From: Antedon mediterranea
Lineage: Eukaryota; Animalia; Echinodermata
Direction: 5' to 3'
DNA length: 64,000 nt
Assembly: GCF_964355755.1 (NCBI RefSeq)
Contig: NC_092673.1
Span: forward strand, 16,675,648-16,739,647
Part shown: piece after piece, positions 1 through 64,000 of the stretch
Layout of the letters: every line of letters begins with the position of its first letter
Numbering within the stretch: position 1 is the stretch's first letter
Translations under genes and position numbers: made by a program
Notes under the pieces: model-generated
Told to the model about the DNA's origin: nothing
The model's input: only the letters and a program-made list of their open reading frames with translations
Databases searched by the model: none

Positions 1-241
1 TTGAAGGTTCGATATATAAAATATATTTGATTTTCTTGTTTGTACTTTTTGGCATGGATACGTTAATTGAAATTCCAGCCGATTTGGTGACGGCATACAA
101 TTGCGTGAGATCGATCTCTGTTCGACCGTCACCCGTCAGCGTTGCACCCCACAAGTCGTCCGTTATCAAGATAGGCTTTGACTTTTCGACAAGTCCACTA
201 GGCAGACTATCCGTAAATCTTTTCCAAGCATCAATCAACAT
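1..241 (-). CDS. Partial hypothetical protein running off the left edge (MLIDAWKRFTDSLPSG...)
   Basis: Manual translation: open minus-strand frame from ATG at 241 to the window edge, divergent from the portal-like ORF. Confidence 0.4.
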   Translation of the reverse strand, partial: MLIDAWKRFTDSLPSGLVEKSKPILITDDLWGATLTGDGRTEIDLTQLYAVTKSAGISINVSMPKSTNKKIKYILYIEPS

Positions 242-372
242 TTTTGTGACCGCTGCTGCTGCTGCTGCTGCTGCTGCTTCTGAAATGTGTGGTTATCGGC
301 AACGAATACTCAAAGTAGTCAATTGTTTGAAAGTGAATCGAATCGGTGGAAATCACATCACCTCTGGCCAAA

Positions 373-1890
373 ATGAATCTTCTGGGCGGGAAAGTAATGC
401 CCCTGACTACGGTTGATAGTAACGTGACCAAAAAGACAGTTGACAGCATTAGAGCATCCATTGATTCAGAGACTCGAGACGCTAACATGTTCCTCGACGC
501 AAAAGACTATGCACGACATGTGTTTGAAAAACGCAAAACATGCATGACGGCCGTCAATGAAGAGTTTAAGAACAAAACGTTTTATCTACTCGACGAAGAG
601 CACGCCAAACTATTGCGTCGAACGTTCGATCAGTTGCCAATGTGCATGTGTATACTCAATAGACTGTGTGCATCCATCTCGGTAAAATCAATGTTTGAAC
701 ATGGAATGCGTGCTAGTGCCGAAGCGATCGTTAGAACGCAGTGCACAACCGTCGAAATACCATCGCCGACTTCATGTACAGTTGCCGTCTTTTGTCAAAC
801 GTACAAGGAATCCATCGAACGTTTCATACGCGACACCATTCGATGTATATGGATCTATGGATTTGTGGTGACGACGTGTGTCGATGGTCGTCCGGTTGCC
901 GTCGACATGGACGAATGTTTAGTATTCAGAGACGACGAAGGTGATCTGTATGCTAGATCGATTAAAAGCCAATCTCGTTTGCGTGTCGTTGTCGTTCATC
1001 GGCCAGGCGTTGACGGTAGAATGCACAGCGCTCTATCAAATCTGCTCGCCAGCTGTGAAAACGTACGTCTCTTGACCGAATATCATTTGGCGGCCGTGCG
1101 CAATTCGGCCACGAACATTATTGTGACCGGTCCTAAAATTCAATCAAAATCTAACGGCATGAATGATGGCGAAGATGACAACAACAACAACAACAACACA
1201 GAAGACTTGGTTACCGGAGCAGCCGTAGCGAATCTGATCAAAGCCAGAACCATGGGCGTTCCAATGGCAACTTCTCTACTGGACGACGTTAACAAAACGA
1301 GCACAGTAGACGAAAAAGAGAAACTTATCGGCGATCTAGTCAGATGCAGAAAGGAGAAGGAAAAGTTGAGAAAGAGTTTTCTTTTCGATAAAAGACGTGA
1401 ACGACACTTGTTACCGGTTATGACGACCGAGGATGTTGGTGACGAGAGAAGTATGTTGGCGTCCAGATTGGATGTAAAAACTCAATCGGGACTCGAACAG
1501 GCATCCGCCTCTCTCGATGTTCTCGTCAGAAACGTTCTATTGGGATCAATACCGGTGTCAGGGGGAGGCGCCGGCAACGTTGCACGCCACGGAACAACGT
1601 CTGCGCTTCCAGCGAAAATGTTACAGCAGATTGTCAGCGATTGTTCGGCATCGTGGCAAGATTTCATCGTCAGTTCACTGCTCGACGATTGGATGAAAGA
1701 ATACGGCGTACCGCTGAAACCGTGGACAAAGAGAGCGTTTGAGGACATTGAAATGATGATGCCCCTTCTGCCCTACTTTCGATCAGGCTGTGGACGGCGT
1801 ATGCTCGCCGAAATGCTCGACGTTTCTGAACATGATTTCACGTCAACTTTTCAGCTTACTACTACTACTACTACTACTTCTTCTTCTTGA
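373..1890 (+). CDS. Putative portal protein (mirusvirus/herpes-like)
   Basis: ~505 aa; segments FIRDTIRCIWIYGFVV...RPVAV and RPGVDGRMHSALSNLL...AAVRNSATNIIVT resemble the mirusvirus portal pattern as recalled; central coiled coil; context with MCP and protease. Confidence 0.5.
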   Translation: MNLLGGKVMPLTTVDSNVTKKTVDSIRASIDSETRDANMFLDAKDYARHVFEKRKTCMTAVNEEFKNKTFYLLDEEHAKLLRRTFDQLPMCMCILNRLCASISVKSMFEHGMRASAEAIVRTQCTTVEIPSPTSCTVAVFCQTYKESIERFIRDTIRCIWIYGFVVTTCVDGRPVAVDMDECLVFRDDEGDLYARSIKSQSRLRVVVVHRPGVDGRMHSALSNLLASCENVRLLTEYHLAAVRNSATNIIVTGPKIQSKSNGMNDGEDDNNNNNNTEDLVTGAAVANLIKARTMGVPMATSLLDDVNKTSTVDEKEKLIGDLVRCRKEKEKLRKSFLFDKRRERHLLPVMTTEDVGDERSMLASRLDVKTQSGLEQASASLDVLVRNVLLGSIPVSGGGAGNVARHGTTSALPAKMLQQIVSDCSASWQDFIVSSLLDDWMKEYGVPLKPWTKRAFEDIEMMMPLLPYFRSGCGRRMLAEMLDVSEHDFTSTFQLTTTTTTTSSS

Positions 1891-3708
1891 TCGTCGAAAG
1901 AGAGAGAATCTGTGTTGTTTCTTTGTGGAATTCAAAACGGATGCATGCAGCACTGTCGGTCGCACTGTACCATCGGGAAAGAGAAGCGGTGCGCACGCAA
2001 CAATAGTACCGTGCTCGAGTTTTATTTTTCTGTTGACAATCTGTATTCGAAATTCGTCGACAGCAGCAGAAGAAGCAGCAGCAGCAGCAACAGACTGTTG
2101 GAAAACAAAAGTGTCTACAATGCCGTTACAGCCGATGCGTTGAACAGTGTTTTCGTGTTTCACCTCGCCTATCCATTCACCGGGCGTAGGATGCAATGGT
2201 GCCGTTGTTTTCACGAACCTTCCCGACGGTACGTGTACAGTGATGACGGTGTTGCCGTGGAACGCTACAATCGTGTTTGCGTCAAAGAACGAATGCACAC
2301 TGGTACGTTTCACATTCTTTTGCTTTTCGTTTTCGTCCATGGAAATTGGATGTCTGAGTAGGACGTTCCACGTTGTTCGGGTACGTCGCAACATCACCAG
2401 AAGATGATCACCCGCTTGATCCACGTACCATGCGCATAGGTCGCGGCCGTGTTGACACGTTGCGTGCGACGTGTACAATTCACCGCCGACGCCCGTATCC
2501 AATGACTGTTCCACGCTCCACGCACCACTATCCAAATCGAACGTTTCAAATTCTTTAGCTCCACCACCGCTTAGTATCAACAAATCTTCGTTCATTCTCG
2601 TCAGGCATACCGATTCGTCTGTACGCTTCGTTGTAGAGTTTTGCAATCTTACGAACGTTCCAACGATGGCATTGTATCGATGAAGACGCATCGTCGCGTT
2701 CTCCTCGTCTGCTGGAGATACTGTGTACGCCAGATTCCGAACTACGGTAGTTCGATAGAACGGTGCCGTCATGAACGAAGCGGTAACGTGTACGTATTCT
2801 TCCAGCTGCTGTTGTGGTATTGATGGTGGTGGAGGTGGCGTTGTTGTTCCGAAAGTGGCAATTTGTCGATGACTGTGACGAACACCCAACGCCGATTGCT
2901 CGTTCAATCGATGATGATGAAACACTTGTTTTACATAATGTCTCAAATCTTGAACCAGTTGATTGATGGAGGAGAGACGTACAAACGCAATTCTGTACAG
3001 CATTTCCGAATCGTTCAGTAATCTGCCTCGTATGAGTTTAACGAGAGCGTGTTGTTTTCTTGGATGTTCCGTTTTGCCGTTTTTGTTAATCCATGTGTGC
3101 ACAAGATGCCAAAGATACGATTCTGGCATATAGTACACACTGTCGTGCGATTTTACTTCTGTCGGCTGATCGTGTCTGGCCGTATCCAGCCAGGTCATCA
3201 ACTCTTCCCACTTGAGTTCCTGTTCGTGCAGTTTAATTTTGCCAAACGTTCTGCAAATGGCCGAGTCGACGACATTCGTCAACGACCAAGATGAAATTCT
3301 GTCGGCGGTTCTTCTGGCTTTCAGCAGATCGTGCATGCACATCTCGTACACGGCAGACGTAAACACGCAGATGGTGTCCTTGCAGCCAATCTTCTCGGCT
3401 ATACTCAAGCAAGAGATTCGATCCTGATAGGAAAGAGTGGCGACAAAGTATGAGTTTCTATTCGTGTTCATGAACGTCAACAACGCGTCAACAAGTTGAT
3501 CGTTTGCCATTCCAATAATGTTTACGCACCCTTTAGGCTTTTTACTCTCGTACGTGGGTATTATCCAAACCATAATCGTTTTGTCTTTCGATGTACATAC
3601 TCGAATCTGTTCAGATCCTTTGTAGCCCAACGTTCTCGGTCGTTGACCGACGTATGCTAGATCTTCACGCGCTTTGTGATGATTGACAAGCAAACGTTTC
3701 TCTTCCAT
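1843..3708 (-). CDS. Hypothetical viral protein, beta-rich (propeller-like) C-terminal half
   Basis: Long ORF (~620 aa from MEEKR); no diagnostic motif. Confidence 0.6.
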   Translation of the reverse strand: MEEKRLLVNHHKAREDLAYVGQRPRTLGYKGSEQIRVCTSKDKTIMVWIIPTYESKKPKGCVNIIGMANDQLVDALLTFMNTNRNSYFVATLSYQDRISCLSIAEKIGCKDTICVFTSAVYEMCMHDLLKARRTADRISSWSLTNVVDSAICRTFGKIKLHEQELKWEELMTWLDTARHDQPTEVKSHDSVYYMPESYLWHLVHTWINKNGKTEHPRKQHALVKLIRGRLLNDSEMLYRIAFVRLSSINQLVQDLRHYVKQVFHHHRLNEQSALGVRHSHRQIATFGTTTPPPPPSIPQQQLEEYVHVTASFMTAPFYRTTVVRNLAYTVSPADEENATMRLHRYNAIVGTFVRLQNSTTKRTDESVCLTRMNEDLLILSGGGAKEFETFDLDSGAWSVEQSLDTGVGGELYTSHATCQHGRDLCAWYVDQAGDHLLVMLRRTRTTWNVLLRHPISMDENEKQKNVKRTSVHSFFDANTIVAFHGNTVITVHVPSGRFVKTTAPLHPTPGEWIGEVKHENTVQRIGCNGIVDTFVFQQSVAAAAASSAAVDEFRIQIVNRKIKLEHGTIVACAPLLFPDGTVRPTVLHASVLNSTKKQHRFSLFRRSRRRSSSSSSSKLKS

Positions 3709-3772
3709 CTTGTTGTTAACGTCCCGGTTTTCTTTGTTTGTTTTCGTAAAACACACACACACACAAATAATA

Positions 3773-4759
3773 ATGGTATCACGATTCCATCCTTACGCCG
3801 CCGGTGATGGTATTAGATGGTACACGGGCATACAGCCAAATTCACCGATCAAAGCGACAGAACGTCGTGGCGAGTACAGACTCGATGAGACAGACATGAC
3901 GGCCGGTACGTCGCGTATACCAAATTTCGGCGATAGAAGAAACTTTATGTATCCAACGTCAACTCACGCACAAAAGGATACGGACGGTGTTCGTGACATA
4001 ACAACGTATCACGAATTCTTCAACAGATCCATTCAATTCAATCGAGGCGATATGCTGTTTCTTTACAACGGTCAAAGGAAAATGTCTACTGCAACACCGG
4101 CTCCTGTAAACTGTTACGCGTTACCCGAACCCAGTTTTAAAGCGAGTACGGACAAGGCAACGGTGCCGTTGCCTCACCTCCAAAACATCATCAAAGAAGA
4201 GGTTACACTCGACATCAACGACTGTTTCGATCGCGACGTGCCGCACAACGAATACATCAAAACGGTGTGTCAACGACGTGGATTCGACAGCTTTGGAGCC
4301 GTACTGGCACGCATGAAAACTCCTAGAGATTTCCTCTCTTACTTTCTGCCTATCGGCTATCAGCTTTCTTTCGGTGGCAATCAATGGTTTACGAACGAAT
4401 CGTATCCGTGCATAACAACGCAACATTTCGGTAAGATGATTACAACACTGTCTGGAGTTCACGAATCGTGTCGATTGAATGCAAAAGCGGGTACTAAACT
4501 GTACTTGGCCGTAGGCATGCTACCCGGAGTAACCGACGCTCTTAACTATCCATATCCTTCGCTGTTTTTTAGCAACGATCATTATATTCCCAATCAACTA
4601 AAGTCTATGGGATTTGTTTGTCGATCGAGAAACGGTTGTGTGACGCCGTGTATGGTGAAAGCCATCGGAGAGTTTGCTACCGATTTCTACGGTAACGTTC
4701 GCAGTCCCGAGATTGAACTGTTTATGAACAGATACTTTCGACCGTATCACTTTTCTTGA
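3773..4759 (+). CDS. Putative capsid triplex protein (second triplex candidate)
   Basis: ~328 aa; FLPIGYQ...ITTQHFGK...AGTKLYLAV resembles mirusvirus triplex pattern; (CA)n tract directly upstream of ATG. Confidence 0.35.
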   Translation: MVSRFHPYAAGDGIRWYTGIQPNSPIKATERRGEYRLDETDMTAGTSRIPNFGDRRNFMYPTSTHAQKDTDGVRDITTYHEFFNRSIQFNRGDMLFLYNGQRKMSTATPAPVNCYALPEPSFKASTDKATVPLPHLQNIIKEEVTLDINDCFDRDVPHNEYIKTVCQRRGFDSFGAVLARMKTPRDFLSYFLPIGYQLSFGGNQWFTNESYPCITTQHFGKMITTLSGVHESCRLNAKAGTKLYLAVGMLPGVTDALNYPYPSLFFSNDHYIPNQLKSMGFVCRSRNGCVTPCMVKAIGEFATDFYGNVRSPEIELFMNRYFRPYHFS

Positions 4760-4836
4760 CGCGACACACACACACACACACACACTATATAATAACGTGT
4801 CAGAGCAAAAAAAAAAATCATTCAGATTCGTTCGGT

Positions 4837-5478
4837 ATGGGAAAGTCAAAGGATATGATTGCGGAATTGAAACAGGAACTTGAAGCTATGCAAGTTGATA
4901 AGTTGAGTATGTTACAAGAACAAGATCGACTGAGAGGAAGAGTAATCGCTGCCGAAAAGTACGCCAACTCGTTACCGCAAAACATGTACAAAGACTTGAC
5001 ACATGCCGCCATGGACGCGCATAGGGATGTGGTAAAGGAGGAGACACAACGATACGAGATAGACAGCCTAAAGGCAAGACTCGCTGAAATGACTGTGAAG
5101 TATGAACAGTTGCGAAGGAAACTGCCCGAAACTTTGGAATTATGTTCCAAATACAAGGGGGCGACCGAGATGATCAAACTTTTAAAAATTCAATGTGAAA
5201 TCAACAAACAAGACTTTATGAAGGAGCAAGCGGATCGTCAAATGTTGGCCAGAAGAGCAAACTTACCGTACAAACAAACCGTTACAGAAGTCATACGAAA
5301 GCTGAATCTATTGATCGGACAGGATTATGTTGATGGTGATCTTGAAACAGACTGTGCCGACGTCAATCAAATAGAAGCAAATGTTTGTCATGCAATTGAA
5401 CCGGTGCAGTTTCCTGAAGATCCATTACTAGACACGTGCGATCAACTGATGGCCGAATACGGAGCAACGGTGGTGTGA
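4837..5478 (+). CDS. Coiled-coil hypothetical protein
   Basis: Heptad-rich ORF followed by AATAAA near 5520. Confidence 0.6.
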   Translation: MGKSKDMIAELKQELEAMQVDKLSMLQEQDRLRGRVIAAEKYANSLPQNMYKDLTHAAMDAHRDVVKEETQRYEIDSLKARLAEMTVKYEQLRRKLPETLELCSKYKGATEMIKLLKIQCEINKQDFMKEQADRQMLARRANLPYKQTVTEVIRKLNLLIGQDYVDGDLETDCADVNQIEANVCHAIEPVQFPEDPLLDTCDQLMAEYGATVV

Positions 5479-6280
5479 AACAATTGTGTAAAATGTCATG
5501 TATAACATAAGAAAGTAAAAATAAATGCACCACAAACCTTAATGTCTTCTTCTTATTTCATTACTGTGCGCGTGTGTTTGTAATATCGATGACAGCTAGT
5601 AGTACTGTAAACGATACAAATAACAACGGCCAGAGAAGCAAAAACGTAAATTATCTGAGTGGACGTTGATGATGGTAACAAACTATGTAATACACATGAC
5701 CGACAAAAACGTAAGTGGTATTAAAAAAAAACCAGTAGTAACTACTGAATACTTAGTTGGTGCTCAAATACCGATGATGATGATGATAATAATTATAAAG
5801 AATTGGTTGAGGCACATGTTTGTTTTTGTTTTTTATTATTCCACTACCAATTAAAAAATACACAACAATTGGTCTGCGTTTTCTCTTCACCTTTATTTCG
5901 AACGGTTTGTTTGTTGGCCTTCACTACACTTAACTACAGTTAAAGCCGCTGATGAGCCCGCGACGACGTTGTTTCTTTCCAACGTAAGCAAACTCGTGAA
6001 ACTGTGCTGCCGTGAGTTAACAAAATCTGCCCCATGTCGAATGGATTTAAATTTTCTGGTAGTTAGAACAACGATCGAATTGATCCAAGACGGATATCTT
6101 GATGGTTTTAGATGTTCAGTGCGTACAAATTCATTTCCTTCACAACAGAGAAAAAATAAAACGATTTCAACTAACGTGCTTTCTGCATCTCGAGTACATT
6201 TTATTATGCGGTAGATTGTCTGTGTATGAATACAATGAATGTATATTGAACTCATAGTATTGCAAGTGCTCGTGTGTAAA

Positions 6281-6727
6281 TTAAGCGTTTATTTGCTCAA
6301 TCTCTTTGGCAAGTTTTTGTGTATCCTGACACACGGTTCTATACGTTTTAAAATCACTCGGTGACGGTACTTCGTCTTCCATCATCACCGTATCCGCCAT
6401 GAATCTCTCTAAACGTCTGCAAATCAACAATTGCTCTTCACACACTCGACGATAGCTGGGTATAATGTGCTGATCGAAATGAAGACGAACCTCGTCCAAC
6501 GTGATATCGTTCATTGATGTGTCTATTGTAGCTATGCTGGTTGTGATACTCTGAAGGATCTCTTTTTGATTTCTACCGCCGTACTTTTCGAATATGTGCT
6601 CACCGTGCAACACGGGATGATAGTTTTGTGAACTAGGATCATTGTTGCAAAATTGTCTCTGCTTACTGTCAACGTCATACGAGCACAGTCTACACCCTGC
6701 TGCCATCACGGATGTTGCATCATACAT
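6281..6727 (-). CDS. Hypothetical protein with CxxC...HxxxH (possible Zn binding)
   Basis: ORF from MYDATS, preceded by (GT)n tract; CRLC and HFDQH. Confidence 0.55.
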   Translation of the reverse strand: MYDATSVMAAGCRLCSYDVDSKQRQFCNNDPSSQNYHPVLHGEHIFEKYGGRNQKEILQSITTSIATIDTSMNDITLDEVRLHFDQHIIPSYRRVCEEQLLICRRLERFMADTVMMEDEVPSPSDFKTYRTVCQDTQKLAKEIEQINA

Positions 6728-6788
6728 ACACACACACACACACACACATATATAGTATGTATATTTTATTTTTGTCAAGCAAAACACT

Positions 6789-7043
6789 ATGAAGGACCTA
6801 TCGATAGATTTTCTTTTTTGCTACGAAGATCCGCACGGTCTTCTCGAGTTCGAGGACGATTTTCTTTTTTGCAACGAGGATGCGCACGGTCTTCTCGAGT
6901 TCGAGGACGATTTTCTTTTTTGCTACGAGGATCCGCACGGTCTTCTTGAGTTCGAAGACGAATTTCTTTTTTGCTACGAGGATCCGCATTGTTTGGGGTA
7001 CGAGGACGAATTTTCTATTTTGTTACGAGGAGGCTATTTGTAG
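6789..7043 (+). CDS. Small acidic protein built from 17-aa repeats (DFLFCYEDPHGLLEFED)
   Basis: 51-bp tandem repeats starting at 6807, 6858, 6909, 6960 plus a partial copy; frame preserved. Confidence 0.45.
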   Translation: MKDLSIDFLFCYEDPHGLLEFEDDFLFCNEDAHGLLEFEDDFLFCYEDPHGLLEFEDEFLFCYEDPHCLGYEDEFSILLRGGYL

Positions 7044-7102
7044 TACTTAAAAAGAGGCAATGAGATGACATTAGTTAGTTGATTACGCATCGTCGTATAG
7101 AG

Positions 7103-8074
7103 ATGCTGTTCGTTTGGGATAGAAATATGGCAGAATTAACAGATCTCTTTCAATGCGAATATTGTTTACGGACATGGGAAGGAAACGGTCAATGTCCTTG
7201 TTGCAACTATATAGTGACTGAAATGCAGTACGACGCTGGTGATGAAGAAAGTTTACATGCCGGGGAATGTCATGATGATGATGGTGAGATGACAAGAAGA
7301 TTGTACAATATTGATTTTCCAATTGATAACGATAGTATAAAGGTGCTGTTTGTTGAGGAAGAGAAGAAAAATAGCTATATGGCAGAATTGACAGATCACT
7401 TTCAATGCGAATATTGTTTACAGGCATGGGACGGAAACGGTCAATGTCCTTGTTGCAACTATATAGTGACTGAAATGCAGTACGACGCTGGTGATGAAGA
7501 AAGTTTACATGCCGGGGAATGTCATGATGATGATGGTGAGATGACAAGAAGATTGTACAATATTGATTTGCCAATTGATAACGATAGTATAAAGGTGCTG
7601 TTCGTTGAGGAAGAGAAGAAAAATAGCTATATGGCAGAATTGACAGATCACTTTCAATGCGAACACTGTTTACAGACATGGGACGGAAACGGTCAATGTC
7701 CTTGTTGGTACACGCGCAACGATACAGTGACTGAAATACAATACGAAAACGATCCAGTGTTGCAGTACAATAATGAAGAATGTTTACATGCCGACAACGC
7801 CCGGGAATATCATGATGATGATGATGACATCGTTGATCATGAGATAACAAGAAAGTTGAACCATATCGATTTGGATCCAATGTTATGCGAAGAAACGTAT
7901 AGTAGTAATACATCGAATGACCAATCGATTACCGATTCGCCAATAATCTTTGTTGATTCACCACAATCGTCAGCGACGGTGGTAAGCGACGAAGAAGACC
8001 ATTTGATTACGTGTGACGCGTGCATGAACGTATGGGATGGATTCTCTCAGTGTCCGTGTCTACCTACTACCTAG
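7103..8074 (+). CDS. Acidic protein with four CxxCxxxW(D/E)GxxQCPC Zn-binding motifs, expanded by 252-bp tandem duplication
   Basis: Repeat units begin at ATG 7127, 7379 and 7631; fourth motif at the C-terminus (CDACMNVWDGFSQCPC). Confidence 0.7.
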   Translation: MLFVWDRNMAELTDLFQCEYCLRTWEGNGQCPCCNYIVTEMQYDAGDEESLHAGECHDDDGEMTRRLYNIDFPIDNDSIKVLFVEEEKKNSYMAELTDHFQCEYCLQAWDGNGQCPCCNYIVTEMQYDAGDEESLHAGECHDDDGEMTRRLYNIDLPIDNDSIKVLFVEEEKKNSYMAELTDHFQCEHCLQTWDGNGQCPCWYTRNDTVTEIQYENDPVLQYNNEECLHADNAREYHDDDDDIVDHEITRKLNHIDLDPMLCEETYSSNTSNDQSITDSPIIFVDSPQSSATVVSDEEDHLITCDACMNVWDGFSQCPCLPTT

Positions 8075-8358
8075 CACGTTTAAACTTACTGTTGCCTTTA
8101 CACAATAGAACTACGAACATGTTTGCCGTTACGACGACTGTGTTACTCAATAGTTGGTACGTATATTGGAATCATCGATGTGCTGCTGTTTGTTTTTTTT
8201 TTTTTATATATAGTGATTGTGAAGAATTGATAACGGGTATAAACGCTAGAGATCTTGAAACTGTGTTTTCATGATCTATCTATTACACATGTTGTTTATC
8301 GGATTGTTTACTTTGATTCATGAATTGAAACAAATCTTTTACCATAATCTAAATTAAA

Positions 8359-8430
<72 letters not shown>
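8359..8430. repeat. (TAG)24 microsatellite between convergent genes
   Basis: Read directly; followed by AATAAA. Confidence 0.95.
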
Positions 8431-8432
<2 letters not shown>

Positions 8433-8537
8433 ACAAATAAAACCAAAAGCAAAGACGTGCGTTACATTGTGTTTTTTTTTTATAATGACTCTTGGACGAA
8501 CAAAATAAATTAAAAAAAAAAGCTACAATAAATCGTT

Positions 8538-9476
8538 TTATATATTTTTTTTAATAATTCTTCTCATGATTCTCTTAGACAATAATGAATTACACGACCG
8601 CGTGAAGCACGAGGTGAGGCCTCTATCGATCGTTTCTCCATTCTTCTCAATGTGTATCACCGAAATGAGTGAAATGAGAAGATTTATTGGAATACGTTCG
8701 ATGGGTACTCGTCTGTCGAAAAACATGCAGCACGTCCACTTTAACCGTTCATCTTCACGTTCGTAAAGTACAAGTTGATCGTGTTGCTTCAATCGACAAT
8801 CGTTCCAATTGAATGTCCACGAAATAGGCTCCGATTGAATTGTGACGACGTTCCTTTTTGTCTTGACCGTTCGGTTATAGATTCCACATGATCGTCGAAA
8901 CGACTGCACGATACCCGTCTCTGCTTCGGTCTCAAGAACCAACGGTTTCAGTAACGCTTTAACAAACTCGTCGGCTCTACCACCTTTTCCCCAATCTCTC
9001 AACACTCTTCCCACCAGCGTTATACTCGTTCGTATGCGTGCGTTATACGTTGACTGTGCGACGTTGAACAAATGCATGTGGATGGCTGGTACGAAGGAGA
9101 CAAAGAGACGATCGAAACACTTTATCGACGCCAAGTTATGTTTGTGTGCATGACTTCTGAAATCGGTGAGTACACGAACGCGATCGTTCAGTCTGTTCCA
9201 TAGACGATTCATAACGACAGATTCCAGGAACGGATAGGGATCGTAGCCGACTCTTTCTATTTCTCTTGCTCTTCGAACTACTCCATCGCTCGTCTGGAAC
9301 GTTGGAAATTTAATCCAATTGAGTCGTGGTGGTGTTGGTAAAAGTACAGGCACCGTTTGAAATGTGACTAAAGACTCGTAAACGTACACCATATCGTTAC
9401 GTTTGCAAGCGACGATTCTGTGCTGGTAATATTCGCGTTCTATTGCATCCGCGTCCAGATAGTATTCTGACAGCAT
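8538..9476 (-). CDS. Hypothetical protein
   Basis: 312-aa ORF whose ATG overlaps the ATG of the divergent gene (CATG at 9474-9477). Confidence 0.6.
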   Translation of the reverse strand: MLSEYYLDADAIEREYYQHRIVACKRNDMVYVYESLVTFQTVPVLLPTPPRLNWIKFPTFQTSDGVVRRAREIERVGYDPYPFLESVVMNRLWNRLNDRVRVLTDFRSHAHKHNLASIKCFDRLFVSFVPAIHMHLFNVAQSTYNARIRTSITLVGRVLRDWGKGGRADEFVKALLKPLVLETEAETGIVQSFRRSCGIYNRTVKTKRNVVTIQSEPISWTFNWNDCRLKQHDQLVLYEREDERLKWTCCMFFDRRVPIERIPINLLISLISVIHIEKNGETIDRGLTSCFTRSCNSLLSKRIMRRIIKKNI

Positions 9477-9987
9477 GTCGTTAGAAAAGTACTTGGAGTG
9501 GAGACGCTACTGGACGTTTGACAGTGACTTTTCTGACGCCTGCGATCGTGACGAGAATGTAATCGATAGAGTCGATGTTCGTGGTTATATGGCCATGCAG
9601 GATGAATTCGACGTACTATGCAAAAGATCAACGTGCGAAGCTTGGCGAATTGCCAGTGAACATTGCGACTACACGTTTCACATTATTCGCGACAAGGTAG
9701 TTGCGGAGGAATTGGTAACAGACGGTGGTGGTGGTGGTGGTGGTGGTATAGTAGACGTTCCTCTTCTTCTCTATCCAAGATTTGAATTTGGAGGAGGAGT
9801 AGGAGGAGGAGGAGGAGGTTCACATGTAGACCACATACTCGTTCCTAGGGCTCTTATAAAACAGTTGCGAAAGGCATGGATCATGATCAATTTAGATTTG
9901 ATTATAGAGTACAATATACTGGCAAAAGAGAGCAGTGTGAAAATAGCAAAATTTATTTATGGACTACAGTTGTTACCAGGACACTGA
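9475..9987 (+). CDS. Hypothetical protein with poly-Gly tracts
   Basis: 170-aa ORF overlapping the primase start. Confidence 0.55.
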   Translation: MSLEKYLEWRRYWTFDSDFSDACDRDENVIDRVDVRGYMAMQDEFDVLCKRSTCEAWRIASEHCDYTFHIIRDKVVAEELVTDGGGGGGGGIVDVPLLLYPRFEFGGGVGGGGGGSHVDHILVPRALIKQLRKAWIMINLDLIIEYNILAKESSVKIAKFIYGLQLLPGH

Positions 9988-10711
9988 TGATGATGATACG
10001 ATCGTCGATCGCTTCACTCATCAGAACGGCATTCAACAGCGTATCGTCAACTATTACAACACAGATCGATTCGCATCCGTCGGTCTGCTGGCCAGTCACG
10101 CTAAACTTCCTCGTGCCTATACCGTGGCACAGACGTACGCCCGGTGTCAACCTCCTCCAGCCAGTAGGGACGTTGGAGCGTGGACTTGTTTCGCTCTCGA
10201 TGTACCTAGACGCATATCCGTGTTGGCATCTCAGATGTGCCAAGCGGGCAGCGGCAGTAGAAGTTTTGTGGTTGCGTCACCGACCGCACTAGAGCGTAGT
10301 ATTCAATCATGCTCCGTGTCGTCGTACAGCGAAGTGTTTAACGAAAACCTCCACATTCACAACATACCGATCGACATCGACGATGCAAACAGACCTCAGT
10401 GCAGCGATGAATCTGCCCTGAGAACGGCCGAAAGCATCAAGCGTGCACTTTCGGCCGAGCTCGGCCATTTGCCCGACAATCCACACGTATACTCGAGCCA
10501 AGGAAGCGACAAGTTTTCTTTACACGTATACCAACGTTTACCGAGACCGATTGAAAACATTGACGTTCTCTCGTCCATGATGACAGCTTTGTGCAAAGTC
10601 TATCCGGAGATGAGATGCGTCGATCTGTCCATTTACGCCGGTGGTAGATCGTTGCGTTTGCCGGGATGTTACAAAATCTCATCGAAACCTATTAAACTTT
10701 TGCGTCGTGTA

Positions 10712-10752
<41 letters not shown>

Positions 10753-11152
10753 AGGCGTCGATGTTCGTCGAGCATTGGCGCACTACTGCTCCGACAGCGT
10801 TTGTCAAACACCATACGATCTGTCACATTTGGTAAAAAAGCCAAAGAAAGATGTATCAACAACAACAACCACCACCGAAGAAGTTTTGTCCGAAGAGCAG
10901 TTGAGAAATATTGTGGACGACGTGCAACGTGTCACCGGCATGGAAATAACGCGAACGACGAGACGAGGCAATCGTTTCTTCTTTGACACCAATGAAAGTT
11001 TCTGCCAAATGTCAGGTCGATGTCATCGTTCATCCAGACAGAAATTGCAATATACCTTGCGTTCAGGTTATGTGAGAAGGGAATGTTGGTCGTCGAAATG
11101 TGCTCACAAATTCTTGGACGTTGTCTGCGACACGACACGACCGTCAACGTAG
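9959..11152 (+). CDS. Archaeo-eukaryotic primase (PrimPol/herpes UL52-like) with C-terminal Zn finger
   Basis: Motif I IDID, motif II KFSLHVY, motif III VDLSIYAGGRSLRLPGCYK; Zn finger C..GRCHRSS...CWSSKC. Confidence 0.9.
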
Positions 11153-11811
11153 ATCATCGAATCGTTTGAAAACCTGTGTCCGTAATCGTTTGGCACCGGT
11201 GGATATCCAATGCTTATCTTGCCACTGTCCAAGTCTGTGCGCATGTAGATGGGTACTTGGTCGTCGTCAGCGTCGTAACCGGGTCCTTGCACCAGTATAA
11301 CATTACCGCTATCTGTGTCGTTGAACAATGTGAACACGTACGCGTTTTTTGTTGAGTACAATGACATTTTAGAAATGCACGTGAACTGTTGATGATCATC
11401 TTCGGATCCTCGACATGGTTCGGAAGGCATCCACGTTCGATCGATGGAGCGCATCAGAAGCGATTGCCCTTCGTCCGACACGATTCGATATCCCGTGTCC
11501 GAGGTGACGACAACGTCGCCAAAGTTCAGTCTACATTTGTGATCATCCAACGAGCGATAGGCACGTTTCAGATGAACGTGAATCGTGCACACGAGAATTA
11601 TGAGCACGATTTGGATGCCGCAGAGGAGTAGGCAAAACTTGTCGTTACGTCTATCATCATGATGGATGTCACTCCTAACTTTGCTTCTATCGGACCTACG
11701 AGTAGTGATTCTGCCAGCCAACCGACCCTTCTTCTTTTCACTGGAGCCGATCGACTCGGTGTCGTCGCCGCTGTACAGATCACTGCGAGTAACGGATTGT
11801 CTTCCCTCCAT
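11104..11811 (-). CDS. Type II membrane protein (putative envelope protein)
   Basis: Charged N-terminus, hydrophobic FCLLLCGIQIVLIILVCTI, Cys-containing ectodomain with an NDT sequon. Confidence 0.6.
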   Translation of the reverse strand: MEGRQSVTRSDLYSGDDTESIGSSEKKKGRLAGRITTRRSDRSKVRSDIHHDDRRNDKFCLLLCGIQIVLIILVCTIHVHLKRAYRSLDDHKCRLNFGDVVVTSDTGYRIVSDEGQSLLMRSIDRTWMPSEPCRGSEDDHQQFTCISKMSLYSTKNAYVFTLFNDTDSGNVILVQGPGYDADDDQVPIYMRTDLDSGKISIGYPPVPNDYGHRFSNDSMIYVDGRVVSQTTSKNL

Positions 11812-12362
11812 CCGTCTTCGTAGTATAAGATATTCGCGCTGGTTCTGTCACTAAAGTCTTTTACGAGCAAATCGTCTATCGATGACAATTTCTTAAAGCC
11901 AACGCGTATGTCGTGCACGAGAATAGACAAACACGATAATAGAAGGATTGAAAAAAGGGCGACAGAAACTTACATGTCATCATCACCACCAGCACCACCG
12001 TTGCCCACGTTAACGTTGTTTACATTGTCGTTAAAGAAACAACCATGATCGTAGAGACTGTTACCGCACCATTTAAGGTACTTTCAAAGACATGTCAATG
12101 TGTCTGTTATCTAATATGGTTTGTAGTGTGTGTCGTCATGATACTCGTCGCTTTATGGGTCGTAAACTTCATCAAACCTTTCATGTGACCAACGCAGTTT
12201 TTTTTTTTTAGCATTCCATCCTAAACTCATGGAAAACGTATGTTCTCGTTATTCTTCGATGAAAGAACCGTCGTTGAAGCAACGAATACCGTGCAGTGAC
12301 TCAATTGTGTGTGAAGAGTCATAAAAAGGTGTGTGAGTGCATTGCAGGTTTCATTCGGTAAC

Positions 12363-13286
12363 ATGAAAAGAAACGTTGACGATCAAGATGGTGCTTTTGC
12401 GCCAATAATTCAGAGAGAACGAAAAGAGCGAAAGATATGTTTTGCTGCTCAAAAGACAGACTCGACTTGTCACGCGGCGAGTCGCAGTGCAGGCACAAGA
12501 TTTAGACAGAGAATGAACGCCGGTGGTAACGTGTCTTTGGTTCAGTCTACGTGCGATATAAAACAGATTGTCGACGAACTTAAAAGGACCAGAGGTGAGT
12601 CAGACATTCTCACAAAAAGCGTACACGAATATCAGAAAGAAGAAGAAGAAGAAGAAGAAGGACCAACATCAGAAATGTACGAGTTGAATTTACGACGAGT
12701 ACTCAAGCAACTGAAAGTTCATGAACACTTTCTAGATCGTGTACGCAACGTACCGAACGAATCACTCGTTCCAGATCAGTGGACGATAGACATGCTCAAT
12801 TTCAACGGGTACGAACACGGATACAGATCGGACGTGCGTGCAAACGTTCGTCGATGCGCTTCAGCCGACTGTGTATCTCGATACGTAAAAAGTGACGACG
12901 GCAACAGTTATACGTTGGGAGAATGCATGAACGTGGACGCAATGAAAACTATTATCATGGGTTGTAATCTGACAGACGTAGGAGCGTCAAACTACTACGG
13001 ACGACCCTATTGTGTATTATGTACCATATCGAATGCTTACCTAACATGTTCAAATCCGTTGGGAGATCGTCGAATTACACTTTGTGACTACATCACATCA
13101 TTCTCTTTTCAAATCATCGACGTGAAAAAAGAGTACAAATTGAAATGTCAGATGACACTGGACGATTCCGATGTACAGTTCGAGTACAGTTACGTGAACG
13201 TGGATGCTATCGTTGATGTACTGCAATGGGTGAAAGAAAAAAGTTCAGAATTGCATAGAATTGATTTTTCAAATTTACGTCGATGA
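12363..13286 (+). CDS. Cys-rich putative Zn-binding viral protein
   Basis: RRCASADC...GECM...PYCVLC; AATAAA immediately after the stop. Confidence 0.6.
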   Translation: MKRNVDDQDGAFAPIIQRERKERKICFAAQKTDSTCHAASRSAGTRFRQRMNAGGNVSLVQSTCDIKQIVDELKRTRGESDILTKSVHEYQKEEEEEEEGPTSEMYELNLRRVLKQLKVHEHFLDRVRNVPNESLVPDQWTIDMLNFNGYEHGYRSDVRANVRRCASADCVSRYVKSDDGNSYTLGECMNVDAMKTIIMGCNLTDVGASNYYGRPYCVLCTISNAYLTCSNPLGDRRITLCDYITSFSFQIIDVKKEYKLKCQMTLDDSDVQFEYSYVNVDAIVDVLQWVKEKSSELHRIDFSNLRR

Positions 13287-13508
13287 AATAAAAATTTAAA
13301 CAAACATATATGTGTTTTATGTGTGTGTGTGTGTGTGTGTGTGTTCATGATGACGACGACGACAAATTGCATTTCACGCATACTATTTCGTCCATCATAA
13401 TCAATCGAACCAATCAAGTATCATCTTGGTAACTTGACGCCACGTTACAATAATAATAATTATTATATACGTCAGTCGTAGGTGTATTACGCGAGACATA
13501 AAATCGCC

Positions 13509-15008
13509 ATGGGGCTCAAGGGAAAATTCTCTGACGTCATTGACAGCAATGCTAAGATTAATCAATCGTTTGGTGAAAACTGTAACGATATTGTGGCCGT
13601 GATGGTGGACGCTACGCAGACATTTCACAAAATCGTTAAACGTAATATAGGAGTTCGTGTTGAGAAATGTTTTCCAGACCTACAATCCTGTATCGAAAAC
13701 TCGAGCGTTATCGGAAACCTGGAAAGTAAGAATTGGCGCAATACAGACAACGGTGTGGTGAACGTGTATCAACATTTCACCGTTCAAGATGTACTAACAG
13801 AATTTCTCAAAGACGCACTGGCATGCGCGGATGACGTTTTAAAAGTGCAACGACGGAAAAGTGATAATGTTTCGCTGAAGGCACTGCTGTTGTTTGTGGA
13901 CGGCGCAGCTCCGTATGCAAAGTCAGTGGAATTGAAACGTAGACGAAGCGTTAAAAAAAAGGGAGTTCAAAACCAAGTGAACAAATTAGGTAGTGTAGAC
14001 GAGAATCTGTGCGCGATTGCCGCTGAAAAGGGCACGTCTGTGTGTCGACAAGAAGACGGCAGTTACATCGGCAGTATAGAATCGTTCATCAGTAGCAGAG
14101 AAAACAAATCGGGTGTCGTTCAAGCTCTTCGATCAACGTTCGAAAAGGATCGACAATACGACCGCGAATACGCCGTTTACACGGTCGTCGGAGCCGGTTT
14201 TGATGACAGCACGACACGAGACTGGTGTCGTCTGTCCACATGCCTTTCGTCAACGCTGGAAAAGTGGTGCTGTGATTTCGAGAGTTTTCTGCCCGATCGA
14301 AACGTATCATCGGAATCAGACATACTGTTTGGCACATTTCATGATATTCTACGCTTCAACGTACAGATTCCTTCGTCCAACATTCTAATGGAAACGTGTG
14401 ACAGTGACTGTTTGTTTACGCTCACCGCCCTTCAATCAGACGCTCTACTGGTACGCAAACTGCCCAGGATCACTTCGTGTTACAGGCTAGGCAAATGGGC
14501 GAGAGACACGCTGTACTGTCCATACGCTAGTCTCAACACTTTGATTGCAGCCTCCTTTCTAGGATCCGATTTTCACACGCATGTCGTTGGCGTCGGTGTA
14601 AAGACGCAAGTTAACATATTCGAGTCAGGATACGCATTTCCATTCATCGAAGTATCGTCGAACGTTGTGAAACCGATATATTCATTCTGTCGAGAAGATG
14701 ATACGACATTGACCAAGTGGCACAATTTGTTGGCACAATACAACAACATGTTCTGTTTTCGATACAAAGATTCTCTGATACCGTTCAGGTACGTTCAGGA
14801 GAACATTGCTTCTTATGCAGAAGACATTGTTCAGATGACGGCAAAGTCATGGAAGGATCGAGTGGAAAAGAACGCTAAAGACCTGGAGAGTTTGGATCGA
14901 CATTTGCGGAAAATGTTCTTTTTTATCGAATACATGACCATCACTGATTCCGGAATAGATTATCGTCTACGAAACAACGGTTCACTTCGAAAAAAATATG
15001 GGTTTTAA
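13509..15008 (+). CDS. FEN1/XPG-family (PIN-like) nuclease: flap endonuclease or vhs-like RNase
   Basis: N-terminal MGLKG, FVDGAAPYAK..ELKRRR, ESD, CDSD, LGSDF, GVGVKT (H3TH) motifs. Confidence 0.8.
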   Translation: MGLKGKFSDVIDSNAKINQSFGENCNDIVAVMVDATQTFHKIVKRNIGVRVEKCFPDLQSCIENSSVIGNLESKNWRNTDNGVVNVYQHFTVQDVLTEFLKDALACADDVLKVQRRKSDNVSLKALLLFVDGAAPYAKSVELKRRRSVKKKGVQNQVNKLGSVDENLCAIAAEKGTSVCRQEDGSYIGSIESFISSRENKSGVVQALRSTFEKDRQYDREYAVYTVVGAGFDDSTTRDWCRLSTCLSSTLEKWCCDFESFLPDRNVSSESDILFGTFHDILRFNVQIPSSNILMETCDSDCLFTLTALQSDALLVRKLPRITSCYRLGKWARDTLYCPYASLNTLIAASFLGSDFHTHVVGVGVKTQVNIFESGYAFPFIEVSSNVVKPIYSFCREDDTTLTKWHNLLAQYNNMFCFRYKDSLIPFRYVQENIASYAEDIVQMTAKSWKDRVEKNAKDLESLDRHLRKMFFFIEYMTITDSGIDYRLRNNGSLRKKYGF

Positions 15009-15090
15009 GAAATTAGAAAAATAAAGACAAAAGCAAATACCATTTTTGTTTTTCTTTTCTTTTATTTCAATAACGTATAAATGTGTGTGC

Positions 15091-15129
<39 letters not shown>

Positions 15130-15140
15130 AGCGTGTGAAA

Positions 15141-16463
15141 ATGGCAAATATCGTGATAGGTGATGATGGAGATTACGAAAACATTCGTCGACATCATGAA
15201 ATGTTTCAGTTTCAAAACTCATGTTTTGCTAAAATAGACGACGTATCGCGAGACGTTTGTCCTGCAAAGAAACCGGGCGACTATGCCATACAAACTGAAC
15301 TGCATTCCGACTGTCAACCGTCGAGGGCGCTGTTTCCAATCGATGTTGATGCCGGCTGTAGTGTTTGGCGGTTCGATAAGGTGTCGGTGACATTGAACGC
15401 AGGCACCTTTGATCCGTCAACGCTGTACGGATGGCGATTGATGGTGATCGACAAAAAGACCAGATTAATGACGCCGGCCTTTTGCCAAAAGGCTGCCATC
15501 ACATGGGCGGGTACGGCCGACGTAATTCGTCAAAACGTTACGGCCGACAAGACTGTCGAGAAAGGAGTAAGAACGGCATGGAGGGTCGAGTACCACGGAA
15601 CGCTGACGGACAAGAAGACTTGCGACGTGGCCGTACCGAGTATGATGAACAACATCAAGAGTGATAACGTACGTCAAGTGTTTGGCACGTCTCTAGTAAA
15701 ACATCTTGTGGAACGAGATTTTCGCGTTGTCATCGATGATTTCCAAAGAGTCGATCACGACACTCAGTCAATCATCATGCCAAAAAGACATGAAAACTTT
15801 GAAGAATACGCAAAGTACATGCAAGATGACGGTTACGGTATCGACGAAATTAACACGGCACACTTTGAGAACGTTGTTCACGCAGCGCTCAAGTCAAACG
15901 GTCGCTTGTTGATGGCCATCTCGGACAGGAATCATTTCGACAAGGATAACTTCAAGAGTAGTAACAAGAACGAGTACATTGTTCCTTTTCCGGTCGTACA
16001 GTCGCTGGTGAGTGTCACAAAGACTTTACATTCACAGTCGAATTACGTTCTCATGAAAGATAAAAGTCTTGTGCTGGAGCTGGACATCAACAACAAGCAA
16101 AACAATTGTTTCGGTTCGATAGAGTTAATCTACGAATACGTGTCGGATCCATTTCCTCTGCCCACTGACCGGCCTTTGAGCGTTGATCAGCTCATCAGAA
16201 GTAACGTGTTACAATTCGACAAGACGCTCACCGACGTATTTACCGGGGGACTGTGCGAAAGTAGCGACGACGACGAGCATAGTGATGAAAAAACACCTGT
16301 ATTACCTCGTCATCATCAACGTGCTGGTGGTGGCGGTGGTGTTGGGGATCATTCCGGTCGTGGTCTTAGATACAACGCAAACGATCACAAGCCGAGAACG
16401 TTTAACGTTGGTGACCGAGAGCGTTTACCGAAAGGTAGGAGATTCGTTGAGGATACGAGGTAA
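15141..16463 (+). CDS. Hypothetical viral protein
   Basis: ~440-aa ORF preceded by TATAAA and a (GT)n tract. Confidence 0.65.
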   Translation: MANIVIGDDGDYENIRRHHEMFQFQNSCFAKIDDVSRDVCPAKKPGDYAIQTELHSDCQPSRALFPIDVDAGCSVWRFDKVSVTLNAGTFDPSTLYGWRLMVIDKKTRLMTPAFCQKAAITWAGTADVIRQNVTADKTVEKGVRTAWRVEYHGTLTDKKTCDVAVPSMMNNIKSDNVRQVFGTSLVKHLVERDFRVVIDDFQRVDHDTQSIIMPKRHENFEEYAKYMQDDGYGIDEINTAHFENVVHAALKSNGRLLMAISDRNHFDKDNFKSSNKNEYIVPFPVVQSLVSVTKTLHSQSNYVLMKDKSLVLELDINNKQNNCFGSIELIYEYVSDPFPLPTDRPLSVDQLIRSNVLQFDKTLTDVFTGGLCESSDDDEHSDEKTPVLPRHHQRAGGGGGVGDHSGRGLRYNANDHKPRTFNVGDRERLPKGRRFVEDTR

Positions 16464-16689
16464 GCCACCGTCATCGACTATGATTCATTGTACGCTTGGC
16501 TGTAAAGAACTGCGTACGTTGTTGGGCGTACGGTGCGTACGCGAACCTCCTCCAGTGTGCATAACATACGTTTCGTGTAGCAACGGATACGATGCAATGT
16601 ACAACGTTACGTCCAGTCAATGGTCTCTAATCGAGTGTACTGCTGCTGCTAATGTTGGTGAGAAACATCGATTGTTTGTTGTAATTTGA
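16285..16689 (+). CDS. Small membrane-anchored Cys-containing protein
   Basis: MKKHLYYLVIINVLVVAVVLGIIPVVVL anchor; overlaps the upstream ORF in another frame. Confidence 0.5.
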   Translation: MKKHLYYLVIINVLVVAVVLGIIPVVVLDTTQTITSRERLTLVTESVYRKVGDSLRIRGKPPSSTMIHCTLGCKELRTLLGVRCVREPPPVCITYVSCSNGYDAMYNVTSSQWSLIECTAAANVGEKHRLFVVI

Positions 16690-16839
16690 TGTACTGACCA
16701 CGCTATACATGTGACGATCACGATAAGGATGACGATTGTGCACAGAACCTCGTCTCTTTCTGCTACTGATTTTGGAAGTCCTTCTGACACCCATATGTAT
16801 TTTGATCGTAATGTAGATGTATCGATGATACTACTGCTG

Positions 16840-16884
<45 letters not shown>

Positions 16885-17276
16885 TTCAGTCCTCTAACAC
16901 GCGCTAAACGTCCAACAATCTTCCATCCGTGTTTTTCGATCGCATACATCAGTCTATCGGGAAAGCTGCTGAGACGAACAAACGGTTGATATTTGCGATA
17001 ATGTGGCGTGTGTCTAGACACTATGATTTGGTGCCTGCTGGTGTCTGCAAGTCTATAACATACGCTCTCCGCGTAATGTAAACAGTTATTTTCGGGAAAG
17101 GTTACGATCACTGGATTAGCGCCGATCACGTACCACGTGTTATTAAGGTGGAAAATCTCTTGATTCAGCACACCTTGTTTTGACATGACAACCGTTCGAC
17201 CTTCTATCACCGCCACCACCACCATCACCACCGCTGAAAAGAGACGAAACGTTTTCAAAATGTTCTCGTGGATCAT
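16617..17276 (-). CDS. Type I membrane glycoprotein
   Basis: Signal-like LFSAVVMVVVAVIEG, poly-Ser stalk, C-terminal TM VLCTIVILIVIVTCIAWSV. Confidence 0.6.
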
Positions 17277-17976
17277 GTCGACGATTTGCAACTGTGGACG
17301 ATATCGATTGCTAGGAGACGAAAATGATAATGATGAAAACGAAGAAGCAGCGGTGAATAAGGTACAAGATCCGAGTAAAGTTTGTGAAAAGATAACAGAG
17401 TTCCACAGTCGTCTCGAAGGATACGTTCGATTGCTTGACGCCAAAAAGCAAGACACCAAAGACTGTATGCAAAAGATTCAATCCGAAATGATATGTCTAC
17501 GCAATCGTATGTACGACGAAGACATTAGTGCTGAAGATGAATTTGACAAGGAAACCGTAAAGGTTGAGATACGTACATTAATGCGAAAAAAAATACAATA
17601 CGAGCAAATGTTCAGTATGCTAAATTCGATGGACGGTAATCTGAACGATATGAAAATCAAAATAGACACGCACAGTCTGAGCAATTCTTTACAGTCGACA
17701 CTGTTGAATCTACCTCCTCACGTCAGCGAAGAGAATTACAAGAAAACGTTGACATTGGCCACAATCTACAACGATAAAGTCAACGAGATGGCACAGAACG
17801 TAAAACTTCCTCTCGACACCGAAACTCTGTGCTCGGAATCAGAATCTTCTCGAGTCGTGGACGATAGAGTGGCGATTCTGCTTAGTCGAAACGGTGAAAC
17901 GCAGCATCAACATCATCATCATCATCATCATCAGATTGAAGACGGTCAACGGCGGTCTTTGGCGTCATCATCGTGA
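17185..17976 (+). CDS. Snf7/CHMP (ESCRT-III)-like coiled-coil protein
   Basis: IRTLMRKKIQYEQMFSMLNSMDGNLNDMKIKIDTHSLSNSLQSTL matches the Snf7 helix-2 pattern (ALxxLKRKKxYExQL...L). Confidence 0.6.
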   Translation: MTTVRPSITATTTITTAEKRRNVFKMFSWIMSTICNCGRYRLLGDENDNDENEEAAVNKVQDPSKVCEKITEFHSRLEGYVRLLDAKKQDTKDCMQKIQSEMICLRNRMYDEDISAEDEFDKETVKVEIRTLMRKKIQYEQMFSMLNSMDGNLNDMKIKIDTHSLSNSLQSTLLNLPPHVSEENYKKTLTLATIYNDKVNEMAQNVKLPLDTETLCSESESSRVVDDRVAILLSRNGETQHQHHHHHHHQIEDGQRRSLASSS

Positions 17977-19059
17977 AGTGTTCTCTTCTCGTATGACGAG
18001 CGTTGCAAACGAATCGACTAGATTTCGGAATTTGTCTATGTTTTCATCGTCACGTAGACCGTGCACTATGTCGGCAACACCCTGGCGCAAACGCATATCT
18101 TTCACGTTGGACTTTGTTGATCCATAACATAGATGAGACGGACGGCAACATCTCGAATGCTCTTCGACGCACAGTTCGCATCTCATTGGATCGTGTCGTA
18201 CAACGTGGCGTTCGTTGTTTTTCCCGTCGTGTGAAAACAGCTCTTTTGGTTTAAGTCCGGCATACTTCCACGTGGCCGTCGTTCTGTAGAAACTCTTACT
18301 GGTCGATAACCAACAACCGCTCGTAGGAAACACTCGACACTTTGTCAGCTTCTTTGTCATCTCTTTCAACAACTTTTCCGGCTGTTCACCTGTACGTATT
18401 GCAATTGCAGACACGTACATTTTATCGAGTGTTTTGTCGTAGTAACGTTCACCGAAATGTTCGCAAAGAGATTTTTCTAACGAAAAGTCATAGTCTGTAT
18501 ACGACATTCTACCACAACCACCATCACCACCAGCACGATAAAAACGACGACTACGACGACGATGTATAGTCCATGATGGGTTTTCTTCTTCTTCTTTTTC
18601 TTCAAATGCGTCACCATTACATCCTTCTTCTCCTGCTTCTCCTCCTCCTCCTCCTCCTCTTTCATCGCAGTCGCCAACGTAAGCTATGTGCAGTTTAGGA
18701 TCGAGTATGCGCCACGCAACTCGGTTGCCGGAGACCATACGAACTACAGCATGACATCCATCCATGACGGCTTCTTTAAGACGAACGTTACATCTAACGG
18801 CGTTTCGTTCGTCCAAAACCATGGCATTTTCCGGCCATCGCATATTCAGACGTACATCATCACGATCGGATGGTTTTTCTACCGCGTAAACAATTTCATT
18901 TCGGCCATACAACCCCATTGGAGCGTTGACGGACGACACGTATCGTGAAAACAGCACATTTGGTAACAGCTCTCGTTGTAAAAATTTCCGTTGTATATTA
19001 TAAAAAGGACGTTTTGTGTCACACGAGAGGCCACGCAACTCTGTTCGATTGGACATCAT
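17968..19059 (-). CDS. Protein with C-terminal HNH/His-Me finger endonuclease domain
   Basis: GCWL...HVVRH...C...CCRPSHLCYGSTKSNVKD matches CVNPxHL.xGT...N..D. Confidence 0.75.
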   Translation of the reverse strand: MMSNRTELRGLSCDTKRPFYNIQRKFLQRELLPNVLFSRYVSSVNAPMGLYGRNEIVYAVEKPSDRDDVRLNMRWPENAMVLDERNAVRCNVRLKEAVMDGCHAVVRMVSGNRVAWRILDPKLHIAYVGDCDERGGGGGGEAGEEGCNGDAFEEKEEEENPSWTIHRRRSRRFYRAGGDGGCGRMSYTDYDFSLEKSLCEHFGERYYDKTLDKMYVSAIAIRTGEQPEKLLKEMTKKLTKCRVFPTSGCWLSTSKSFYRTTATWKYAGLKPKELFSHDGKNNERHVVRHDPMRCELCVEEHSRCCRPSHLCYGSTKSNVKDMRLRQGVADIVHGLRDDENIDKFRNLVDSFATLVIREENTSR

Positions 19060-19882
19060 GAAATCTGAAATTCATAGATGTTACGCTCGTCATAATGGCG
19101 CTAATACCGTGGACATGAACTATCTGATAGAAAAACGTAAACAAATCTCACAAGAAGATGTCAGTGCCGAAGTTTTCGAATATCTATCGGCTGCCTTGCA
19201 TGGGAATCTCGTCAATTTTTGGGAGATTAACGGTTACGATCCGAGACAGTTGAACCTTCATCGTGAGTTACAACGATTGAGAAGTAGTATGTGGGAAATA
19301 AGGGGACGTAACACGGCTGCCGATGTTATACGTCGTTTTCTTCGTATCCGAGAGTCCTATCAAGATTACCAAACGTCTTCGTTGTCCCTCTACTTTGGAT
19401 ACGGCAATTCGGACGTGTTGGACGCACTAAAGAACGTTTTCTATGCCATGCATGAATACGACGACGTACAAACATTTCAGCAATGTAACGAGCAACGAAA
19501 ATTCTCATCGATGGAGGAGCAACAGAATTTGTTGAATCGACACGTCGCTTATTCGTTTCAGACTCTGCTCTATAATGGCGACTGGACTCATGAGTGTAAA
19601 GAACGAGAACAAGGAGAAGTGTTAGATTTTCACGCCGACATCGATGCTTTCCGAAATGAGATATGGACTTCCAGAAATCAATCGGACGTATACAATTACG
19701 TCCGATCGTTTTTTATATTACGACAACGTTATCAGTCGTCGAATAAACAAGGATTCTTTGGACACGGTCAGACGGATGCTATCGAATGTTTGCGCAATGT
19801 TCTATGGAACGTATACAATACTGTAAACGTACATGGACGTCGTCGACGTAATCTTCTTCGTCCTCGTCATTGTCAGAAATAA
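19058..19882 (+). CDS. Hypothetical protein made of two diverged copies of a helical domain
   Basis: LNLHRELQRLR..MW...FLRIRESYQ..YFGYGNSDVLDALKNVF aligns with LDFHADIDAFR..IW...FFILRQRYQ..FFGHGQTDAIECLRNVL. Confidence 0.7.
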   Translation: MKSEIHRCYARHNGANTVDMNYLIEKRKQISQEDVSAEVFEYLSAALHGNLVNFWEINGYDPRQLNLHRELQRLRSSMWEIRGRNTAADVIRRFLRIRESYQDYQTSSLSLYFGYGNSDVLDALKNVFYAMHEYDDVQTFQQCNEQRKFSSMEEQQNLLNRHVAYSFQTLLYNGDWTHECKEREQGEVLDFHADIDAFRNEIWTSRNQSDVYNYVRSFFILRQRYQSSNKQGFFGHGQTDAIECLRNVLWNVYNTVNVHGRRRRNLLRPRHCQK

Positions 19883-19908
19883 ATAAAAAAAGAAAACAAC
19901 AATATAGG

Positions 19909-20325
19909 CTATGTTTGATTTATTCTTTTATAAAATCGGCACGATTTCTGTCTTTTTTCGTATTGTGATCGTTTAGATTTTACAAAATGTTCAGATAATT
20001 TCGTGTCGGTAAATTTAATTAATCTCCATATCTTATGTACTAGTCTATTGTATTCGCTAATTTTGTCCTTTTTCTTATTCCTCCTCTTATTCTTCTTCTT
20101 CTTCTTCTTCTTCATAATCATGCTATATTCCAACATATCCAACAAGTTCATCAAGTCAAATTTAAACGATCTTCGAAACGCCTGCAATTGTTCACGGTTT
20201 GACTGTATTTCCATGACTCTGGAAAATGATTGAAGCAAGTGAAATATCTCTACACCGTACCGTAAAGCTTCGTCAAACAACTCCATTCGTCTTTCACGAA
20301 GCCAAGCGTATTGCCGATCAGACAT
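19909..20325 (-). CDS. Small basic protein with poly-Lys (NLS-like)
   Basis: ORF from MSDRQY; KKKKKKKNKRRNKKK. Confidence 0.5.
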   Translation of the reverse strand: MSDRQYAWLRERRMELFDEALRYGVEIFHLLQSFSRVMEIQSNREQLQAFRRSFKFDLMNLLDMLEYSMIMKKKKKKKNKRRNKKKDKISEYNRLVHKIWRLIKFTDTKLSEHFVKSKRSQYEKRQKSCRFYKRINQT

Positions 20326-20333
20326 TCTTGTGT

Positions 20334-21593
20334 TTACACGCAATATGTTTTAAAATGCAAATGTTCGTTGTAACAGTCACGTATCGACGACGTCGTTTCT
20401 ACTTTACGTTTTCTCGGCACCTTGACACGCGAACACACTGAAGACTGAATCGATAATGTTCGATTGTTTATGTCGTACAATATTTCTTCCATACGATATC
20501 TGTACTCACGTTTCCACCTTTCGATCACTTCTACGTCTTTCAATCTGTTAGCAATCGACAGTGCCAACGTTTCGATATCCATCATTCCACGTTCACCGTC
20601 TCTTGTTAGATAACACGAACACAGCAACATCTCAGTCTTTTCTCTCTGATAGACATGCATTACTTCGTTGACTTTCACACGTCCAATTTCACCATCACTC
20701 AAGCACAATTTATAACCTTTTCGGTAACATCGAGGATGACAATAGTATACATCCACCCAAATCGAGTTTGTCTCTGGAAGAGGTACAATTTTCGGTTGAA
20801 ATCTGCTATGTGTACATGGATATTTGCAAATCACAAACGATTTAATCAGTCGAGGAGAAGGTGAACGTAGCTGGTACACGGCGTGAATCGTATTCTCGAG
20901 TAGTGTAATCAAACGCAAATGCGTTCCCGTACCTTCCCAGACAAATACTGTTTGACAGTACACTACTATCGCGTACACATTATTCTCTGTTGCGTCTTCG
21001 GTTATGATCTTCCACCAAAGCAACTTGCATTCCATGTCTCCACTCCTCTGTATATTCCATCCAAACAACCGTTTACCGTTTACACTAGCCGAGATTGTAT
21101 GCGAATTCATTTCCATTTCGATACGATTATCAGTAGTATTGGAGGCAAACAACATCGGCTCACAATAAGACATCAAACTGTTGGTGTAGTCGATAATCAT
21201 TTCCGTACACGCGGAAAGATGTTTAGCGAACGTGTTGACGTTCAACACGTCAAAATCATTGACGTATCCAAGCACTACACGTTCCACCTGAGCGTAAAGG
21301 GCCGTGTACAGTCGATTGCAAAGTAACATGTACGAAGAAAGTATCATCGCGTCAACGTACATGGCGGCGTCGCTGTACGCCAATTCCAGTTTACCGTCGC
21401 TCTCGATGAACATGAAAAGCCGTTCGGTTACATGCATCGAGACTGGTACTTTGATACTCATTATTGCAGTTCGACGAAATCTGTTCCAACCATTTACCAT
21501 CCCGCATAGCTCAGTCCATTGTAATAGACTCTGTTCTGGCGTAAACAATTGACATTCATCATCTTCTGACTTTACGTTGATGATGAAAGCCAT
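20334..21593 (-). CDS. Protein with BTB/POZ-like N-terminus and beta-rich C-terminus
   Basis: IKVPVSMHVTERLFMFIESDGKL...VDAMILSSYML resembles the BTB consensus. Confidence 0.4.
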   Translation of the reverse strand: MAFIINVKSEDDECQLFTPEQSLLQWTELCGMVNGWNRFRRTAIMSIKVPVSMHVTERLFMFIESDGKLELAYSDAAMYVDAMILSSYMLLCNRLYTALYAQVERVVLGYVNDFDVLNVNTFAKHLSACTEMIIDYTNSLMSYCEPMLFASNTTDNRIEMEMNSHTISASVNGKRLFGWNIQRSGDMECKLLWWKIITEDATENNVYAIVVYCQTVFVWEGTGTHLRLITLLENTIHAVYQLRSPSPRLIKSFVICKYPCTHSRFQPKIVPLPETNSIWVDVYYCHPRCYRKGYKLCLSDGEIGRVKVNEVMHVYQREKTEMLLCSCYLTRDGERGMMDIETLALSIANRLKDVEVIERWKREYRYRMEEILYDINNRTLSIQSSVCSRVKVPRKRKVETTSSIRDCYNEHLHFKTYCV

Positions 21594-21702
21594 GATTTGA
21601 ACCAAAATTCATAAACATATTTGTATTTATATAATATTTTGTTTGTGTGTGGGTGTGTGTGTGGGTGTGTGTGTGTGCGCGCGCGCAGGCAACTACGGGA
21701 CA

Positions 21703-24123
21703 ATGTTTCGACTTTGCCTGATTACTCTACTTTGTAGTGCTACTACACGCGGTACGTTGACAATGGACAGAGAGTACGTGGTTGCAAGACCATACACGTC
21801 GTTCGAATTGAGATGCACAACGGACAGCAGAAGAGCTTCTCACATACGATGGAATCTACCGAAGCGTGACGTGGGTATGGTTATCGCCCACATCACGTTG
21901 GACATGACATCAAGTATGCTGAAGGTAATGGCCATGACAAAGGATGCCACTGGAACGTACTCGTGTTACATCGATGAATACAATCGATCGCGTAGAACGT
22001 GGACACGAACGCAAAAAGATGCTGTCGTACAAGTCGTCGACGCGTACATCATGCAACCTCGAGAAGTCGCCACCATCACCATTTCGTCCGGTTCTCGAAA
22101 CTTTTCAAGCATTCAAGTGTTACGCAATAGCCAAAGGGTTACGTCCGAACCGTCTTCTTCTATGTTCGAGACGTGTTATTCACTGGCAATAGCGTCTACA
22201 GACAGAAATGTAATTATTGATCAAGTACGCATCTGTGGATACGATACGATATCAGTGAGGAAGGTTCGATCATGGCCATACGACAGCCTATGTGCACTTT
22301 TAGAAACAAAATATTCTGTGTGTTGCATCGTTCCGGATGATCCGTGTAGAAGGGAGGTACCGGCTCGAATTGCAACGATAACGGTAGACGCCGAAACCGT
22401 GGCCATCGGACAAACGTTGAATCTACTATGTCAGTTTCCGAGAGAAACTTTAGTGACGTGGATGATACCCGATCCGAAACGTCACGGTACCATGAGAGGT
22501 GAACAGTGTAGAACAAACAAAACACATTCGCTTCTACTGGAACAGATCACGGTTCGCGATCAAGGCTTGTACTCGTGCATAGGATCCAGTGATTATGAAT
22601 CGATATCTGTACACGTTCGAGTGGTAAACACAATAGAAGAACAGGTGAAACCGTCGTCGTCGTCGTTGACTATCGGAAACGTGTGTGCAACGACATTGAC
22701 AGAAGAATTTGGTACCATTAAGAGAATGCCGGCGATACTGTCACCCGCGATACAAATTGTAAAACCGAAAGGAATGATACTTTTACGTTGCACCACGTCC
22801 ACGTCCTCAAATAATGTTCTGTGGATACGGAACGGAAAGCAAATTGAACATTCAAGAGCGATAGAGGCGTCTTGTAACAACTATCACGAGCATACACTGA
22901 CAATTTTCGATGCCAATCGCTGGGATACGGGAGGTTACGAGTGTATTGTTAACAAAACATATTGGGGTAGGGCACACGTGCAGGTTTTAAACGAACCATC
23001 TAACCCATCTCTTTTCATCGATCATTTGGTCGACGTGTGTAAAGACTCGAATCCGTGGCAGAATACAGGTCCGAAGCAGGTGGATTCAAACAGTTTGCGT
23101 TACTGTTATTATTTCAACAAAAGAAACGTGAATTTCAATCGACCGGGAACGTGTTACGATGACGGCATGTGTGTAGTGAACATTAAAGACAGATGCGATC
23201 ATCCGTCACATATTCTCGATTATGATGATGATGATGATGATGATGATGACGCGACTCATCCATGCAATCGGGACGCATCAACGATAGGCTCGATTGTAAT
23301 GTCTAGTCTACATCCGGTACTTGGAGAGTCAGTAACTTTCAATTTTTACTACGAGTCAGTCATTGCAAAACTGTACAATCTAACTGTAAAATACTTTACA
23401 ACACAAGAAAATGACAAAGTACTCGTAAACGATAACTTACTAACGATTAGACATTGCGCTCGAGGCAGAATGGTTACGGTCCGCGTAAACACAAACTATC
23501 AAGAATTTTACGATGTCACGACCGATTATTTGTTTCTTCAAGTAATCTTCTCCGCTAAAAATCTTACCATTTTAAAAGAATTAAAATTGCATAAACAAGA
23601 CAATGCACCGACCTTTGTCGCCACTGAATTGTGCGCATATAAATTGCCTGTATTATGGCATACTGTTGACCATATTGATATCATTTCGTACAATATGCCA
23701 TCGCGCCTTTCCATCGAGAACATATCGAGTGTACAGCTACTCACCTACAGCGAACAATGGAACGTCACAGGTACGTCAAACATCCTGTATCTCATCGGTG
23801 TACCAAGTACAGCCAAAGTTGAATGGAAAATCAATGGCGAGCAAATGCGATTGCTTGTTGACGAATGTAACGTCAACATCGAATCACACGTGTACCACGA
23901 TCATCGGGTTATTCGCATCTCCTCTAATCATCATCATCATCATCATCATTTAAACGTAACGGCAGTCGTCAAAGACAAGTCTAGTTTAGCATTTGTCGGT
24001 AGAATGGTTAATGTTGCATTCAAACAACCGATGAAGCCCATAGTATCCGTTCACTACTATCATAGCATTAAATATTACGGCATACCGACCGATAGAGTGT
24101 ATTATTTATCAAACGAGATATAA
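21703..24123 (+). CDS. Secreted multi-immunoglobulin-domain glycoprotein
   Basis: Signal peptide; at least three Ig domains with C..W..D.G.Y.C (DATGTYSC, DQGLYSC, DTGGYEC); no C-terminal TM. Confidence 0.85.
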   Translation: MFRLCLITLLCSATTRGTLTMDREYVVARPYTSFELRCTTDSRRASHIRWNLPKRDVGMVIAHITLDMTSSMLKVMAMTKDATGTYSCYIDEYNRSRRTWTRTQKDAVVQVVDAYIMQPREVATITISSGSRNFSSIQVLRNSQRVTSEPSSSMFETCYSLAIASTDRNVIIDQVRICGYDTISVRKVRSWPYDSLCALLETKYSVCCIVPDDPCRREVPARIATITVDAETVAIGQTLNLLCQFPRETLVTWMIPDPKRHGTMRGEQCRTNKTHSLLLEQITVRDQGLYSCIGSSDYESISVHVRVVNTIEEQVKPSSSSLTIGNVCATTLTEEFGTIKRMPAILSPAIQIVKPKGMILLRCTTSTSSNNVLWIRNGKQIEHSRAIEASCNNYHEHTLTIFDANRWDTGGYECIVNKTYWGRAHVQVLNEPSNPSLFIDHLVDVCKDSNPWQNTGPKQVDSNSLRYCYYFNKRNVNFNRPGTCYDDGMCVVNIKDRCDHPSHILDYDDDDDDDDDATHPCNRDASTIGSIVMSSLHPVLGESVTFNFYYESVIAKLYNLTVKYFTTQENDKVLVNDNLLTIRHCARGRMVTVRVNTNYQEFYDVTTDYLFLQVIFSAKNLTILKELKLHKQDNAPTFVATELCAYKLPVLWHTVDHIDIISYNMPSRLSIENISSVQLLTYSEQWNVTGTSNILYLIGVPSTAKVEWKINGEQMRLLVDECNVNIESHVYHDHRVIRISSNHHHHHHHLNVTAVVKDKSSLAFVGRMVNVAFKQPMKPIVSVHYYHSIKYYGIPTDRVYYLSNEI

Positions 24124-24162
24124 CAATAAAGAAAACAACACAAACTAGTTTGTATATTCATT

Positions 24163-24507
24163 TTATTTCATATGGTCTACAAGTCGTTGGTTCCAATAGG
24201 AAAGACAACGATCTTTGAACATGACAACATCATTTTGCGGTCCATTGTATCCGATAATCTTAAGAAAATCTACAAACATGTTGAAAACGTGTACGTGATC
24301 AACATCTTCATCGTTTACGTGCAGTGTTGCCATCACAAACGGTGACTCAAACAGTCCGTAAAAATATTGCATTGTCTGCCGAAATTGAACGATTCCTTTT
24401 ATACTTTCACCGTTGTAGTTGCATAAGTAGCGCGTTCCACAAAACGATTCCGACAACAGCATATGCTTGTCCGAGTTCAATACGACCGCAAACAGATAAC
24501 ACTTCAT
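24163..24507 (-). CDS. Small hypothetical protein
   Basis: 114-aa ATG ORF. Confidence 0.5.
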   Translation of the reverse strand: MKCYLFAVVLNSDKHMLLSESFCGTRYLCNYNGESIKGIVQFRQTMQYFYGLFESPFVMATLHVNDEDVDHVHVFNMFVDFLKIIGYNGPQNDVVMFKDRCLSYWNQRLVDHMK

Positions 24508-24573
24508 ACTACGATAACGATTGTTATAATTATATGTTTTTTTTTTGTCTTCTCGTAGGCCACGTCAAGCGTA

Positions 24574-25806
24574 CTAGAAAAAACAATCTGGTATGTTTTC
24601 TTTTTCCTCGTCAATTGCTTTCGCGACAAGTTCACTAAAAATGTCTTCAATACGTATCTGCCGAATCGGTTTGTAAGTGAACGAATGGACTGGTATGTGA
24701 AACTGACACTCCCTTTCCGCGTTTATGGCATCGTCTGACAATAGGGATTTTTCAATTGAATCTATTCTCTTGTCCAATTCCATCTGCGTAGACTTGACAC
24801 GTTGCTCAAAGTCTGATTTCCATTCGTGAACGTGATGTTCAGACACTTGTTCGGCCATAACAGACGCTATGTTCCGAAGACGCTCGTCATATATAGTTTT
24901 GTCATACATGTTCGATTCGATCAAATTTCTTCGTTCAATCAACCTCTTCAACTCTACATCTTCCCAGTCGGAACGTGGACGTTCAACTCTCGCCTCATCC
25001 AGCCACAGTGTGTATCCTTTCTTTTTTGTCTGTTGACAATCTGCGTTGCATGTGCCATACTTAATCCGTACCGAGTTGGAGTGTTTACAGGTAAATATTT
25101 CGGGTTTTGATGATCCGCATACCATTTCACGTTCACAAACCTGATCAATGTGTAAAACTTTTGGATATTTACCGAGTTCCAACAGCACGTGGTATAATAT
25201 CACATCTTTGGCATTTTTATTAAAAGTAAAACGGACGGTTGACAATAAATACAGCCGTTTCATTGTCTCGTCTCCGTTCAAAATCTTAAACCATATTACT
25301 TCGCAATTACTTGCATCGGGTCTAAGCAACTTTCCATCCATTTTTGAAAGGCTCTGAATAAGTTGGTCGTATACTATCGTCTCATCTGTGTCGTTGAAAG
25401 TTTTCGTCAGTAGCTGCTTTAGATTGTCATTGAATAGAAACGGTTGGCATGGTGCGAGAACCTGTAACCAATATACACCCTGGATTTTTTCCGAATCGTA
25501 ATGCTTCATGAAACGATCGGCAAAACGGTTCAAATCGAGTATTGCATGTTCACAACGGAGCATACGCAACTTCGATTCTACTACCGTTCGAAAGTCATCG
25601 GTAATCGTTGGTTTTATGCGCGTGTTGAGCAATATCAAGTCAGCATAATCGCCAATGTCCTTTAATTTCAAATCGAAATCACCGCCGTTCAACAAGTAGG
25701 AAACAAACCTGCTGATTATGTCTGGAGTGATGGATTCCGATAATATGTCTCTCACGTAGACTGTGAAATCAATTTTCAGATTAGGATGTATGAACGAAGT
25801 AGACAT
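24574..25806 (-). CDS. Hypothetical protein with Cys cluster and coiled-coil C-terminus
   Basis: 410-aa ORF. Confidence 0.65.
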   Translation of the reverse strand: MSTSFIHPNLKIDFTVYVRDILSESITPDIISRFVSYLLNGGDFDLKLKDIGDYADLILLNTRIKPTITDDFRTVVESKLRMLRCEHAILDLNRFADRFMKHYDSEKIQGVYWLQVLAPCQPFLFNDNLKQLLTKTFNDTDETIVYDQLIQSLSKMDGKLLRPDASNCEVIWFKILNGDETMKRLYLLSTVRFTFNKNAKDVILYHVLLELGKYPKVLHIDQVCEREMVCGSSKPEIFTCKHSNSVRIKYGTCNADCQQTKKKGYTLWLDEARVERPRSDWEDVELKRLIERRNLIESNMYDKTIYDERLRNIASVMAEQVSEHHVHEWKSDFEQRVKSTQMELDKRIDSIEKSLLSDDAINAERECQFHIPVHSFTYKPIRQIRIEDIFSELVAKAIDEEKENIPDCFF

Positions 25807-25846
25807 GATATCGAAATGACAGTCAAAGTGAAATTGTTTGTGCTAT

Positions 25847-26740
25847 TTATTCGTTTTTCTCTAAACAGTCTTTTACAAACGTTGAAAAACTACCGATTAT
25901 ACTCCGTTTAATCTTATGTTCAACAGAACCACGAAATGCAGACGCTGAATGCATTCGTTTGTACTCGCCTCCGCCGGGAAAACATCTAGGTGGAATGCCA
26001 AACATTTTACATAGCCCATGGCCCCATTTCATACGTCTGCCACTGTCCAAAGACAGAAAGCGTACACTTCCTCGGTTCGTGTGCAACGTTTGCGAGTACC
26101 GTTTACCGATCGCAAACGGTGCAATTATTGCATAATATAAACTACCGTCATCGGCAAATAACTGTACAGTGCCCGGTACAATTGTCTTGTCCGGCGTGTA
26201 CAGACAAACGCACGCCATAAGCACCCAAACGCTGTCTTCGGTCCAGGTAATCAATGGAACCGGCAGATCAGACGGTGAGGCGTCCAGAAAATCGGCGACA
26301 CGAGCGTTGTTTCTCGGCTGATGCGGTACGGTCATGTAAACGTTCTCTCGACCGACTTGTTTCAGTCTTTGAATAACTTCACTCTCGTTCAATCCGGCCA
26401 TCAGCGTGTTTTCTACGTGTGAAACAAGCAGACCGCTACCCTCTCTCGGAGAACACACTTTAAAGTACATTTCGTCCTCTTCATAATCCGATTGTTGTAT
26501 ACTGCAACGACGACATGCAATCAGCGTGGGTACGTCATTTGCTCGCCTGTTTTGGTTTGCAGACATAAAAAGTGCCATCAATTCCAACGATTCTAACACG
26601 GATCTTTTTCCTTCTTCGTATAACTTTTTTAGAGGCTCCACGTTGCCTATTACGTCTACTATCGGTTCCTGTAGTCCCACCATTCTGGGAAGGTTCCTCA
26701 TCAGCTGTCGATACATTACCTCCTCCTCCAAGCCGTCCAT
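25847..26740 (-). CDS. Hypothetical protein
   Basis: ~297-aa ORF divergent from the triplex/MCP pair. Confidence 0.6.
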   Translation of the reverse strand: MDGLEEEVMYRQLMRNLPRMVGLQEPIVDVIGNVEPLKKLYEEGKRSVLESLELMALFMSANQNRRANDVPTLIACRRCSIQQSDYEEDEMYFKVCSPREGSGLLVSHVENTLMAGLNESEVIQRLKQVGRENVYMTVPHQPRNNARVADFLDASPSDLPVPLITWTEDSVWVLMACVCLYTPDKTIVPGTVQLFADDGSLYYAIIAPFAIGKRYSQTLHTNRGSVRFLSLDSGRRMKWGHGLCKMFGIPPRCFPGGGEYKRMHSASAFRGSVEHKIKRSIIGSFSTFVKDCLEKNE

Positions 26741-26825
26741 TACTCGCTGGTCGTTGTGGTGTCGACAGTTTGACGTGCCTAACAAAGTAAGAAAACATCG
26801 TTATTAGTGTCTATATTTGAATCAA

Positions 26826-27746
26826 ATGATGTTGATGATGATGATGATGAAGACGATGGAAAGTATCAAAGAACCGTCGCTCGAAGGACCTAATCGAGCA
26901 TTCTATGTCGATCAAGCGTATCTGAGTGCCAACTTTGAAAGGGGCTCGAACGACGTACGTGGAAAACTATATCCTCCATCAGACAATACATTGATTCAAT
27001 CCGGACAGGTATTACTGGGAATATACAGTTTGACATATAATCAAACTGGATTCGTTCCGGGTCCGAACGGCATGGAAACGCCACATCACAAAGACGTAGA
27101 CGATGCGGAAAGACAGCGTCTGATTAAGGAGAGTGACATGAAGAAATACATGGTACTGGGAGTCGCCGGTACAGAGCTTACAGACTGGCCGTCCAATAAA
27201 CTCTTTTCCGTTATCACTCAATCTACCGGCTGCAAGTATATCAACACCGGCTCTCGCACAATACTCGACGGACAAATAGTTTGCGTTCGATATCCAACGC
27301 AGAGTGAATGCGACGAGCACATGGCCAGATATAGAACATTAAAATGGGTCACGTACGGTCTAAATCCGTCATCGGATTCGTCGCGAATTGACAGTATGCT
27401 CAGATACATGGCACTGAACAAAGGTACAGCAGAGGCAGCAAACAACGCACAGTTTGAGATGGCCAGAATGTCTGTTATTGCAATCTGTAAACATGTTAAC
27501 ACGTTTAAAAAAAATAGGCTGATTCCTGATGATGCGCATTGGCCGGAAAACGGTTACTTGGGCGAAGACGTTGCCGAAGTTTTCACCAACGATCAATCGA
27601 AAGATGATCTTGCCGATATGATGGGTCATATGTTACGTGTTGGAGACATTGCAACGAGCAAGTTTGGCATGGCCGTGCTAGGATTCGCGTGCGGAGACAC
27701 GAAACCTTGGCAATCTGGCCGAATAATATTGCAAACAAACGTTTAA
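26826..27746 (+). CDS. Putative capsid triplex protein
   Basis: VLGVAG...FSVITQSTGCKYINTGSRTILDGQIVCVRYP and C-terminal G.A..DTKPWQSGRIIL resemble mirusvirus triplex; immediately upstream of MCP. Confidence 0.55.
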   Translation: MMLMMMMMKTMESIKEPSLEGPNRAFYVDQAYLSANFERGSNDVRGKLYPPSDNTLIQSGQVLLGIYSLTYNQTGFVPGPNGMETPHHKDVDDAERQRLIKESDMKKYMVLGVAGTELTDWPSNKLFSVITQSTGCKYINTGSRTILDGQIVCVRYPTQSECDEHMARYRTLKWVTYGLNPSSDSSRIDSMLRYMALNKGTAEAANNAQFEMARMSVIAICKHVNTFKKNRLIPDDAHWPENGYLGEDVAEVFTNDQSKDDLADMMGHMLRVGDIATSKFGMAVLGFACGDTKPWQSGRIILQTNV

Positions 27747-27812
27747 ATACCATTAACATCTTTGTGTCATCTGTGTGTGTGTGTGTGTGTGTTTACGACA
27801 ACGACGACGACG

Positions 27813-29698
27813 ATGATGATGGACACAAAGTACACGATCGCACCGTTTCTCGGTCGTGCTTGCGTAGATCTCAGAGATGTGGTCAACAATGACAATCTGT
27901 ACCCGATCGATGAGATGCGAGCCATCAGCGGTCATCCTGACTATGTTGGATACTCGGACAGAGGAGCGGCCGTGACCGACCGAGATGTATGTTTGATGAA
28001 GGATTTACGATTGAAAACGAGAATTTTGATGAATTCCATGTGCACCGAAGATCCAAACGATCATTCGCTATGGCTATGTCCGCGAGTCATATACAGGGGA
28101 TTGTCCACGTTCAGTATAACGACAAAAGTGGCAGAGGCCGTGGTGTTGGATCGATGCACCGCAGCATCGGACGTGTCGGCGCTGCGTACCAGAACCAGCT
28201 GTAGACAGTACAGCGGCAACATGAGAGGAGGTGCAATAGTCATTTCGGCCGAAGCGATACAGCGCAGCACCGACGAGGCCCTACACAAGCTGTTTATGCT
28301 AAAAGAACGACAACTGAGCGCTTCAATGGATGTAACACAAAAACATGACATGTTCAGTAGCATGATGATGGCGCCAACCATAACGTTTGCGGAAATGTGT
28401 AACGTTCAGAACGATCGAATGAGCAAATCGGACATGTTTTACAAGCGTTTTCGACAGGACAAGGACGAATTCATGTCTTTCAATCTTCGACGAACCGGTC
28501 CACTGGCCACCTTCATCGATCTGGACAAGTCGTTGAGATTCGGAAACACGTCTACCATGTGCACACCACCCGACACCATCATCGTACATCCGGCGCTGAT
28601 GAGTGAATTGCCTTTGAAAAATGCCACTCATCGCCCTACACGACAAGTCTTCTATCGTTGCACGAAAGATCAAAAAGAACTTGACGAATCGGACATCAAA
28701 GTGTTGACGGGTGCCGAATGTCAGGCACCAGCTCCGAACAAAACGATGCTCGTCAACGGTTCCGAACGATATGTCATGTCAATGCCAAATGCTTCCATCG
28801 ACGACGACGGCTGTCGAAGTAACCTCTCCGAAACGACGGCAAGTTTCAAGAGTTACGTCCTCTCGGGACTGATCCCGTTAAGCCGCGGTCGATCAAGACC
28901 CCCGGACTTTGAACGCATCACGAACGTTCCGTGGAACGAGATTCGAGTCACCGATCTAGACAAGGGCATAGACGGTACCATTCGACTGTGTGAGGTAATG
29001 GAACGAAGTGGATACTATTCACCCGAAACCTATCAAACATCTCGATACCAACGCATGTTCACCGATACGCCCGCACTGTGTCGCGTCCGAAACCAGATGA
29101 CGGCGGCAATGTTTGATCGAGACTGTCTGCAGGAACAGAATCTGAGTAATCGATCGTGTCTGCTTCGACCCAGTCGGAAGGTTTTCTACAATCCGATCGA
29201 GAAAAAGTTTATGCCGGCCATCACGTACGGACACAGTGAGCTTCCCGAATCACCGGTTGAAGGTGGTGACGTGACAGCCGGCATGACGTTGATGGCAAAG
29301 TTTTTCTCGTCCGAAGATAAATTTGATAAACTCTACGAATGTGGCTTTCAGTATCTGCGCAACTGTTTGGCGTTGAAATGGGACGCGCAAACGTGCTTAT
29401 CGTTGAGGAAAATGGACGAAGATCCGCTAACAATCGATGAAACGCTAAAACACGACGTTGAAAAAAACGATGGATTGACGCATTTCGTTAGACATCGATA
29501 TCTCACGCGCATTCATGACATTTTCCAAACTCAAGCCAAAGAAGATAAACGCATATTGGAGACGTGCATTGCCATCGAAAGTGCGCTTTCCATCACTGAC
29601 CGACTGCACGAGATGATTATGTCGTTGACAAAGAAATGTCCAAACTACACGCATTCTTGGTTTTTCTCCAAAGCCGCGCAAGTTTCATGCCGAAGAAA

Positions 29699-29739
<41 letters not shown>

Positions 29740-31091
29740 ATGGTGATGACGATGACGATAGGATTCATTTAAGTCGCGTAAAAGAGATTCTCTTTGATCG
29801 TGTGGTACTCAGATTATTGTCGCCACGAATCTACGCCGTCACCGAAACGAATTGGAAACCGAAAGTGCACGAAGAGAACGTGACGTTTTGTCACTTTTTA
29901 TCCGATCACACCAACGTCAACTGTAGACTGATTGGCAATGATGGAACAACGAGCACTTTTTTCACCACCACCACTCCAAACTGTGTGAATGAAGCGAAAG
30001 ATGTCACGACACATTTTCCGTATTTTTCGACCGATTGCCCGAGAACGGCACGCGAGTTGTTTGTGAACAGAAACTATTCGCATCGAGTTGAAACGGTGGT
30101 TTCAATGCCGCTGACAAACGGCGTAAAAGCAAGCACGTTGCTGTTTCTGTCAATGTTGCAGAATCCCACCACCACCAAGATGTTGACAGAGGCAAATGTG
30201 TTTCCGAACACAACCTTTTTACTCTTTCGAATGCCCATACAGAAAACGTGCAGCGCAATCATGTGCCGTTCGGGACCTAATTATCGATACATGTTTTTGG
30301 GTAACGGAAAAATCGGCACGATCGAAACGAACGCCTGTTCCTACAAGACGACGTCACGCATCGAAATGACGTACGTGGACACTAGTCCAATCGACAATAC
30401 ACGCGTTCAAAACAATCTAGCGGGAATAGGCTACATGCGCGGCATGGGAAGTTTGATAATGAATTTTAAACAGACACACACAAGACAAGGACACGGAGAT
30501 TTTGTAGCCGTTCCCATTCCGTCCTCGTTCAATCCAGAGTCTACTGACATAATGCAGTTGAACGGTCGAGCGTCTGTCGGCGACGGTAATTCCAACCAGT
30601 CTCTGGATCTACTCGACGAAATCACAAACAAGTTCACCACCAATCCATACGCCACGGTCGGAGCGTCAGAGGCGCACATAACACTCGGTCTTCATCATCC
30701 GTTGTGGATGAACGACACCAGCAGAACGACAGGTGTTCACACCACGTTTCTATCCACCAGAAATCCACCGACACAGTACAAGGCCGACGTGGACGTGTTC
30801 ATGAAACCCATCAGTCATCACGGTTTACAGGAAGACAGTAACGTTGCAATGCAAGGTCGACAGTATTACGACAGTTCACAATTTGAGCCGTGCGCCTTCA
30901 AGTCTGTCAACAAGGGATTTTACGGAGAACACGAACACAGTTCGTCTTCGTTTCGTAATCTATTGGACGTTTCCACGGCTAGATTTGATGAAGGCATGGT
31001 GCTCGTCGATCCCACAACCTGTCTGCCCACAGGTCGTGGAACGGACGATCAACTCATCAAAACGGGTCTTAGAAAGCGATATAGACCTTAG
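27813..31091 (+). CDS. Major capsid protein, HK97-fold, mirusvirus-like
   Basis: ~1090 aa; N-terminal LDRC...VSAL....R...RGGA..I...RQL...D, PDTIIV, and C-terminal NVFP..FLLFR.P..SAIM..SG...G.G...K......GY..G.G match the mirusvirus MCP pattern as recalled; long central insertion. Confidence 0.65.
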
Positions 31092-31751
31092 GAAATTATA
31101 CCTTTTGTATCCTGCGATCCATTGAAATTCTTTCTCGTCGAAATCCTCGTAGCATTCACTGTGCATCTGACCGCCTTTGCATCGAATCAAGACGACTGCC
31201 GATGGACGTGTGGATAAAGCGTACGTGTTGGCCATAAACAAAGCGCCCAATTGTGCCTGAATCTTTGCTCTATCCAAAAGACATGGTTTGAAGCCGACAC
31301 TACGTTTTCGAGGAGCAAGATCACGTTCTTTTATCAGCTGGGAAACGGTCATGGACGTGTTTTTAAACTCAACCACCACCGCATCTCCACTCGTACGATT
31401 CTGCATCACAAGATCTATGATTGCCACAGACGCATCACCATCGTTATCTACGGTGGCGTTGGTGACAGCACACTGCGCCTTCATAAACTCCAAGTCTAAC
31501 TTTTGCAACTCTTTATTCACTTCCTCGTTGGCCATGCAACAAACTTGAGCGTCCATCTGACGACCGACTTCCATGGCATTCTCACTGGAAAGCGAAGCTG
31601 ACCCAATGTGACGCGCTCGCTTTATTTTCCATCGTTTGTCAACGTACAGTCTGTTGCAAATCTGTTTTGTTACCGAAATCAGTTTCTTACCGTCAACAGT
31701 ATACGAGCGACCAGCGCCTCTGCTTATCCTTACACGCCGATTACTTAACAT
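30960..31751 (-). CDS. PD-(D/E)xK-superfamily nuclease
   Basis: GRQMD...IIDLVM...VVVEFKNT...IQAQL: motifs II, III and IV. Confidence 0.7.
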   Translation of the reverse strand: MLSNRRVRISRGAGRSYTVDGKKLISVTKQICNRLYVDKRWKIKRARHIGSASLSSENAMEVGRQMDAQVCCMANEEVNKELQKLDLEFMKAQCAVTNATVDNDGDASVAIIDLVMQNRTSGDAVVVEFKNTSMTVSQLIKERDLAPRKRSVGFKPCLLDRAKIQAQLGALFMANTYALSTRPSAVVLIRCKGGQMHSECYEDFDEKEFQWIAGYKRYNFLRSISLSKTRFDELIVRSTTCGQTGCGIDEHHAFIKSSRGNVQ

Positions 31752-31909
31752 GCTTTATGCTTTTATTTTTCATGCGTTGTACATTTATAATAAATAAAAA
31801 AAAAATAAATAGAATTTGTGTGTGCGTGCGTGTGTTTGTTGGAAACCATTAGTGTTTTGTTTTTGTTTTTTTATTCCATGTTAATTATAGAGAAGAAATA
31901 GATCAAACG

Positions 31910-32653
31910 ATGGGGTACGGAGACGAAATTAGCCTTCGTTCGTTTGGAAATACATTGGCCGAGATTCCAAGCGTTTTGACCGATGCCATGCATGAGGTAT
32001 ACTCTCTGAAAGGTATACGAGCATGGCACGATCATTTTGTGTTGCATCTTCAGAAACTGTTTTACATGTTGGGCGTGTTGATTTCTGCCATATTTCTTGT
32101 GAACGAAAGTGAACGAGTTGAACGACATCCAGGTCAGATTGATTTTGTGTTTGTCAGTCGTCCACTTTTGTACGCCGTTGGAGCAGATGTGTTTACGATC
32201 ATCGTAAACTTTCTTTATCTCATGACTCGTTTCACGTTGGAGAAACATTTGATCAGATACAAACAACCGGCCGTATGGGAACGCATGGTGCTGCACACCG
32301 TACCAGTTATCGCTGCCGTATTGCTTGGCCTTTTGGCGTACAGTATACCGTACTGTTACTTGACAACGCAATACATGAACGAACCTTTCTGCAGCTCTTC
32401 ATTCACGCCAACCACCGACCGCGTTCTACTCATACTCACCGTCGTAGCGTCTGTATGCCATATGATATACGGCGTTTATCATCATTGGCGCTCCACCAGT
32501 ACCGTGCATTCAAAAAATTCTACAGCGATGGATGATGAAAACGATTACGAATACTCGAGTCTTCTTAACGTGTCGGACGAGAGACGTTCTACCGGAAGAG
32601 GAGGAGGAGGAGGAGGAGGTGGAAGAACGCACAGAAACATGACTCGACGATAG
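31910..32653 (+). CDS. Multi-pass membrane protein (about 4 TM)
   Basis: Four hydrophobic segments and a charged tail with a YSSL motif. Confidence 0.65.
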   Translation: MGYGDEISLRSFGNTLAEIPSVLTDAMHEVYSLKGIRAWHDHFVLHLQKLFYMLGVLISAIFLVNESERVERHPGQIDFVFVSRPLLYAVGADVFTIIVNFLYLMTRFTLEKHLIRYKQPAVWERMVLHTVPVIAAVLLGLLAYSIPYCYLTTQYMNEPFCSSSFTPTTDRVLLILTVVASVCHMIYGVYHHWRSTSTVHSKNSTAMDDENDYEYSSLLNVSDERRSTGRGGGGGGGGRTHRNMTRR

Positions 32654-32711
32654 TATTTAAGTGTATTTGTCTTTAAAAAAACAAAACAAACAAAAACATT
32701 ACAAAAAAAAA

Positions 32712-35700
32712 ATGTCAGGTGGACACAAAAGATATCTCACACAGGCGACGGGCTATCCGTTGGCCGTGAAATCGTCACGATTACGATACGGTGATGTCGC
32801 GCGACCGTCTATCGGTGGATACGGACCGTGTTATCCATCCATCAGCGACAAACATTTGAAAGTGTACCGAGTTGGCAACGATCAGAGAGCCGAATTGCCA
32901 ATTCTAGAAGATAAAGTTAAAGAGGAGACAATGATGCCGATGCGCGAATTTATACGTTCACTCGATCACGTGCTGGAAAAAGACTGTATCACAATTAGTC
33001 AAATGGTGAGTGTGGCGAAAAATCGCCCAATTGGTGCTGGAATCGCAGACACGTTATTCAAACTGGTATCTGAACATCAGCAGCGATACACCGTGTACAC
33101 GCTACGATCGACAGCAAAGATGAAAGCGGCCAATCTGAGAGGAAAACTATCGGACGTCGGACACGATCCAAGTTCTTTAGACAAATTCAGTTCAGCAGCC
33201 GCTTTCGGCCGTGTTGAATCGGTGGCCATCGCGTCCACTCGAATGGCCAAACAATACTGGCGTATGCTCAACGAGTACATGGTCAAGAACGGCAAAGCGT
33301 TTCCTCTGGCCAGTGCTCGAATGAATCAGATGACGGTGTTGATGTTGGCGCGGTTGTGCTGCACAATGAAATGTCATATTTTCAAGAGCGAACCAAAGGC
33401 CATTGTTCTCATTTCCGACAACCTCATGTCCACAATAGACTCGGTGCTCGAAGATCAAGGGCACGGTAACATGAAATTCAGTACATTGACTCGAACGGTG
33501 CTAAAACGTTTAGGAATCGGTGGTGGTGGTGGTGGTGGTGGTGGTATCATGAGATATCTGAGAGAATACGACTGGTATCAGAGATCAGCACGGCTGGTAA
33601 GAATCGGTGCCGAAATTTTCGAGAAAGAAATTTGCGCAGAAGATCAACCGCCCGAGCGTCGAACGGTGATTGCAGCCGGCGTAGACGAAGATTCACAACT
33701 GCTCGTCATGTTACGTCTGCGTTGTCGGCTCAGAAAGTGCAATCATAGGTTCAAAAACGACTACAATCGTACCAAGCACATGGAACGTGAACACCTTTAC
33801 ACGACGGCCGACATCAAATTAGCCACCGACATTGACACGTCCGACACGAGTAGACGGTACGAGCTGGTGAACGAACATGCAGTACTTGCACAGTATCCCT
33901 TTCTGGAAGATTTATCAGCCGGTGAAATTCATCCGGATTTCGTGAAACGATCAAAAGAATTCTGTGAGATACACATTGAAAATCTGTTTCGATTGAACAT
34001 CATCGAAAACGAATTGAAAATGTGGAATAAAATGAAAGTATTGGACGAGGCGTGCCGTGCTCAGAAACAATGGCGTTTAGAAACGATGCAAGAGGCCAAA
34101 CAATTTATCGTTGACGAAGATCGGTACAACTCAATCATGGCCACGTCTACAACCATCAGTCGAAGAAGAATCGACGAGAACAGAACGGACACAAACTTTA
34201 TATTGAACATGAAAAAAACCGTGGACGAGAATCCGATGGTGAAACTAATGCGAATGAACGAGACCGATTTCAATCATACGGTTGAGAATAACGACGGAGT
34301 GGACATGAGCAGCTTAACCAACAAAACGTTGGCATACGACGGCGAGGCATTACAGAGCAGCGCCAGACGTCAAATGCTGAACGCAGTTAGATTATCAAGT
34401 CGTCAATTGGACCCCGAAGGTGAGATTGCAATTCGAAACGTTACAGAACGACTGAAAGCCACCACCGATGCCGTTCACAACAACAGCGATGAAGAAGAAG
34501 AAGAAGAAGACAAGGATGATGATGAAAAAGAAGACCATCGTTATTGCGAATTGCGTAGAGGTCGTGGCAACGACGACGACGATGATGACGATAACGAGTC
34601 TCATAGTTTAGTGCTCCTGAAACCGACCGAAATCCGTGTGCATAGACTGGACGCGTTCAAAGAGATTAAAAACATCGTTGACGGTGTCATGGACAAACAC
34701 TCACAATTTGATCAAGCCACCGCCGCCATCGCCATGAACAATATAGTGAATTTTACAAGAACAAAGTTTCGACTCAGTGACGCCGGTCAACGAGCCACCT
34801 TCAAATACTGCTTTGGTCAATTGCAAAACGTTGCACGACTCGACAAAGAAGATGAACGTCGAAAAGCTGTTGTGGCCATATTTGCCGATGTCTTCAAATT
34901 CTTCAACTCTAATCAATCCGGTCAACTCAACAGACTGTATGCGAAACGAAAGTACTCTCGTTTCGATCCTTTCCGAAGAGTTGTCGAGGTGAACGAGTCG
35001 GATGCCTACGAAACACCATCCGACAGACAAGCAATTGTAGATATACCACCGTCCGGTCGGCTATCAATTACCATGGAATACAACGAATCTGACGATAACT
35101 CCTCGTCGTACGCGAAAGAAGTTGTGGAATTACAGCGTGAAACCTGTGCCATATGCATGTACGAATTTGGATGTCGTTCTCTCGAAGCTTTGCCTTGTGC
35201 TACAATTGCAAGCGGAGGAGACTTTACAGCATGCAGCACAGTCGATTGGAACGGTGCGCACATATTTCACATGTCCTGCATTCGAGAGATGATACGAAAT
35301 CGTGCCAAAGACACGAGAGCCAACCGAGTTGAATGTCCCACGTGTCGTGTCACCATTCACGATGCGGACGCGTTGAACGTGATTAGAATGAAACTTGTTC
35401 AAGCAAATTTCGAGGGAGACGTTGACGATTATGATGACGACGTGTTCAATGCAAAAACTGGACATCATGTTGCCGTAACGTGCCAACAGGATTTAGATCG
35501 ATTAAAGGACTCTGTGAAGAAATTGTACAAACAAAAGGATATGAGTATAAATTGCTCGAGAACTAACGCCAACAACAAACCGTACGAGCTCGGTCTAGTA
35601 AACTGGTACTCGGACACGTCTGAAGATGTCACCGAAGATGTTGATTTGTTTATTGCTAAACTCGCCACAGAGAATAAGATATCGGATAATCATGAAGCTC

Positions 35701-35738
35701 AACTACCGTCGTCGTTTACTCCAAAAATCATATCTTAA
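32712..35738 (+). CDS. Large protein with C2H2 Zn finger and C-terminal RING-H2 (putative E3 ligase/regulator)
   Basis: CRLRKCNHRF.....TKHMEREH; CAIC...C...HIFHMSC...CPTCR. Confidence 0.75.
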   Translation: MSGGHKRYLTQATGYPLAVKSSRLRYGDVARPSIGGYGPCYPSISDKHLKVYRVGNDQRAELPILEDKVKEETMMPMREFIRSLDHVLEKDCITISQMVSVAKNRPIGAGIADTLFKLVSEHQQRYTVYTLRSTAKMKAANLRGKLSDVGHDPSSLDKFSSAAAFGRVESVAIASTRMAKQYWRMLNEYMVKNGKAFPLASARMNQMTVLMLARLCCTMKCHIFKSEPKAIVLISDNLMSTIDSVLEDQGHGNMKFSTLTRTVLKRLGIGGGGGGGGGIMRYLREYDWYQRSARLVRIGAEIFEKEICAEDQPPERRTVIAAGVDEDSQLLVMLRLRCRLRKCNHRFKNDYNRTKHMEREHLYTTADIKLATDIDTSDTSRRYELVNEHAVLAQYPFLEDLSAGEIHPDFVKRSKEFCEIHIENLFRLNIIENELKMWNKMKVLDEACRAQKQWRLETMQEAKQFIVDEDRYNSIMATSTTISRRRIDENRTDTNFILNMKKTVDENPMVKLMRMNETDFNHTVENNDGVDMSSLTNKTLAYDGEALQSSARRQMLNAVRLSSRQLDPEGEIAIRNVTERLKATTDAVHNNSDEEEEEEDKDDDEKEDHRYCELRRGRGNDDDDDDDNESHSLVLLKPTEIRVHRLDAFKEIKNIVDGVMDKHSQFDQATAAIAMNNIVNFTRTKFRLSDAGQRATFKYCFGQLQNVARLDKEDERRKAVVAIFADVFKFFNSNQSGQLNRLYAKRKYSRFDPFRRVVEVNESDAYETPSDRQAIVDIPPSGRLSITMEYNESDDNSSSYAKEVVELQRETCAICMYEFGCRSLEALPCATIASGGDFTACSTVDWNGAHIFHMSCIREMIRNRAKDTRANRVECPTCRVTIHDADALNVIRMKLVQANFEGDVDDYDDDVFNAKTGHHVAVTCQQDLDRLKDSVKKLYKQKDMSINCSRTNANNKPYELGLVNWYSDTSEDVTEDVDLFIAKLATENKISDNHEAQLPSSFTPKIIS

Positions 35739-35789
35739 ATATTTGTGTCATTAATCTTATTCACGAATTAAGTTTTAGAAATAAAAGAA

Positions 35790-36168
35790 ATATGAAATAA
35801 CTGGCTTTATAATTTCTTTCAAGGCAATTAAGATATGATTATCTTAAAAATTATCTTATCTTATAGATTACTTCCGATAGATTATCAACAATTAGAAAAC
35901 AGCCTTTGAAGTTCAGTGGTTCTATTCAATATCCATCCACAACACATTCTCCTTGGATACCATTAGTTATTATTAATGGATCTACATTAAATTTTACACA
36001 CTTGAACAATGAATACGAATAAAGATTACACTTTAATTTCTTTCAATTTTATTATCATCTTCATATATAAAATCAACAATTAAAAATGCATAATTATGTT
36101 GATTAATGGATTATTTTGAGCACACAATCTGTTAAGATAACTCACTTCTACTCTAGATCGTGATTAGA
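35790..36168. repeat. AT-rich homologous region, inverted copy of ~58201-58595; partial copy at ~51458-51592
   Basis: e.g. ataactcacttctactctagatc at ~36140 is the reverse complement of gatctagagtagaagtgagttat at ~58210; homology continues ~380 bp. Confidence 0.9.
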
Positions 36169-36428
36169 TTGACTATTCCAACTTTCAAAGCTAATTATAG
36201 CAATATAGCTTTTGCGACACAAGGCGACCCATATATTATTAGGAAAGTCAAACGTTTGTTTGTGATTTTTATTTTTATTTTTTTTTTGTTTCTTCGAGAT
36301 AATAATATCTTGGTAAACGTTATGAAAAGTCGAGTCTTGACAACACTAAAATTGTTGTACTTTTATTGTACACTAGAGAATTCATATTTACGAGATTCAG
36401 AAAATTTGCAAAAACAAAAACAAAAACG

Positions 36429-37025
36429 ATGAGAGTGAACGTTATGCAAAGTAATATATCGAGTCTTGATTTGAGAATTCTACTTGCATCGTGTCCAGAT
36501 GGCACGCATTGTTGCATCGACTGTTCTCGTCTTGTAGGTGTGGTACGATTCTCTTGTGAAAGTCAATGCGACTGTGCAATAGCAAAGCTGGGTATACCCT
36601 ACGATCATCAATCGTTTGGAAACAAAACACATCCGAGCATAGCATTGGTGGCAAAACGCACAGCTCCGTTTTGTTCATCGGTCGTGATCGATGATGACGT
36701 GGCGGTGTTTCTGGACGTCAAACACATAGACTGGTTCACCGTTCAACTGTTGTGCATGTCTTTCGACATGGAAGCTGTCGTCGATCTGAAAGAGAAAACG
36801 TTAACCGTTCAAAACGTTATAATAGAGGAAGATGATAAAACAGATTTGGCACATTTGAAAACAGAAAGATACACCTTAGCGATGCGCTACATTAAGAGCA
36901 AGGAGAAGAAGAAGAAGAAGAAGAAGAATAAGAAGAAGAGAAATACTAAAAAGAAGAACCGATTGTGGTATGAAACGTTTCGTTGTCGGATACGTGGTGA
37001 CAGAAGTGACAGCGGTGGTCGTTGA
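36429..37025 (+). CDS. Hypothetical protein with basic tail
   Basis: ~198-aa ORF overlapping the protease start. Confidence 0.55.
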   Translation: MRVNVMQSNISSLDLRILLASCPDGTHCCIDCSRLVGVVRFSCESQCDCAIAKLGIPYDHQSFGNKTHPSIALVAKRTAPFCSSVVIDDDVAVFLDVKHIDWFTVQLLCMSFDMEAVVDLKEKTLTVQNVIIEEDDKTDLAHLKTERYTLAMRYIKSKEKKKKKKKNKKKRNTKKKNRLWYETFRCRIRGDRSDSGGR

Positions 37026-38310
37026 CAAAGAATATGATGTAACGCCTGACGTGATAGATCGATGGAAACTCATCGGATTGCCGGTTCGATGGAAACACGT
37101 GAAAGCACGTAAGAACGGTGTTGGAATACATTCATCGGGAGGCATCGGTACGGTTCTAGATTGGTGGCGAGACAATACACATCCAGACGCACACGAAGAA
37201 GGAACAGGTGCAGTGGCCGTTCTTATAGAGATCACGAATGAACCGTTTTTACGCAGTCCATTCTCACAGCATCTAAACTGTCTGTCACTCAGCTACAGAC
37301 GCGCCGATCACACTAAATGCGTTGAAGTTTCTCTCGTGGAGACTGGTCAACGAAAAGGTACAGTGGCCGTGTTCTGTAGTGACGAGCGCAGCGCCAGACG
37401 TACAGCAGAAAAAAGATTCGGATATAAACGTCGTCGCAAAGTAAAAGAGGAAAAAGAAGGTGCAATGTCTGTGAAGAAGGAAGAAAATTTGCTGGCGGAA
37501 TTGGAAGTAGTGAAAGATATGGCGAACACGTTACCACCGGAAAAACTCGATGCTCTACTCTCGCTGTTGAAAGACAAGGAAGAGAGCAACGTAAAAGACA
37601 AACAAGAAATCAAGGAAGAGGTGGATCTCTTGCGTGAACAATTCGGTGACTTTATACTCCGTTTGAGAGAAACGATGGAGGGAAGACTCGGACCTGAATA
37701 CAATAAGCAAATGAAAGACTTTAAAGCGGTGACGGATCGATGGGACACGGATCCTGGTATTGACGTTGCCGCCTCGTTTAAGGCCGCCAATGATCTCATC
37801 GATGATGCCACCTCGAACATGGCAAACAAGACCGAATTGGGTGATTTGCTCAAGCGCCGTTTTCCAAAAATGGAAGATCAAGTGAACGTTACAAACGCTA
37901 CATCATTGAGCGAAATACTAGACATTCACAAGCGATTGTTGACAAAAAACAACGAGAATACGATTAACGTCTGCAACGATTACTTCAAAACAGTCGAACA
38001 ACGAATCAAAAATAATACAATGAACGATCATGGTAATAGAAAACGTAAACACGAAACGAATGAACCGCCAGAGAAAAAACTTAAAGCCACCGCCGCCGCC
38101 GCCGCAGCAGCAGCCACCACCACAGACGATGAATTTGAAAAACGTATAAACAGTCTCGAGAAACTTACAGAAATGTTGGGCAAACAACTGCTAGCCCCAC
38201 CTCCACCACCACCACCACCACCATCACAGACAGTGGATGCATCGTTTGCGTTCAAAGACGACGGATTCAATTATTGGCAAGCTACTCATCAGAATTACAT
38301 AATGCGATAG
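36970..38310 (+). CDS. Capsid maturation protease-scaffold polyprotein (assemblin/HK97 prohead protease fold)
   Basis: FVVGYV, LPVRWKH, GIGTV, LSLSY (Ser nucleophile), EVSLVETGQRKGT; coiled-coil scaffold; VDA|S 22 aa from the C-terminus. Confidence 0.85.
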   Translation: MKRFVVGYVVTEVTAVVVDKEYDVTPDVIDRWKLIGLPVRWKHVKARKNGVGIHSSGGIGTVLDWWRDNTHPDAHEEGTGAVAVLIEITNEPFLRSPFSQHLNCLSLSYRRADHTKCVEVSLVETGQRKGTVAVFCSDERSARRTAEKRFGYKRRRKVKEEKEGAMSVKKEENLLAELEVVKDMANTLPPEKLDALLSLLKDKEESNVKDKQEIKEEVDLLREQFGDFILRLRETMEGRLGPEYNKQMKDFKAVTDRWDTDPGIDVAASFKAANDLIDDATSNMANKTELGDLLKRRFPKMEDQVNVTNATSLSEILDIHKRLLTKNNENTINVCNDYFKTVEQRIKNNTMNDHGNRKRKHETNEPPEKKLKATAAAAAAAATTTDDEFEKRINSLEKLTEMLGKQLLAPPPPPPPPPSQTVDASFAFKDDGFNYWQATHQNYIMR

Positions 38311-38645
38311 TTGACACTGAACCACGTTCGTTTTCCTTTCATCGAACGCTCCAGTTCATCGAACCAATACGGTATCTGCATCTCAGCCAGTGGCGGTGGT
38401 GATGCAAGATGATCAACATTCAACGATGATGATGATGATGATGGTGGTGCTGGTGATGTAACTTTAACTGTTGCATTTCGCTGACATTTCAAGTTCTTCA
38501 AAGAAGCGCATAGACTGTCAACACTCTTAACGTATCGATCGGTGGCCATAGACACGACTCCGTTCACATCGTTCTCTACAAAGTCATCTACTCTGTACTT
38601 TTCCGAAAAGAATCTGCATACATCCATTTGCGTACATCGATTCAT
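38295..38645 (-). CDS. Small hypothetical protein
   Basis: ORF from MNRCTQ, divergent from 38680 across a CA/GT tract. Confidence 0.45.
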   Translation of the reverse strand: MNRCTQMDVCRFFSEKYRVDDFVENDVNGVVSMATDRYVKSVDSLCASLKNLKCQRNATVKVTSPAPPSSSSSSLNVDHLASPPPLAEMQIPYWFDELERSMKGKRTWFSVNYRIM

Positions 38646-38679
38646 CACAAACACACAGGCGCACACACACACTTTAGAA

Positions 38680-39399
38680 ATGTCCACACTGCGTATACCC
38701 TTACTGCGATTGCCTATTTCTGACGACGACAATGATGATGATGATGATGATAATGATAATGATACTACTTTAACAGATTCACGATTTACAGAGTTGAGTG
38801 AGAGGTACGCTAAGCTGATTAACAGTTTTAGATTGACCAGCGATGAGAACGCGAGGCTATCGAACGTCAACCGACAGTTGAAAAGTCAACTGGAAAGTGT
38901 TAGCGACGAACGAGACGAACTTCAAAATCGACTTGAAACCGATGCACACGTTCGAGATTTGCAAGAGGATCCATCGCCCATCGAGCAGTTGGTCGAAATG
39001 TACGCCAGCGTTGTGAACGTGCCCATAACCGAATTGAGGAACGAACGTACAATCAACGGACTGTCAAGTTACTACGGCGTTGCTTTCTGGTTCCGCCTGT
39101 TGGTCGAAGAAACGTTCAATTTCCTCGATAATAAACTCAAAAAGCAACTGACAAATGAATACAATCTAAATTGCCACAAATTTGTCACCATTGTCGTCGA
39201 AAATGGAGTGACCGGTTCGCTGTGTCAAATGATTCGACAGTTGCAATTGTTCAACTTAAACAAAAACAAACTAACCACCGAAATCAATCACAAAATAATT
39301 GCCAAGAATCTCTCTGATGAATATCAACGGTTCACCGTTCTGATTGTTCCCATCGTTGTCAAGGAGGACGCGGCTCGTCGTACACAAACGTCACTGTAA
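38680..39399 (+). CDS. Coiled-coil hypothetical protein
   Basis: Acidic tract followed by heptad repeats. Confidence 0.6.
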   Translation: MSTLRIPLLRLPISDDDNDDDDDDNDNDTTLTDSRFTELSERYAKLINSFRLTSDENARLSNVNRQLKSQLESVSDERDELQNRLETDAHVRDLQEDPSPIEQLVEMYASVVNVPITELRNERTINGLSSYYGVAFWFRLLVEETFNFLDNKLKKQLTNEYNLNCHKFVTIVVENGVTGSLCQMIRQLQLFNLNKNKLTTEINHKIIAKNLSDEYQRFTVLIVPIVVKEDAARRTQTSL

Positions 39400-40361
39400 G
39401 AAAATACGTCAAAGTAATGCACATCGTCCACGATGCATTCATGGAACTTGACAAACGGAGGTATGGACAGTGGAAACATCGTGGAAGCTTCTCTCGTGCA
39501 CGCTTCCTTGATTTCAGGCGGCACTGCTTTTCCGTTCCATAGTACGCATTCTCTTGTCTTCCAAAGAACGATTCCTTCTACGCCCACGCGCTGTCGGTGA
39601 TTATCGCCCGTGAACACTAGGTTTTGTTGCGGATCGTACAGACCGACATTGTATTCATCGTTTGAAACGTCCACGCACGGACGCCATCTCTGGAACGTTT
39701 CGCAAAATCCACTGTATTCGGCTGCATCCAACAGTATTCCAACGCTTAACAAAAGACGAACGTCCCGGCGCACAAGCATCAACGATGGAATCAAGCGTAT
39801 CAATCGCAACAGTCTGTGCTCTCTATTACTACTCGGAGAAACTGTCGAATCGATTGCCAGCTTGTTGTCCAGAAACTTGTTGTACTGGAAGAAATCGTCT
39901 CGTTCTTTTTCGTTACAACACAGCGCAGTCATTTTCCATAACGGAAACATACAAGTCTGTGTTTTCACCATGTCCGAACGTGAAGCGAGTAGTTGATCTT
40001 CGTCGACAACAAGACGAGTGCGATGGCGTCGTTCCGCTTCTATCACTGTCAAAACAATGGAAACTCCGTCATCGTACAACCGTTGGTTTTCACAGAAATT
40101 GTACACACGTGCGCCAAAGTTATGCCTACCGTCTCGAAGCTCTAACGCGATGGCAATTCGTCGAATCTCTTTAGGCGAGCACGTTCGAAACCAAAGTTCG
40201 AATTCATACGTATCCTGTTGGCTTTGATGAAATGATGCAGTGCTAGTGATCGTTCTCGACGTACCGCTGAAATCGGAAGCTATCAAATGCGCCTTTGTTG
40301 GAACGTGTGGCGATTTCAAACTGAGCGCAAACATAATTCCATAATTCACATAAAAAGGCAT
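39324..40361 (-). CDS. Hypothetical protein
   Basis: 345-aa ORF. Confidence 0.6.
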   Translation of the reverse strand: MPFYVNYGIMFALSLKSPHVPTKAHLIASDFSGTSRTITSTASFHQSQQDTYEFELWFRTCSPKEIRRIAIALELRDGRHNFGARVYNFCENQRLYDDGVSIVLTVIEAERRHRTRLVVDEDQLLASRSDMVKTQTCMFPLWKMTALCCNEKERDDFFQYNKFLDNKLAIDSTVSPSSNREHRLLRLIRLIPSLMLVRRDVRLLLSVGILLDAAEYSGFCETFQRWRPCVDVSNDEYNVGLYDPQQNLVFTGDNHRQRVGVEGIVLWKTRECVLWNGKAVPPEIKEACTREASTMFPLSIPPFVKFHECIVDDVHYFDVFSYSDVCVRRAASSLTTMGTIRTVNR

Positions 40362-40422
40362 ACTAATAATGATTGACGTTCAGATTGCACTCTGACGACT
40401 TGTGGTTAAATTACTAAATAAA

Positions 40423-41232
40423 ATGAACAGATCAGACAAGAAAAAATTGCGTCAAAATCGTCTCTATTTTATTCGTAACATAAACAGCATTAGAGAAGTA
40501 ATGGAGAAATTGGTACAGAAAGGCGTGTATTCGACCAAGAAGATGGATGCAATTTTATCTAACACGAACGCTCGTGAACGATTGTTGATCGACATCGAAA
40601 CACGAGGTAGTTTTGCGTACAATGCATTTATCGATTCTATCCATGATGGCGGATTGAACGAGTACAAGATGACTTCAAATCCGCGCGGTTTCACAGTAAT
40701 CATCAACAATTATGATGATGATGATGATGATGATGATGATTGTGCAGCGCTTGAAAATGTCTTCAATTATCTCGGCTTCCAACTGTCTGTTAATCACAAT
40801 CTGACGTCCATAGAAACGAAGACGTTGCTCACACGTCTAAGTGAATACGATCACTCTAGACTAGATTGCATTGCCGTGTGCATTCTCACTCACGGTACTG
40901 TCAATGTCACTGAAATCGTCGACTGTTTCGAAAAATGTGAAACGTTGAACGGAAAACCTAAACTCTTTTTCATACAAGCTTGTCAAGTAGACGAAACAAT
41001 TGTCGTGCAGCCTCAATCGTTGCCGAGAGGCTGTGACGTATCCATTACGTATTCGACCCTGGACCGTCAGTATAAGTTTATTCAGTCACTCTGTAAAGTG
41101 TTTCATTCGTATTCAACAAAACACGATTTAATGTCCATGTTGACTCTTGCCAACGGAACAATTAAAAGCAATCAGGTGGCCGCAACCCAGCACGGTCTTT
41201 GTAAGAAACTCTTTCTACGTCCCGTGCACTAA
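40423..41232 (+). CDS. CARD-containing caspase homolog (caspase-2/9-like), possibly a decoy
   Basis: CARD LRQNR...LLIDIETRGSFAYNAFIDSI; YKMTSNPRG..VIINN; ILTHG; GKPKLFFIQACQ; KKLFL. Confidence 0.9.
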   Translation: MNRSDKKKLRQNRLYFIRNINSIREVMEKLVQKGVYSTKKMDAILSNTNARERLLIDIETRGSFAYNAFIDSIHDGGLNEYKMTSNPRGFTVIINNYDDDDDDDDDCAALENVFNYLGFQLSVNHNLTSIETKTLLTRLSEYDHSRLDCIAVCILTHGTVNVTEIVDCFEKCETLNGKPKLFFIQACQVDETIVVQPQSLPRGCDVSITYSTLDRQYKFIQSLCKVFHSYSTKHDLMSMLTLANGTIKSNQVAATQHGLCKKLFLRPVH

Positions 41233-41235
41233 AAC

Positions 41236-43476
41236 ATGCATGCCTACTTTACACGAGTGAAATACTGCCAGAAAAAACTGACAATTCGTTGTACAGACCC
41301 GATCGGACGACGTTTGTCGCTGCAGACAAGCAATGTTGAATTCGTCGAATACGTTGAAGATGACGTGTGCGGTGACTGTGTAATGAGCAGAGGTGACAAA
41401 TACGTAGCATCGAATCGAAAATACAGAAAAGTTGTATCAAACAACAGAAAGAGAATGATAAACGCTTTCGGCAATCTTCCATCTGTCGACGACGATCTGG
41501 ACGCTCAGTGTGCAGTCGGTGTACACGGATGTGCATGGCATCGATACTCGTTGAATGAGCATGGATTCGTTTCGAACGTACACTATGATGAGCAAGTGCA
41601 CTTTGAATGCGAAAAAATACATCCTGTAAAACTGTCCGTTCTCTACTTGATCATTAGATTGAACGTATACGGACGAATCATTGCGGCACTGTCTTACGAC
41701 GGTACGAGTGTTGTACAAGCAGCAACAACAGACGACAATGAACGAAGCATACTGCTTGGAATCATAAAATCTTTCGATTCAGTTGACGTGCTCGTCTATC
41801 ACGGAGAATGGGTGAGAGCGAGCATACGAGCACGATGTAAGACATTGAACGTGCCGATCGATAGCATGCCCATTTGTCTAGACACCACGAACGATGCGCG
41901 CACGTTATGTTGTGATCCAAACTCCCTGTACGAGTACGTTGGTAGACGATCCTGTTTCGAGTTGATGGCCAGCGTATCGGACGGGGCCATGCAAGACGAC
42001 GCGTCTCTTTTGCCAGAATATTGCAAACAGGTAGAATCGAAAAAATTGATTGATACACTGATGAACGTGTCTAGACTCGTCGGAGTGTTCCCGAACGCAT
42101 CGAGAACGCAGGTGCTCTCATCCCTGCTTTGCCGCGAGGCTATACGTCGACAAACTGTTTTCCCAAACACTCGTCGTAGAAAATCGACGCGAGACGTTAA
42201 AGGTGGTCTTGTACTGGAAACTGTACCCGATATTCACGAACACGTAGAAGTGTACGATTTCAAATCCTACTATCCACGCTTTATAGTAGACAAGAATGTA
42301 GACTATTCAACAATGTGTGAGGACGGTTCTTTTGTCGATCGGAACGTACGCGAAGGTCTTTTGCCGTCTATCATGAAGAGACTGGTGTTGGGGCGAGATG
42401 CTCATCCGCAGCACGCGACTGCCTACAAACGAGCCGCCAACGAATGCATAGGGTGTCTAGTAATTACCGGCAGTGTTCAACTGTACAACTACGTGACCTC
42501 GAAATGCAGACAGCAACTTTGTCGTCTAAAGAAATGCGCCGAAGATAACGGAGCTCGCGTTCTGTACGGAGACACGGATTCATTGTTTGTGAAACTAGCT
42601 GATGATTGTTGCAGCAGCAGAAAACGTTTGGAAGAAAGATTTGCGCAGGTTATAGGCGGCGGCGGCGGCGGCGGTGATAGCTGGCAGAAATTTGTACACA
42701 GAGAGACACTCTGTCGATTGTTATTGACCAACAAGAAGAAAAGGTACGCGTGTTTGCACGCCGACGGGAACATCAGCACCACTGGCATGTTCACCTTAAA
42801 ATGTGACGTTGAACCATTACTTACAGAACTGGATAAAAACTTTGTTGAAACTGCTCTGAAGGAACGCGATTGCAACGCGGCCATAGATACGTGCATCGAC
42901 ATCATGCAAACACTTGTCTGTAAACTGAAAGACTCGCAGCAAGTAGACGAGCTAATGATGCGTAGAGTGTCCAAGAAAGAGACTAGCTCTGCCGCGTACA
43001 AGCAAATGTGCATCGCCTTTGGACTGTATCGACAAGTGCCCTACTACATCCGACATAACGGAGTGGCGTATCATCCGTTGGCTGCTGCCTGTTGCAATTC
43101 GACAGTGGACGCAACCGATCTACTAAGAGGTCTAAGAAAACGTTGTCGCATTGATACAGATTCCGTGCTGGGCGTTCTCGTTTCTTCTTCTTACAACAAC
43201 AATATCATAAGTATACAAGAACGAATGGATAAGATGTACGCTATGATTGCAAACGTTCCATTGCATCTCTCTCGCGCGAAAACATATGAGCAGCAGCAGC
43301 AGACAACAAATGTGGACTGTTGCGCTAAAGTTGTATGCACAACGAGCCAAGAAGAACGTCAGGTTAGAAAGAACGAGCACGTTTTTAGCAGCGTGCAAGA
43401 AGAAGATAAAAGAATACTGTTTATTGTACGCTGTCACGATGCCCTTTGTAAACGGGCACATGCTTTCTGCGCTTGA
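41236..43476 (+). CDS. Family B DNA polymerase, short and divergent
   Basis: KGGLVLE, YDFKSYYP (motif A), YKRAANECIG (motif B variant), YGDTDS (motif C), KKRYA. Confidence 0.92.
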   Translation: MHAYFTRVKYCQKKLTIRCTDPIGRRLSLQTSNVEFVEYVEDDVCGDCVMSRGDKYVASNRKYRKVVSNNRKRMINAFGNLPSVDDDLDAQCAVGVHGCAWHRYSLNEHGFVSNVHYDEQVHFECEKIHPVKLSVLYLIIRLNVYGRIIAALSYDGTSVVQAATTDDNERSILLGIIKSFDSVDVLVYHGEWVRASIRARCKTLNVPIDSMPICLDTTNDARTLCCDPNSLYEYVGRRSCFELMASVSDGAMQDDASLLPEYCKQVESKKLIDTLMNVSRLVGVFPNASRTQVLSSLLCREAIRRQTVFPNTRRRKSTRDVKGGLVLETVPDIHEHVEVYDFKSYYPRFIVDKNVDYSTMCEDGSFVDRNVREGLLPSIMKRLVLGRDAHPQHATAYKRAANECIGCLVITGSVQLYNYVTSKCRQQLCRLKKCAEDNGARVLYGDTDSLFVKLADDCCSSRKRLEERFAQVIGGGGGGGDSWQKFVHRETLCRLLLTNKKKRYACLHADGNISTTGMFTLKCDVEPLLTELDKNFVETALKERDCNAAIDTCIDIMQTLVCKLKDSQQVDELMMRRVSKKETSSAAYKQMCIAFGLYRQVPYYIRHNGVAYHPLAAACCNSTVDATDLLRGLRKRCRIDTDSVLGVLVSSSYNNNIISIQERMDKMYAMIANVPLHLSRAKTYEQQQQTTNVDCCAKVVCTTSQEERQVRKNEHVFSSVQEEDKRILFIVRCHDALCKRAHAFCA

Positions 43477-43547
43477 AAAAAAAATAAATAAAATTCAATA
43501 ATAAATAAACAACTTGTTTGTTTTTTTTTCTTTGTGGTTTTTTATTC

Positions 43548-44684
43548 TCACAATACATTGCAATTACACGAGTAACTTGCGTCCATGTCTTCTACACCGA
43601 GTGTAACATTGTCCAACAGTCTACGTCGGCCAATAAACGATGGTGGGTTCACGACTTCATCGCCGGTACGCAGACAACGTCTAAGTCTGTCTCGTTTGAT
43701 TTTGTTCTCGTCAATACACAAATCATCACTATCATCACATTCGTTGTGCCGGCCCAAAAATAGAGAAAACACACTCTCGGTGCTTGCTCTGTCCGGTTCG
43801 TGTAACACGGTTGATTCGGTTACGCACGGAGGCAACGTGATTCCAATGGCACCTAATCGTTTCCATACACTCGGTTGAAATATGTCGGCACTTGACGTGA
43901 ACGCCGTACTGCGATCATTCACTTCTGTGAGTAATCGTAACGGACATACAAACTGCGAGAATACTGTATCGATGTACTGACGATACTGATACCAATTTCG
44001 TAACGGATTGCGCCTATTCAACGACACGTCTGAAATGAACGCTCGAACGTCAGTGTCGGCCAATTCGAAATCTAATACAGTCCGGTTACCGTCATCCTCC
44101 TCCTCCTCCTCCTCCTCATTCTCTTGACCAAGAAAAACCAAGTCTCGAGATCGATTGGCAAGATCTACAAACATGTCGTTCATCGTTTGCAACGAGAAAA
44201 CGGCTGTAAGAAAGTCAGCGTTTAACCATCGAATCGGTTCGTTGACTCGAGCTTTAAGAAATTTCGGCCGATTACCCGTTTGTATATCACCTCCTACGTA
44301 CAATTGATCGAGACACGTCTTCAGAATGCGCGCACAATCAGACGCTTGCGAGCCCTGATTGTACGATAAACACAAGTGTCGGAATATTCTCATGAGAAGC
44401 TCAAAGTAAGGATTGTCCGAACCGTAACGTTTACCATCAAAGTACCATTGAAACGTTGCAACAGTGTCTATAGTGTACGATCCAACGAACATTCGCCAAT
44501 CGTGCATCGAGTCTAGCGTACGAAATAGATCCATAAATTGTGTAAAATCGTCTAATCTAGCCATCCATAAACGTTCAGTTTTTTTGTCATCATCGTCTAC
44601 AGTCAAAAGTTTCGACCAAGAAACGTGCACGGCAGGTGATGGAAGTCCGAGTCTCAACACACACACTGTCTTTAACAATTCCAT
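43548..44684 (-). CDS. Hypothetical protein
   Basis: ~378-aa ORF from MELLKT. Confidence 0.6.
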   Translation of the reverse strand: MELLKTVCVLRLGLPSPAVHVSWSKLLTVDDDDKKTERLWMARLDDFTQFMDLFRTLDSMHDWRMFVGSYTIDTVATFQWYFDGKRYGSDNPYFELLMRIFRHLCLSYNQGSQASDCARILKTCLDQLYVGGDIQTGNRPKFLKARVNEPIRWLNADFLTAVFSLQTMNDMFVDLANRSRDLVFLGQENEEEEEEEDDGNRTVLDFELADTDVRAFISDVSLNRRNPLRNWYQYRQYIDTVFSQFVCPLRLLTEVNDRSTAFTSSADIFQPSVWKRLGAIGITLPPCVTESTVLHEPDRASTESVFSLFLGRHNECDDSDDLCIDENKIKRDRLRRCLRTGDEVVNPPSFIGRRRLLDNVTLGVEDMDASYSCNCNVL

Positions 44685-45116
44685 AATACACACAACAACA
44701 AACAAACAAAAAAACACTGTATTACATAAACATTTATTATTTATTTCTTATACACATTTTCGTAAATGTTGAAAGTAAATGTTTTTCGTGTTTGTATTCT
44801 GCTAAAATCTCTTCTACTCTACAAACTAATTGTTTGTTTACGTCAGTTTTTTGGTGAAGTTGTTCCAATACACGATACAGGTCATGCACTGGCATCTGAA
44901 TACATGCTTCCAAGTTCATTTTTTTTCCTAATTTTTTTTTTCTACTTCATCATAAATATCATCATATGATTTTTTTGTTTTTATTTTGTTTTTGCATTCT
45001 TCTCTTGTAGAGTAGCGATGATCCGAGTTGTATAATGAATACGTCGTTCATGACACATTTTCCACCACCACCACCACCACCACCACCACCACCAACAACA
45101 ACAACAACGGCTTGAG

Positions 45117-45896
45117 TCATTTCAATTGATAGCGTTTTCGTTTGCTGCCAGATCGTTTACGGCACATGTAATGGAATGCTACATTGATTTGCAACAGTTT
45201 CTGATCAGTCAACGGTTTACCGTACTGCAGTTCATGTTCCATAGACAGTCGACAGTCAACTGAATCGAAATCGTTGATGTGTCTTAGAATTGTATCGAGA
45301 AATATGCGGCCGGTACGTTTGAGTGAATCGACCGTTTGAAATTGCGTGTTGCAACGGAGTGACGGTGAAAACAGTTGAAACTTTCGATTGCGTCCGTCTC
45401 CTCCGTCCTTGCGATCGTTTGAGATTGTAAACTTGATGGATGGGAAACGATCGTTACTGTCCACCGACTGAGATTCGTTCAACTTGAGGCGTTCCACAAC
45501 AACCGATGGATTGTCTCGAATTCCATAAATTCTTCCCGCGTGATTCAGGTTATTTGTAGACGTGTGCATCGGAACGCTCTTGAACTTTCCCCATAACAGT
45601 GTCTGATGAAATTGATAATTCAATGACGTTTTTGTTCGTACGTTGAAATTTCCTCTCGTCGTAATGTTTGTCGAGCCGGTGGATGCAAACGACAAGGCGG
45701 TGGATCCTCGACATAACGGCGATTGAAATTCTACCATGTCGTCTTGTAATTTGGTTCCTCGCATGTGTATGGAATGTGTCTTTTCACGTTTGTCGTACGC
45801 GTATCGATGAGCAATGTTCTGCGACGACACCACGTTCACTAGGAAGAAATTGATGGCAGCTGTTTTACACGTAGATTCGACTTGGACGTGCACCAT
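45117..45896 (-). CDS. TATA-binding-protein-like factor
   Basis: Two TBP-like repeats: LVNVVSS...STALSFASTGSTNITTRG and NNLNHAGRI...DRFPSIKFTI...FQLFS. Confidence 0.6.
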   Translation of the reverse strand: MVHVQVESTCKTAAINFFLVNVVSSQNIAHRYAYDKREKTHSIHMRGTKLQDDMVEFQSPLCRGSTALSFASTGSTNITTRGNFNVRTKTSLNYQFHQTLLWGKFKSVPMHTSTNNLNHAGRIYGIRDNPSVVVERLKLNESQSVDSNDRFPSIKFTISNDRKDGGDGRNRKFQLFSPSLRCNTQFQTVDSLKRTGRIFLDTILRHINDFDSVDCRLSMEHELQYGKPLTDQKLLQINVAFHYMCRKRSGSKRKRYQLK

Positions 45897-47521
45897 GAGT
45901 TTTCTCGTATAGGCGTGTGTATCGATTTTATTTTGTTTCCTAACATCTCTTTGAAAACCCTATCGGTGACCGTTTGCTGCTTCACTCCAAGAGGAAGAAT
46001 GATTGACGAATCCTTTTCAATCTCGACAACTAAATGACCGTCTGTCGTTTGTCGATGCGTTGGAAACAATGACACCAAGAATCGACGTTCTCTGTCGTTG
46101 TAAACTCTAAACTCTACCGACGACGACGATGACGACGACGACGATGACGAAGGTTTTCGATACAGATTCAATGCTGATCGAACAAACACGACCGCTAACG
46201 TGCCGTCTGCGTTGTCAATCAACAGGTTCATATGATCAACTGTTATGTTTGCGCCACTTTCTTGAAACACCACATCTCCAACTAGCGTTTGAAAGTCTCT
46301 GTAAAACAAATGAACGACATTCTGCGCAACCATCTTCACCGATAACATGTCCATAGATTCGATGTTGGTGCGCTGTGATTGAACGTCGTTCTTCAACACT
46401 AGAAACGACTTTCTGTTCTCCGGTATTGGATTTAAATTGTCAACAAGCCGATCGATAAAACGTTCACCGAGAACACTTCGATATCGATCCAGTATAGGCA
46501 GTTCATCGGACGGCTGGCATTCCAGAGCCTTACATATGTTCATGTCAGAGTTTACGTACGTGTACCAGTAAGCCGTTTCGAATTTTGTCATACCACCTCT
46601 TATCTTCACAAATTGTCTGCAGAGGCCGACAAGAGTGTGTAATATCTTCGACTTTTGCCCAGTGTCTCCAAGTCTTTTCATGTCTGTGTATTGCACCTCA
46701 TCAAATTGTTGGCATTCGTTGTACATTGTGGCCGTCACCACGGTCATTGCGGCAGAAAACACGTCCGATTCACTATTCAGCAGTTTCACCACTCTGTCTG
46801 TCATCACGTGACTGATATCTCGATACCCTATGGACACTAGTCTTTCTACGCTGCGCACTCCTCCGAATCCAGTGTCAACGTCCATTGTGTAGATCGGCAT
46901 GTCCGATGGTATGTACGCGGAGGCTATCGATTCTCCGTGAACGCATCCAACACCTCCAAATAAGCCGACCTTTTTGCTCGATTCAAATTCGATCATTTTT
47001 CGACGATGTACTTCGGCCGAACCAAAATCAATAAACTTGAATCGGCCCTGCCGTCTGTTGTACGTCACATTCCTGATGGTTATGTCGTTATGTGCGACTC
47101 CTATCTTGTCCAGAAAAGCAAGCCCCTCGCCAACATGTCGATAAAGTGTAAGCACGCACGGCAACATTTGCATTGTCATCCGTATTGTAAACAAGTCAAA
47201 ACCTTCGTTTGTCATGCGCAGACATTGAGTCACTCCTGAATCGACGACTGCCTGACATATCTGCGGCGTGTACCGTTTCAATCTGTCAAAGTAGTTTGCG
47301 TAAGCTAAAATGAAAGTTTCCTTGTTGAATGTTAAACGTACTCGTGCATCGCTGCTATTCTGATTGCCACAATGTAATTTTTCAACTAAACCAGACTCTA
47401 TCGAATGGACAACGCCAAAAGAACCTCGGCTGTTCACAGTCACCAACGGATCGATTGTATTATCCAATTTGCCAAACGATAAAATCTTTTTTTGACCGTG
47501 CATTGCCGTCGTGTGCGTCAA
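45839..47521 (-). CDS. Ser/Thr protein kinase, paralog 1
   Basis: RGSFGVV, EK, KE, HNDITIRNV, IDFGSA, SDVFSA. Confidence 0.85.
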   Translation of the reverse strand: MTHTTAMHGQKKILSFGKLDNTIDPLVTVNSRGSFGVVHSIESGLVEKLHCGNQNSSDARVRLTFNKETFILAYANYFDRLKRYTPQICQAVVDSGVTQCLRMTNEGFDLFTIRMTMQMLPCVLTLYRHVGEGLAFLDKIGVAHNDITIRNVTYNRRQGRFKFIDFGSAEVHRRKMIEFESSKKVGLFGGVGCVHGESIASAYIPSDMPIYTMDVDTGFGGVRSVERLVSIGYRDISHVMTDRVVKLLNSESDVFSAAMTVVTATMYNECQQFDEVQYTDMKRLGDTGQKSKILHTLVGLCRQFVKIRGGMTKFETAYWYTYVNSDMNICKALECQPSDELPILDRYRSVLGERFIDRLVDNLNPIPENRKSFLVLKNDVQSQRTNIESMDMLSVKMVAQNVVHLFYRDFQTLVGDVVFQESGANITVDHMNLLIDNADGTLAVVFVRSALNLYRKPSSSSSSSSSSSVEFRVYNDRERRFLVSLFPTHRQTTDGHLVVEIEKDSSIILPLGVKQQTVTDRVFKEMLGNKIKSIHTPIRENSWCTSKSNLRVKQLPSISS

Positions 47522-47529
47522 TCGAATGA

Positions 47530-48762
47530 TTAAGAGAGAATGGCTTTCTGACGTTTATCTATTTTACCTCGACAAATCGGACACAACAGCAAACTGTTTG
47601 AACACGACCAGCAGGCGACCAAATGCGAACATGGAATGAAAAGAACACAAACGTCAGCGTCCATGCATATCTTACATGTTTTTTTTTCGCGTAAATCGCG
47701 CACAACAGATTGCAAATCTTCTTCTTCCTCCACTTCTTCCTCTTCTACCACTGTTGGTTTATCGTTCACTGGAATCGTGACAGCGTTCAGAAGCTCAAGG
47801 CTAGACGTAAAGTTTCCACCGGTTCTCTTCACGTGATCGTTTACAGTAGTCGATACATGTTGCATGTCAAAACCCATTTCTAAAACTTTCACAACGATTT
47901 CAGAGCGCATTGCAATATCAAACGGACTTTTTGACGAAATAAGAGCCGTCTCGATGAAAGGAAAACCTTTTTCGATTCTCAACCAATTGCAGAACGGAAA
48001 CCACTTTGCATGCTCGATCCAAGGATTATCGTCTAATTGTCAGTCTTTCAGTCCACCGCCGCAATGGAAACACATTGCCTGGCTCCGATTGATTGCAAAG
48101 AATCCGGCCTCGGCTATTCCGTTCGGCGTATGATCGGTAGCCCATACTGTAGTAAACGTCATTTTTCGAACATTCAAAAGAGCGTATTGTGGATGCATTG
48201 CCCGTTGCCTATTGGTGGTGGTGGTGGTGGGGGTCGCCACGGTGGCCGCGGTGGATAACATGAACTTACACAACGGAAAATGTTTTCTATGCTCTTCGTC
48301 GACATTCACTCCTCTTTTCCATCGCTCAAGTAAACCGTTGCAAGAGAAGCATTCGACTACGTCACAGCATGACCTGTAATAAAATCCAGACTTTGCTAAA
48401 GTGCACGCCGATACGATGTGTCCAAATGGCCAGTTTTTAAAAGTCGACAATCTGACCATATGCGAGTTTGAGTCGACCAAATGTGTTTTACTGCCGATTA
48501 AAGGACTGCTGTTACCACATGACATCAGTTTGCACAACGGGAAGTGTTTCTTGTGCTCTGTATCGGCATCTGCTCCGGCGTTCCATCTCGAAAGTTTACC
48601 GTGACAACGGTAACATTCTACCCGGTCGTCTTGCCCCGTATAAAAGAAGCCCGACATTGCTAACGATGTAGGCGATATCACGTGTCCCGCAATCCAAAAC
48701 TCATACGTGGCCAATCGTCTTTCATAACATTCCATCGCGCCTGTATGCACTATTTTATTCAT
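47530..48762 (-). CDS. iap: Inhibitor of apoptosis (3 BIR + UBA + RING) interrupted by an in-frame TGA at 48042-48040
   Basis: BIR motifs C..C...W......EH.K.FP.C three times; the frame reads GLKD*QLDDNPWIEHAKWFPFC into UBA (LEMGF) and RING (CKICMD...PCSHLVACWSC...CPICR). Confidence 0.92.
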
Positions 48763-48859
48763 TTCTGTCTGTGTGCGCGAGCGGGTGTGTGTGTGTGTGT
48801 GTGTGTGGCCCGAAGAGTATATATTATAGCAATTTGTAAATTCAGATTCACCACACACG

Positions 48860-49222
48860 ATGGAGGATTCGATCGCAAAAGAAATGAACACTGTTGTGGA
48901 AAATCTGAAATCGATATATTTTAAACAATTCTCTGATATTTTGAATACGATGATTAGAAACGGATGCAACGGATGTATTCACGAGCATCCTTCTCAGATC
49001 GAACATGATCTATGTTTGATGGCTCCGGATAGAGAGAATATAGAACGTTTCTTTGACAACATTGTTATCGATAAAGAGGTACTGTTCATAGAATGGTGTC
49101 ATCAAAATGCTGATTTTCTGGAAAGTTGCTCTAATGTCAACGCCTGGTTCGAAGTTCTATTGTCGGAAATAAAAGATAGCAACAATTTAATCGATCAAAT
49201 ATACCGTTATAGATTAATTTAA
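48860..49222 (+). CDS. Small protein with CxGCxxxHPSQxxHxxC motif
   Basis: CNGCIHEHPSQIEHDLC; divergent from iap across a (GT)n tract and TATA-like element. Confidence 0.6.
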   Translation: MEDSIAKEMNTVVENLKSIYFKQFSDILNTMIRNGCNGCIHEHPSQIEHDLCLMAPDRENIERFFDNIVIDKEVLFIEWCHQNADFLESCSNVNAWFEVLLSEIKDSNNLIDQIYRYRLI

Positions 49223-49354
49223 TTTCTCTTGCGCCGGTATTTTCTTCGGTAGATTTGATATGAATTTTTACTCGACATACAACTTGTAATATAGAAACAA
49301 CTGAATGTATTCTCCTTCATTCATAAGCAAGTCAAACACGAGTGTAGGTGCAGA

Positions 49355-50767
49355 ATGATTTCATCCAATGATCTGGTGAAAACGACCGCAGAGAAGGTTA
49401 TGCCTAAGTCAGATGATTTGTTACAGGACGAAAACGCTTCGTTGAAGAAAAGTGTAAAATGTATACACCTTCTAGAACAGTTGTTGAAAGACCGTGATAA
49501 ATCGTTGAACCACTTAGAGAAGACGGTAAAAAACTATAAATTATGTATTGAACATCTACAATGGCGCTTACACAAACACAACTTGGACTCATCAGTTGAT
49601 TTGAAAGAACATGAAATATTCGAGCCTGGTCACGATAAACCGATTTTAATAAGCTTGTTGAATGACGCTATACGATATAAAAGATTTCTTGACGAGAAGT
49701 TTAGCTCCGAAGAGGTAAGACGAAACTAAGTGTGAGAATATTTGTCATGAATTCGTTAAAATTATCATAGTGGTGTGAGTGTGTGATTTATTATTATTTT
49801 TTTTTAATGTTCAGGTTGCCGAAGCAAAAGAAACCATTTCTGTTCTTGAGAAAGAAGTTAGTAAGCTGTGTGTACAGTTGAAACGGAAAGAGAACGAACT
49901 CATTGTTGTTTTAACTAAAATGAGATCCTCAGACGACGAGAAAGATGTAGTAATTAGTAAGTTAAAATGTCAGCTACGAGATTATTTTTCACAGCGTAAC
50001 AATGATGACGCTGTTCGTGACACGTTGAGCTCCGAAATAAGAACATTAAAATCAAATACTGAACAGTTTGTTGAAGAGAAAAAGAAGATAACAAATGAAC
50101 TAAAAGCATATGCGCAAAGAGAGAAGGTATGGGTACAGGAAAGAAATATGTGTTTTGCTCACGCTAGAATTTTACATTCAGAATCAAAGTTCGAAGATGA
50201 ATGTAAAACGTTGCAAGAACAGGTTCGAAATTTAAGTCGTGAAAATACAGATTTATGTAGGCAATTAAAAGAGATAATTGTTATGAACACTCGCTGGCAA
50301 AAGTACTCTGAACAAAGAGAAGCACACGTTGTGCAGTTGAAACAACAATTGAAAGTATCTGAAAACAAAGTTTTCAAGAATCATTGCCTTATTTCTGAAC
50401 TTGAGCGGATGGAAAAAGAGAAACGAAAAAAAGAAATCGATACTGCTGTTCTTAGTTTGGCAACAGATTTGGGAAAGACATGCGAATTGAATTGACTAAA
50501 CACAATAACAGACTTGATGAAATAATTGGTCAATATCAAGAGACGTATGCGTCACTTCAACAATCTTACTTACCTTCTTCTAATACTCCCGATATTCTTG
50601 AATTAGTTTGTGATGATGATGATTATGCAGCTGTAGAAGACGGTAATTTGGATGAATTATTACAATGTCCTCGTTTTCTGAAAGAGTTTAATATCATAGA
50701 ACATGTTCAGTTAGTTGATCATTTAGATACATGTGATGTTGATGAATACAATAATTCTATCTTATAA
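49355..50767 (+). pseudogene. Host-derived TNIP2(ABIN-2)/CEP55-like coiled-coil gene with a spliceosomal intron and a frameshift
   Basis: EABR-like MNTRWQKYSEQREAHVVQL; C-terminal LQCPRF...LVDHLDTC Zn-finger remnant; phase-0 GT-AG intron 49715-49814; AATTG duplication near 50485 shifts the frame. Confidence 0.7.
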
Positions 50768-50769
50768 AA

Positions 50770-52431
50770 TCTGTGCTGTTTTTTGTTTTTATTTTTGTTT
50801 TTTTTGTTTCTTGCTAACAATCATTAATCAATAATAAAAGAAATTAACATAATCTATAGTACGATCTATTCGATAACAATAAAGTGCATTTGGTAATCTA
50901 GACGGGTATGTATGCTTTTAATATAAATGATGGCGTGTTTTTCTCTAACACGATGTTCTCAATAAAGGAATAATAAATTGATAATAAAGTGTGTATTTTG
51001 TAAACTAAACAGTATACAGAATTAAAAGTGTATTCGAAGTTATACTAAACGTAGAAGACGGCGTGTTTGTTCTCGATAAAGGGATACTGAATTAAACGGC
51101 GTATAGTACTAATATTGTAGTCCTGATAACGAAGAAAATAAGTATTGCGCCCTCTATTGACAGATAATATGACTATTATTATTATATCGTGACAGACAAT
51201 ATACTGTTTTTTTTTTAAACGGGTATAATATTCTTTTATTATAGAAGACGGCGTGATGTTCTGTAACGCGATGTTGTCGATAAAGGGATAATGAATTGAT
51301 AAAGGGATAATGAATTGATAATATTGAGTGAGAAGTATAAGGAAAGATCTAGAAGATTATAAACATATTTTGTATAACAGGATGTATGTTCTCTCTTGTG
51401 TGTGTGTAAACTGAATGCTTAAACATTGATGCACACTGTCATTGAGGTCGAAGTAATCAAAGGCTGTTTTCTAATTGTTGATAATCTATTGAATTCGAAA
51501 GTAATCTATTGAATTCGGAAGTGATTTGTTGAAATCGGGTCATATCTTAATTGCCTTGAAAGAAATATAAAGCAAGTTACATATTTTTGGAAAGCTTAGA
51601 GAGTATAAACGTGTACTGCCCTTGGTGAAGAAAGTCTTGAAGATGAGTTTTTCATAAATTTTTAATGTCCCAATGTATTATGTACATCGAACGAATACCC
51701 ATTGAAAAGTTAAAGAATCAAATGCTTTGACTTCTTACCGAAGTAAAAAAAAAGATTTTAATTGATTTACTCATCATTATACAACATGCGACGAATGCAC
51801 GACATGTTATGCCTCTTCAGTTCTCTCTTTGTTGTAAACTGAATGTTTAAATATTGACGCGCGCTGTCATTGGCGTCGATGTAAAGCTTTTATTTTTCTA
51901 AAACATTATCGACTGAACGCTATGCGTACTATCACATGTTGAATGCTTTAACAATAAATGGGCACTGTCCTTGAGAGGGAGGTCTTGAATATGAGTTTTT
52001 CATAACACAAAGTTTATTCGAGTTTATAGTAACGGACTTTCTATTTAGAAACAAATGAGAGAAGATTTGTTAATTGCGTAATACTTTTATTGATTTTTAC
52101 TTTACCTATATAAAATACAATGTAAACAAAACTAATGCCCATGATTCAGTGACAACAAAGTATTGCACCCTATATCTATAATTTATAAAATCGAATTCAA
52201 TCAATTCACGTTTTATTTCAGAACAAAGTCCATATCATAACACACAACAATATTCAATAAATTAATGTAAGTAAGTAAAAAAAAATATATAAAACAAGTC
52301 GCACAAAAATGCCGTCGGAAAACCGTCGGTTTTAAATTAGGAGTGAAAAAAACATTTTAATGGCTATACTGTTACGTAAAAAGTATACATGAAATTATGT
52401 ATACAGAAGTTCAATCCATTTTCTGTGCAAT

Positions 52432-52463
<32 letters not shown>

Positions 52464-52480
52464 ATTTATTTTAAAAAAAA
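50770..52480. repeat. AT-rich non-coding block homologous to the 57-59.6 kb repeats
   Basis: Shared segments aaagtgtattcgaagttatactaaacg, gcgccctctattgac, ctgtaacgcgatgttgtcgataaagggataatgaattgat. Confidence 0.85.
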
Positions 52481-52488
52481 ACCAAAAA

Positions 52489-54129
52489 TCATCTACATGG
52501 TCGTTTAGCAGATGAAACCTCTTCTTCATCATCGGCCACCACCACCGTATTATATTCGGATCTGGATTTTTCGACGCTTACTATGAGCGGTACGTCGTCG
52601 TTGACTTTCACATACATTCGGCGTATTCCATCATGTAATTTTAATTTAGCGTTGGTGCCGAATGAATTCGACAAATGTTTAATGTCCTCGTCGCTGAACA
52701 CGCAGAATTCTACTGTAGTTGCAATATATTGACTCAGTCTGAGAGCCGACATGAGAAACGACATGATCAGTTTCCGATCGTTTGACATGATGTGCATATG
52801 TTCCACCACCACAACGTTTCGATTCGGGCTTTCGTTGCCAAATTTGATGTCTCCAATCGAAATGTCATGTTCGTGTACTAGATACACCAATCTATCTTCA
52901 ACGCGTTTCAACGAAAACTGTTTACCGCCAAACAATACAGTTGAGTCGTGTAGTTTCGAAGCCGCCTTTTCTAGTTTCGATACACATCGACGTTCCGGTA
53001 CAGGGTTCAAACATTCTTTTAAAGCGTCCGTAAACTCGACTCCCAAGAACGGACTGAATCTATCGATGTATGAATTGTATTTCTTGCTGCTGGAACAATG
53101 CGACAGTGAAAATGCGTCGGTCAGTGATCTATCCGGATTCACGTGCGTGTACCAAAACTGGAGATCACGTTCGTTCATCGGACCACGTAGTTCTACCGAA
53201 TGTCTACACACCTTAATCAAATTGTTGTACGCAAATTTGTCCTTTTTTAAATCACAATAGTCGCTTTGCGTCTCAAACTTATTCCGATTGTTGTCATCAT
53301 AAAACATTAAAGCCACACTCATCGAGGCGCTGTAAACGTCCGAATTTCGACGCAACATCTTCACTCGTCTGTCTGACATCACATGACTTATGTCCCTGAA
53401 AGGTATCCTTGTCAGTTTCTCCTCACTCCTGACGCACGAATAGTTTGGTTCGGTGTCGGAAAAGCGTAGTCGACTTCCCGGTGGCAAGTACTTTGACGCC
53501 ATGGAACCGGTTCGAACGATACCCAAACACCGATGGCCATGTCTCTCTTTCACAGAAACGCCAAACGTGCTTGCACCGTGCTTTGTAAACTCGGCAGAAC
53601 CAAAGTCTATTATACGAAATCGATTATCTAATCGACTATACGCCACGTTCTCGATTGTTATGTCGTTGTGAACCACACCTGCGTTTTCGAGAAACGTCAA
53701 CGCTTTGCAAACATGTAACGAAAGCGTTTTCACGCAAGGCAGAAGCTTGTAACAATAGCGTAGCCTGTACAGATTACATCCTTCGTTTCTCATTGTGATT
53801 GATATTGCGATGTTACGCCGATAAGAAACTTCGAGCAGACGAGGCGTACACATTCGAGCCGCGTCCGTTTGTTTTAAGTGTGCAAGAACCAAAACTTCCT
53901 TGTTTCCCGACAAGTTCACGTCTTCATGCTCGAGCGTAGACGTGTGGCTGGCCGTGAAATCATACAATGTCTTTATCACAACGTGCACGTTTTCTTTAGC
54001 TGTCTTCACTTTGCCATGTTTCCCACTTTCTTGAATTCGAATAGCGCCGTACTTGCCGTTTACAGCCGGTAAACTTTCATACTTTCTCGTTGTTATTTGC
54101 GTCTTGTACAGGGGTAGAAATTCAGCCAT
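52489..54129 (-). CDS. Ser/Thr protein kinase, paralog 2
   Basis: SGKHGKV, VVIK, KE, HNDITIENV, IDFGSA, SDVYSA; shares RDISHVM.DR.VK and LNP.PE.R with paralog 1. Confidence 0.85.
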   Translation of the reverse strand: MAEFLPLYKTQITTRKYESLPAVNGKYGAIRIQESGKHGKVKTAKENVHVVIKTLYDFTASHTSTLEHEDVNLSGNKEVLVLAHLKQTDAARMCTPRLLEVSYRRNIAISITMRNEGCNLYRLRYCYKLLPCVKTLSLHVCKALTFLENAGVVHNDITIENVAYSRLDNRFRIIDFGSAEFTKHGASTFGVSVKERHGHRCLGIVRTGSMASKYLPPGSRLRFSDTEPNYSCVRSEEKLTRIPFRDISHVMSDRRVKMLRRNSDVYSASMSVALMFYDDNNRNKFETQSDYCDLKKDKFAYNNLIKVCRHSVELRGPMNERDLQFWYTHVNPDRSLTDAFSLSHCSSSKKYNSYIDRFSPFLGVEFTDALKECLNPVPERRCVSKLEKAASKLHDSTVLFGGKQFSLKRVEDRLVYLVHEHDISIGDIKFGNESPNRNVVVVEHMHIMSNDRKLIMSFLMSALRLSQYIATTVEFCVFSDEDIKHLSNSFGTNAKLKLHDGIRRMYVKVNDDVPLIVSVEKSRSEYNTVVVADDEEEVSSAKRPCR

Positions 54130-54141
54130 AGCAGCAGCACA

Positions 54142-56622
54142 ATGTCGGCGATTTACAGATGGCAAGACACAAATTCAAAGAAATTGTACGCGGCACTGAT
54201 CGTTGAACGTAAATGGATAATACTGGAACGTTTCTCCCCTAGTGATGAATGGAGTCCACCGTTGCCTACACTCGACGTTACACCGGACACATTGGAAATC
54301 GAAATGATAACAAAGCCAAGCTGGAACGGTGTTGTGTTCGGAGACTATAATCCGCATCCGTTGCGTGAGCGAGGAGTCGCAATGAGACCGACGCTAAATT
54401 TAGCTTCGAATCTGTCGATGGCGCAGATATCCGAATGGCCAACGCATGTCGGTAAGTTCACCGATACCGATATGACGTACGAGAAGAGAACCGATGTTCT
54501 TGTGATTAACGGCTGTAGGGTAAACAGATCATATCCGACAATTTCGAGAATCATCAATCATCATCTTCACCACCACCGTCCCAATGTGAAAACTAAAAAC
54601 AAACGTCGACTCATCACGCATATTACACCACCACCACCATCACCACCACCACCACCACCACCATCATCATCAGAAGAAGAAGACTTTATGCACACGCCTC
54701 GAATGTTGAAGCTGTTCACGTCGATGACAAGCGATCCGAACGTAGCTCTATTGGCACTCTCATTTGAGCTGTTCACCGCGTCTACCAAAAATGTGCACGC
54801 GCTACGACGGCTGCTCTCGAACATATGCGAGAGAACATCGGCATCAGATCACATACTGACGCAATCGAAACAGTTTTGGTTTCATATGCGATCGCATGGA
54901 ATCAATCAACACAACTGGCATTCAAAATCTCCATCGAATGTCGTTGCAAAGGCGAGAGAGTATCATCGTCCGCCAGTACAAGACGAATTGATTCTGGCCA
55001 GCGTTCTGTTGTGGGAAACGGCCACGTTTGCGCGTGGTAGACGTACCCCGTTCACTTTTGAAGCAGTAAAGATGCAGTGTTATTTGAACGAAGCGCGTGC
55101 TGCTGCTGCTGCTGCTGCTGTTGAAGAAGAAGAAATCCTACGCAGAGCGTTGAATGAAGTCGCCAAGAAAAGAGAACGCACGACGTTCGCGTTAGAAGCT
55201 GAGAAGATGGGTCTAGAGAACTACGCAGTTATGAACGGTGTCTACATCGATCTTGAAACAGTTTTGTTCAATCTTCCAAAATTACGCGCTACTCTCTACA
55301 AAGAAATCGGAAAAAGATTGTTACTGTTTGAGGATTTTGAAACGACGATTCAATGTCTGTGCCTGGACGTGCTTCGACAAGCTTCTTCCTTCTTGAGCAG
55401 TTTCGAACTCATCAAATCCATCGCTCCTTTGTATCCGAAAAAACGCAGACGAATCACACAGAAACGCATCGAAGGAATCGACAGGTTTCTTACGAATTTT
55501 GAGCGACGCGTTGACGGCAAACGAAGAAAACGTTTTGTCAAGTACCTGCAAACTTGGATTCCGAAATTTCCTGTTCCGGAACACGACGGTTACGCTTCCT
55601 TACAACAAAGATGCGATCAAAACGAGGCGCTTCGACTGTTTGCAATTGCCTATCCGGCCATAACATTCTCGTTCGCCGTTCCCGAAGTAAAAAACGACGC
55701 CCAGCTTATGTTTGCTCTCGCCAACTGCACATCACACCTGGGTAGACTGATGTGGTTTGACTTTGATCCGGTGACGGTACGCATCAGATCATCCGTGATC
55801 GGTCTCACGCCCCTACAAGAACAACGCCTCGAAATGGCTTCTCTTCAACCAGCGTATGACGCGTACGAAGAGTCTATCCGCGTCACTCAGCACATTAGAC
55901 ACAGTATACCTTTCATGCACGCATCGATATTCGAAGGCGTTCAAGCCAACGTGGTTTGCCGACAGAACGAACGCTACGTAACTCGTCTCTCGGCATATCC
56001 TCTTATCTTGGCCTCGTATGACGTTATAGACGCGAATGAAGGTAATCGGCAACCTCCACAACCCAAACACGGAGAATGTACATCCTATTACCAGAACGTT
56101 GTCACTGTCGACAATGCTGGAGTGGTTAAATGGAATCATACATCGCCATGTTTTGCGCGATTCATTCAATGTGCAAACGTTTTGCTTTTATGTCATAAGA
56201 AATCAGACTTTGTTCGTGGCCCTATTCATTCCCCTGAAGATAGCGTTCACGTACTTTGTCAACTTGCACTCGATCACAAGGACGACGATAACGATGACGG
56301 AGAACTTGCGTCACCGAGATCGTTTCCTTGTCATCTACCTCGACCGTTTGATGACAATATAGTATTGATAAACGATGACAGTGGTGGTGATGGCGAGGAG
56401 AAAATACGGTTCTGTATCGTCAGCCCGGACGATATGAGGCCTTTTTTCCCAAAAGATTTCATCGAAAGTATCATTGCCGATCCCCATCGGACGCCCGTTA
56501 TACAGAAAAAGATGGTGTTTTACTTGAGGGCCGATCTTACCAATGAATACACAGAAAATCACTTTCTCTCCGACAAGGACAGAAGTGTTCTTGTAGCCGG
56601 TTCAATCATAAGACGTCGGTGA
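54142..56622 (+). CDS. Large hypothetical viral protein
   Basis: 826-aa ORF, divergent from kinase 2. Confidence 0.7.
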   Translation: MSAIYRWQDTNSKKLYAALIVERKWIILERFSPSDEWSPPLPTLDVTPDTLEIEMITKPSWNGVVFGDYNPHPLRERGVAMRPTLNLASNLSMAQISEWPTHVGKFTDTDMTYEKRTDVLVINGCRVNRSYPTISRIINHHLHHHRPNVKTKNKRRLITHITPPPPSPPPPPPPSSSEEEDFMHTPRMLKLFTSMTSDPNVALLALSFELFTASTKNVHALRRLLSNICERTSASDHILTQSKQFWFHMRSHGINQHNWHSKSPSNVVAKAREYHRPPVQDELILASVLLWETATFARGRRTPFTFEAVKMQCYLNEARAAAAAAAVEEEEILRRALNEVAKKRERTTFALEAEKMGLENYAVMNGVYIDLETVLFNLPKLRATLYKEIGKRLLLFEDFETTIQCLCLDVLRQASSFLSSFELIKSIAPLYPKKRRRITQKRIEGIDRFLTNFERRVDGKRRKRFVKYLQTWIPKFPVPEHDGYASLQQRCDQNEALRLFAIAYPAITFSFAVPEVKNDAQLMFALANCTSHLGRLMWFDFDPVTVRIRSSVIGLTPLQEQRLEMASLQPAYDAYEESIRVTQHIRHSIPFMHASIFEGVQANVVCRQNERYVTRLSAYPLILASYDVIDANEGNRQPPQPKHGECTSYYQNVVTVDNAGVVKWNHTSPCFARFIQCANVLLLCHKKSDFVRGPIHSPEDSVHVLCQLALDHKDDDNDDGELASPRSFPCHLPRPFDDNIVLINDDSGGDGEEKIRFCIVSPDDMRPFFPKDFIESIIADPHRTPVIQKKMVFYLRADLTNEYTENHFLSDKDRSVLVAGSIIRRR

Positions 56623-56944
56623 ATGAACACACACGCACACAATTCAAAACTCGGTGTTCAATTTAGTTATTATTAAGCATTGGCAATTTGGAACAGGACA
56701 GTGTAGAAATTGAAACATCATCATCCATTTAAGTTTAGTACTTTTTTTACGTATGGTGTTTGTTAGCACGCGATTAATAGCGCCTAAAATTTTCGGTGAA
56801 GATATATACTTATTGTCAAACCTGCTAATGATAAAATAATTTTCATAAAGCCCGGCGAGCAGTCTTGTCCAAAAAAAAAAAAGAGAGCAAAAGGGTTTAA
56901 TTTGTGATTGTGAGATTAATATTAAAATAATAATTAAAAAAAAT

Positions 56945-57888
56945 TTAATTTCAACACAAGGCTCCTTTTGTGGTGACACGAGCCATATTTTCTTTTATTA
57001 TCCCTAACACAATGTTCTCGAAAAAAAAAATTGACCATAACGTGTCACTTTGTAAACTAAACGGTATACATTCTTTTAGTTATAGTTGTTCACTAACACG
57101 ATTTATTCGATAATGAACCTTAATTAAAAAAAAACAAACAAAAGTGTATTCGAAGTTATACTAAACGGTATATTAATAGAAGACAAAGTATTTGTTATCG
57201 ATGAAGGGATAATGAAATTGATATTATTATAATTTAAACGGCGTGTTTAGTATTTTGTAGTCCTGATAACGAATACAATAAGTAGTTCGCCCTCTATTGA
57301 CAAATAATATACCTGCGTTATACGCCGCGTGACAGACAATAATTATACTAGGCCTACTGTGTTTCTTAATGGGTATATTTTAGTTTTATTATAGAAGTTC
57401 TGTAACGCGATGTTGTCGATAAAGGGATAATGAATTGATAAAGGGATAATGAATTGATGATTGAGTGAGAAGTATAAGGAATGATCTAGAAGGTTAAGAA
57501 CATAATATTTTGTATAAGGGGATGTATGTTCTGTCTTGTGTGTAAACTGAATGCTTAAACATTGACGCACACTGCCATTGAGGTCGAAGTAATCTTTGCA
57601 TACGGATGCGTGTTACTGCTCTATCAAGATCAGGACTGCATTATTCACACACATAAAACACTGAGAGTAATAAAGAGAATCTATGCTTGATTGTTTTACA
57701 CTCGAAAAATGTATTAGTATTTTGTAATAAAATAAAGGTAATTCAAATTGTCACATGATGCATTAATAAATTAATTAATGTTCATAAACGTCCAAATACT
57801 AGTTTTCTAGCATTTGTATTAAAATAATGCCTGCTATCTGTCTATATAGCAGATATATTTTCATGTTTCGTTCTGCTCTGCATACGGG

Positions 57889-57935
<47 letters not shown>

Positions 57936-59770
57936 TTCTACTGACTGACTGACTGACGTTCACGATCTAACGTTACCGCTCCAAGAATTCAATACTACAA
58001 TACATTGTTTCTTGTAATATTGATATTGCTATACCTTTCAATGTTCATAAATGTCAATATGCTGGTGTCTCCTATTCCATCTATCTTTGGTACAGTTCTT
58101 GAGGATGAGGATACTAAAGACTGGATGGGGATAGACAAAGGTTCTGACGGCGAGGATAGTTATTGAAAACGAAGAAGAATGTGTAAGAATTTGTATAGGC
58201 CTAATCATGATCTAGAGTAGAAGTGAGTTATGTTAACAGATTGTGTGTGCTCAAAATAATCCATTAATCAAAATAATTATGCATTTTTAATTGTTGATTT
58301 TATATATGAAGATGATAATAAAATTGAAAGAAATTAAAGTGTATTCTTTATTCGTATTCATTGTTTAAGTGTGTAAAATTTCATGTAGATCCAGTAATAA
58401 TAACTAATGGTATCCAATGCGAATGTGTTGTGGTTATTGAATAGAACCAATGTAATGGTCCACTGAACTTCAAAGGCTGCTTTCTAATTGTTGATAATCT
58501 ATTGAATTCGGAAGTAATCTATTGAATTCGGAGGTGATTTGTTGAAATCGGGTCATATTTAATTGCCTTGAAAGAAATATAAAGCAAGTTACATATTTTT
58601 TTGGAAAGTTTAAAGAATGGAGATTAATATAATAATAATAATAATAAAATTTTAATTTCAACACAAGGCTCCTTTTGTGGTGACACTAGCCATATTTTCT
58701 TTTATTATCCCTAACACGATGTTCTCTAAAAAAAAAAATTGACCATAACATGTCACTTTGTAAACTAAACGGTATACATTCTTTTAGTTATAGTTGTTCA
58801 CTAACACGATTTATTCGATAATGAACCCTAATTAAAAAAAACAAACAAAAGTGTATTCGAAGTTATACTAAACGGTATATTAATAGAAGACAAAGTATTT
58901 GTTATCGATGAAGGGATAATGAAATTGATATTATTATAATTTAAACGGCGTGTTTAGTATTTTGTAGTCCTGATAACGAATACAATAAGTAGTTCGCCCT
59001 CTATTGACAAATAATATACCTGCGTTATATGCCGCGTGACAGACAATAATTATAGGCCTATTGTGTTTCTAAATGGGTATATTTTAGTTTTATTATAGAA
59101 GCTCTGTAACGCGATGTTGTCGATAAAGGGATAATGAATTGATAAAAGGATAATGAATTGATGATTGAGTGAGAAGTATAAGGAATGATCTAGAAGGTTA
59201 TGAACATAATATTGTATAAGGCGATGTATGTTCTCTCTTGTGTGTAAACTGAATGCTTAAACATTGACGCACACTGTCATTGAGGTCGAAGTAATCATTG
59301 GATACGGATGCGTGTTACTGCTATATCAGGATCAGGACTGCATTATTCAAACACATAAAACACTGAGAGTAATAAAGAGAATCTATGCTTGATTGTTTTA
59401 CACTCGAAAAATTTATTAGTATTTTGTAATAAAATAAAGGTAATTCAAATTGTTACATGATGCATTAATAAATTAATTAATGTTCATAAACGTCCAAATA
59501 CTAGTTTTCTAGAATTTGTATTAAAATAATGTCTGCTATCTGTCTATGTAGCAGATATATGTTCATGTTTCGTTCTGTTCTGCATACGGGATGTGTGTGT
59601 GTGTGTCTTCTACTGACTGGCTGACGTTCACGATTTAACGTTACCGCTCCAAGAATTCAATACTACAATACATTGTTTGTTGTAATATTGATATTGCTAT
59701 ACCTTTCAATGTTCATAAATGTCAATATGCTGGTGCTTCCTATTCCATCTATCTTTGGTACAGTTCTTGA
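56945..59770. repeat. Two direct ~1.15-kb repeats (about 56945-58102 and 58652-59770) separated by a homologous-region block
   Basis: Both start tttaatttcaacacaaggctccttttgtggtgacac and end ctatctttggtacagttcttga; differ in (GT)n length. Confidence 0.92.
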
Positions 59771-60376
59771 CCATTCATTGATTGTTTCAGAATTTATTAC
59801 CAGCATCGAACCGTGCTCCATTTTTATGTTCACAGGTTTAATGTTTTTGTTGGTGCGGTGTTCGAATCTACAGATTCTAGTAGGTCCCAGAGACATAATG
59901 CATACAGGACTTATTTTGCTCCTTTGTACATCATTAAGATAGCATTCCGCTGAATCCTCTGCTCTTGTCAAAGTTACCATATTGTAAAAATGACCAGTCG
60001 CAATGTGTATCCATTCACGCATTTCGAGTAGAAACTTTGGCCAGTAACACAGAGGACTTCTCGCTGTGTCGTCGATGTTTGTGTGAACTCCTATTTGGAA
60101 TGACAACTCCAAATCACCGTACGCTGCACATCTAATGTGATCTACTTCAGTGATCACATCGCGTAACTTATATAGAGAATCGAATAAATGTGTTTTCCTA
60201 CATTGTTTTAATATAGTGTCTGCTATCAGTCTATGTAGCAGATGTACACGAACGCATTTCATGTTATCTTCCGGTCTGCATACGGTGTGTGAATGAAAGC
60301 CGAAATAAAACTCATCTTCTGACTGGCTGACGTTCATGATTACTTTATTGCTACAAGAATTCACTACAACTTCCAA
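59663..60376 (-). CDS. AlkB (ALKBH2/3-like) 2OG-Fe(II) dioxygenase homolog lacking catalytic residues
   Basis: YNMVTL...SPVCIMSLGPTR..RFEHR...MEHGSMLVI.....EW..TVPK...ILTF; HxD, distal H and RxxxxxR are not present; first ATG at 60337. Confidence 0.75.
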   Translation of the reverse strand: MEVVVNSCSNKVIMNVSQSEDEFYFGFHSHTVCRPEDNMKCVRVHLLHRLIADTILKQCRKTHLFDSLYKLRDVITEVDHIRCAAYGDLELSFQIGVHTNIDDTARSPLCYWPKFLLEMREWIHIATGHFYNMVTLTRAEDSAECYLNDVQRSKISPVCIMSLGPTRICRFEHRTNKNIKPVNIKMEHGSMLVINSETINEWSRTVPKIDGIGSTSILTFMNIERYSNINITTNNVL

Positions 60377-60427
60377 TTAAAGTTTGAAACTAAAACTCCA
60401 TACTGGTCGATTTTTATACTTTGCGAT

Positions 60428-60862
60428 GAAGGTTAACTACACGCGTTGTCAACAAACAACGAAACCGATGAATGATTGTCGATTATACTGATGTGTATGT
60501 GTGGTGCGCGCTTTAAAATTCGTATTGAATATATCGTGCCTTCTCTTCCTCCTACCCGGCTTAATTTGCGTATGGTTTTCGAATGATGATCATGAAACAC
60601 ACAAACGGGTGTAATTCCATCGTTAGTTACTTTAGTGTTACAATAAAACCGTCTCTCGGCAATATGATGGAAATAAGCGTCACTGTCGGTAAATGTATAC
60701 ACCGGTCCCAAAGAGTCAGGGTCAATTACTTTTTTTTAAGAAATATGTTTAATGTGTATTATTATTATTATAGTTTAATATAAGCGTATTTTATAAATTT
60801 AATCTCCATTGATTCTATCATCATATTTTAAAATCAAAATGCTATGTTTTAAATTCTATTTG

Positions 60863-60902
<40 letters not shown>

Positions 60903-61381
60903 TCCCTCTCCTTCTCTCCTTATTAATTTAGATTCGACTATGTAGAAACGGAATTTAATTTCCAAATTAAAACACTGCATTGTAACAATATTATAATCGG
61001 TCTGCTTTTCTTTTATCGATGATGACAATAGAAATAAGGGTAGGGCGTGTGTATGTATCACCGCCGGTCAGTGTACACACCAGGTCACAAAGCTTTAAAG
61101 AAATATTTTTAATTGTTATCCCGAATATGTGTGTTAGAGTAATTCGTTTTGGTATATAATCATTTTGGTATACTAACAATTTGAACAAGCTGCCTCTACG
61201 CGCCTAGTCGTAAATCCAATCCTAGATTCTATATTTACCGATATTGCGCCCCCTATATAGTTTTTGATAAATTACTAATAATGTTATGGTATCGATAGAT
61301 TGTAAGCCAGCTGAATGGTTAGTTCTTGAGTCTCGTAATGTAACGCTGTAGCATTAGGCTAGGGTTCGAGAATTGATTTGA

Positions 61382-61412
<31 letters not shown>

Positions 61413-62452
61413 TTAATATTTGTTTTACTCACCATCTTCTTTATTGACCATAGTTAAGGTTAACTACACGCGATTTGTCAACAAACAACGAAACCGATGA
61501 ATGATTGTCGATTACACTGATGTGTATGTGTGGTGCGCGCTTTTAAATTCGTATTGAATATATCGTGCCTCCTCTTCCTCCTACCCGGCTTAATTTGCGT
61601 ATGGTTTTCGAATGATGATCATGAAATACACAAACGGGTGTAATTCCATCGTTAGTTACTTTAGTGTTTCAATAAAACCGTCTCTGCAATATCATGGAAA
61701 TAAGCGTCACTGTCGGTAAATGTATACACCGGTCCCAAAGAGTCAGGGTCAATTAATTTTTTAAAGAAATATGTTTAATGTGTATTATTATTATTATTAT
61801 AGTTTAATATATTAAGCGTATTTTATAAATTTCATCTCCATCGATTCTACCATCACATTTTAAAATCAAAATGCTATGTTTTAAATTCTATCTAGGTTTC
61901 TCTCTCTCTCTCTCTCTCTCTCTCCTTCTCTCCTTATTAATTTGGATTCGACTATGTAGAAACGGAATCTTCTCTCCCTCTCCTTCTCTCCTTATTAATT
62001 TGGATTCGACTATGTAGAAACGGAATTTAATTTCCAAATTAAAACACTGCATTGTAACAATATTATAATCGGTCTGCTTTTCTTTCATCGATGATGACAA
62101 TAGAAATAAGGGTAGGGCGTGTGTATGTATCACCGCCGGTCAGTGTACACACCAGGTCACAAAGCTTTAAAGAAATATTTTTAATTGTTATCCCGAATAT
62201 GTGTGTTAGAGTAATTCGTTTTGATATATAATCATTTTGGTATACTAACAATTTGAACAAGCTGCCTCTACGCGCCTAGTCGTAAATCCAATCCTAGATT
62301 CTATATTTACCGATATTGCGCCCCCTATATAGTTTTTGATAAATTACTAATAATGTTATGGTATCGATAGATTGTAAGCCAGCTGAATGGTTAGTTCTTG
62401 AGTCTCGTAATGTAACGCTGTAGCATTAGGCTAGGGTTCGAGAATTGATTTG

Positions 62453-62507
<55 letters not shown>

Positions 62508-63135
62508 ATATTTGTTTTACTCACCATCTTCTTTATTGACCATAGTTAAGGTTAACTACACGCGATTTGTCAACAAACAACGAAACCGATGAATGATTGT
62601 CGATTACACTGATGTGTATGTGTGGTGCGCGCTTTTAAATTCGTATTGAATATATCGTGCCTCCTCTTCCTCCTACCCTGCTTAATTTGCGTATGGTTTT
62701 CGAATGATGATCATGAAATACACAAACGGGTGTAATTCCATCGTTAGTTACTTTAGTGTTTCAATAAAACCGTCTCTGCAATATGATGGAAATAAGCGTC
62801 ACTGTCGGTTAATGTATACACCGGTCCCAAAGAGTCAGGGTCAATTACTTTTTTTTTAGAAATATGTTTAATGTGTATTATTATTATTATAGTTTAATAT
62901 AAGCGTATTTTATAAATTTCATCTCCATCGATTCTATAATCATATTTTAAAATCAAAATGCTATGTTTTAAATTCTATCTAGGTTTCTCTCTCTCTCTCT
63001 CTCTGCCCCTCTCCTTCTCTGCTTATTAATTTGGATTCGACTATGTAGAAACGGAATTTAGATTCCAAATTAAAACACTGCATTGTAACAATATTATAAT
63101 CGGTCTGCATTGCTTTTATCGATGATGACAATAGA
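60428..63135. repeat. About 2.5 tandem copies of a ~1.05-kb unit (starts near 60428, 61456, 62548); candidate terminal repeat
   Basis: Each starts aaggttaactacacgcg and contains (CT)n; the two complete units also contain (TA)n; the third copy is truncated at 63135. Confidence 0.92.
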
Positions 63136-63495
63136 GATTATGCACATAAGGCATGTGTATTGTTAGATTGTACACATAAGGCATGTGTATTGTTAGATTG
63201 TACACATAAGGCATGTGCATTGTTAGATTGTACACATAAGGCATGTGCATTGTTAGATTGTACACATAAGGCATGTGTATTGTTAGATTGTGCACATAAG
63301 GCATGTGCATTGTTAGATTGTACACATAAGGCATGTGTATTGTTAGATTGTACACATAAGGCATGTGTATTGTTAGATTGTACACATAAGGCATGTGTAT
63401 TGTTAGATTGTACACATAAGGCATGTGCAGTGTTAGATTGTGTACATAAGGCATGTGCATTGTTAGATTGTACACATAAGGCATGTGCATTGTTA
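63136..63495. repeat. 30-bp minisatellite, ~12 copies (TACACATAAGGCATGTGYATTGTTAGATTG)
   Basis: Read directly; units start 63141, 63171 ... 63471. Confidence 0.95.
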
Positions 63496-64000
63496 CCGCA
63501 CAAAATAAAACTGATGAGAAATTTAATTTCATTATGCAATTTTATCTTAATTAGTCAGTAAAACATTTTTTCATGGCTTACTAATGGAGATTTTGATGTA
63601 GTTTTATTTGATTAACAAATGGTAACATGCATTGATAGTTGACAAACATTTTGTGGTTTTAATAAAATGAAATAATTTATTATATAATATAGAGTAAATT
63701 ACACAGAAAAAGTAATGTGATGATGTGTGTTTGCCTAGCCTTTGTTTACTGTGCACTTTCACATTGGCTGGAAAATGCCAGGGCAATTTACAGTCATTGT
63801 TGTCTTTCAGGTTTAGACTTATTATTATTAATTATAGAAGTGATTATTAATTTCCAATAGACCATATCATAAAAACCCATCAAAAACTGCGTTTGTGATT
63901 TTGTTCTCTTAGACCGTGGGCTGATGCTCAAAATTGTGACTTGTCGTGGTGCCACCCCTGGCAGCTACCCAGTTTTTATATATAAAGTTGTAAAAAAAAT
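63496..64000. other. Probable host flanking DNA
   Basis: AT-rich, CpG-poor, no convincing ORF and no similarity to the viral repeats. Confidence 0.45.

Follow-up and report, generated by a model that had tools for sequence, protein, structure and literature searches.

An apparently undescribed large DNA virus with a predicted herpes-type capsid protein and animal-type genes in an assembly of the echinoderm Antedon mediterranea

The stretch of DNA analysed here (the window; 64,000 nucleotides of contig NC_092673.1, assigned to Antedon mediterranea) derives from an undescribed large DNA virus, which likely forms a new family-level lineage of eukaryotic duplodnaviruses outside the three herpesvirus families and whose host is likely an animal. 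In the fuller reading that we favour, if only slightly, the window represents the right-hand portion of the genome of a virus with a predicted herpes-type capsid, animal-type cargo genes, a likely animal host and a likely nuclear phase; this virus is likely to have its origin on the large-capsid side of the mirusvirus radiation and not in any herpesvirus family. The tie to mirusviruses, which were compared by their published description, rests on the size of the major capsid protein (MCP), the source collections of its sister clade, and candidate genes for TBP and Snf7. The discovery of mirusviruses has raised the open question of how protist-infecting duplodnaviruses gave rise to animal herpesviruses, and a survey of mirusvirus hosts in eukaryote assemblies omitted animals (PMC10827195). 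With its herpes-type tower, its animal cargo and its sequence-detectable tie to a wider MCP clade, a family-level lineage of this sort could provide taxa that break the long branch between mirusviruses and herpesviruses. It would be either a herpesvirus of a fourth kind or a case in which relatives of mirusviruses moved into animals a second time. For screening animal assemblies and sequencing runs, the 46-sequence MCP alignment used here is a ready probe.

All ORFs named in an earlier note on this DNA are present at the positions given there. Among them is an intron-free ORF of 1,092 aa (27813..31091, forward strand) that the note had proposed as an HK97-fold MCP. An AlphaFold model based on the 46-sequence alignment (pLDDT 71, pTM 0.67; a previous model from 9 sequences, pLDDT 34.8, was discarded) predicts an HK97 floor at about residues 60-430 and 800-875 and a herpes-type tower at about residues 432-797. 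In this model the ORF does adopt the fold whose absence the note had named as decisive against its proposal. Foldseek matched the model to the MCP of EBV in the PDB (E 5e-20), while in BFVD the best structural matches are alloherpesvirus MCPs, with Lake sturgeon herpesvirus at E 4e-27 and TMq 0.63. In VIA, three herpesvirus MCPs align over 819-880 residues (HHV-6B: Z 15.7 over 880 residues), HK97 itself over 219 residues (1ohg; Z 12.7, rmsd 3.9) and dozens of phage capsids at Z 10-13; separately, the HSV-1 upper domain (1no7) matches residues 432-797 (Z 10.5, rmsd 3.8, 325 residues). The match is full-length and extends to all three herpesvirus families, with 9-12% identity to herpesvirus MCPs in the structural alignments. 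One MCP homolog (P0010) matches Phage_capsid_4 in Pfam (E 2e-4). As modelled, the protein would combine the HK97 fold that marks the MCPs of Duplodnaviria with the large tower, including an upper domain, that marks those of Herpesvirales.

Placement of the virus within Herpesvirales is a serious reading, albeit one that we consider doubtful. It draws on the full-length match to MCPs of all three families together with the separate match to the HSV-1 upper domain, on an E-value against Lake sturgeon herpesvirus that is much lower than the published value for a mirusvirus MCP of 786 aa (2e-16, likewise against Lake sturgeon herpesvirus), and on the TMq values: of 10 herpesvirus rows in BFVD, 8 have 0.47-0.63 and two have lower values, 0.28 and 0.36. 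Published medians are 0.51 between herpesviruses and 0.36 between mirusviruses and herpesviruses (top value 0.57), so that the structural scores of the window MCP lie in the herpes-herpes range and favour this placement. Moreover, the protease discussed below matches a herpesvirus Pfam model, and embedded Herpesvirales-related regions, with polymerases between Ortho- and Malacoherpesviridae, are reported in those parts of a recent preprint available to us (bioRxiv 10.1101/2025.04.19.649669). However, the best structural matches of mirusvirus MCPs are herpesvirus MCPs as well (3 of 4 in the PDB); the identity of the best match does not discriminate, therefore, and was dropped as a route to assignment.

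Searches by sequence point away from the herpesviruses. Among 1.84 billion representatives the window MCP has 11 matches, 8 of them close, all of which fall in its own clade or in a distant clade of MCPs of 1,127-1,199 aa from ENA, JGI, Logan and NCBI contigs, the sole other kin detectable by sequence. A profile of the distant clade matches the window MCP over residues 40-1069 (E 9e-43). Judged from these alignments, this public-assembly clade is homologous to the window MCP along its full length and is more diverse than the window clade, which again speaks against a place within Herpesvirales. In a quick, unrooted tree without outgroup (37 rows, 9 partial rows of the 46 being left out), the two clades comprise 11 and 26 rows and are separated by a branch with an SH-aLRT of 100. 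None of 16 aligned MCP members matched the herpesvirus MCP models in Pfam, and the window MCP and the 46-sequence profile found no PDB sequence at E up to 10, although orthoherpesvirus MCPs have been solved; searches of PDB sequences with the MCP and two profiles gave no significant match. There was likewise no usable match in the ESM Atlas for the window MCP or its homolog P0027, no locus in IMG/VR with the MCP, alignments A1 and A7, P0021 or PolB (see below) as queries, and no locus in GTDB genomes.

The window MCP is thus not recognisable by sequence as a member of Orthoherpesviridae, nor of Alloherpesviridae or Malacoherpesviridae, provided that MCPs of the latter two are among the unnamed representatives. 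That the virus is a divergent member of Malacoherpesviridae or of Alloherpesviridae, resembling Teratorn, is disfavoured and in our judgement very improbable, notwithstanding that alloherpesvirus MCPs are its best structural matches, that its protease matches an alloherpesvirus-derived model, and that lancelets and an annelid are known to carry herpes-like elements. MCP pairs within a family remain detectable by BLAST (within Alloherpesviridae at 20-22% identity, E 1e-13 to 1e-29), whereas the window MCP finds just the 11 representatives; identity in structural alignments is low, the Pfam models match none of the aligned members, and the known invertebrate elements match the malacoherpesvirus polymerase at E 1e-98 or better. 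These searches, used in place of a tree with herpesvirus references, show no sign of nesting in a known family, which the note had also named as counting against its proposal.

Besides the MCP, the earlier note had listed a protease-scaffold, a portal, two triplex proteins, a family B DNA polymerase (PolB), an AEP primase and TBP- and Snf7-like genes. The MCP, the protease and PolB stand; the remainder have no significant family match and are kept here as candidates, with motifs that we assume to be plausible by eye in the portal, triplex, primase, TBP and Snf7 ORFs. The putative capsid maturation protease (36970..38310, forward), whose C-terminal extension may be a scaffold, matches Herpes_ORF28 of Pfam (E 5.8e-7, 29.5 bits, under the 40-bit cut-off), as does its homolog on L001, a related contig of a metagenome collection (E 4.1e-6). 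Both proteins keep the His, SLS and E-x-SLV-x-x-G-x-R motifs, which we take to be of assemblin type; Herpes_ORF28 is presumably derived from alloherpesviruses. A capsid maturation protease, a further mark of Duplodnaviria, is accordingly recognised in two members through matches below the curated cut-off. A profile of the pair retrieved chance matches or none among PDB sequences.

Directly upstream of the MCP, in the window as in L001, lies a triplex candidate (26826..27746, forward) proposed from this position and a motif, with an L001 homolog at 32% identity (E 3e-39). Neither this ORF nor the second triplex candidate (3773..4759, forward) matched a Pfam, PHROG or NCBIfam family, and an hhalign comparison of the latter with the former pair was not significant. 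The portal candidate (373..1890, forward) has 505 aa, close to the ~460 aa of mirusvirus portals in a published table, and had no significant match in Pfam, PHROG, NCBIfam or PDB sequences. The same holds for the primase candidate (9959..11152, forward), whose DxD, SxH and C-terminal Cys/His motifs we take to be those of the AEP/PrimPol family. Convergent on the end of the MCP gene in both the window and L001 is a candidate nuclease (30960..31751, reverse; L001 homolog at E 8e-17), the motifs of which we read as PD-(D/E)xK-like. The Snf7/ESCRT-III-like candidate (17185..17976, forward) has an L001 homolog (E 8e-16); it had no Snf7 match in Pfam, PHROG or NCBIfam, and the profile of the pair gave chance matches or none among PDB sequences. 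The TBP-like candidate (45117..45896, reverse), recognised by eye, had no TBP match in family databases and chance matches in PDB and plasmids; it matches phrog_6179, of unknown function, at E 3e-5. The coordinates of the primase, TBP-like and Snf7-like candidates are our own assignments and were absent from the earlier note.

PolB (41236..43476, forward) is short (746 aa) and very divergent, with a clear match to the Pfam model DNA_pol_B (E 1.8e-20); in the alignment its polymerase motifs are present, while the exonuclease motifs look eroded. It has one close homolog at 47% identity, and the other 29 matches reach at most 68 bits. No herpesvirus polymerase occurs among its 45 PDB matches or 30 database matches (limited to 410-1,306 aa). 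This, too, tells against membership of Herpesvirales; the published regions of starfish and ribbon worm, by contrast, had been assigned by means of their polymerases. Further genes are a candidate XRN/FEN-type 5'-3' nuclease (13509..15008, forward; XRN_N E 0.009, below the cut-off), two protein kinase paralogs that are 33% identical (45839..47503, reverse, Pkinase E 3e-5; 52489..54129, reverse, E 8e-8) and an 826-aa protein of unknown function (54142..56622, forward), which weakly matches two L001 ORFs (E 3e-5 and 4e-5). By eye, ORF 15081 is a candidate for a jelly-roll protein. None of 51 ORFs scanned matched an RNA polymerase family, in agreement with the absence of such subunits remarked on before, and the window has no match for heliorhodopsin, histone, integrase or transposase, nor for tRNA, Rfam or telomere-repeat searches.

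The animal-type cargo comprises a multi-immunoglobulin-domain protein of 806 aa (21703..24123, forward; Ig_3 E 3e-19, in 3 stretches), a CARD-caspase (40423..41232, forward; CARD E 9e-10, Peptidase_C14 E 1e-20, with solved caspases matched down to E 7e-18) and an inhibitor of apoptosis (IAP; 47530..48762, reverse) in which profiles match three BIR domains, a UBA and a RING, interrupted by one in-frame stop at 48040-48042. These profile searches confirm the three identifications made earlier. The TNIP2-like gene reported with them (49355..50767, forward) fares less well: it has a 100-nt GT..AG intron (49715-49814) in phase with the next ORF and a weak EABR match (E 1.8e-4, below the cut-off), but its ORF is broken near 50480-50495. 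It lies in a low-GC block (GC 0.32 in 48.8-52.4 kb). A coiled-coil protein (4837..5478, forward) contains a NEMO CC2-LZ-like stretch (E 9e-7, below the cut-off). To our knowledge, CARD-caspases and BIR-UBA-RING IAPs occur only in animals; BTB-Kelch proteins are not strictly confined to them. L001 has nine genes in common with the window and a BTB-BACK-Kelch gene of its own, so that, as far as the sequences tell, animal cargo is present in two members (caspase, IAP and Ig in the window, BTB-BACK-Kelch in L001). In a run of another organism, X5, the Ig gene and the MCP also lie together on a single contig of 6.7 kb (record 11, 21695-28394), and the Ig cargo is therefore not an assembly chimera.

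Sequence ~98-99.9% identical to the window occurs in runs of three organism labels, possibly metagenome labels, from four studies. This bears on the proposal that the contig is a co-assembled contaminant, namely a mirusvirus of a cryptic order whose host is a protist or another microbe associated with the animal, inside it or on its surface, and which had acquired its animal-type genes indirectly. The homologs from mixed public assemblies, the low depth of the element in 2 of 4 runs (X8, X9) and the three labels at about 98% identity would suit such an origin, but we consider it improbable: there are at least four separate animal-type immune or apoptosis genes, the CARD-caspase and the IAP among them, depth is even across 11.6 kb (about 30 in run X1, about 128 in run X5), and the broken IAP and a frameshifting deletion in the MCP fit integrated copies. 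Uncovered bins in run X9 prove nothing, since that run may be DNA or RNA; no RNA data set is among the runs listed as containing the sequence. Selection seems to have acted on the lineage until recently. With ORFs making up 95% of the stretch, 10 of 12 listed indels, grouped in about four intergenic spots, fall outside them. Of 33 classified substitutions, 18 are silent against an assumed neutral expectation of 30%; the substitutions are a tool-chosen subset (40 rows listed, 189 others not), and the Ig gene accounts for 22 of the 33, 11 of them residue-changing.

The window opens inside an ORF (3..416, 5' open) and has no ORF with a Walker A motif, hence no visible terminase ATPase, from which it follows that the viral genome likely continues leftward; the description of the genome as compact or small is unsupported. 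That genes end in AATAAA is correct in part: the signal is enriched at -33..+120 of the stop (14 of 46 genes against 7.9% of random windows, p 8e-6), while 32 of 46 genes have none there, including the MCP, the protease and both triplex candidates. Together with the spliceosomal intron, this enrichment is a sign of nuclear expression, as had been supposed. The AT-rich right end (56912..63160) contains a ~1.7-kb duplication, a ~1.07-kb triplication and decayed copies, as well as an AlkB-like ORF (59663-60337, reverse; 2OG-FeII_Oxy_2 E 9e-4), and is likely still viral since CpG is not depleted there. A candidate host flank follows (63135..64000), in which a 12 x 30-nt minisatellite interrupts the third repeat copy and gives way to CpG-poor DNA (4 CpG against 11.5 expected in 63496-64000, Poisson p 0.011); with ~870 bp only, the CpG evidence is weak. 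Endogenisation, suggested earlier, receives modest support from this junction-like right end, the IAP stop and a 142-nt frameshifting deletion at full depth in the MCP of run X5. We regard integration of the window copy, weakly shown as it is, as fairly probable, and the copy as probably lightly decayed.

The predicted fold, the cargo profiles and the sequence searches together support the core of the earlier proposal, namely a virus of eukaryotes that has an HK97-type capsid, carries animal-type cargo and falls outside the herpesvirus families known so far. In such a virus, host RNA polymerase II would transcribe the genome, and the viral PolB and the likely primase would copy it. Together with a likely portal and the two putative triplex proteins, the MCP could build a procapsid around the protease-scaffold, which would then excise itself as in herpesviruses, before DNA is packaged by a terminase encoded outside the window. 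The IAP, the CARD-caspase and the TNIP2- and NEMO-like proteins might modulate apoptosis and signalling through NF-kB, and the site of action of the Ig protein might be the cell surface. More speculatively, and with rather little confidence, the window clade and its sister public-assembly clade could form the stem of Herpesvirales: the herpes-sized tower would have arisen in protist-infecting mirusvirus relatives, and the window lineage would be a surviving early animal-infecting branch that kept TBP and Snf7 yet already carries apoptosis and NF-kB genes of animals; several of its members would still be circulating in animals and inserting into their genomes.

Among known systems, the malacoherpesvirus-like elements of Branchiostoma and Capitella and the fish element Teratorn are likewise endogenous or genome-associated herpes-like elements of animals. 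However, among the matches listed, those of the former to malacoherpesvirus ORFs have E-values of 1e-91 or below, and Teratorn is alloherpesvirus-related, whereas the window lacks the integrase or transposase match noted above. The regions in starfish and ribbon worm resemble the window as divergent herpes-like elements in an invertebrate-type genome outside the named families; compared by description only, they owe their classification to herpesvirus profiles and a tree of polymerases, and the parts of the preprint available to us describe them without capsid structure or mirusvirus tie (bioRxiv 10.1101/2025.04.19.649669).

With Herpesvirales (Lake sturgeon herpesvirus, ranid herpesviruses, Malaco- and Orthoherpesviridae) the window shares the predicted HK97 floor and tower with upper domain, a protease with a scaffold-like extension, IAP, Ig and kinase cargo, and a PolB without RNA polymerase in the window. 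The protease-scaffold fusion is conserved across Herpesvirales, according to the portion of PMC11565193 consulted. The window differs in its shorter MCP (1,092 aa against 1,188-1,439 of full-length BFVD targets), undetectable by sequence, in its 746-aa PolB without herpesvirus match, and in its TBP- and Snf7-like candidates. We know of no TBP or Snf7 gene from herpesviruses.

TBP and Snf7 are core genes of Mirusviricota (Gaia 2023; Medvedeva 2025), with which, and especially with the cryptic Class_01 / Extra_Order_11, the window shares a eukaryotic duplodnavirus module. Described mirusvirus hosts are unicellular. The window differs further in having no heliorhodopsin or histone match and an MCP encoded by a single intron-free ORF. 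Some mirusvirus lineages (Okeanovirales, Styxvirales) also have no RNA polymerase and are inferred to be nuclear, so that this absence does not separate herpesviruses from mirusviruses and was dropped as a herpes marker. The original description gave mirusviruses a tower 'substantially smaller' than that of herpesviruses, unlike the window MCP with its predicted herpes-type upper domain; four modelled mirusvirus MCP genes measure 2,040-2,691 nt. Small towers no longer define the whole phylum, since later-described MCPs reach at least 1,088 aa in marine Class_01 / Extra_Order_11, as far as the supplements of PMC12768974 consulted show, and MCP length was dropped as a ground for excluding Mirusviricota. 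Within that same material, the three genomes listed for Extra_Order_11, of 225-255 kb, score TFIID and capsid markers (PMC12768974).

The major capsid protein (MCP) of the window, the 1,092-aa product of ORF 27813 (ORFs are named by start coordinate), has six homologs at 38-60% identity, and comparison with 1.84 billion representatives returned 11 matches, eight of them close and three at 23-26% identity. A profile search with the MCP brought in a sister clade, giving 29 matches overall. The structural model built from nine sequences had a pLDDT of 34.8, that from 46 sequences a pLDDT of 71 and a pTM of 0.67. When the MCP model was compared with the PDB by Foldseek, all 28 matches listed were herpesvirus capsid entries (best E 5e-20, TMq 0.48-0.59, identity 9-12%). 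The ten BFVD matches with E <=0.001 comprise seven named herpesvirus proteins and three without a name; the MCP of Lake sturgeon herpesvirus ranks first (E 4e-27, TMq 0.63) and phage capsids rank lower. In VIA, alignments with three herpesvirus MCPs covered 819-880 residues of the model at Z 14.3-15.7. The HSV-1 upper domain on its own aligned with residues 432-797 (Z 10.5, rmsd 3.8) and HK97 with 219 residues (Z 12.7), so that the HK97 fold, which the earlier note had set as a test for this ORF, is seen in the predicted model. On these alignments ORF 27813 is predicted to carry a herpes-type tower on an HK97 floor.

The virus lineage is a family and not a single case. L001 (JAAUXV010236395.1), a single locus from a metagenome collection with a GC of 0.56, has nine genes in common with the window and holds the protease, a triplex candidate, the MCP and a convergent nuclease in one cluster. 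It also carries one Pfam-confirmed BTB-BACK-Kelch gene, which together with two look-alike ORFs occupies 1660-6740 and 14500-16050; the two look-alikes had no Pfam match. The sister clade (P0015-P0045) consists of about 30 MCPs of 1,127-1,199 aa, homologous to the window MCP over the whole length and without any Pfam domain, on contigs that reach 91 kb, apart from P0037, whose contig measures 1.34 Mb. Against the window MCP, the clade's profile aligns from residue 40 to residue 1069 (E 9e-43). Regional identity is 15-22% to this clade, against 34-57% inside the window's own clade. A quick tree without a root, computed from 37 rows of nearly full length, parts the two by a very long branch (4.85 + 4.31 changes per column, support 100). 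The sister clade might represent either a mirusvirus order with a large tower or an as yet unclassified group, and merits separate study.

The whole window contains 90 ORFs with an ATG start and at least 80 aa; the genes annotated take up 88% of bases 1-56,622 and 9% of what follows, and GC is 0.44 where genes are dense versus 0.32-0.33 in two repeat-rich blocks. A Pfam scan of 51 window ORFs confirmed PolB (ORF 41236), the Ig protein, CARD-caspase, BIR, UBA and RING domains, two kinases and an AlkB-like ORF, which bears out the polymerase, caspase, BIR/UBA/RING IAP and multi-Ig protein of the earlier note, as does the lack of any RNA polymerase match among these 51 ORFs for the absence it had reported. 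Matches to EABR, CC2-LZ and XRN_N fell below threshold; the protease (ORF 36970) matched Herpes_ORF28, in agreement with the assemblin type proposed for it, yet likewise below threshold. The candidates for portal (373), triplexes (26826, 3773), primase (9959), TBP (45117) and Snf7 (17185) were without significant match in Pfam, PHROGs and NCBIfam, as were the portal, primase, TBP and Snf7 candidates against PDB sequences; these labels stay motif readings.

Further ORFs include one with a weak BACK match (1843-3708, E 0.023), a protein (7103-8074) in which an 84-aa unit recurs 2.3 times in tandem, every copy bearing a zinc motif of the CxxC...CPCC type, and a possible HNH-type endonuclease (17968-19059, minus strand) with a Cys/His-rich C-terminal stretch and a weak PHROG endonuclease match (E 0.026). 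Two divergent paralogs with no assigned function (20334-21593 and 24574-25806; 19% identity, E 2e-8) flank the Ig gene, a possible ubiquitin ligase of 1,008 aa (32712-35738) has a weak RING-H2 match near its C terminus, and a small ORF (48860-49222) with a CxGC...HPSQxxHxxC motif, presumably of the kind found in Polinton-associated ORFs, opens a low-GC block. Trinucleotide runs in many ORFs of 1-56622, core genes included, give homopolymer tracts of 6-9 residues; in three aligned window/L001 gene pairs they are mostly missing from the L001 side. (TG)n tracts lie upstream of several starts (6727, 15081, 21703, 27813, 48762).

An AT-rich non-coding repeat, which could be an origin or a small mobile element, occurs as an inverted copy at 35784-36167, in the gap that precedes ORF 36429, and as direct copies at 51024-51884 and 56912-59770 (copies 77-95% identical). 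A duplicated block includes the AlkB-like 2OG-Fe(II) oxygenase ORF (59663-60337, minus strand) and decayed partial AlkB-like copies (57998-58114, 59516-59599).

The animal-type cargo (CARD-caspase, BIR-UBA-RING IAP, multi-Ig protein, TNIP2-like and NEMO-like proteins) makes an animal host likely, taken jointly over the readings as mirusvirus offshoot, deep Herpesvirales branch or member of Alloherpesviridae or Malacoherpesviridae. An in-phase 100-nt GT..AG intron and AATAAA near the stop in 14 of 46 genes suggest, from sequence, that the virus would be expressed in the nucleus; that genes end in AATAAA holds for these 14 stops and fails for the others. CpG observed/expected is 1.2-1.5 up to 63,100 and lower beyond, falling where a minisatellite interrupts the third 1.07-kb repeat, and the last 505 bp have four CpG against 11.5 expected. 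Given this fall, an in-frame stop in the IAP and a break in the TNIP2-like gene, the window copy is fairly likely to be integrated and lightly decayed, which gives modest support to 'probably endogenised'. The viral sequence is open on its left side, and no ATPase with a Walker A motif was found in the window, which therefore does not set the genome size.

The MCP region is present in nine sequencing runs from four studies and three coded organisms, four of the nine coming from one sample, which may be the source. Four runs were compared over window 21,000-32,600. X1 (organism A) is near-identical to the window at a depth of ~30, and X5 (organism B) is ~98% identical at ~128; one of its contigs extends from the Ig gene as far as the MCP, and its MCP has a 142-nt deletion at full depth. 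X8 (organism C, depth 0.5-7) has many differences in common with X5, and X9 (organism A, different study) has low-depth coverage in 14 of 30 bins. The differences look filtered by selection, since ten of the 12 listed indels lie outside ORFs, which span 95% of the compared stretch, and 18 of 33 classified substitutions leave the residue unchanged (36 listed X5 rows minus three adjacent; 189 further rows lie outside this subset). A 7.7-kb X1 contig (depth 5.7) matches the window in short collinear patches only, and X9 carries similar patches at depth 27-28. These divergent-relative patches (window 27712-32054) hint at a second family member in organism A, its load varying by sample, contig depth being no copy number.

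The virus is real and undescribed. It ranks as a family of its own among eukaryotic duplodnaviruses, with a capsid predicted to be of herpes type. The full-text literature searched, mostly without subscription papers, held no description of an animal-infecting mirusvirus or of this lineage, and the survey in PMC10827195 left Metazoa out. Judged by sequence, the virus is unlikely to belong to a known herpesvirus family. PolB is no help for placement between herpes- and mirusviruses, because it has one close homolog (47%) followed by 29 weak matches, the named ones archaeal or bacterial, in a search restricted to 410-1,306 aa, which longer polymerases would escape, and no herpesvirus polymerase is among its 45 PDB matches.

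The best reading, to which we give slightly better than even chances, is an offshoot of large-capsid mirusvirus relatives. Gaia et al. (PMC10132985) describe a tower that is 'substantially smaller' in mirusviruses and give median TM-scores of 0.51 for herpes-herpes and 0.36 for mirus-herpes pairs (top value 0.57); the scores of the window MCP fall in the herpes-herpes range, with a normalisation that may differ, and this speaks for the chief alternative, that the virus is a deep branch of Herpesvirales, which we consider less likely. In the accessible text of Medvedeva et al. (PMC12768974), three of four modelled mirusvirus MCPs also have a herpesvirus capsid as best PDB match, and cryptic Class_01 mirusvirus MCPs reach up to at least 1,088 aa, both of which weigh against a straightforward assignment to herpesviruses; one modelled mirusvirus MCP there matches the same Lake sturgeon herpesvirus target (E 2e-16).
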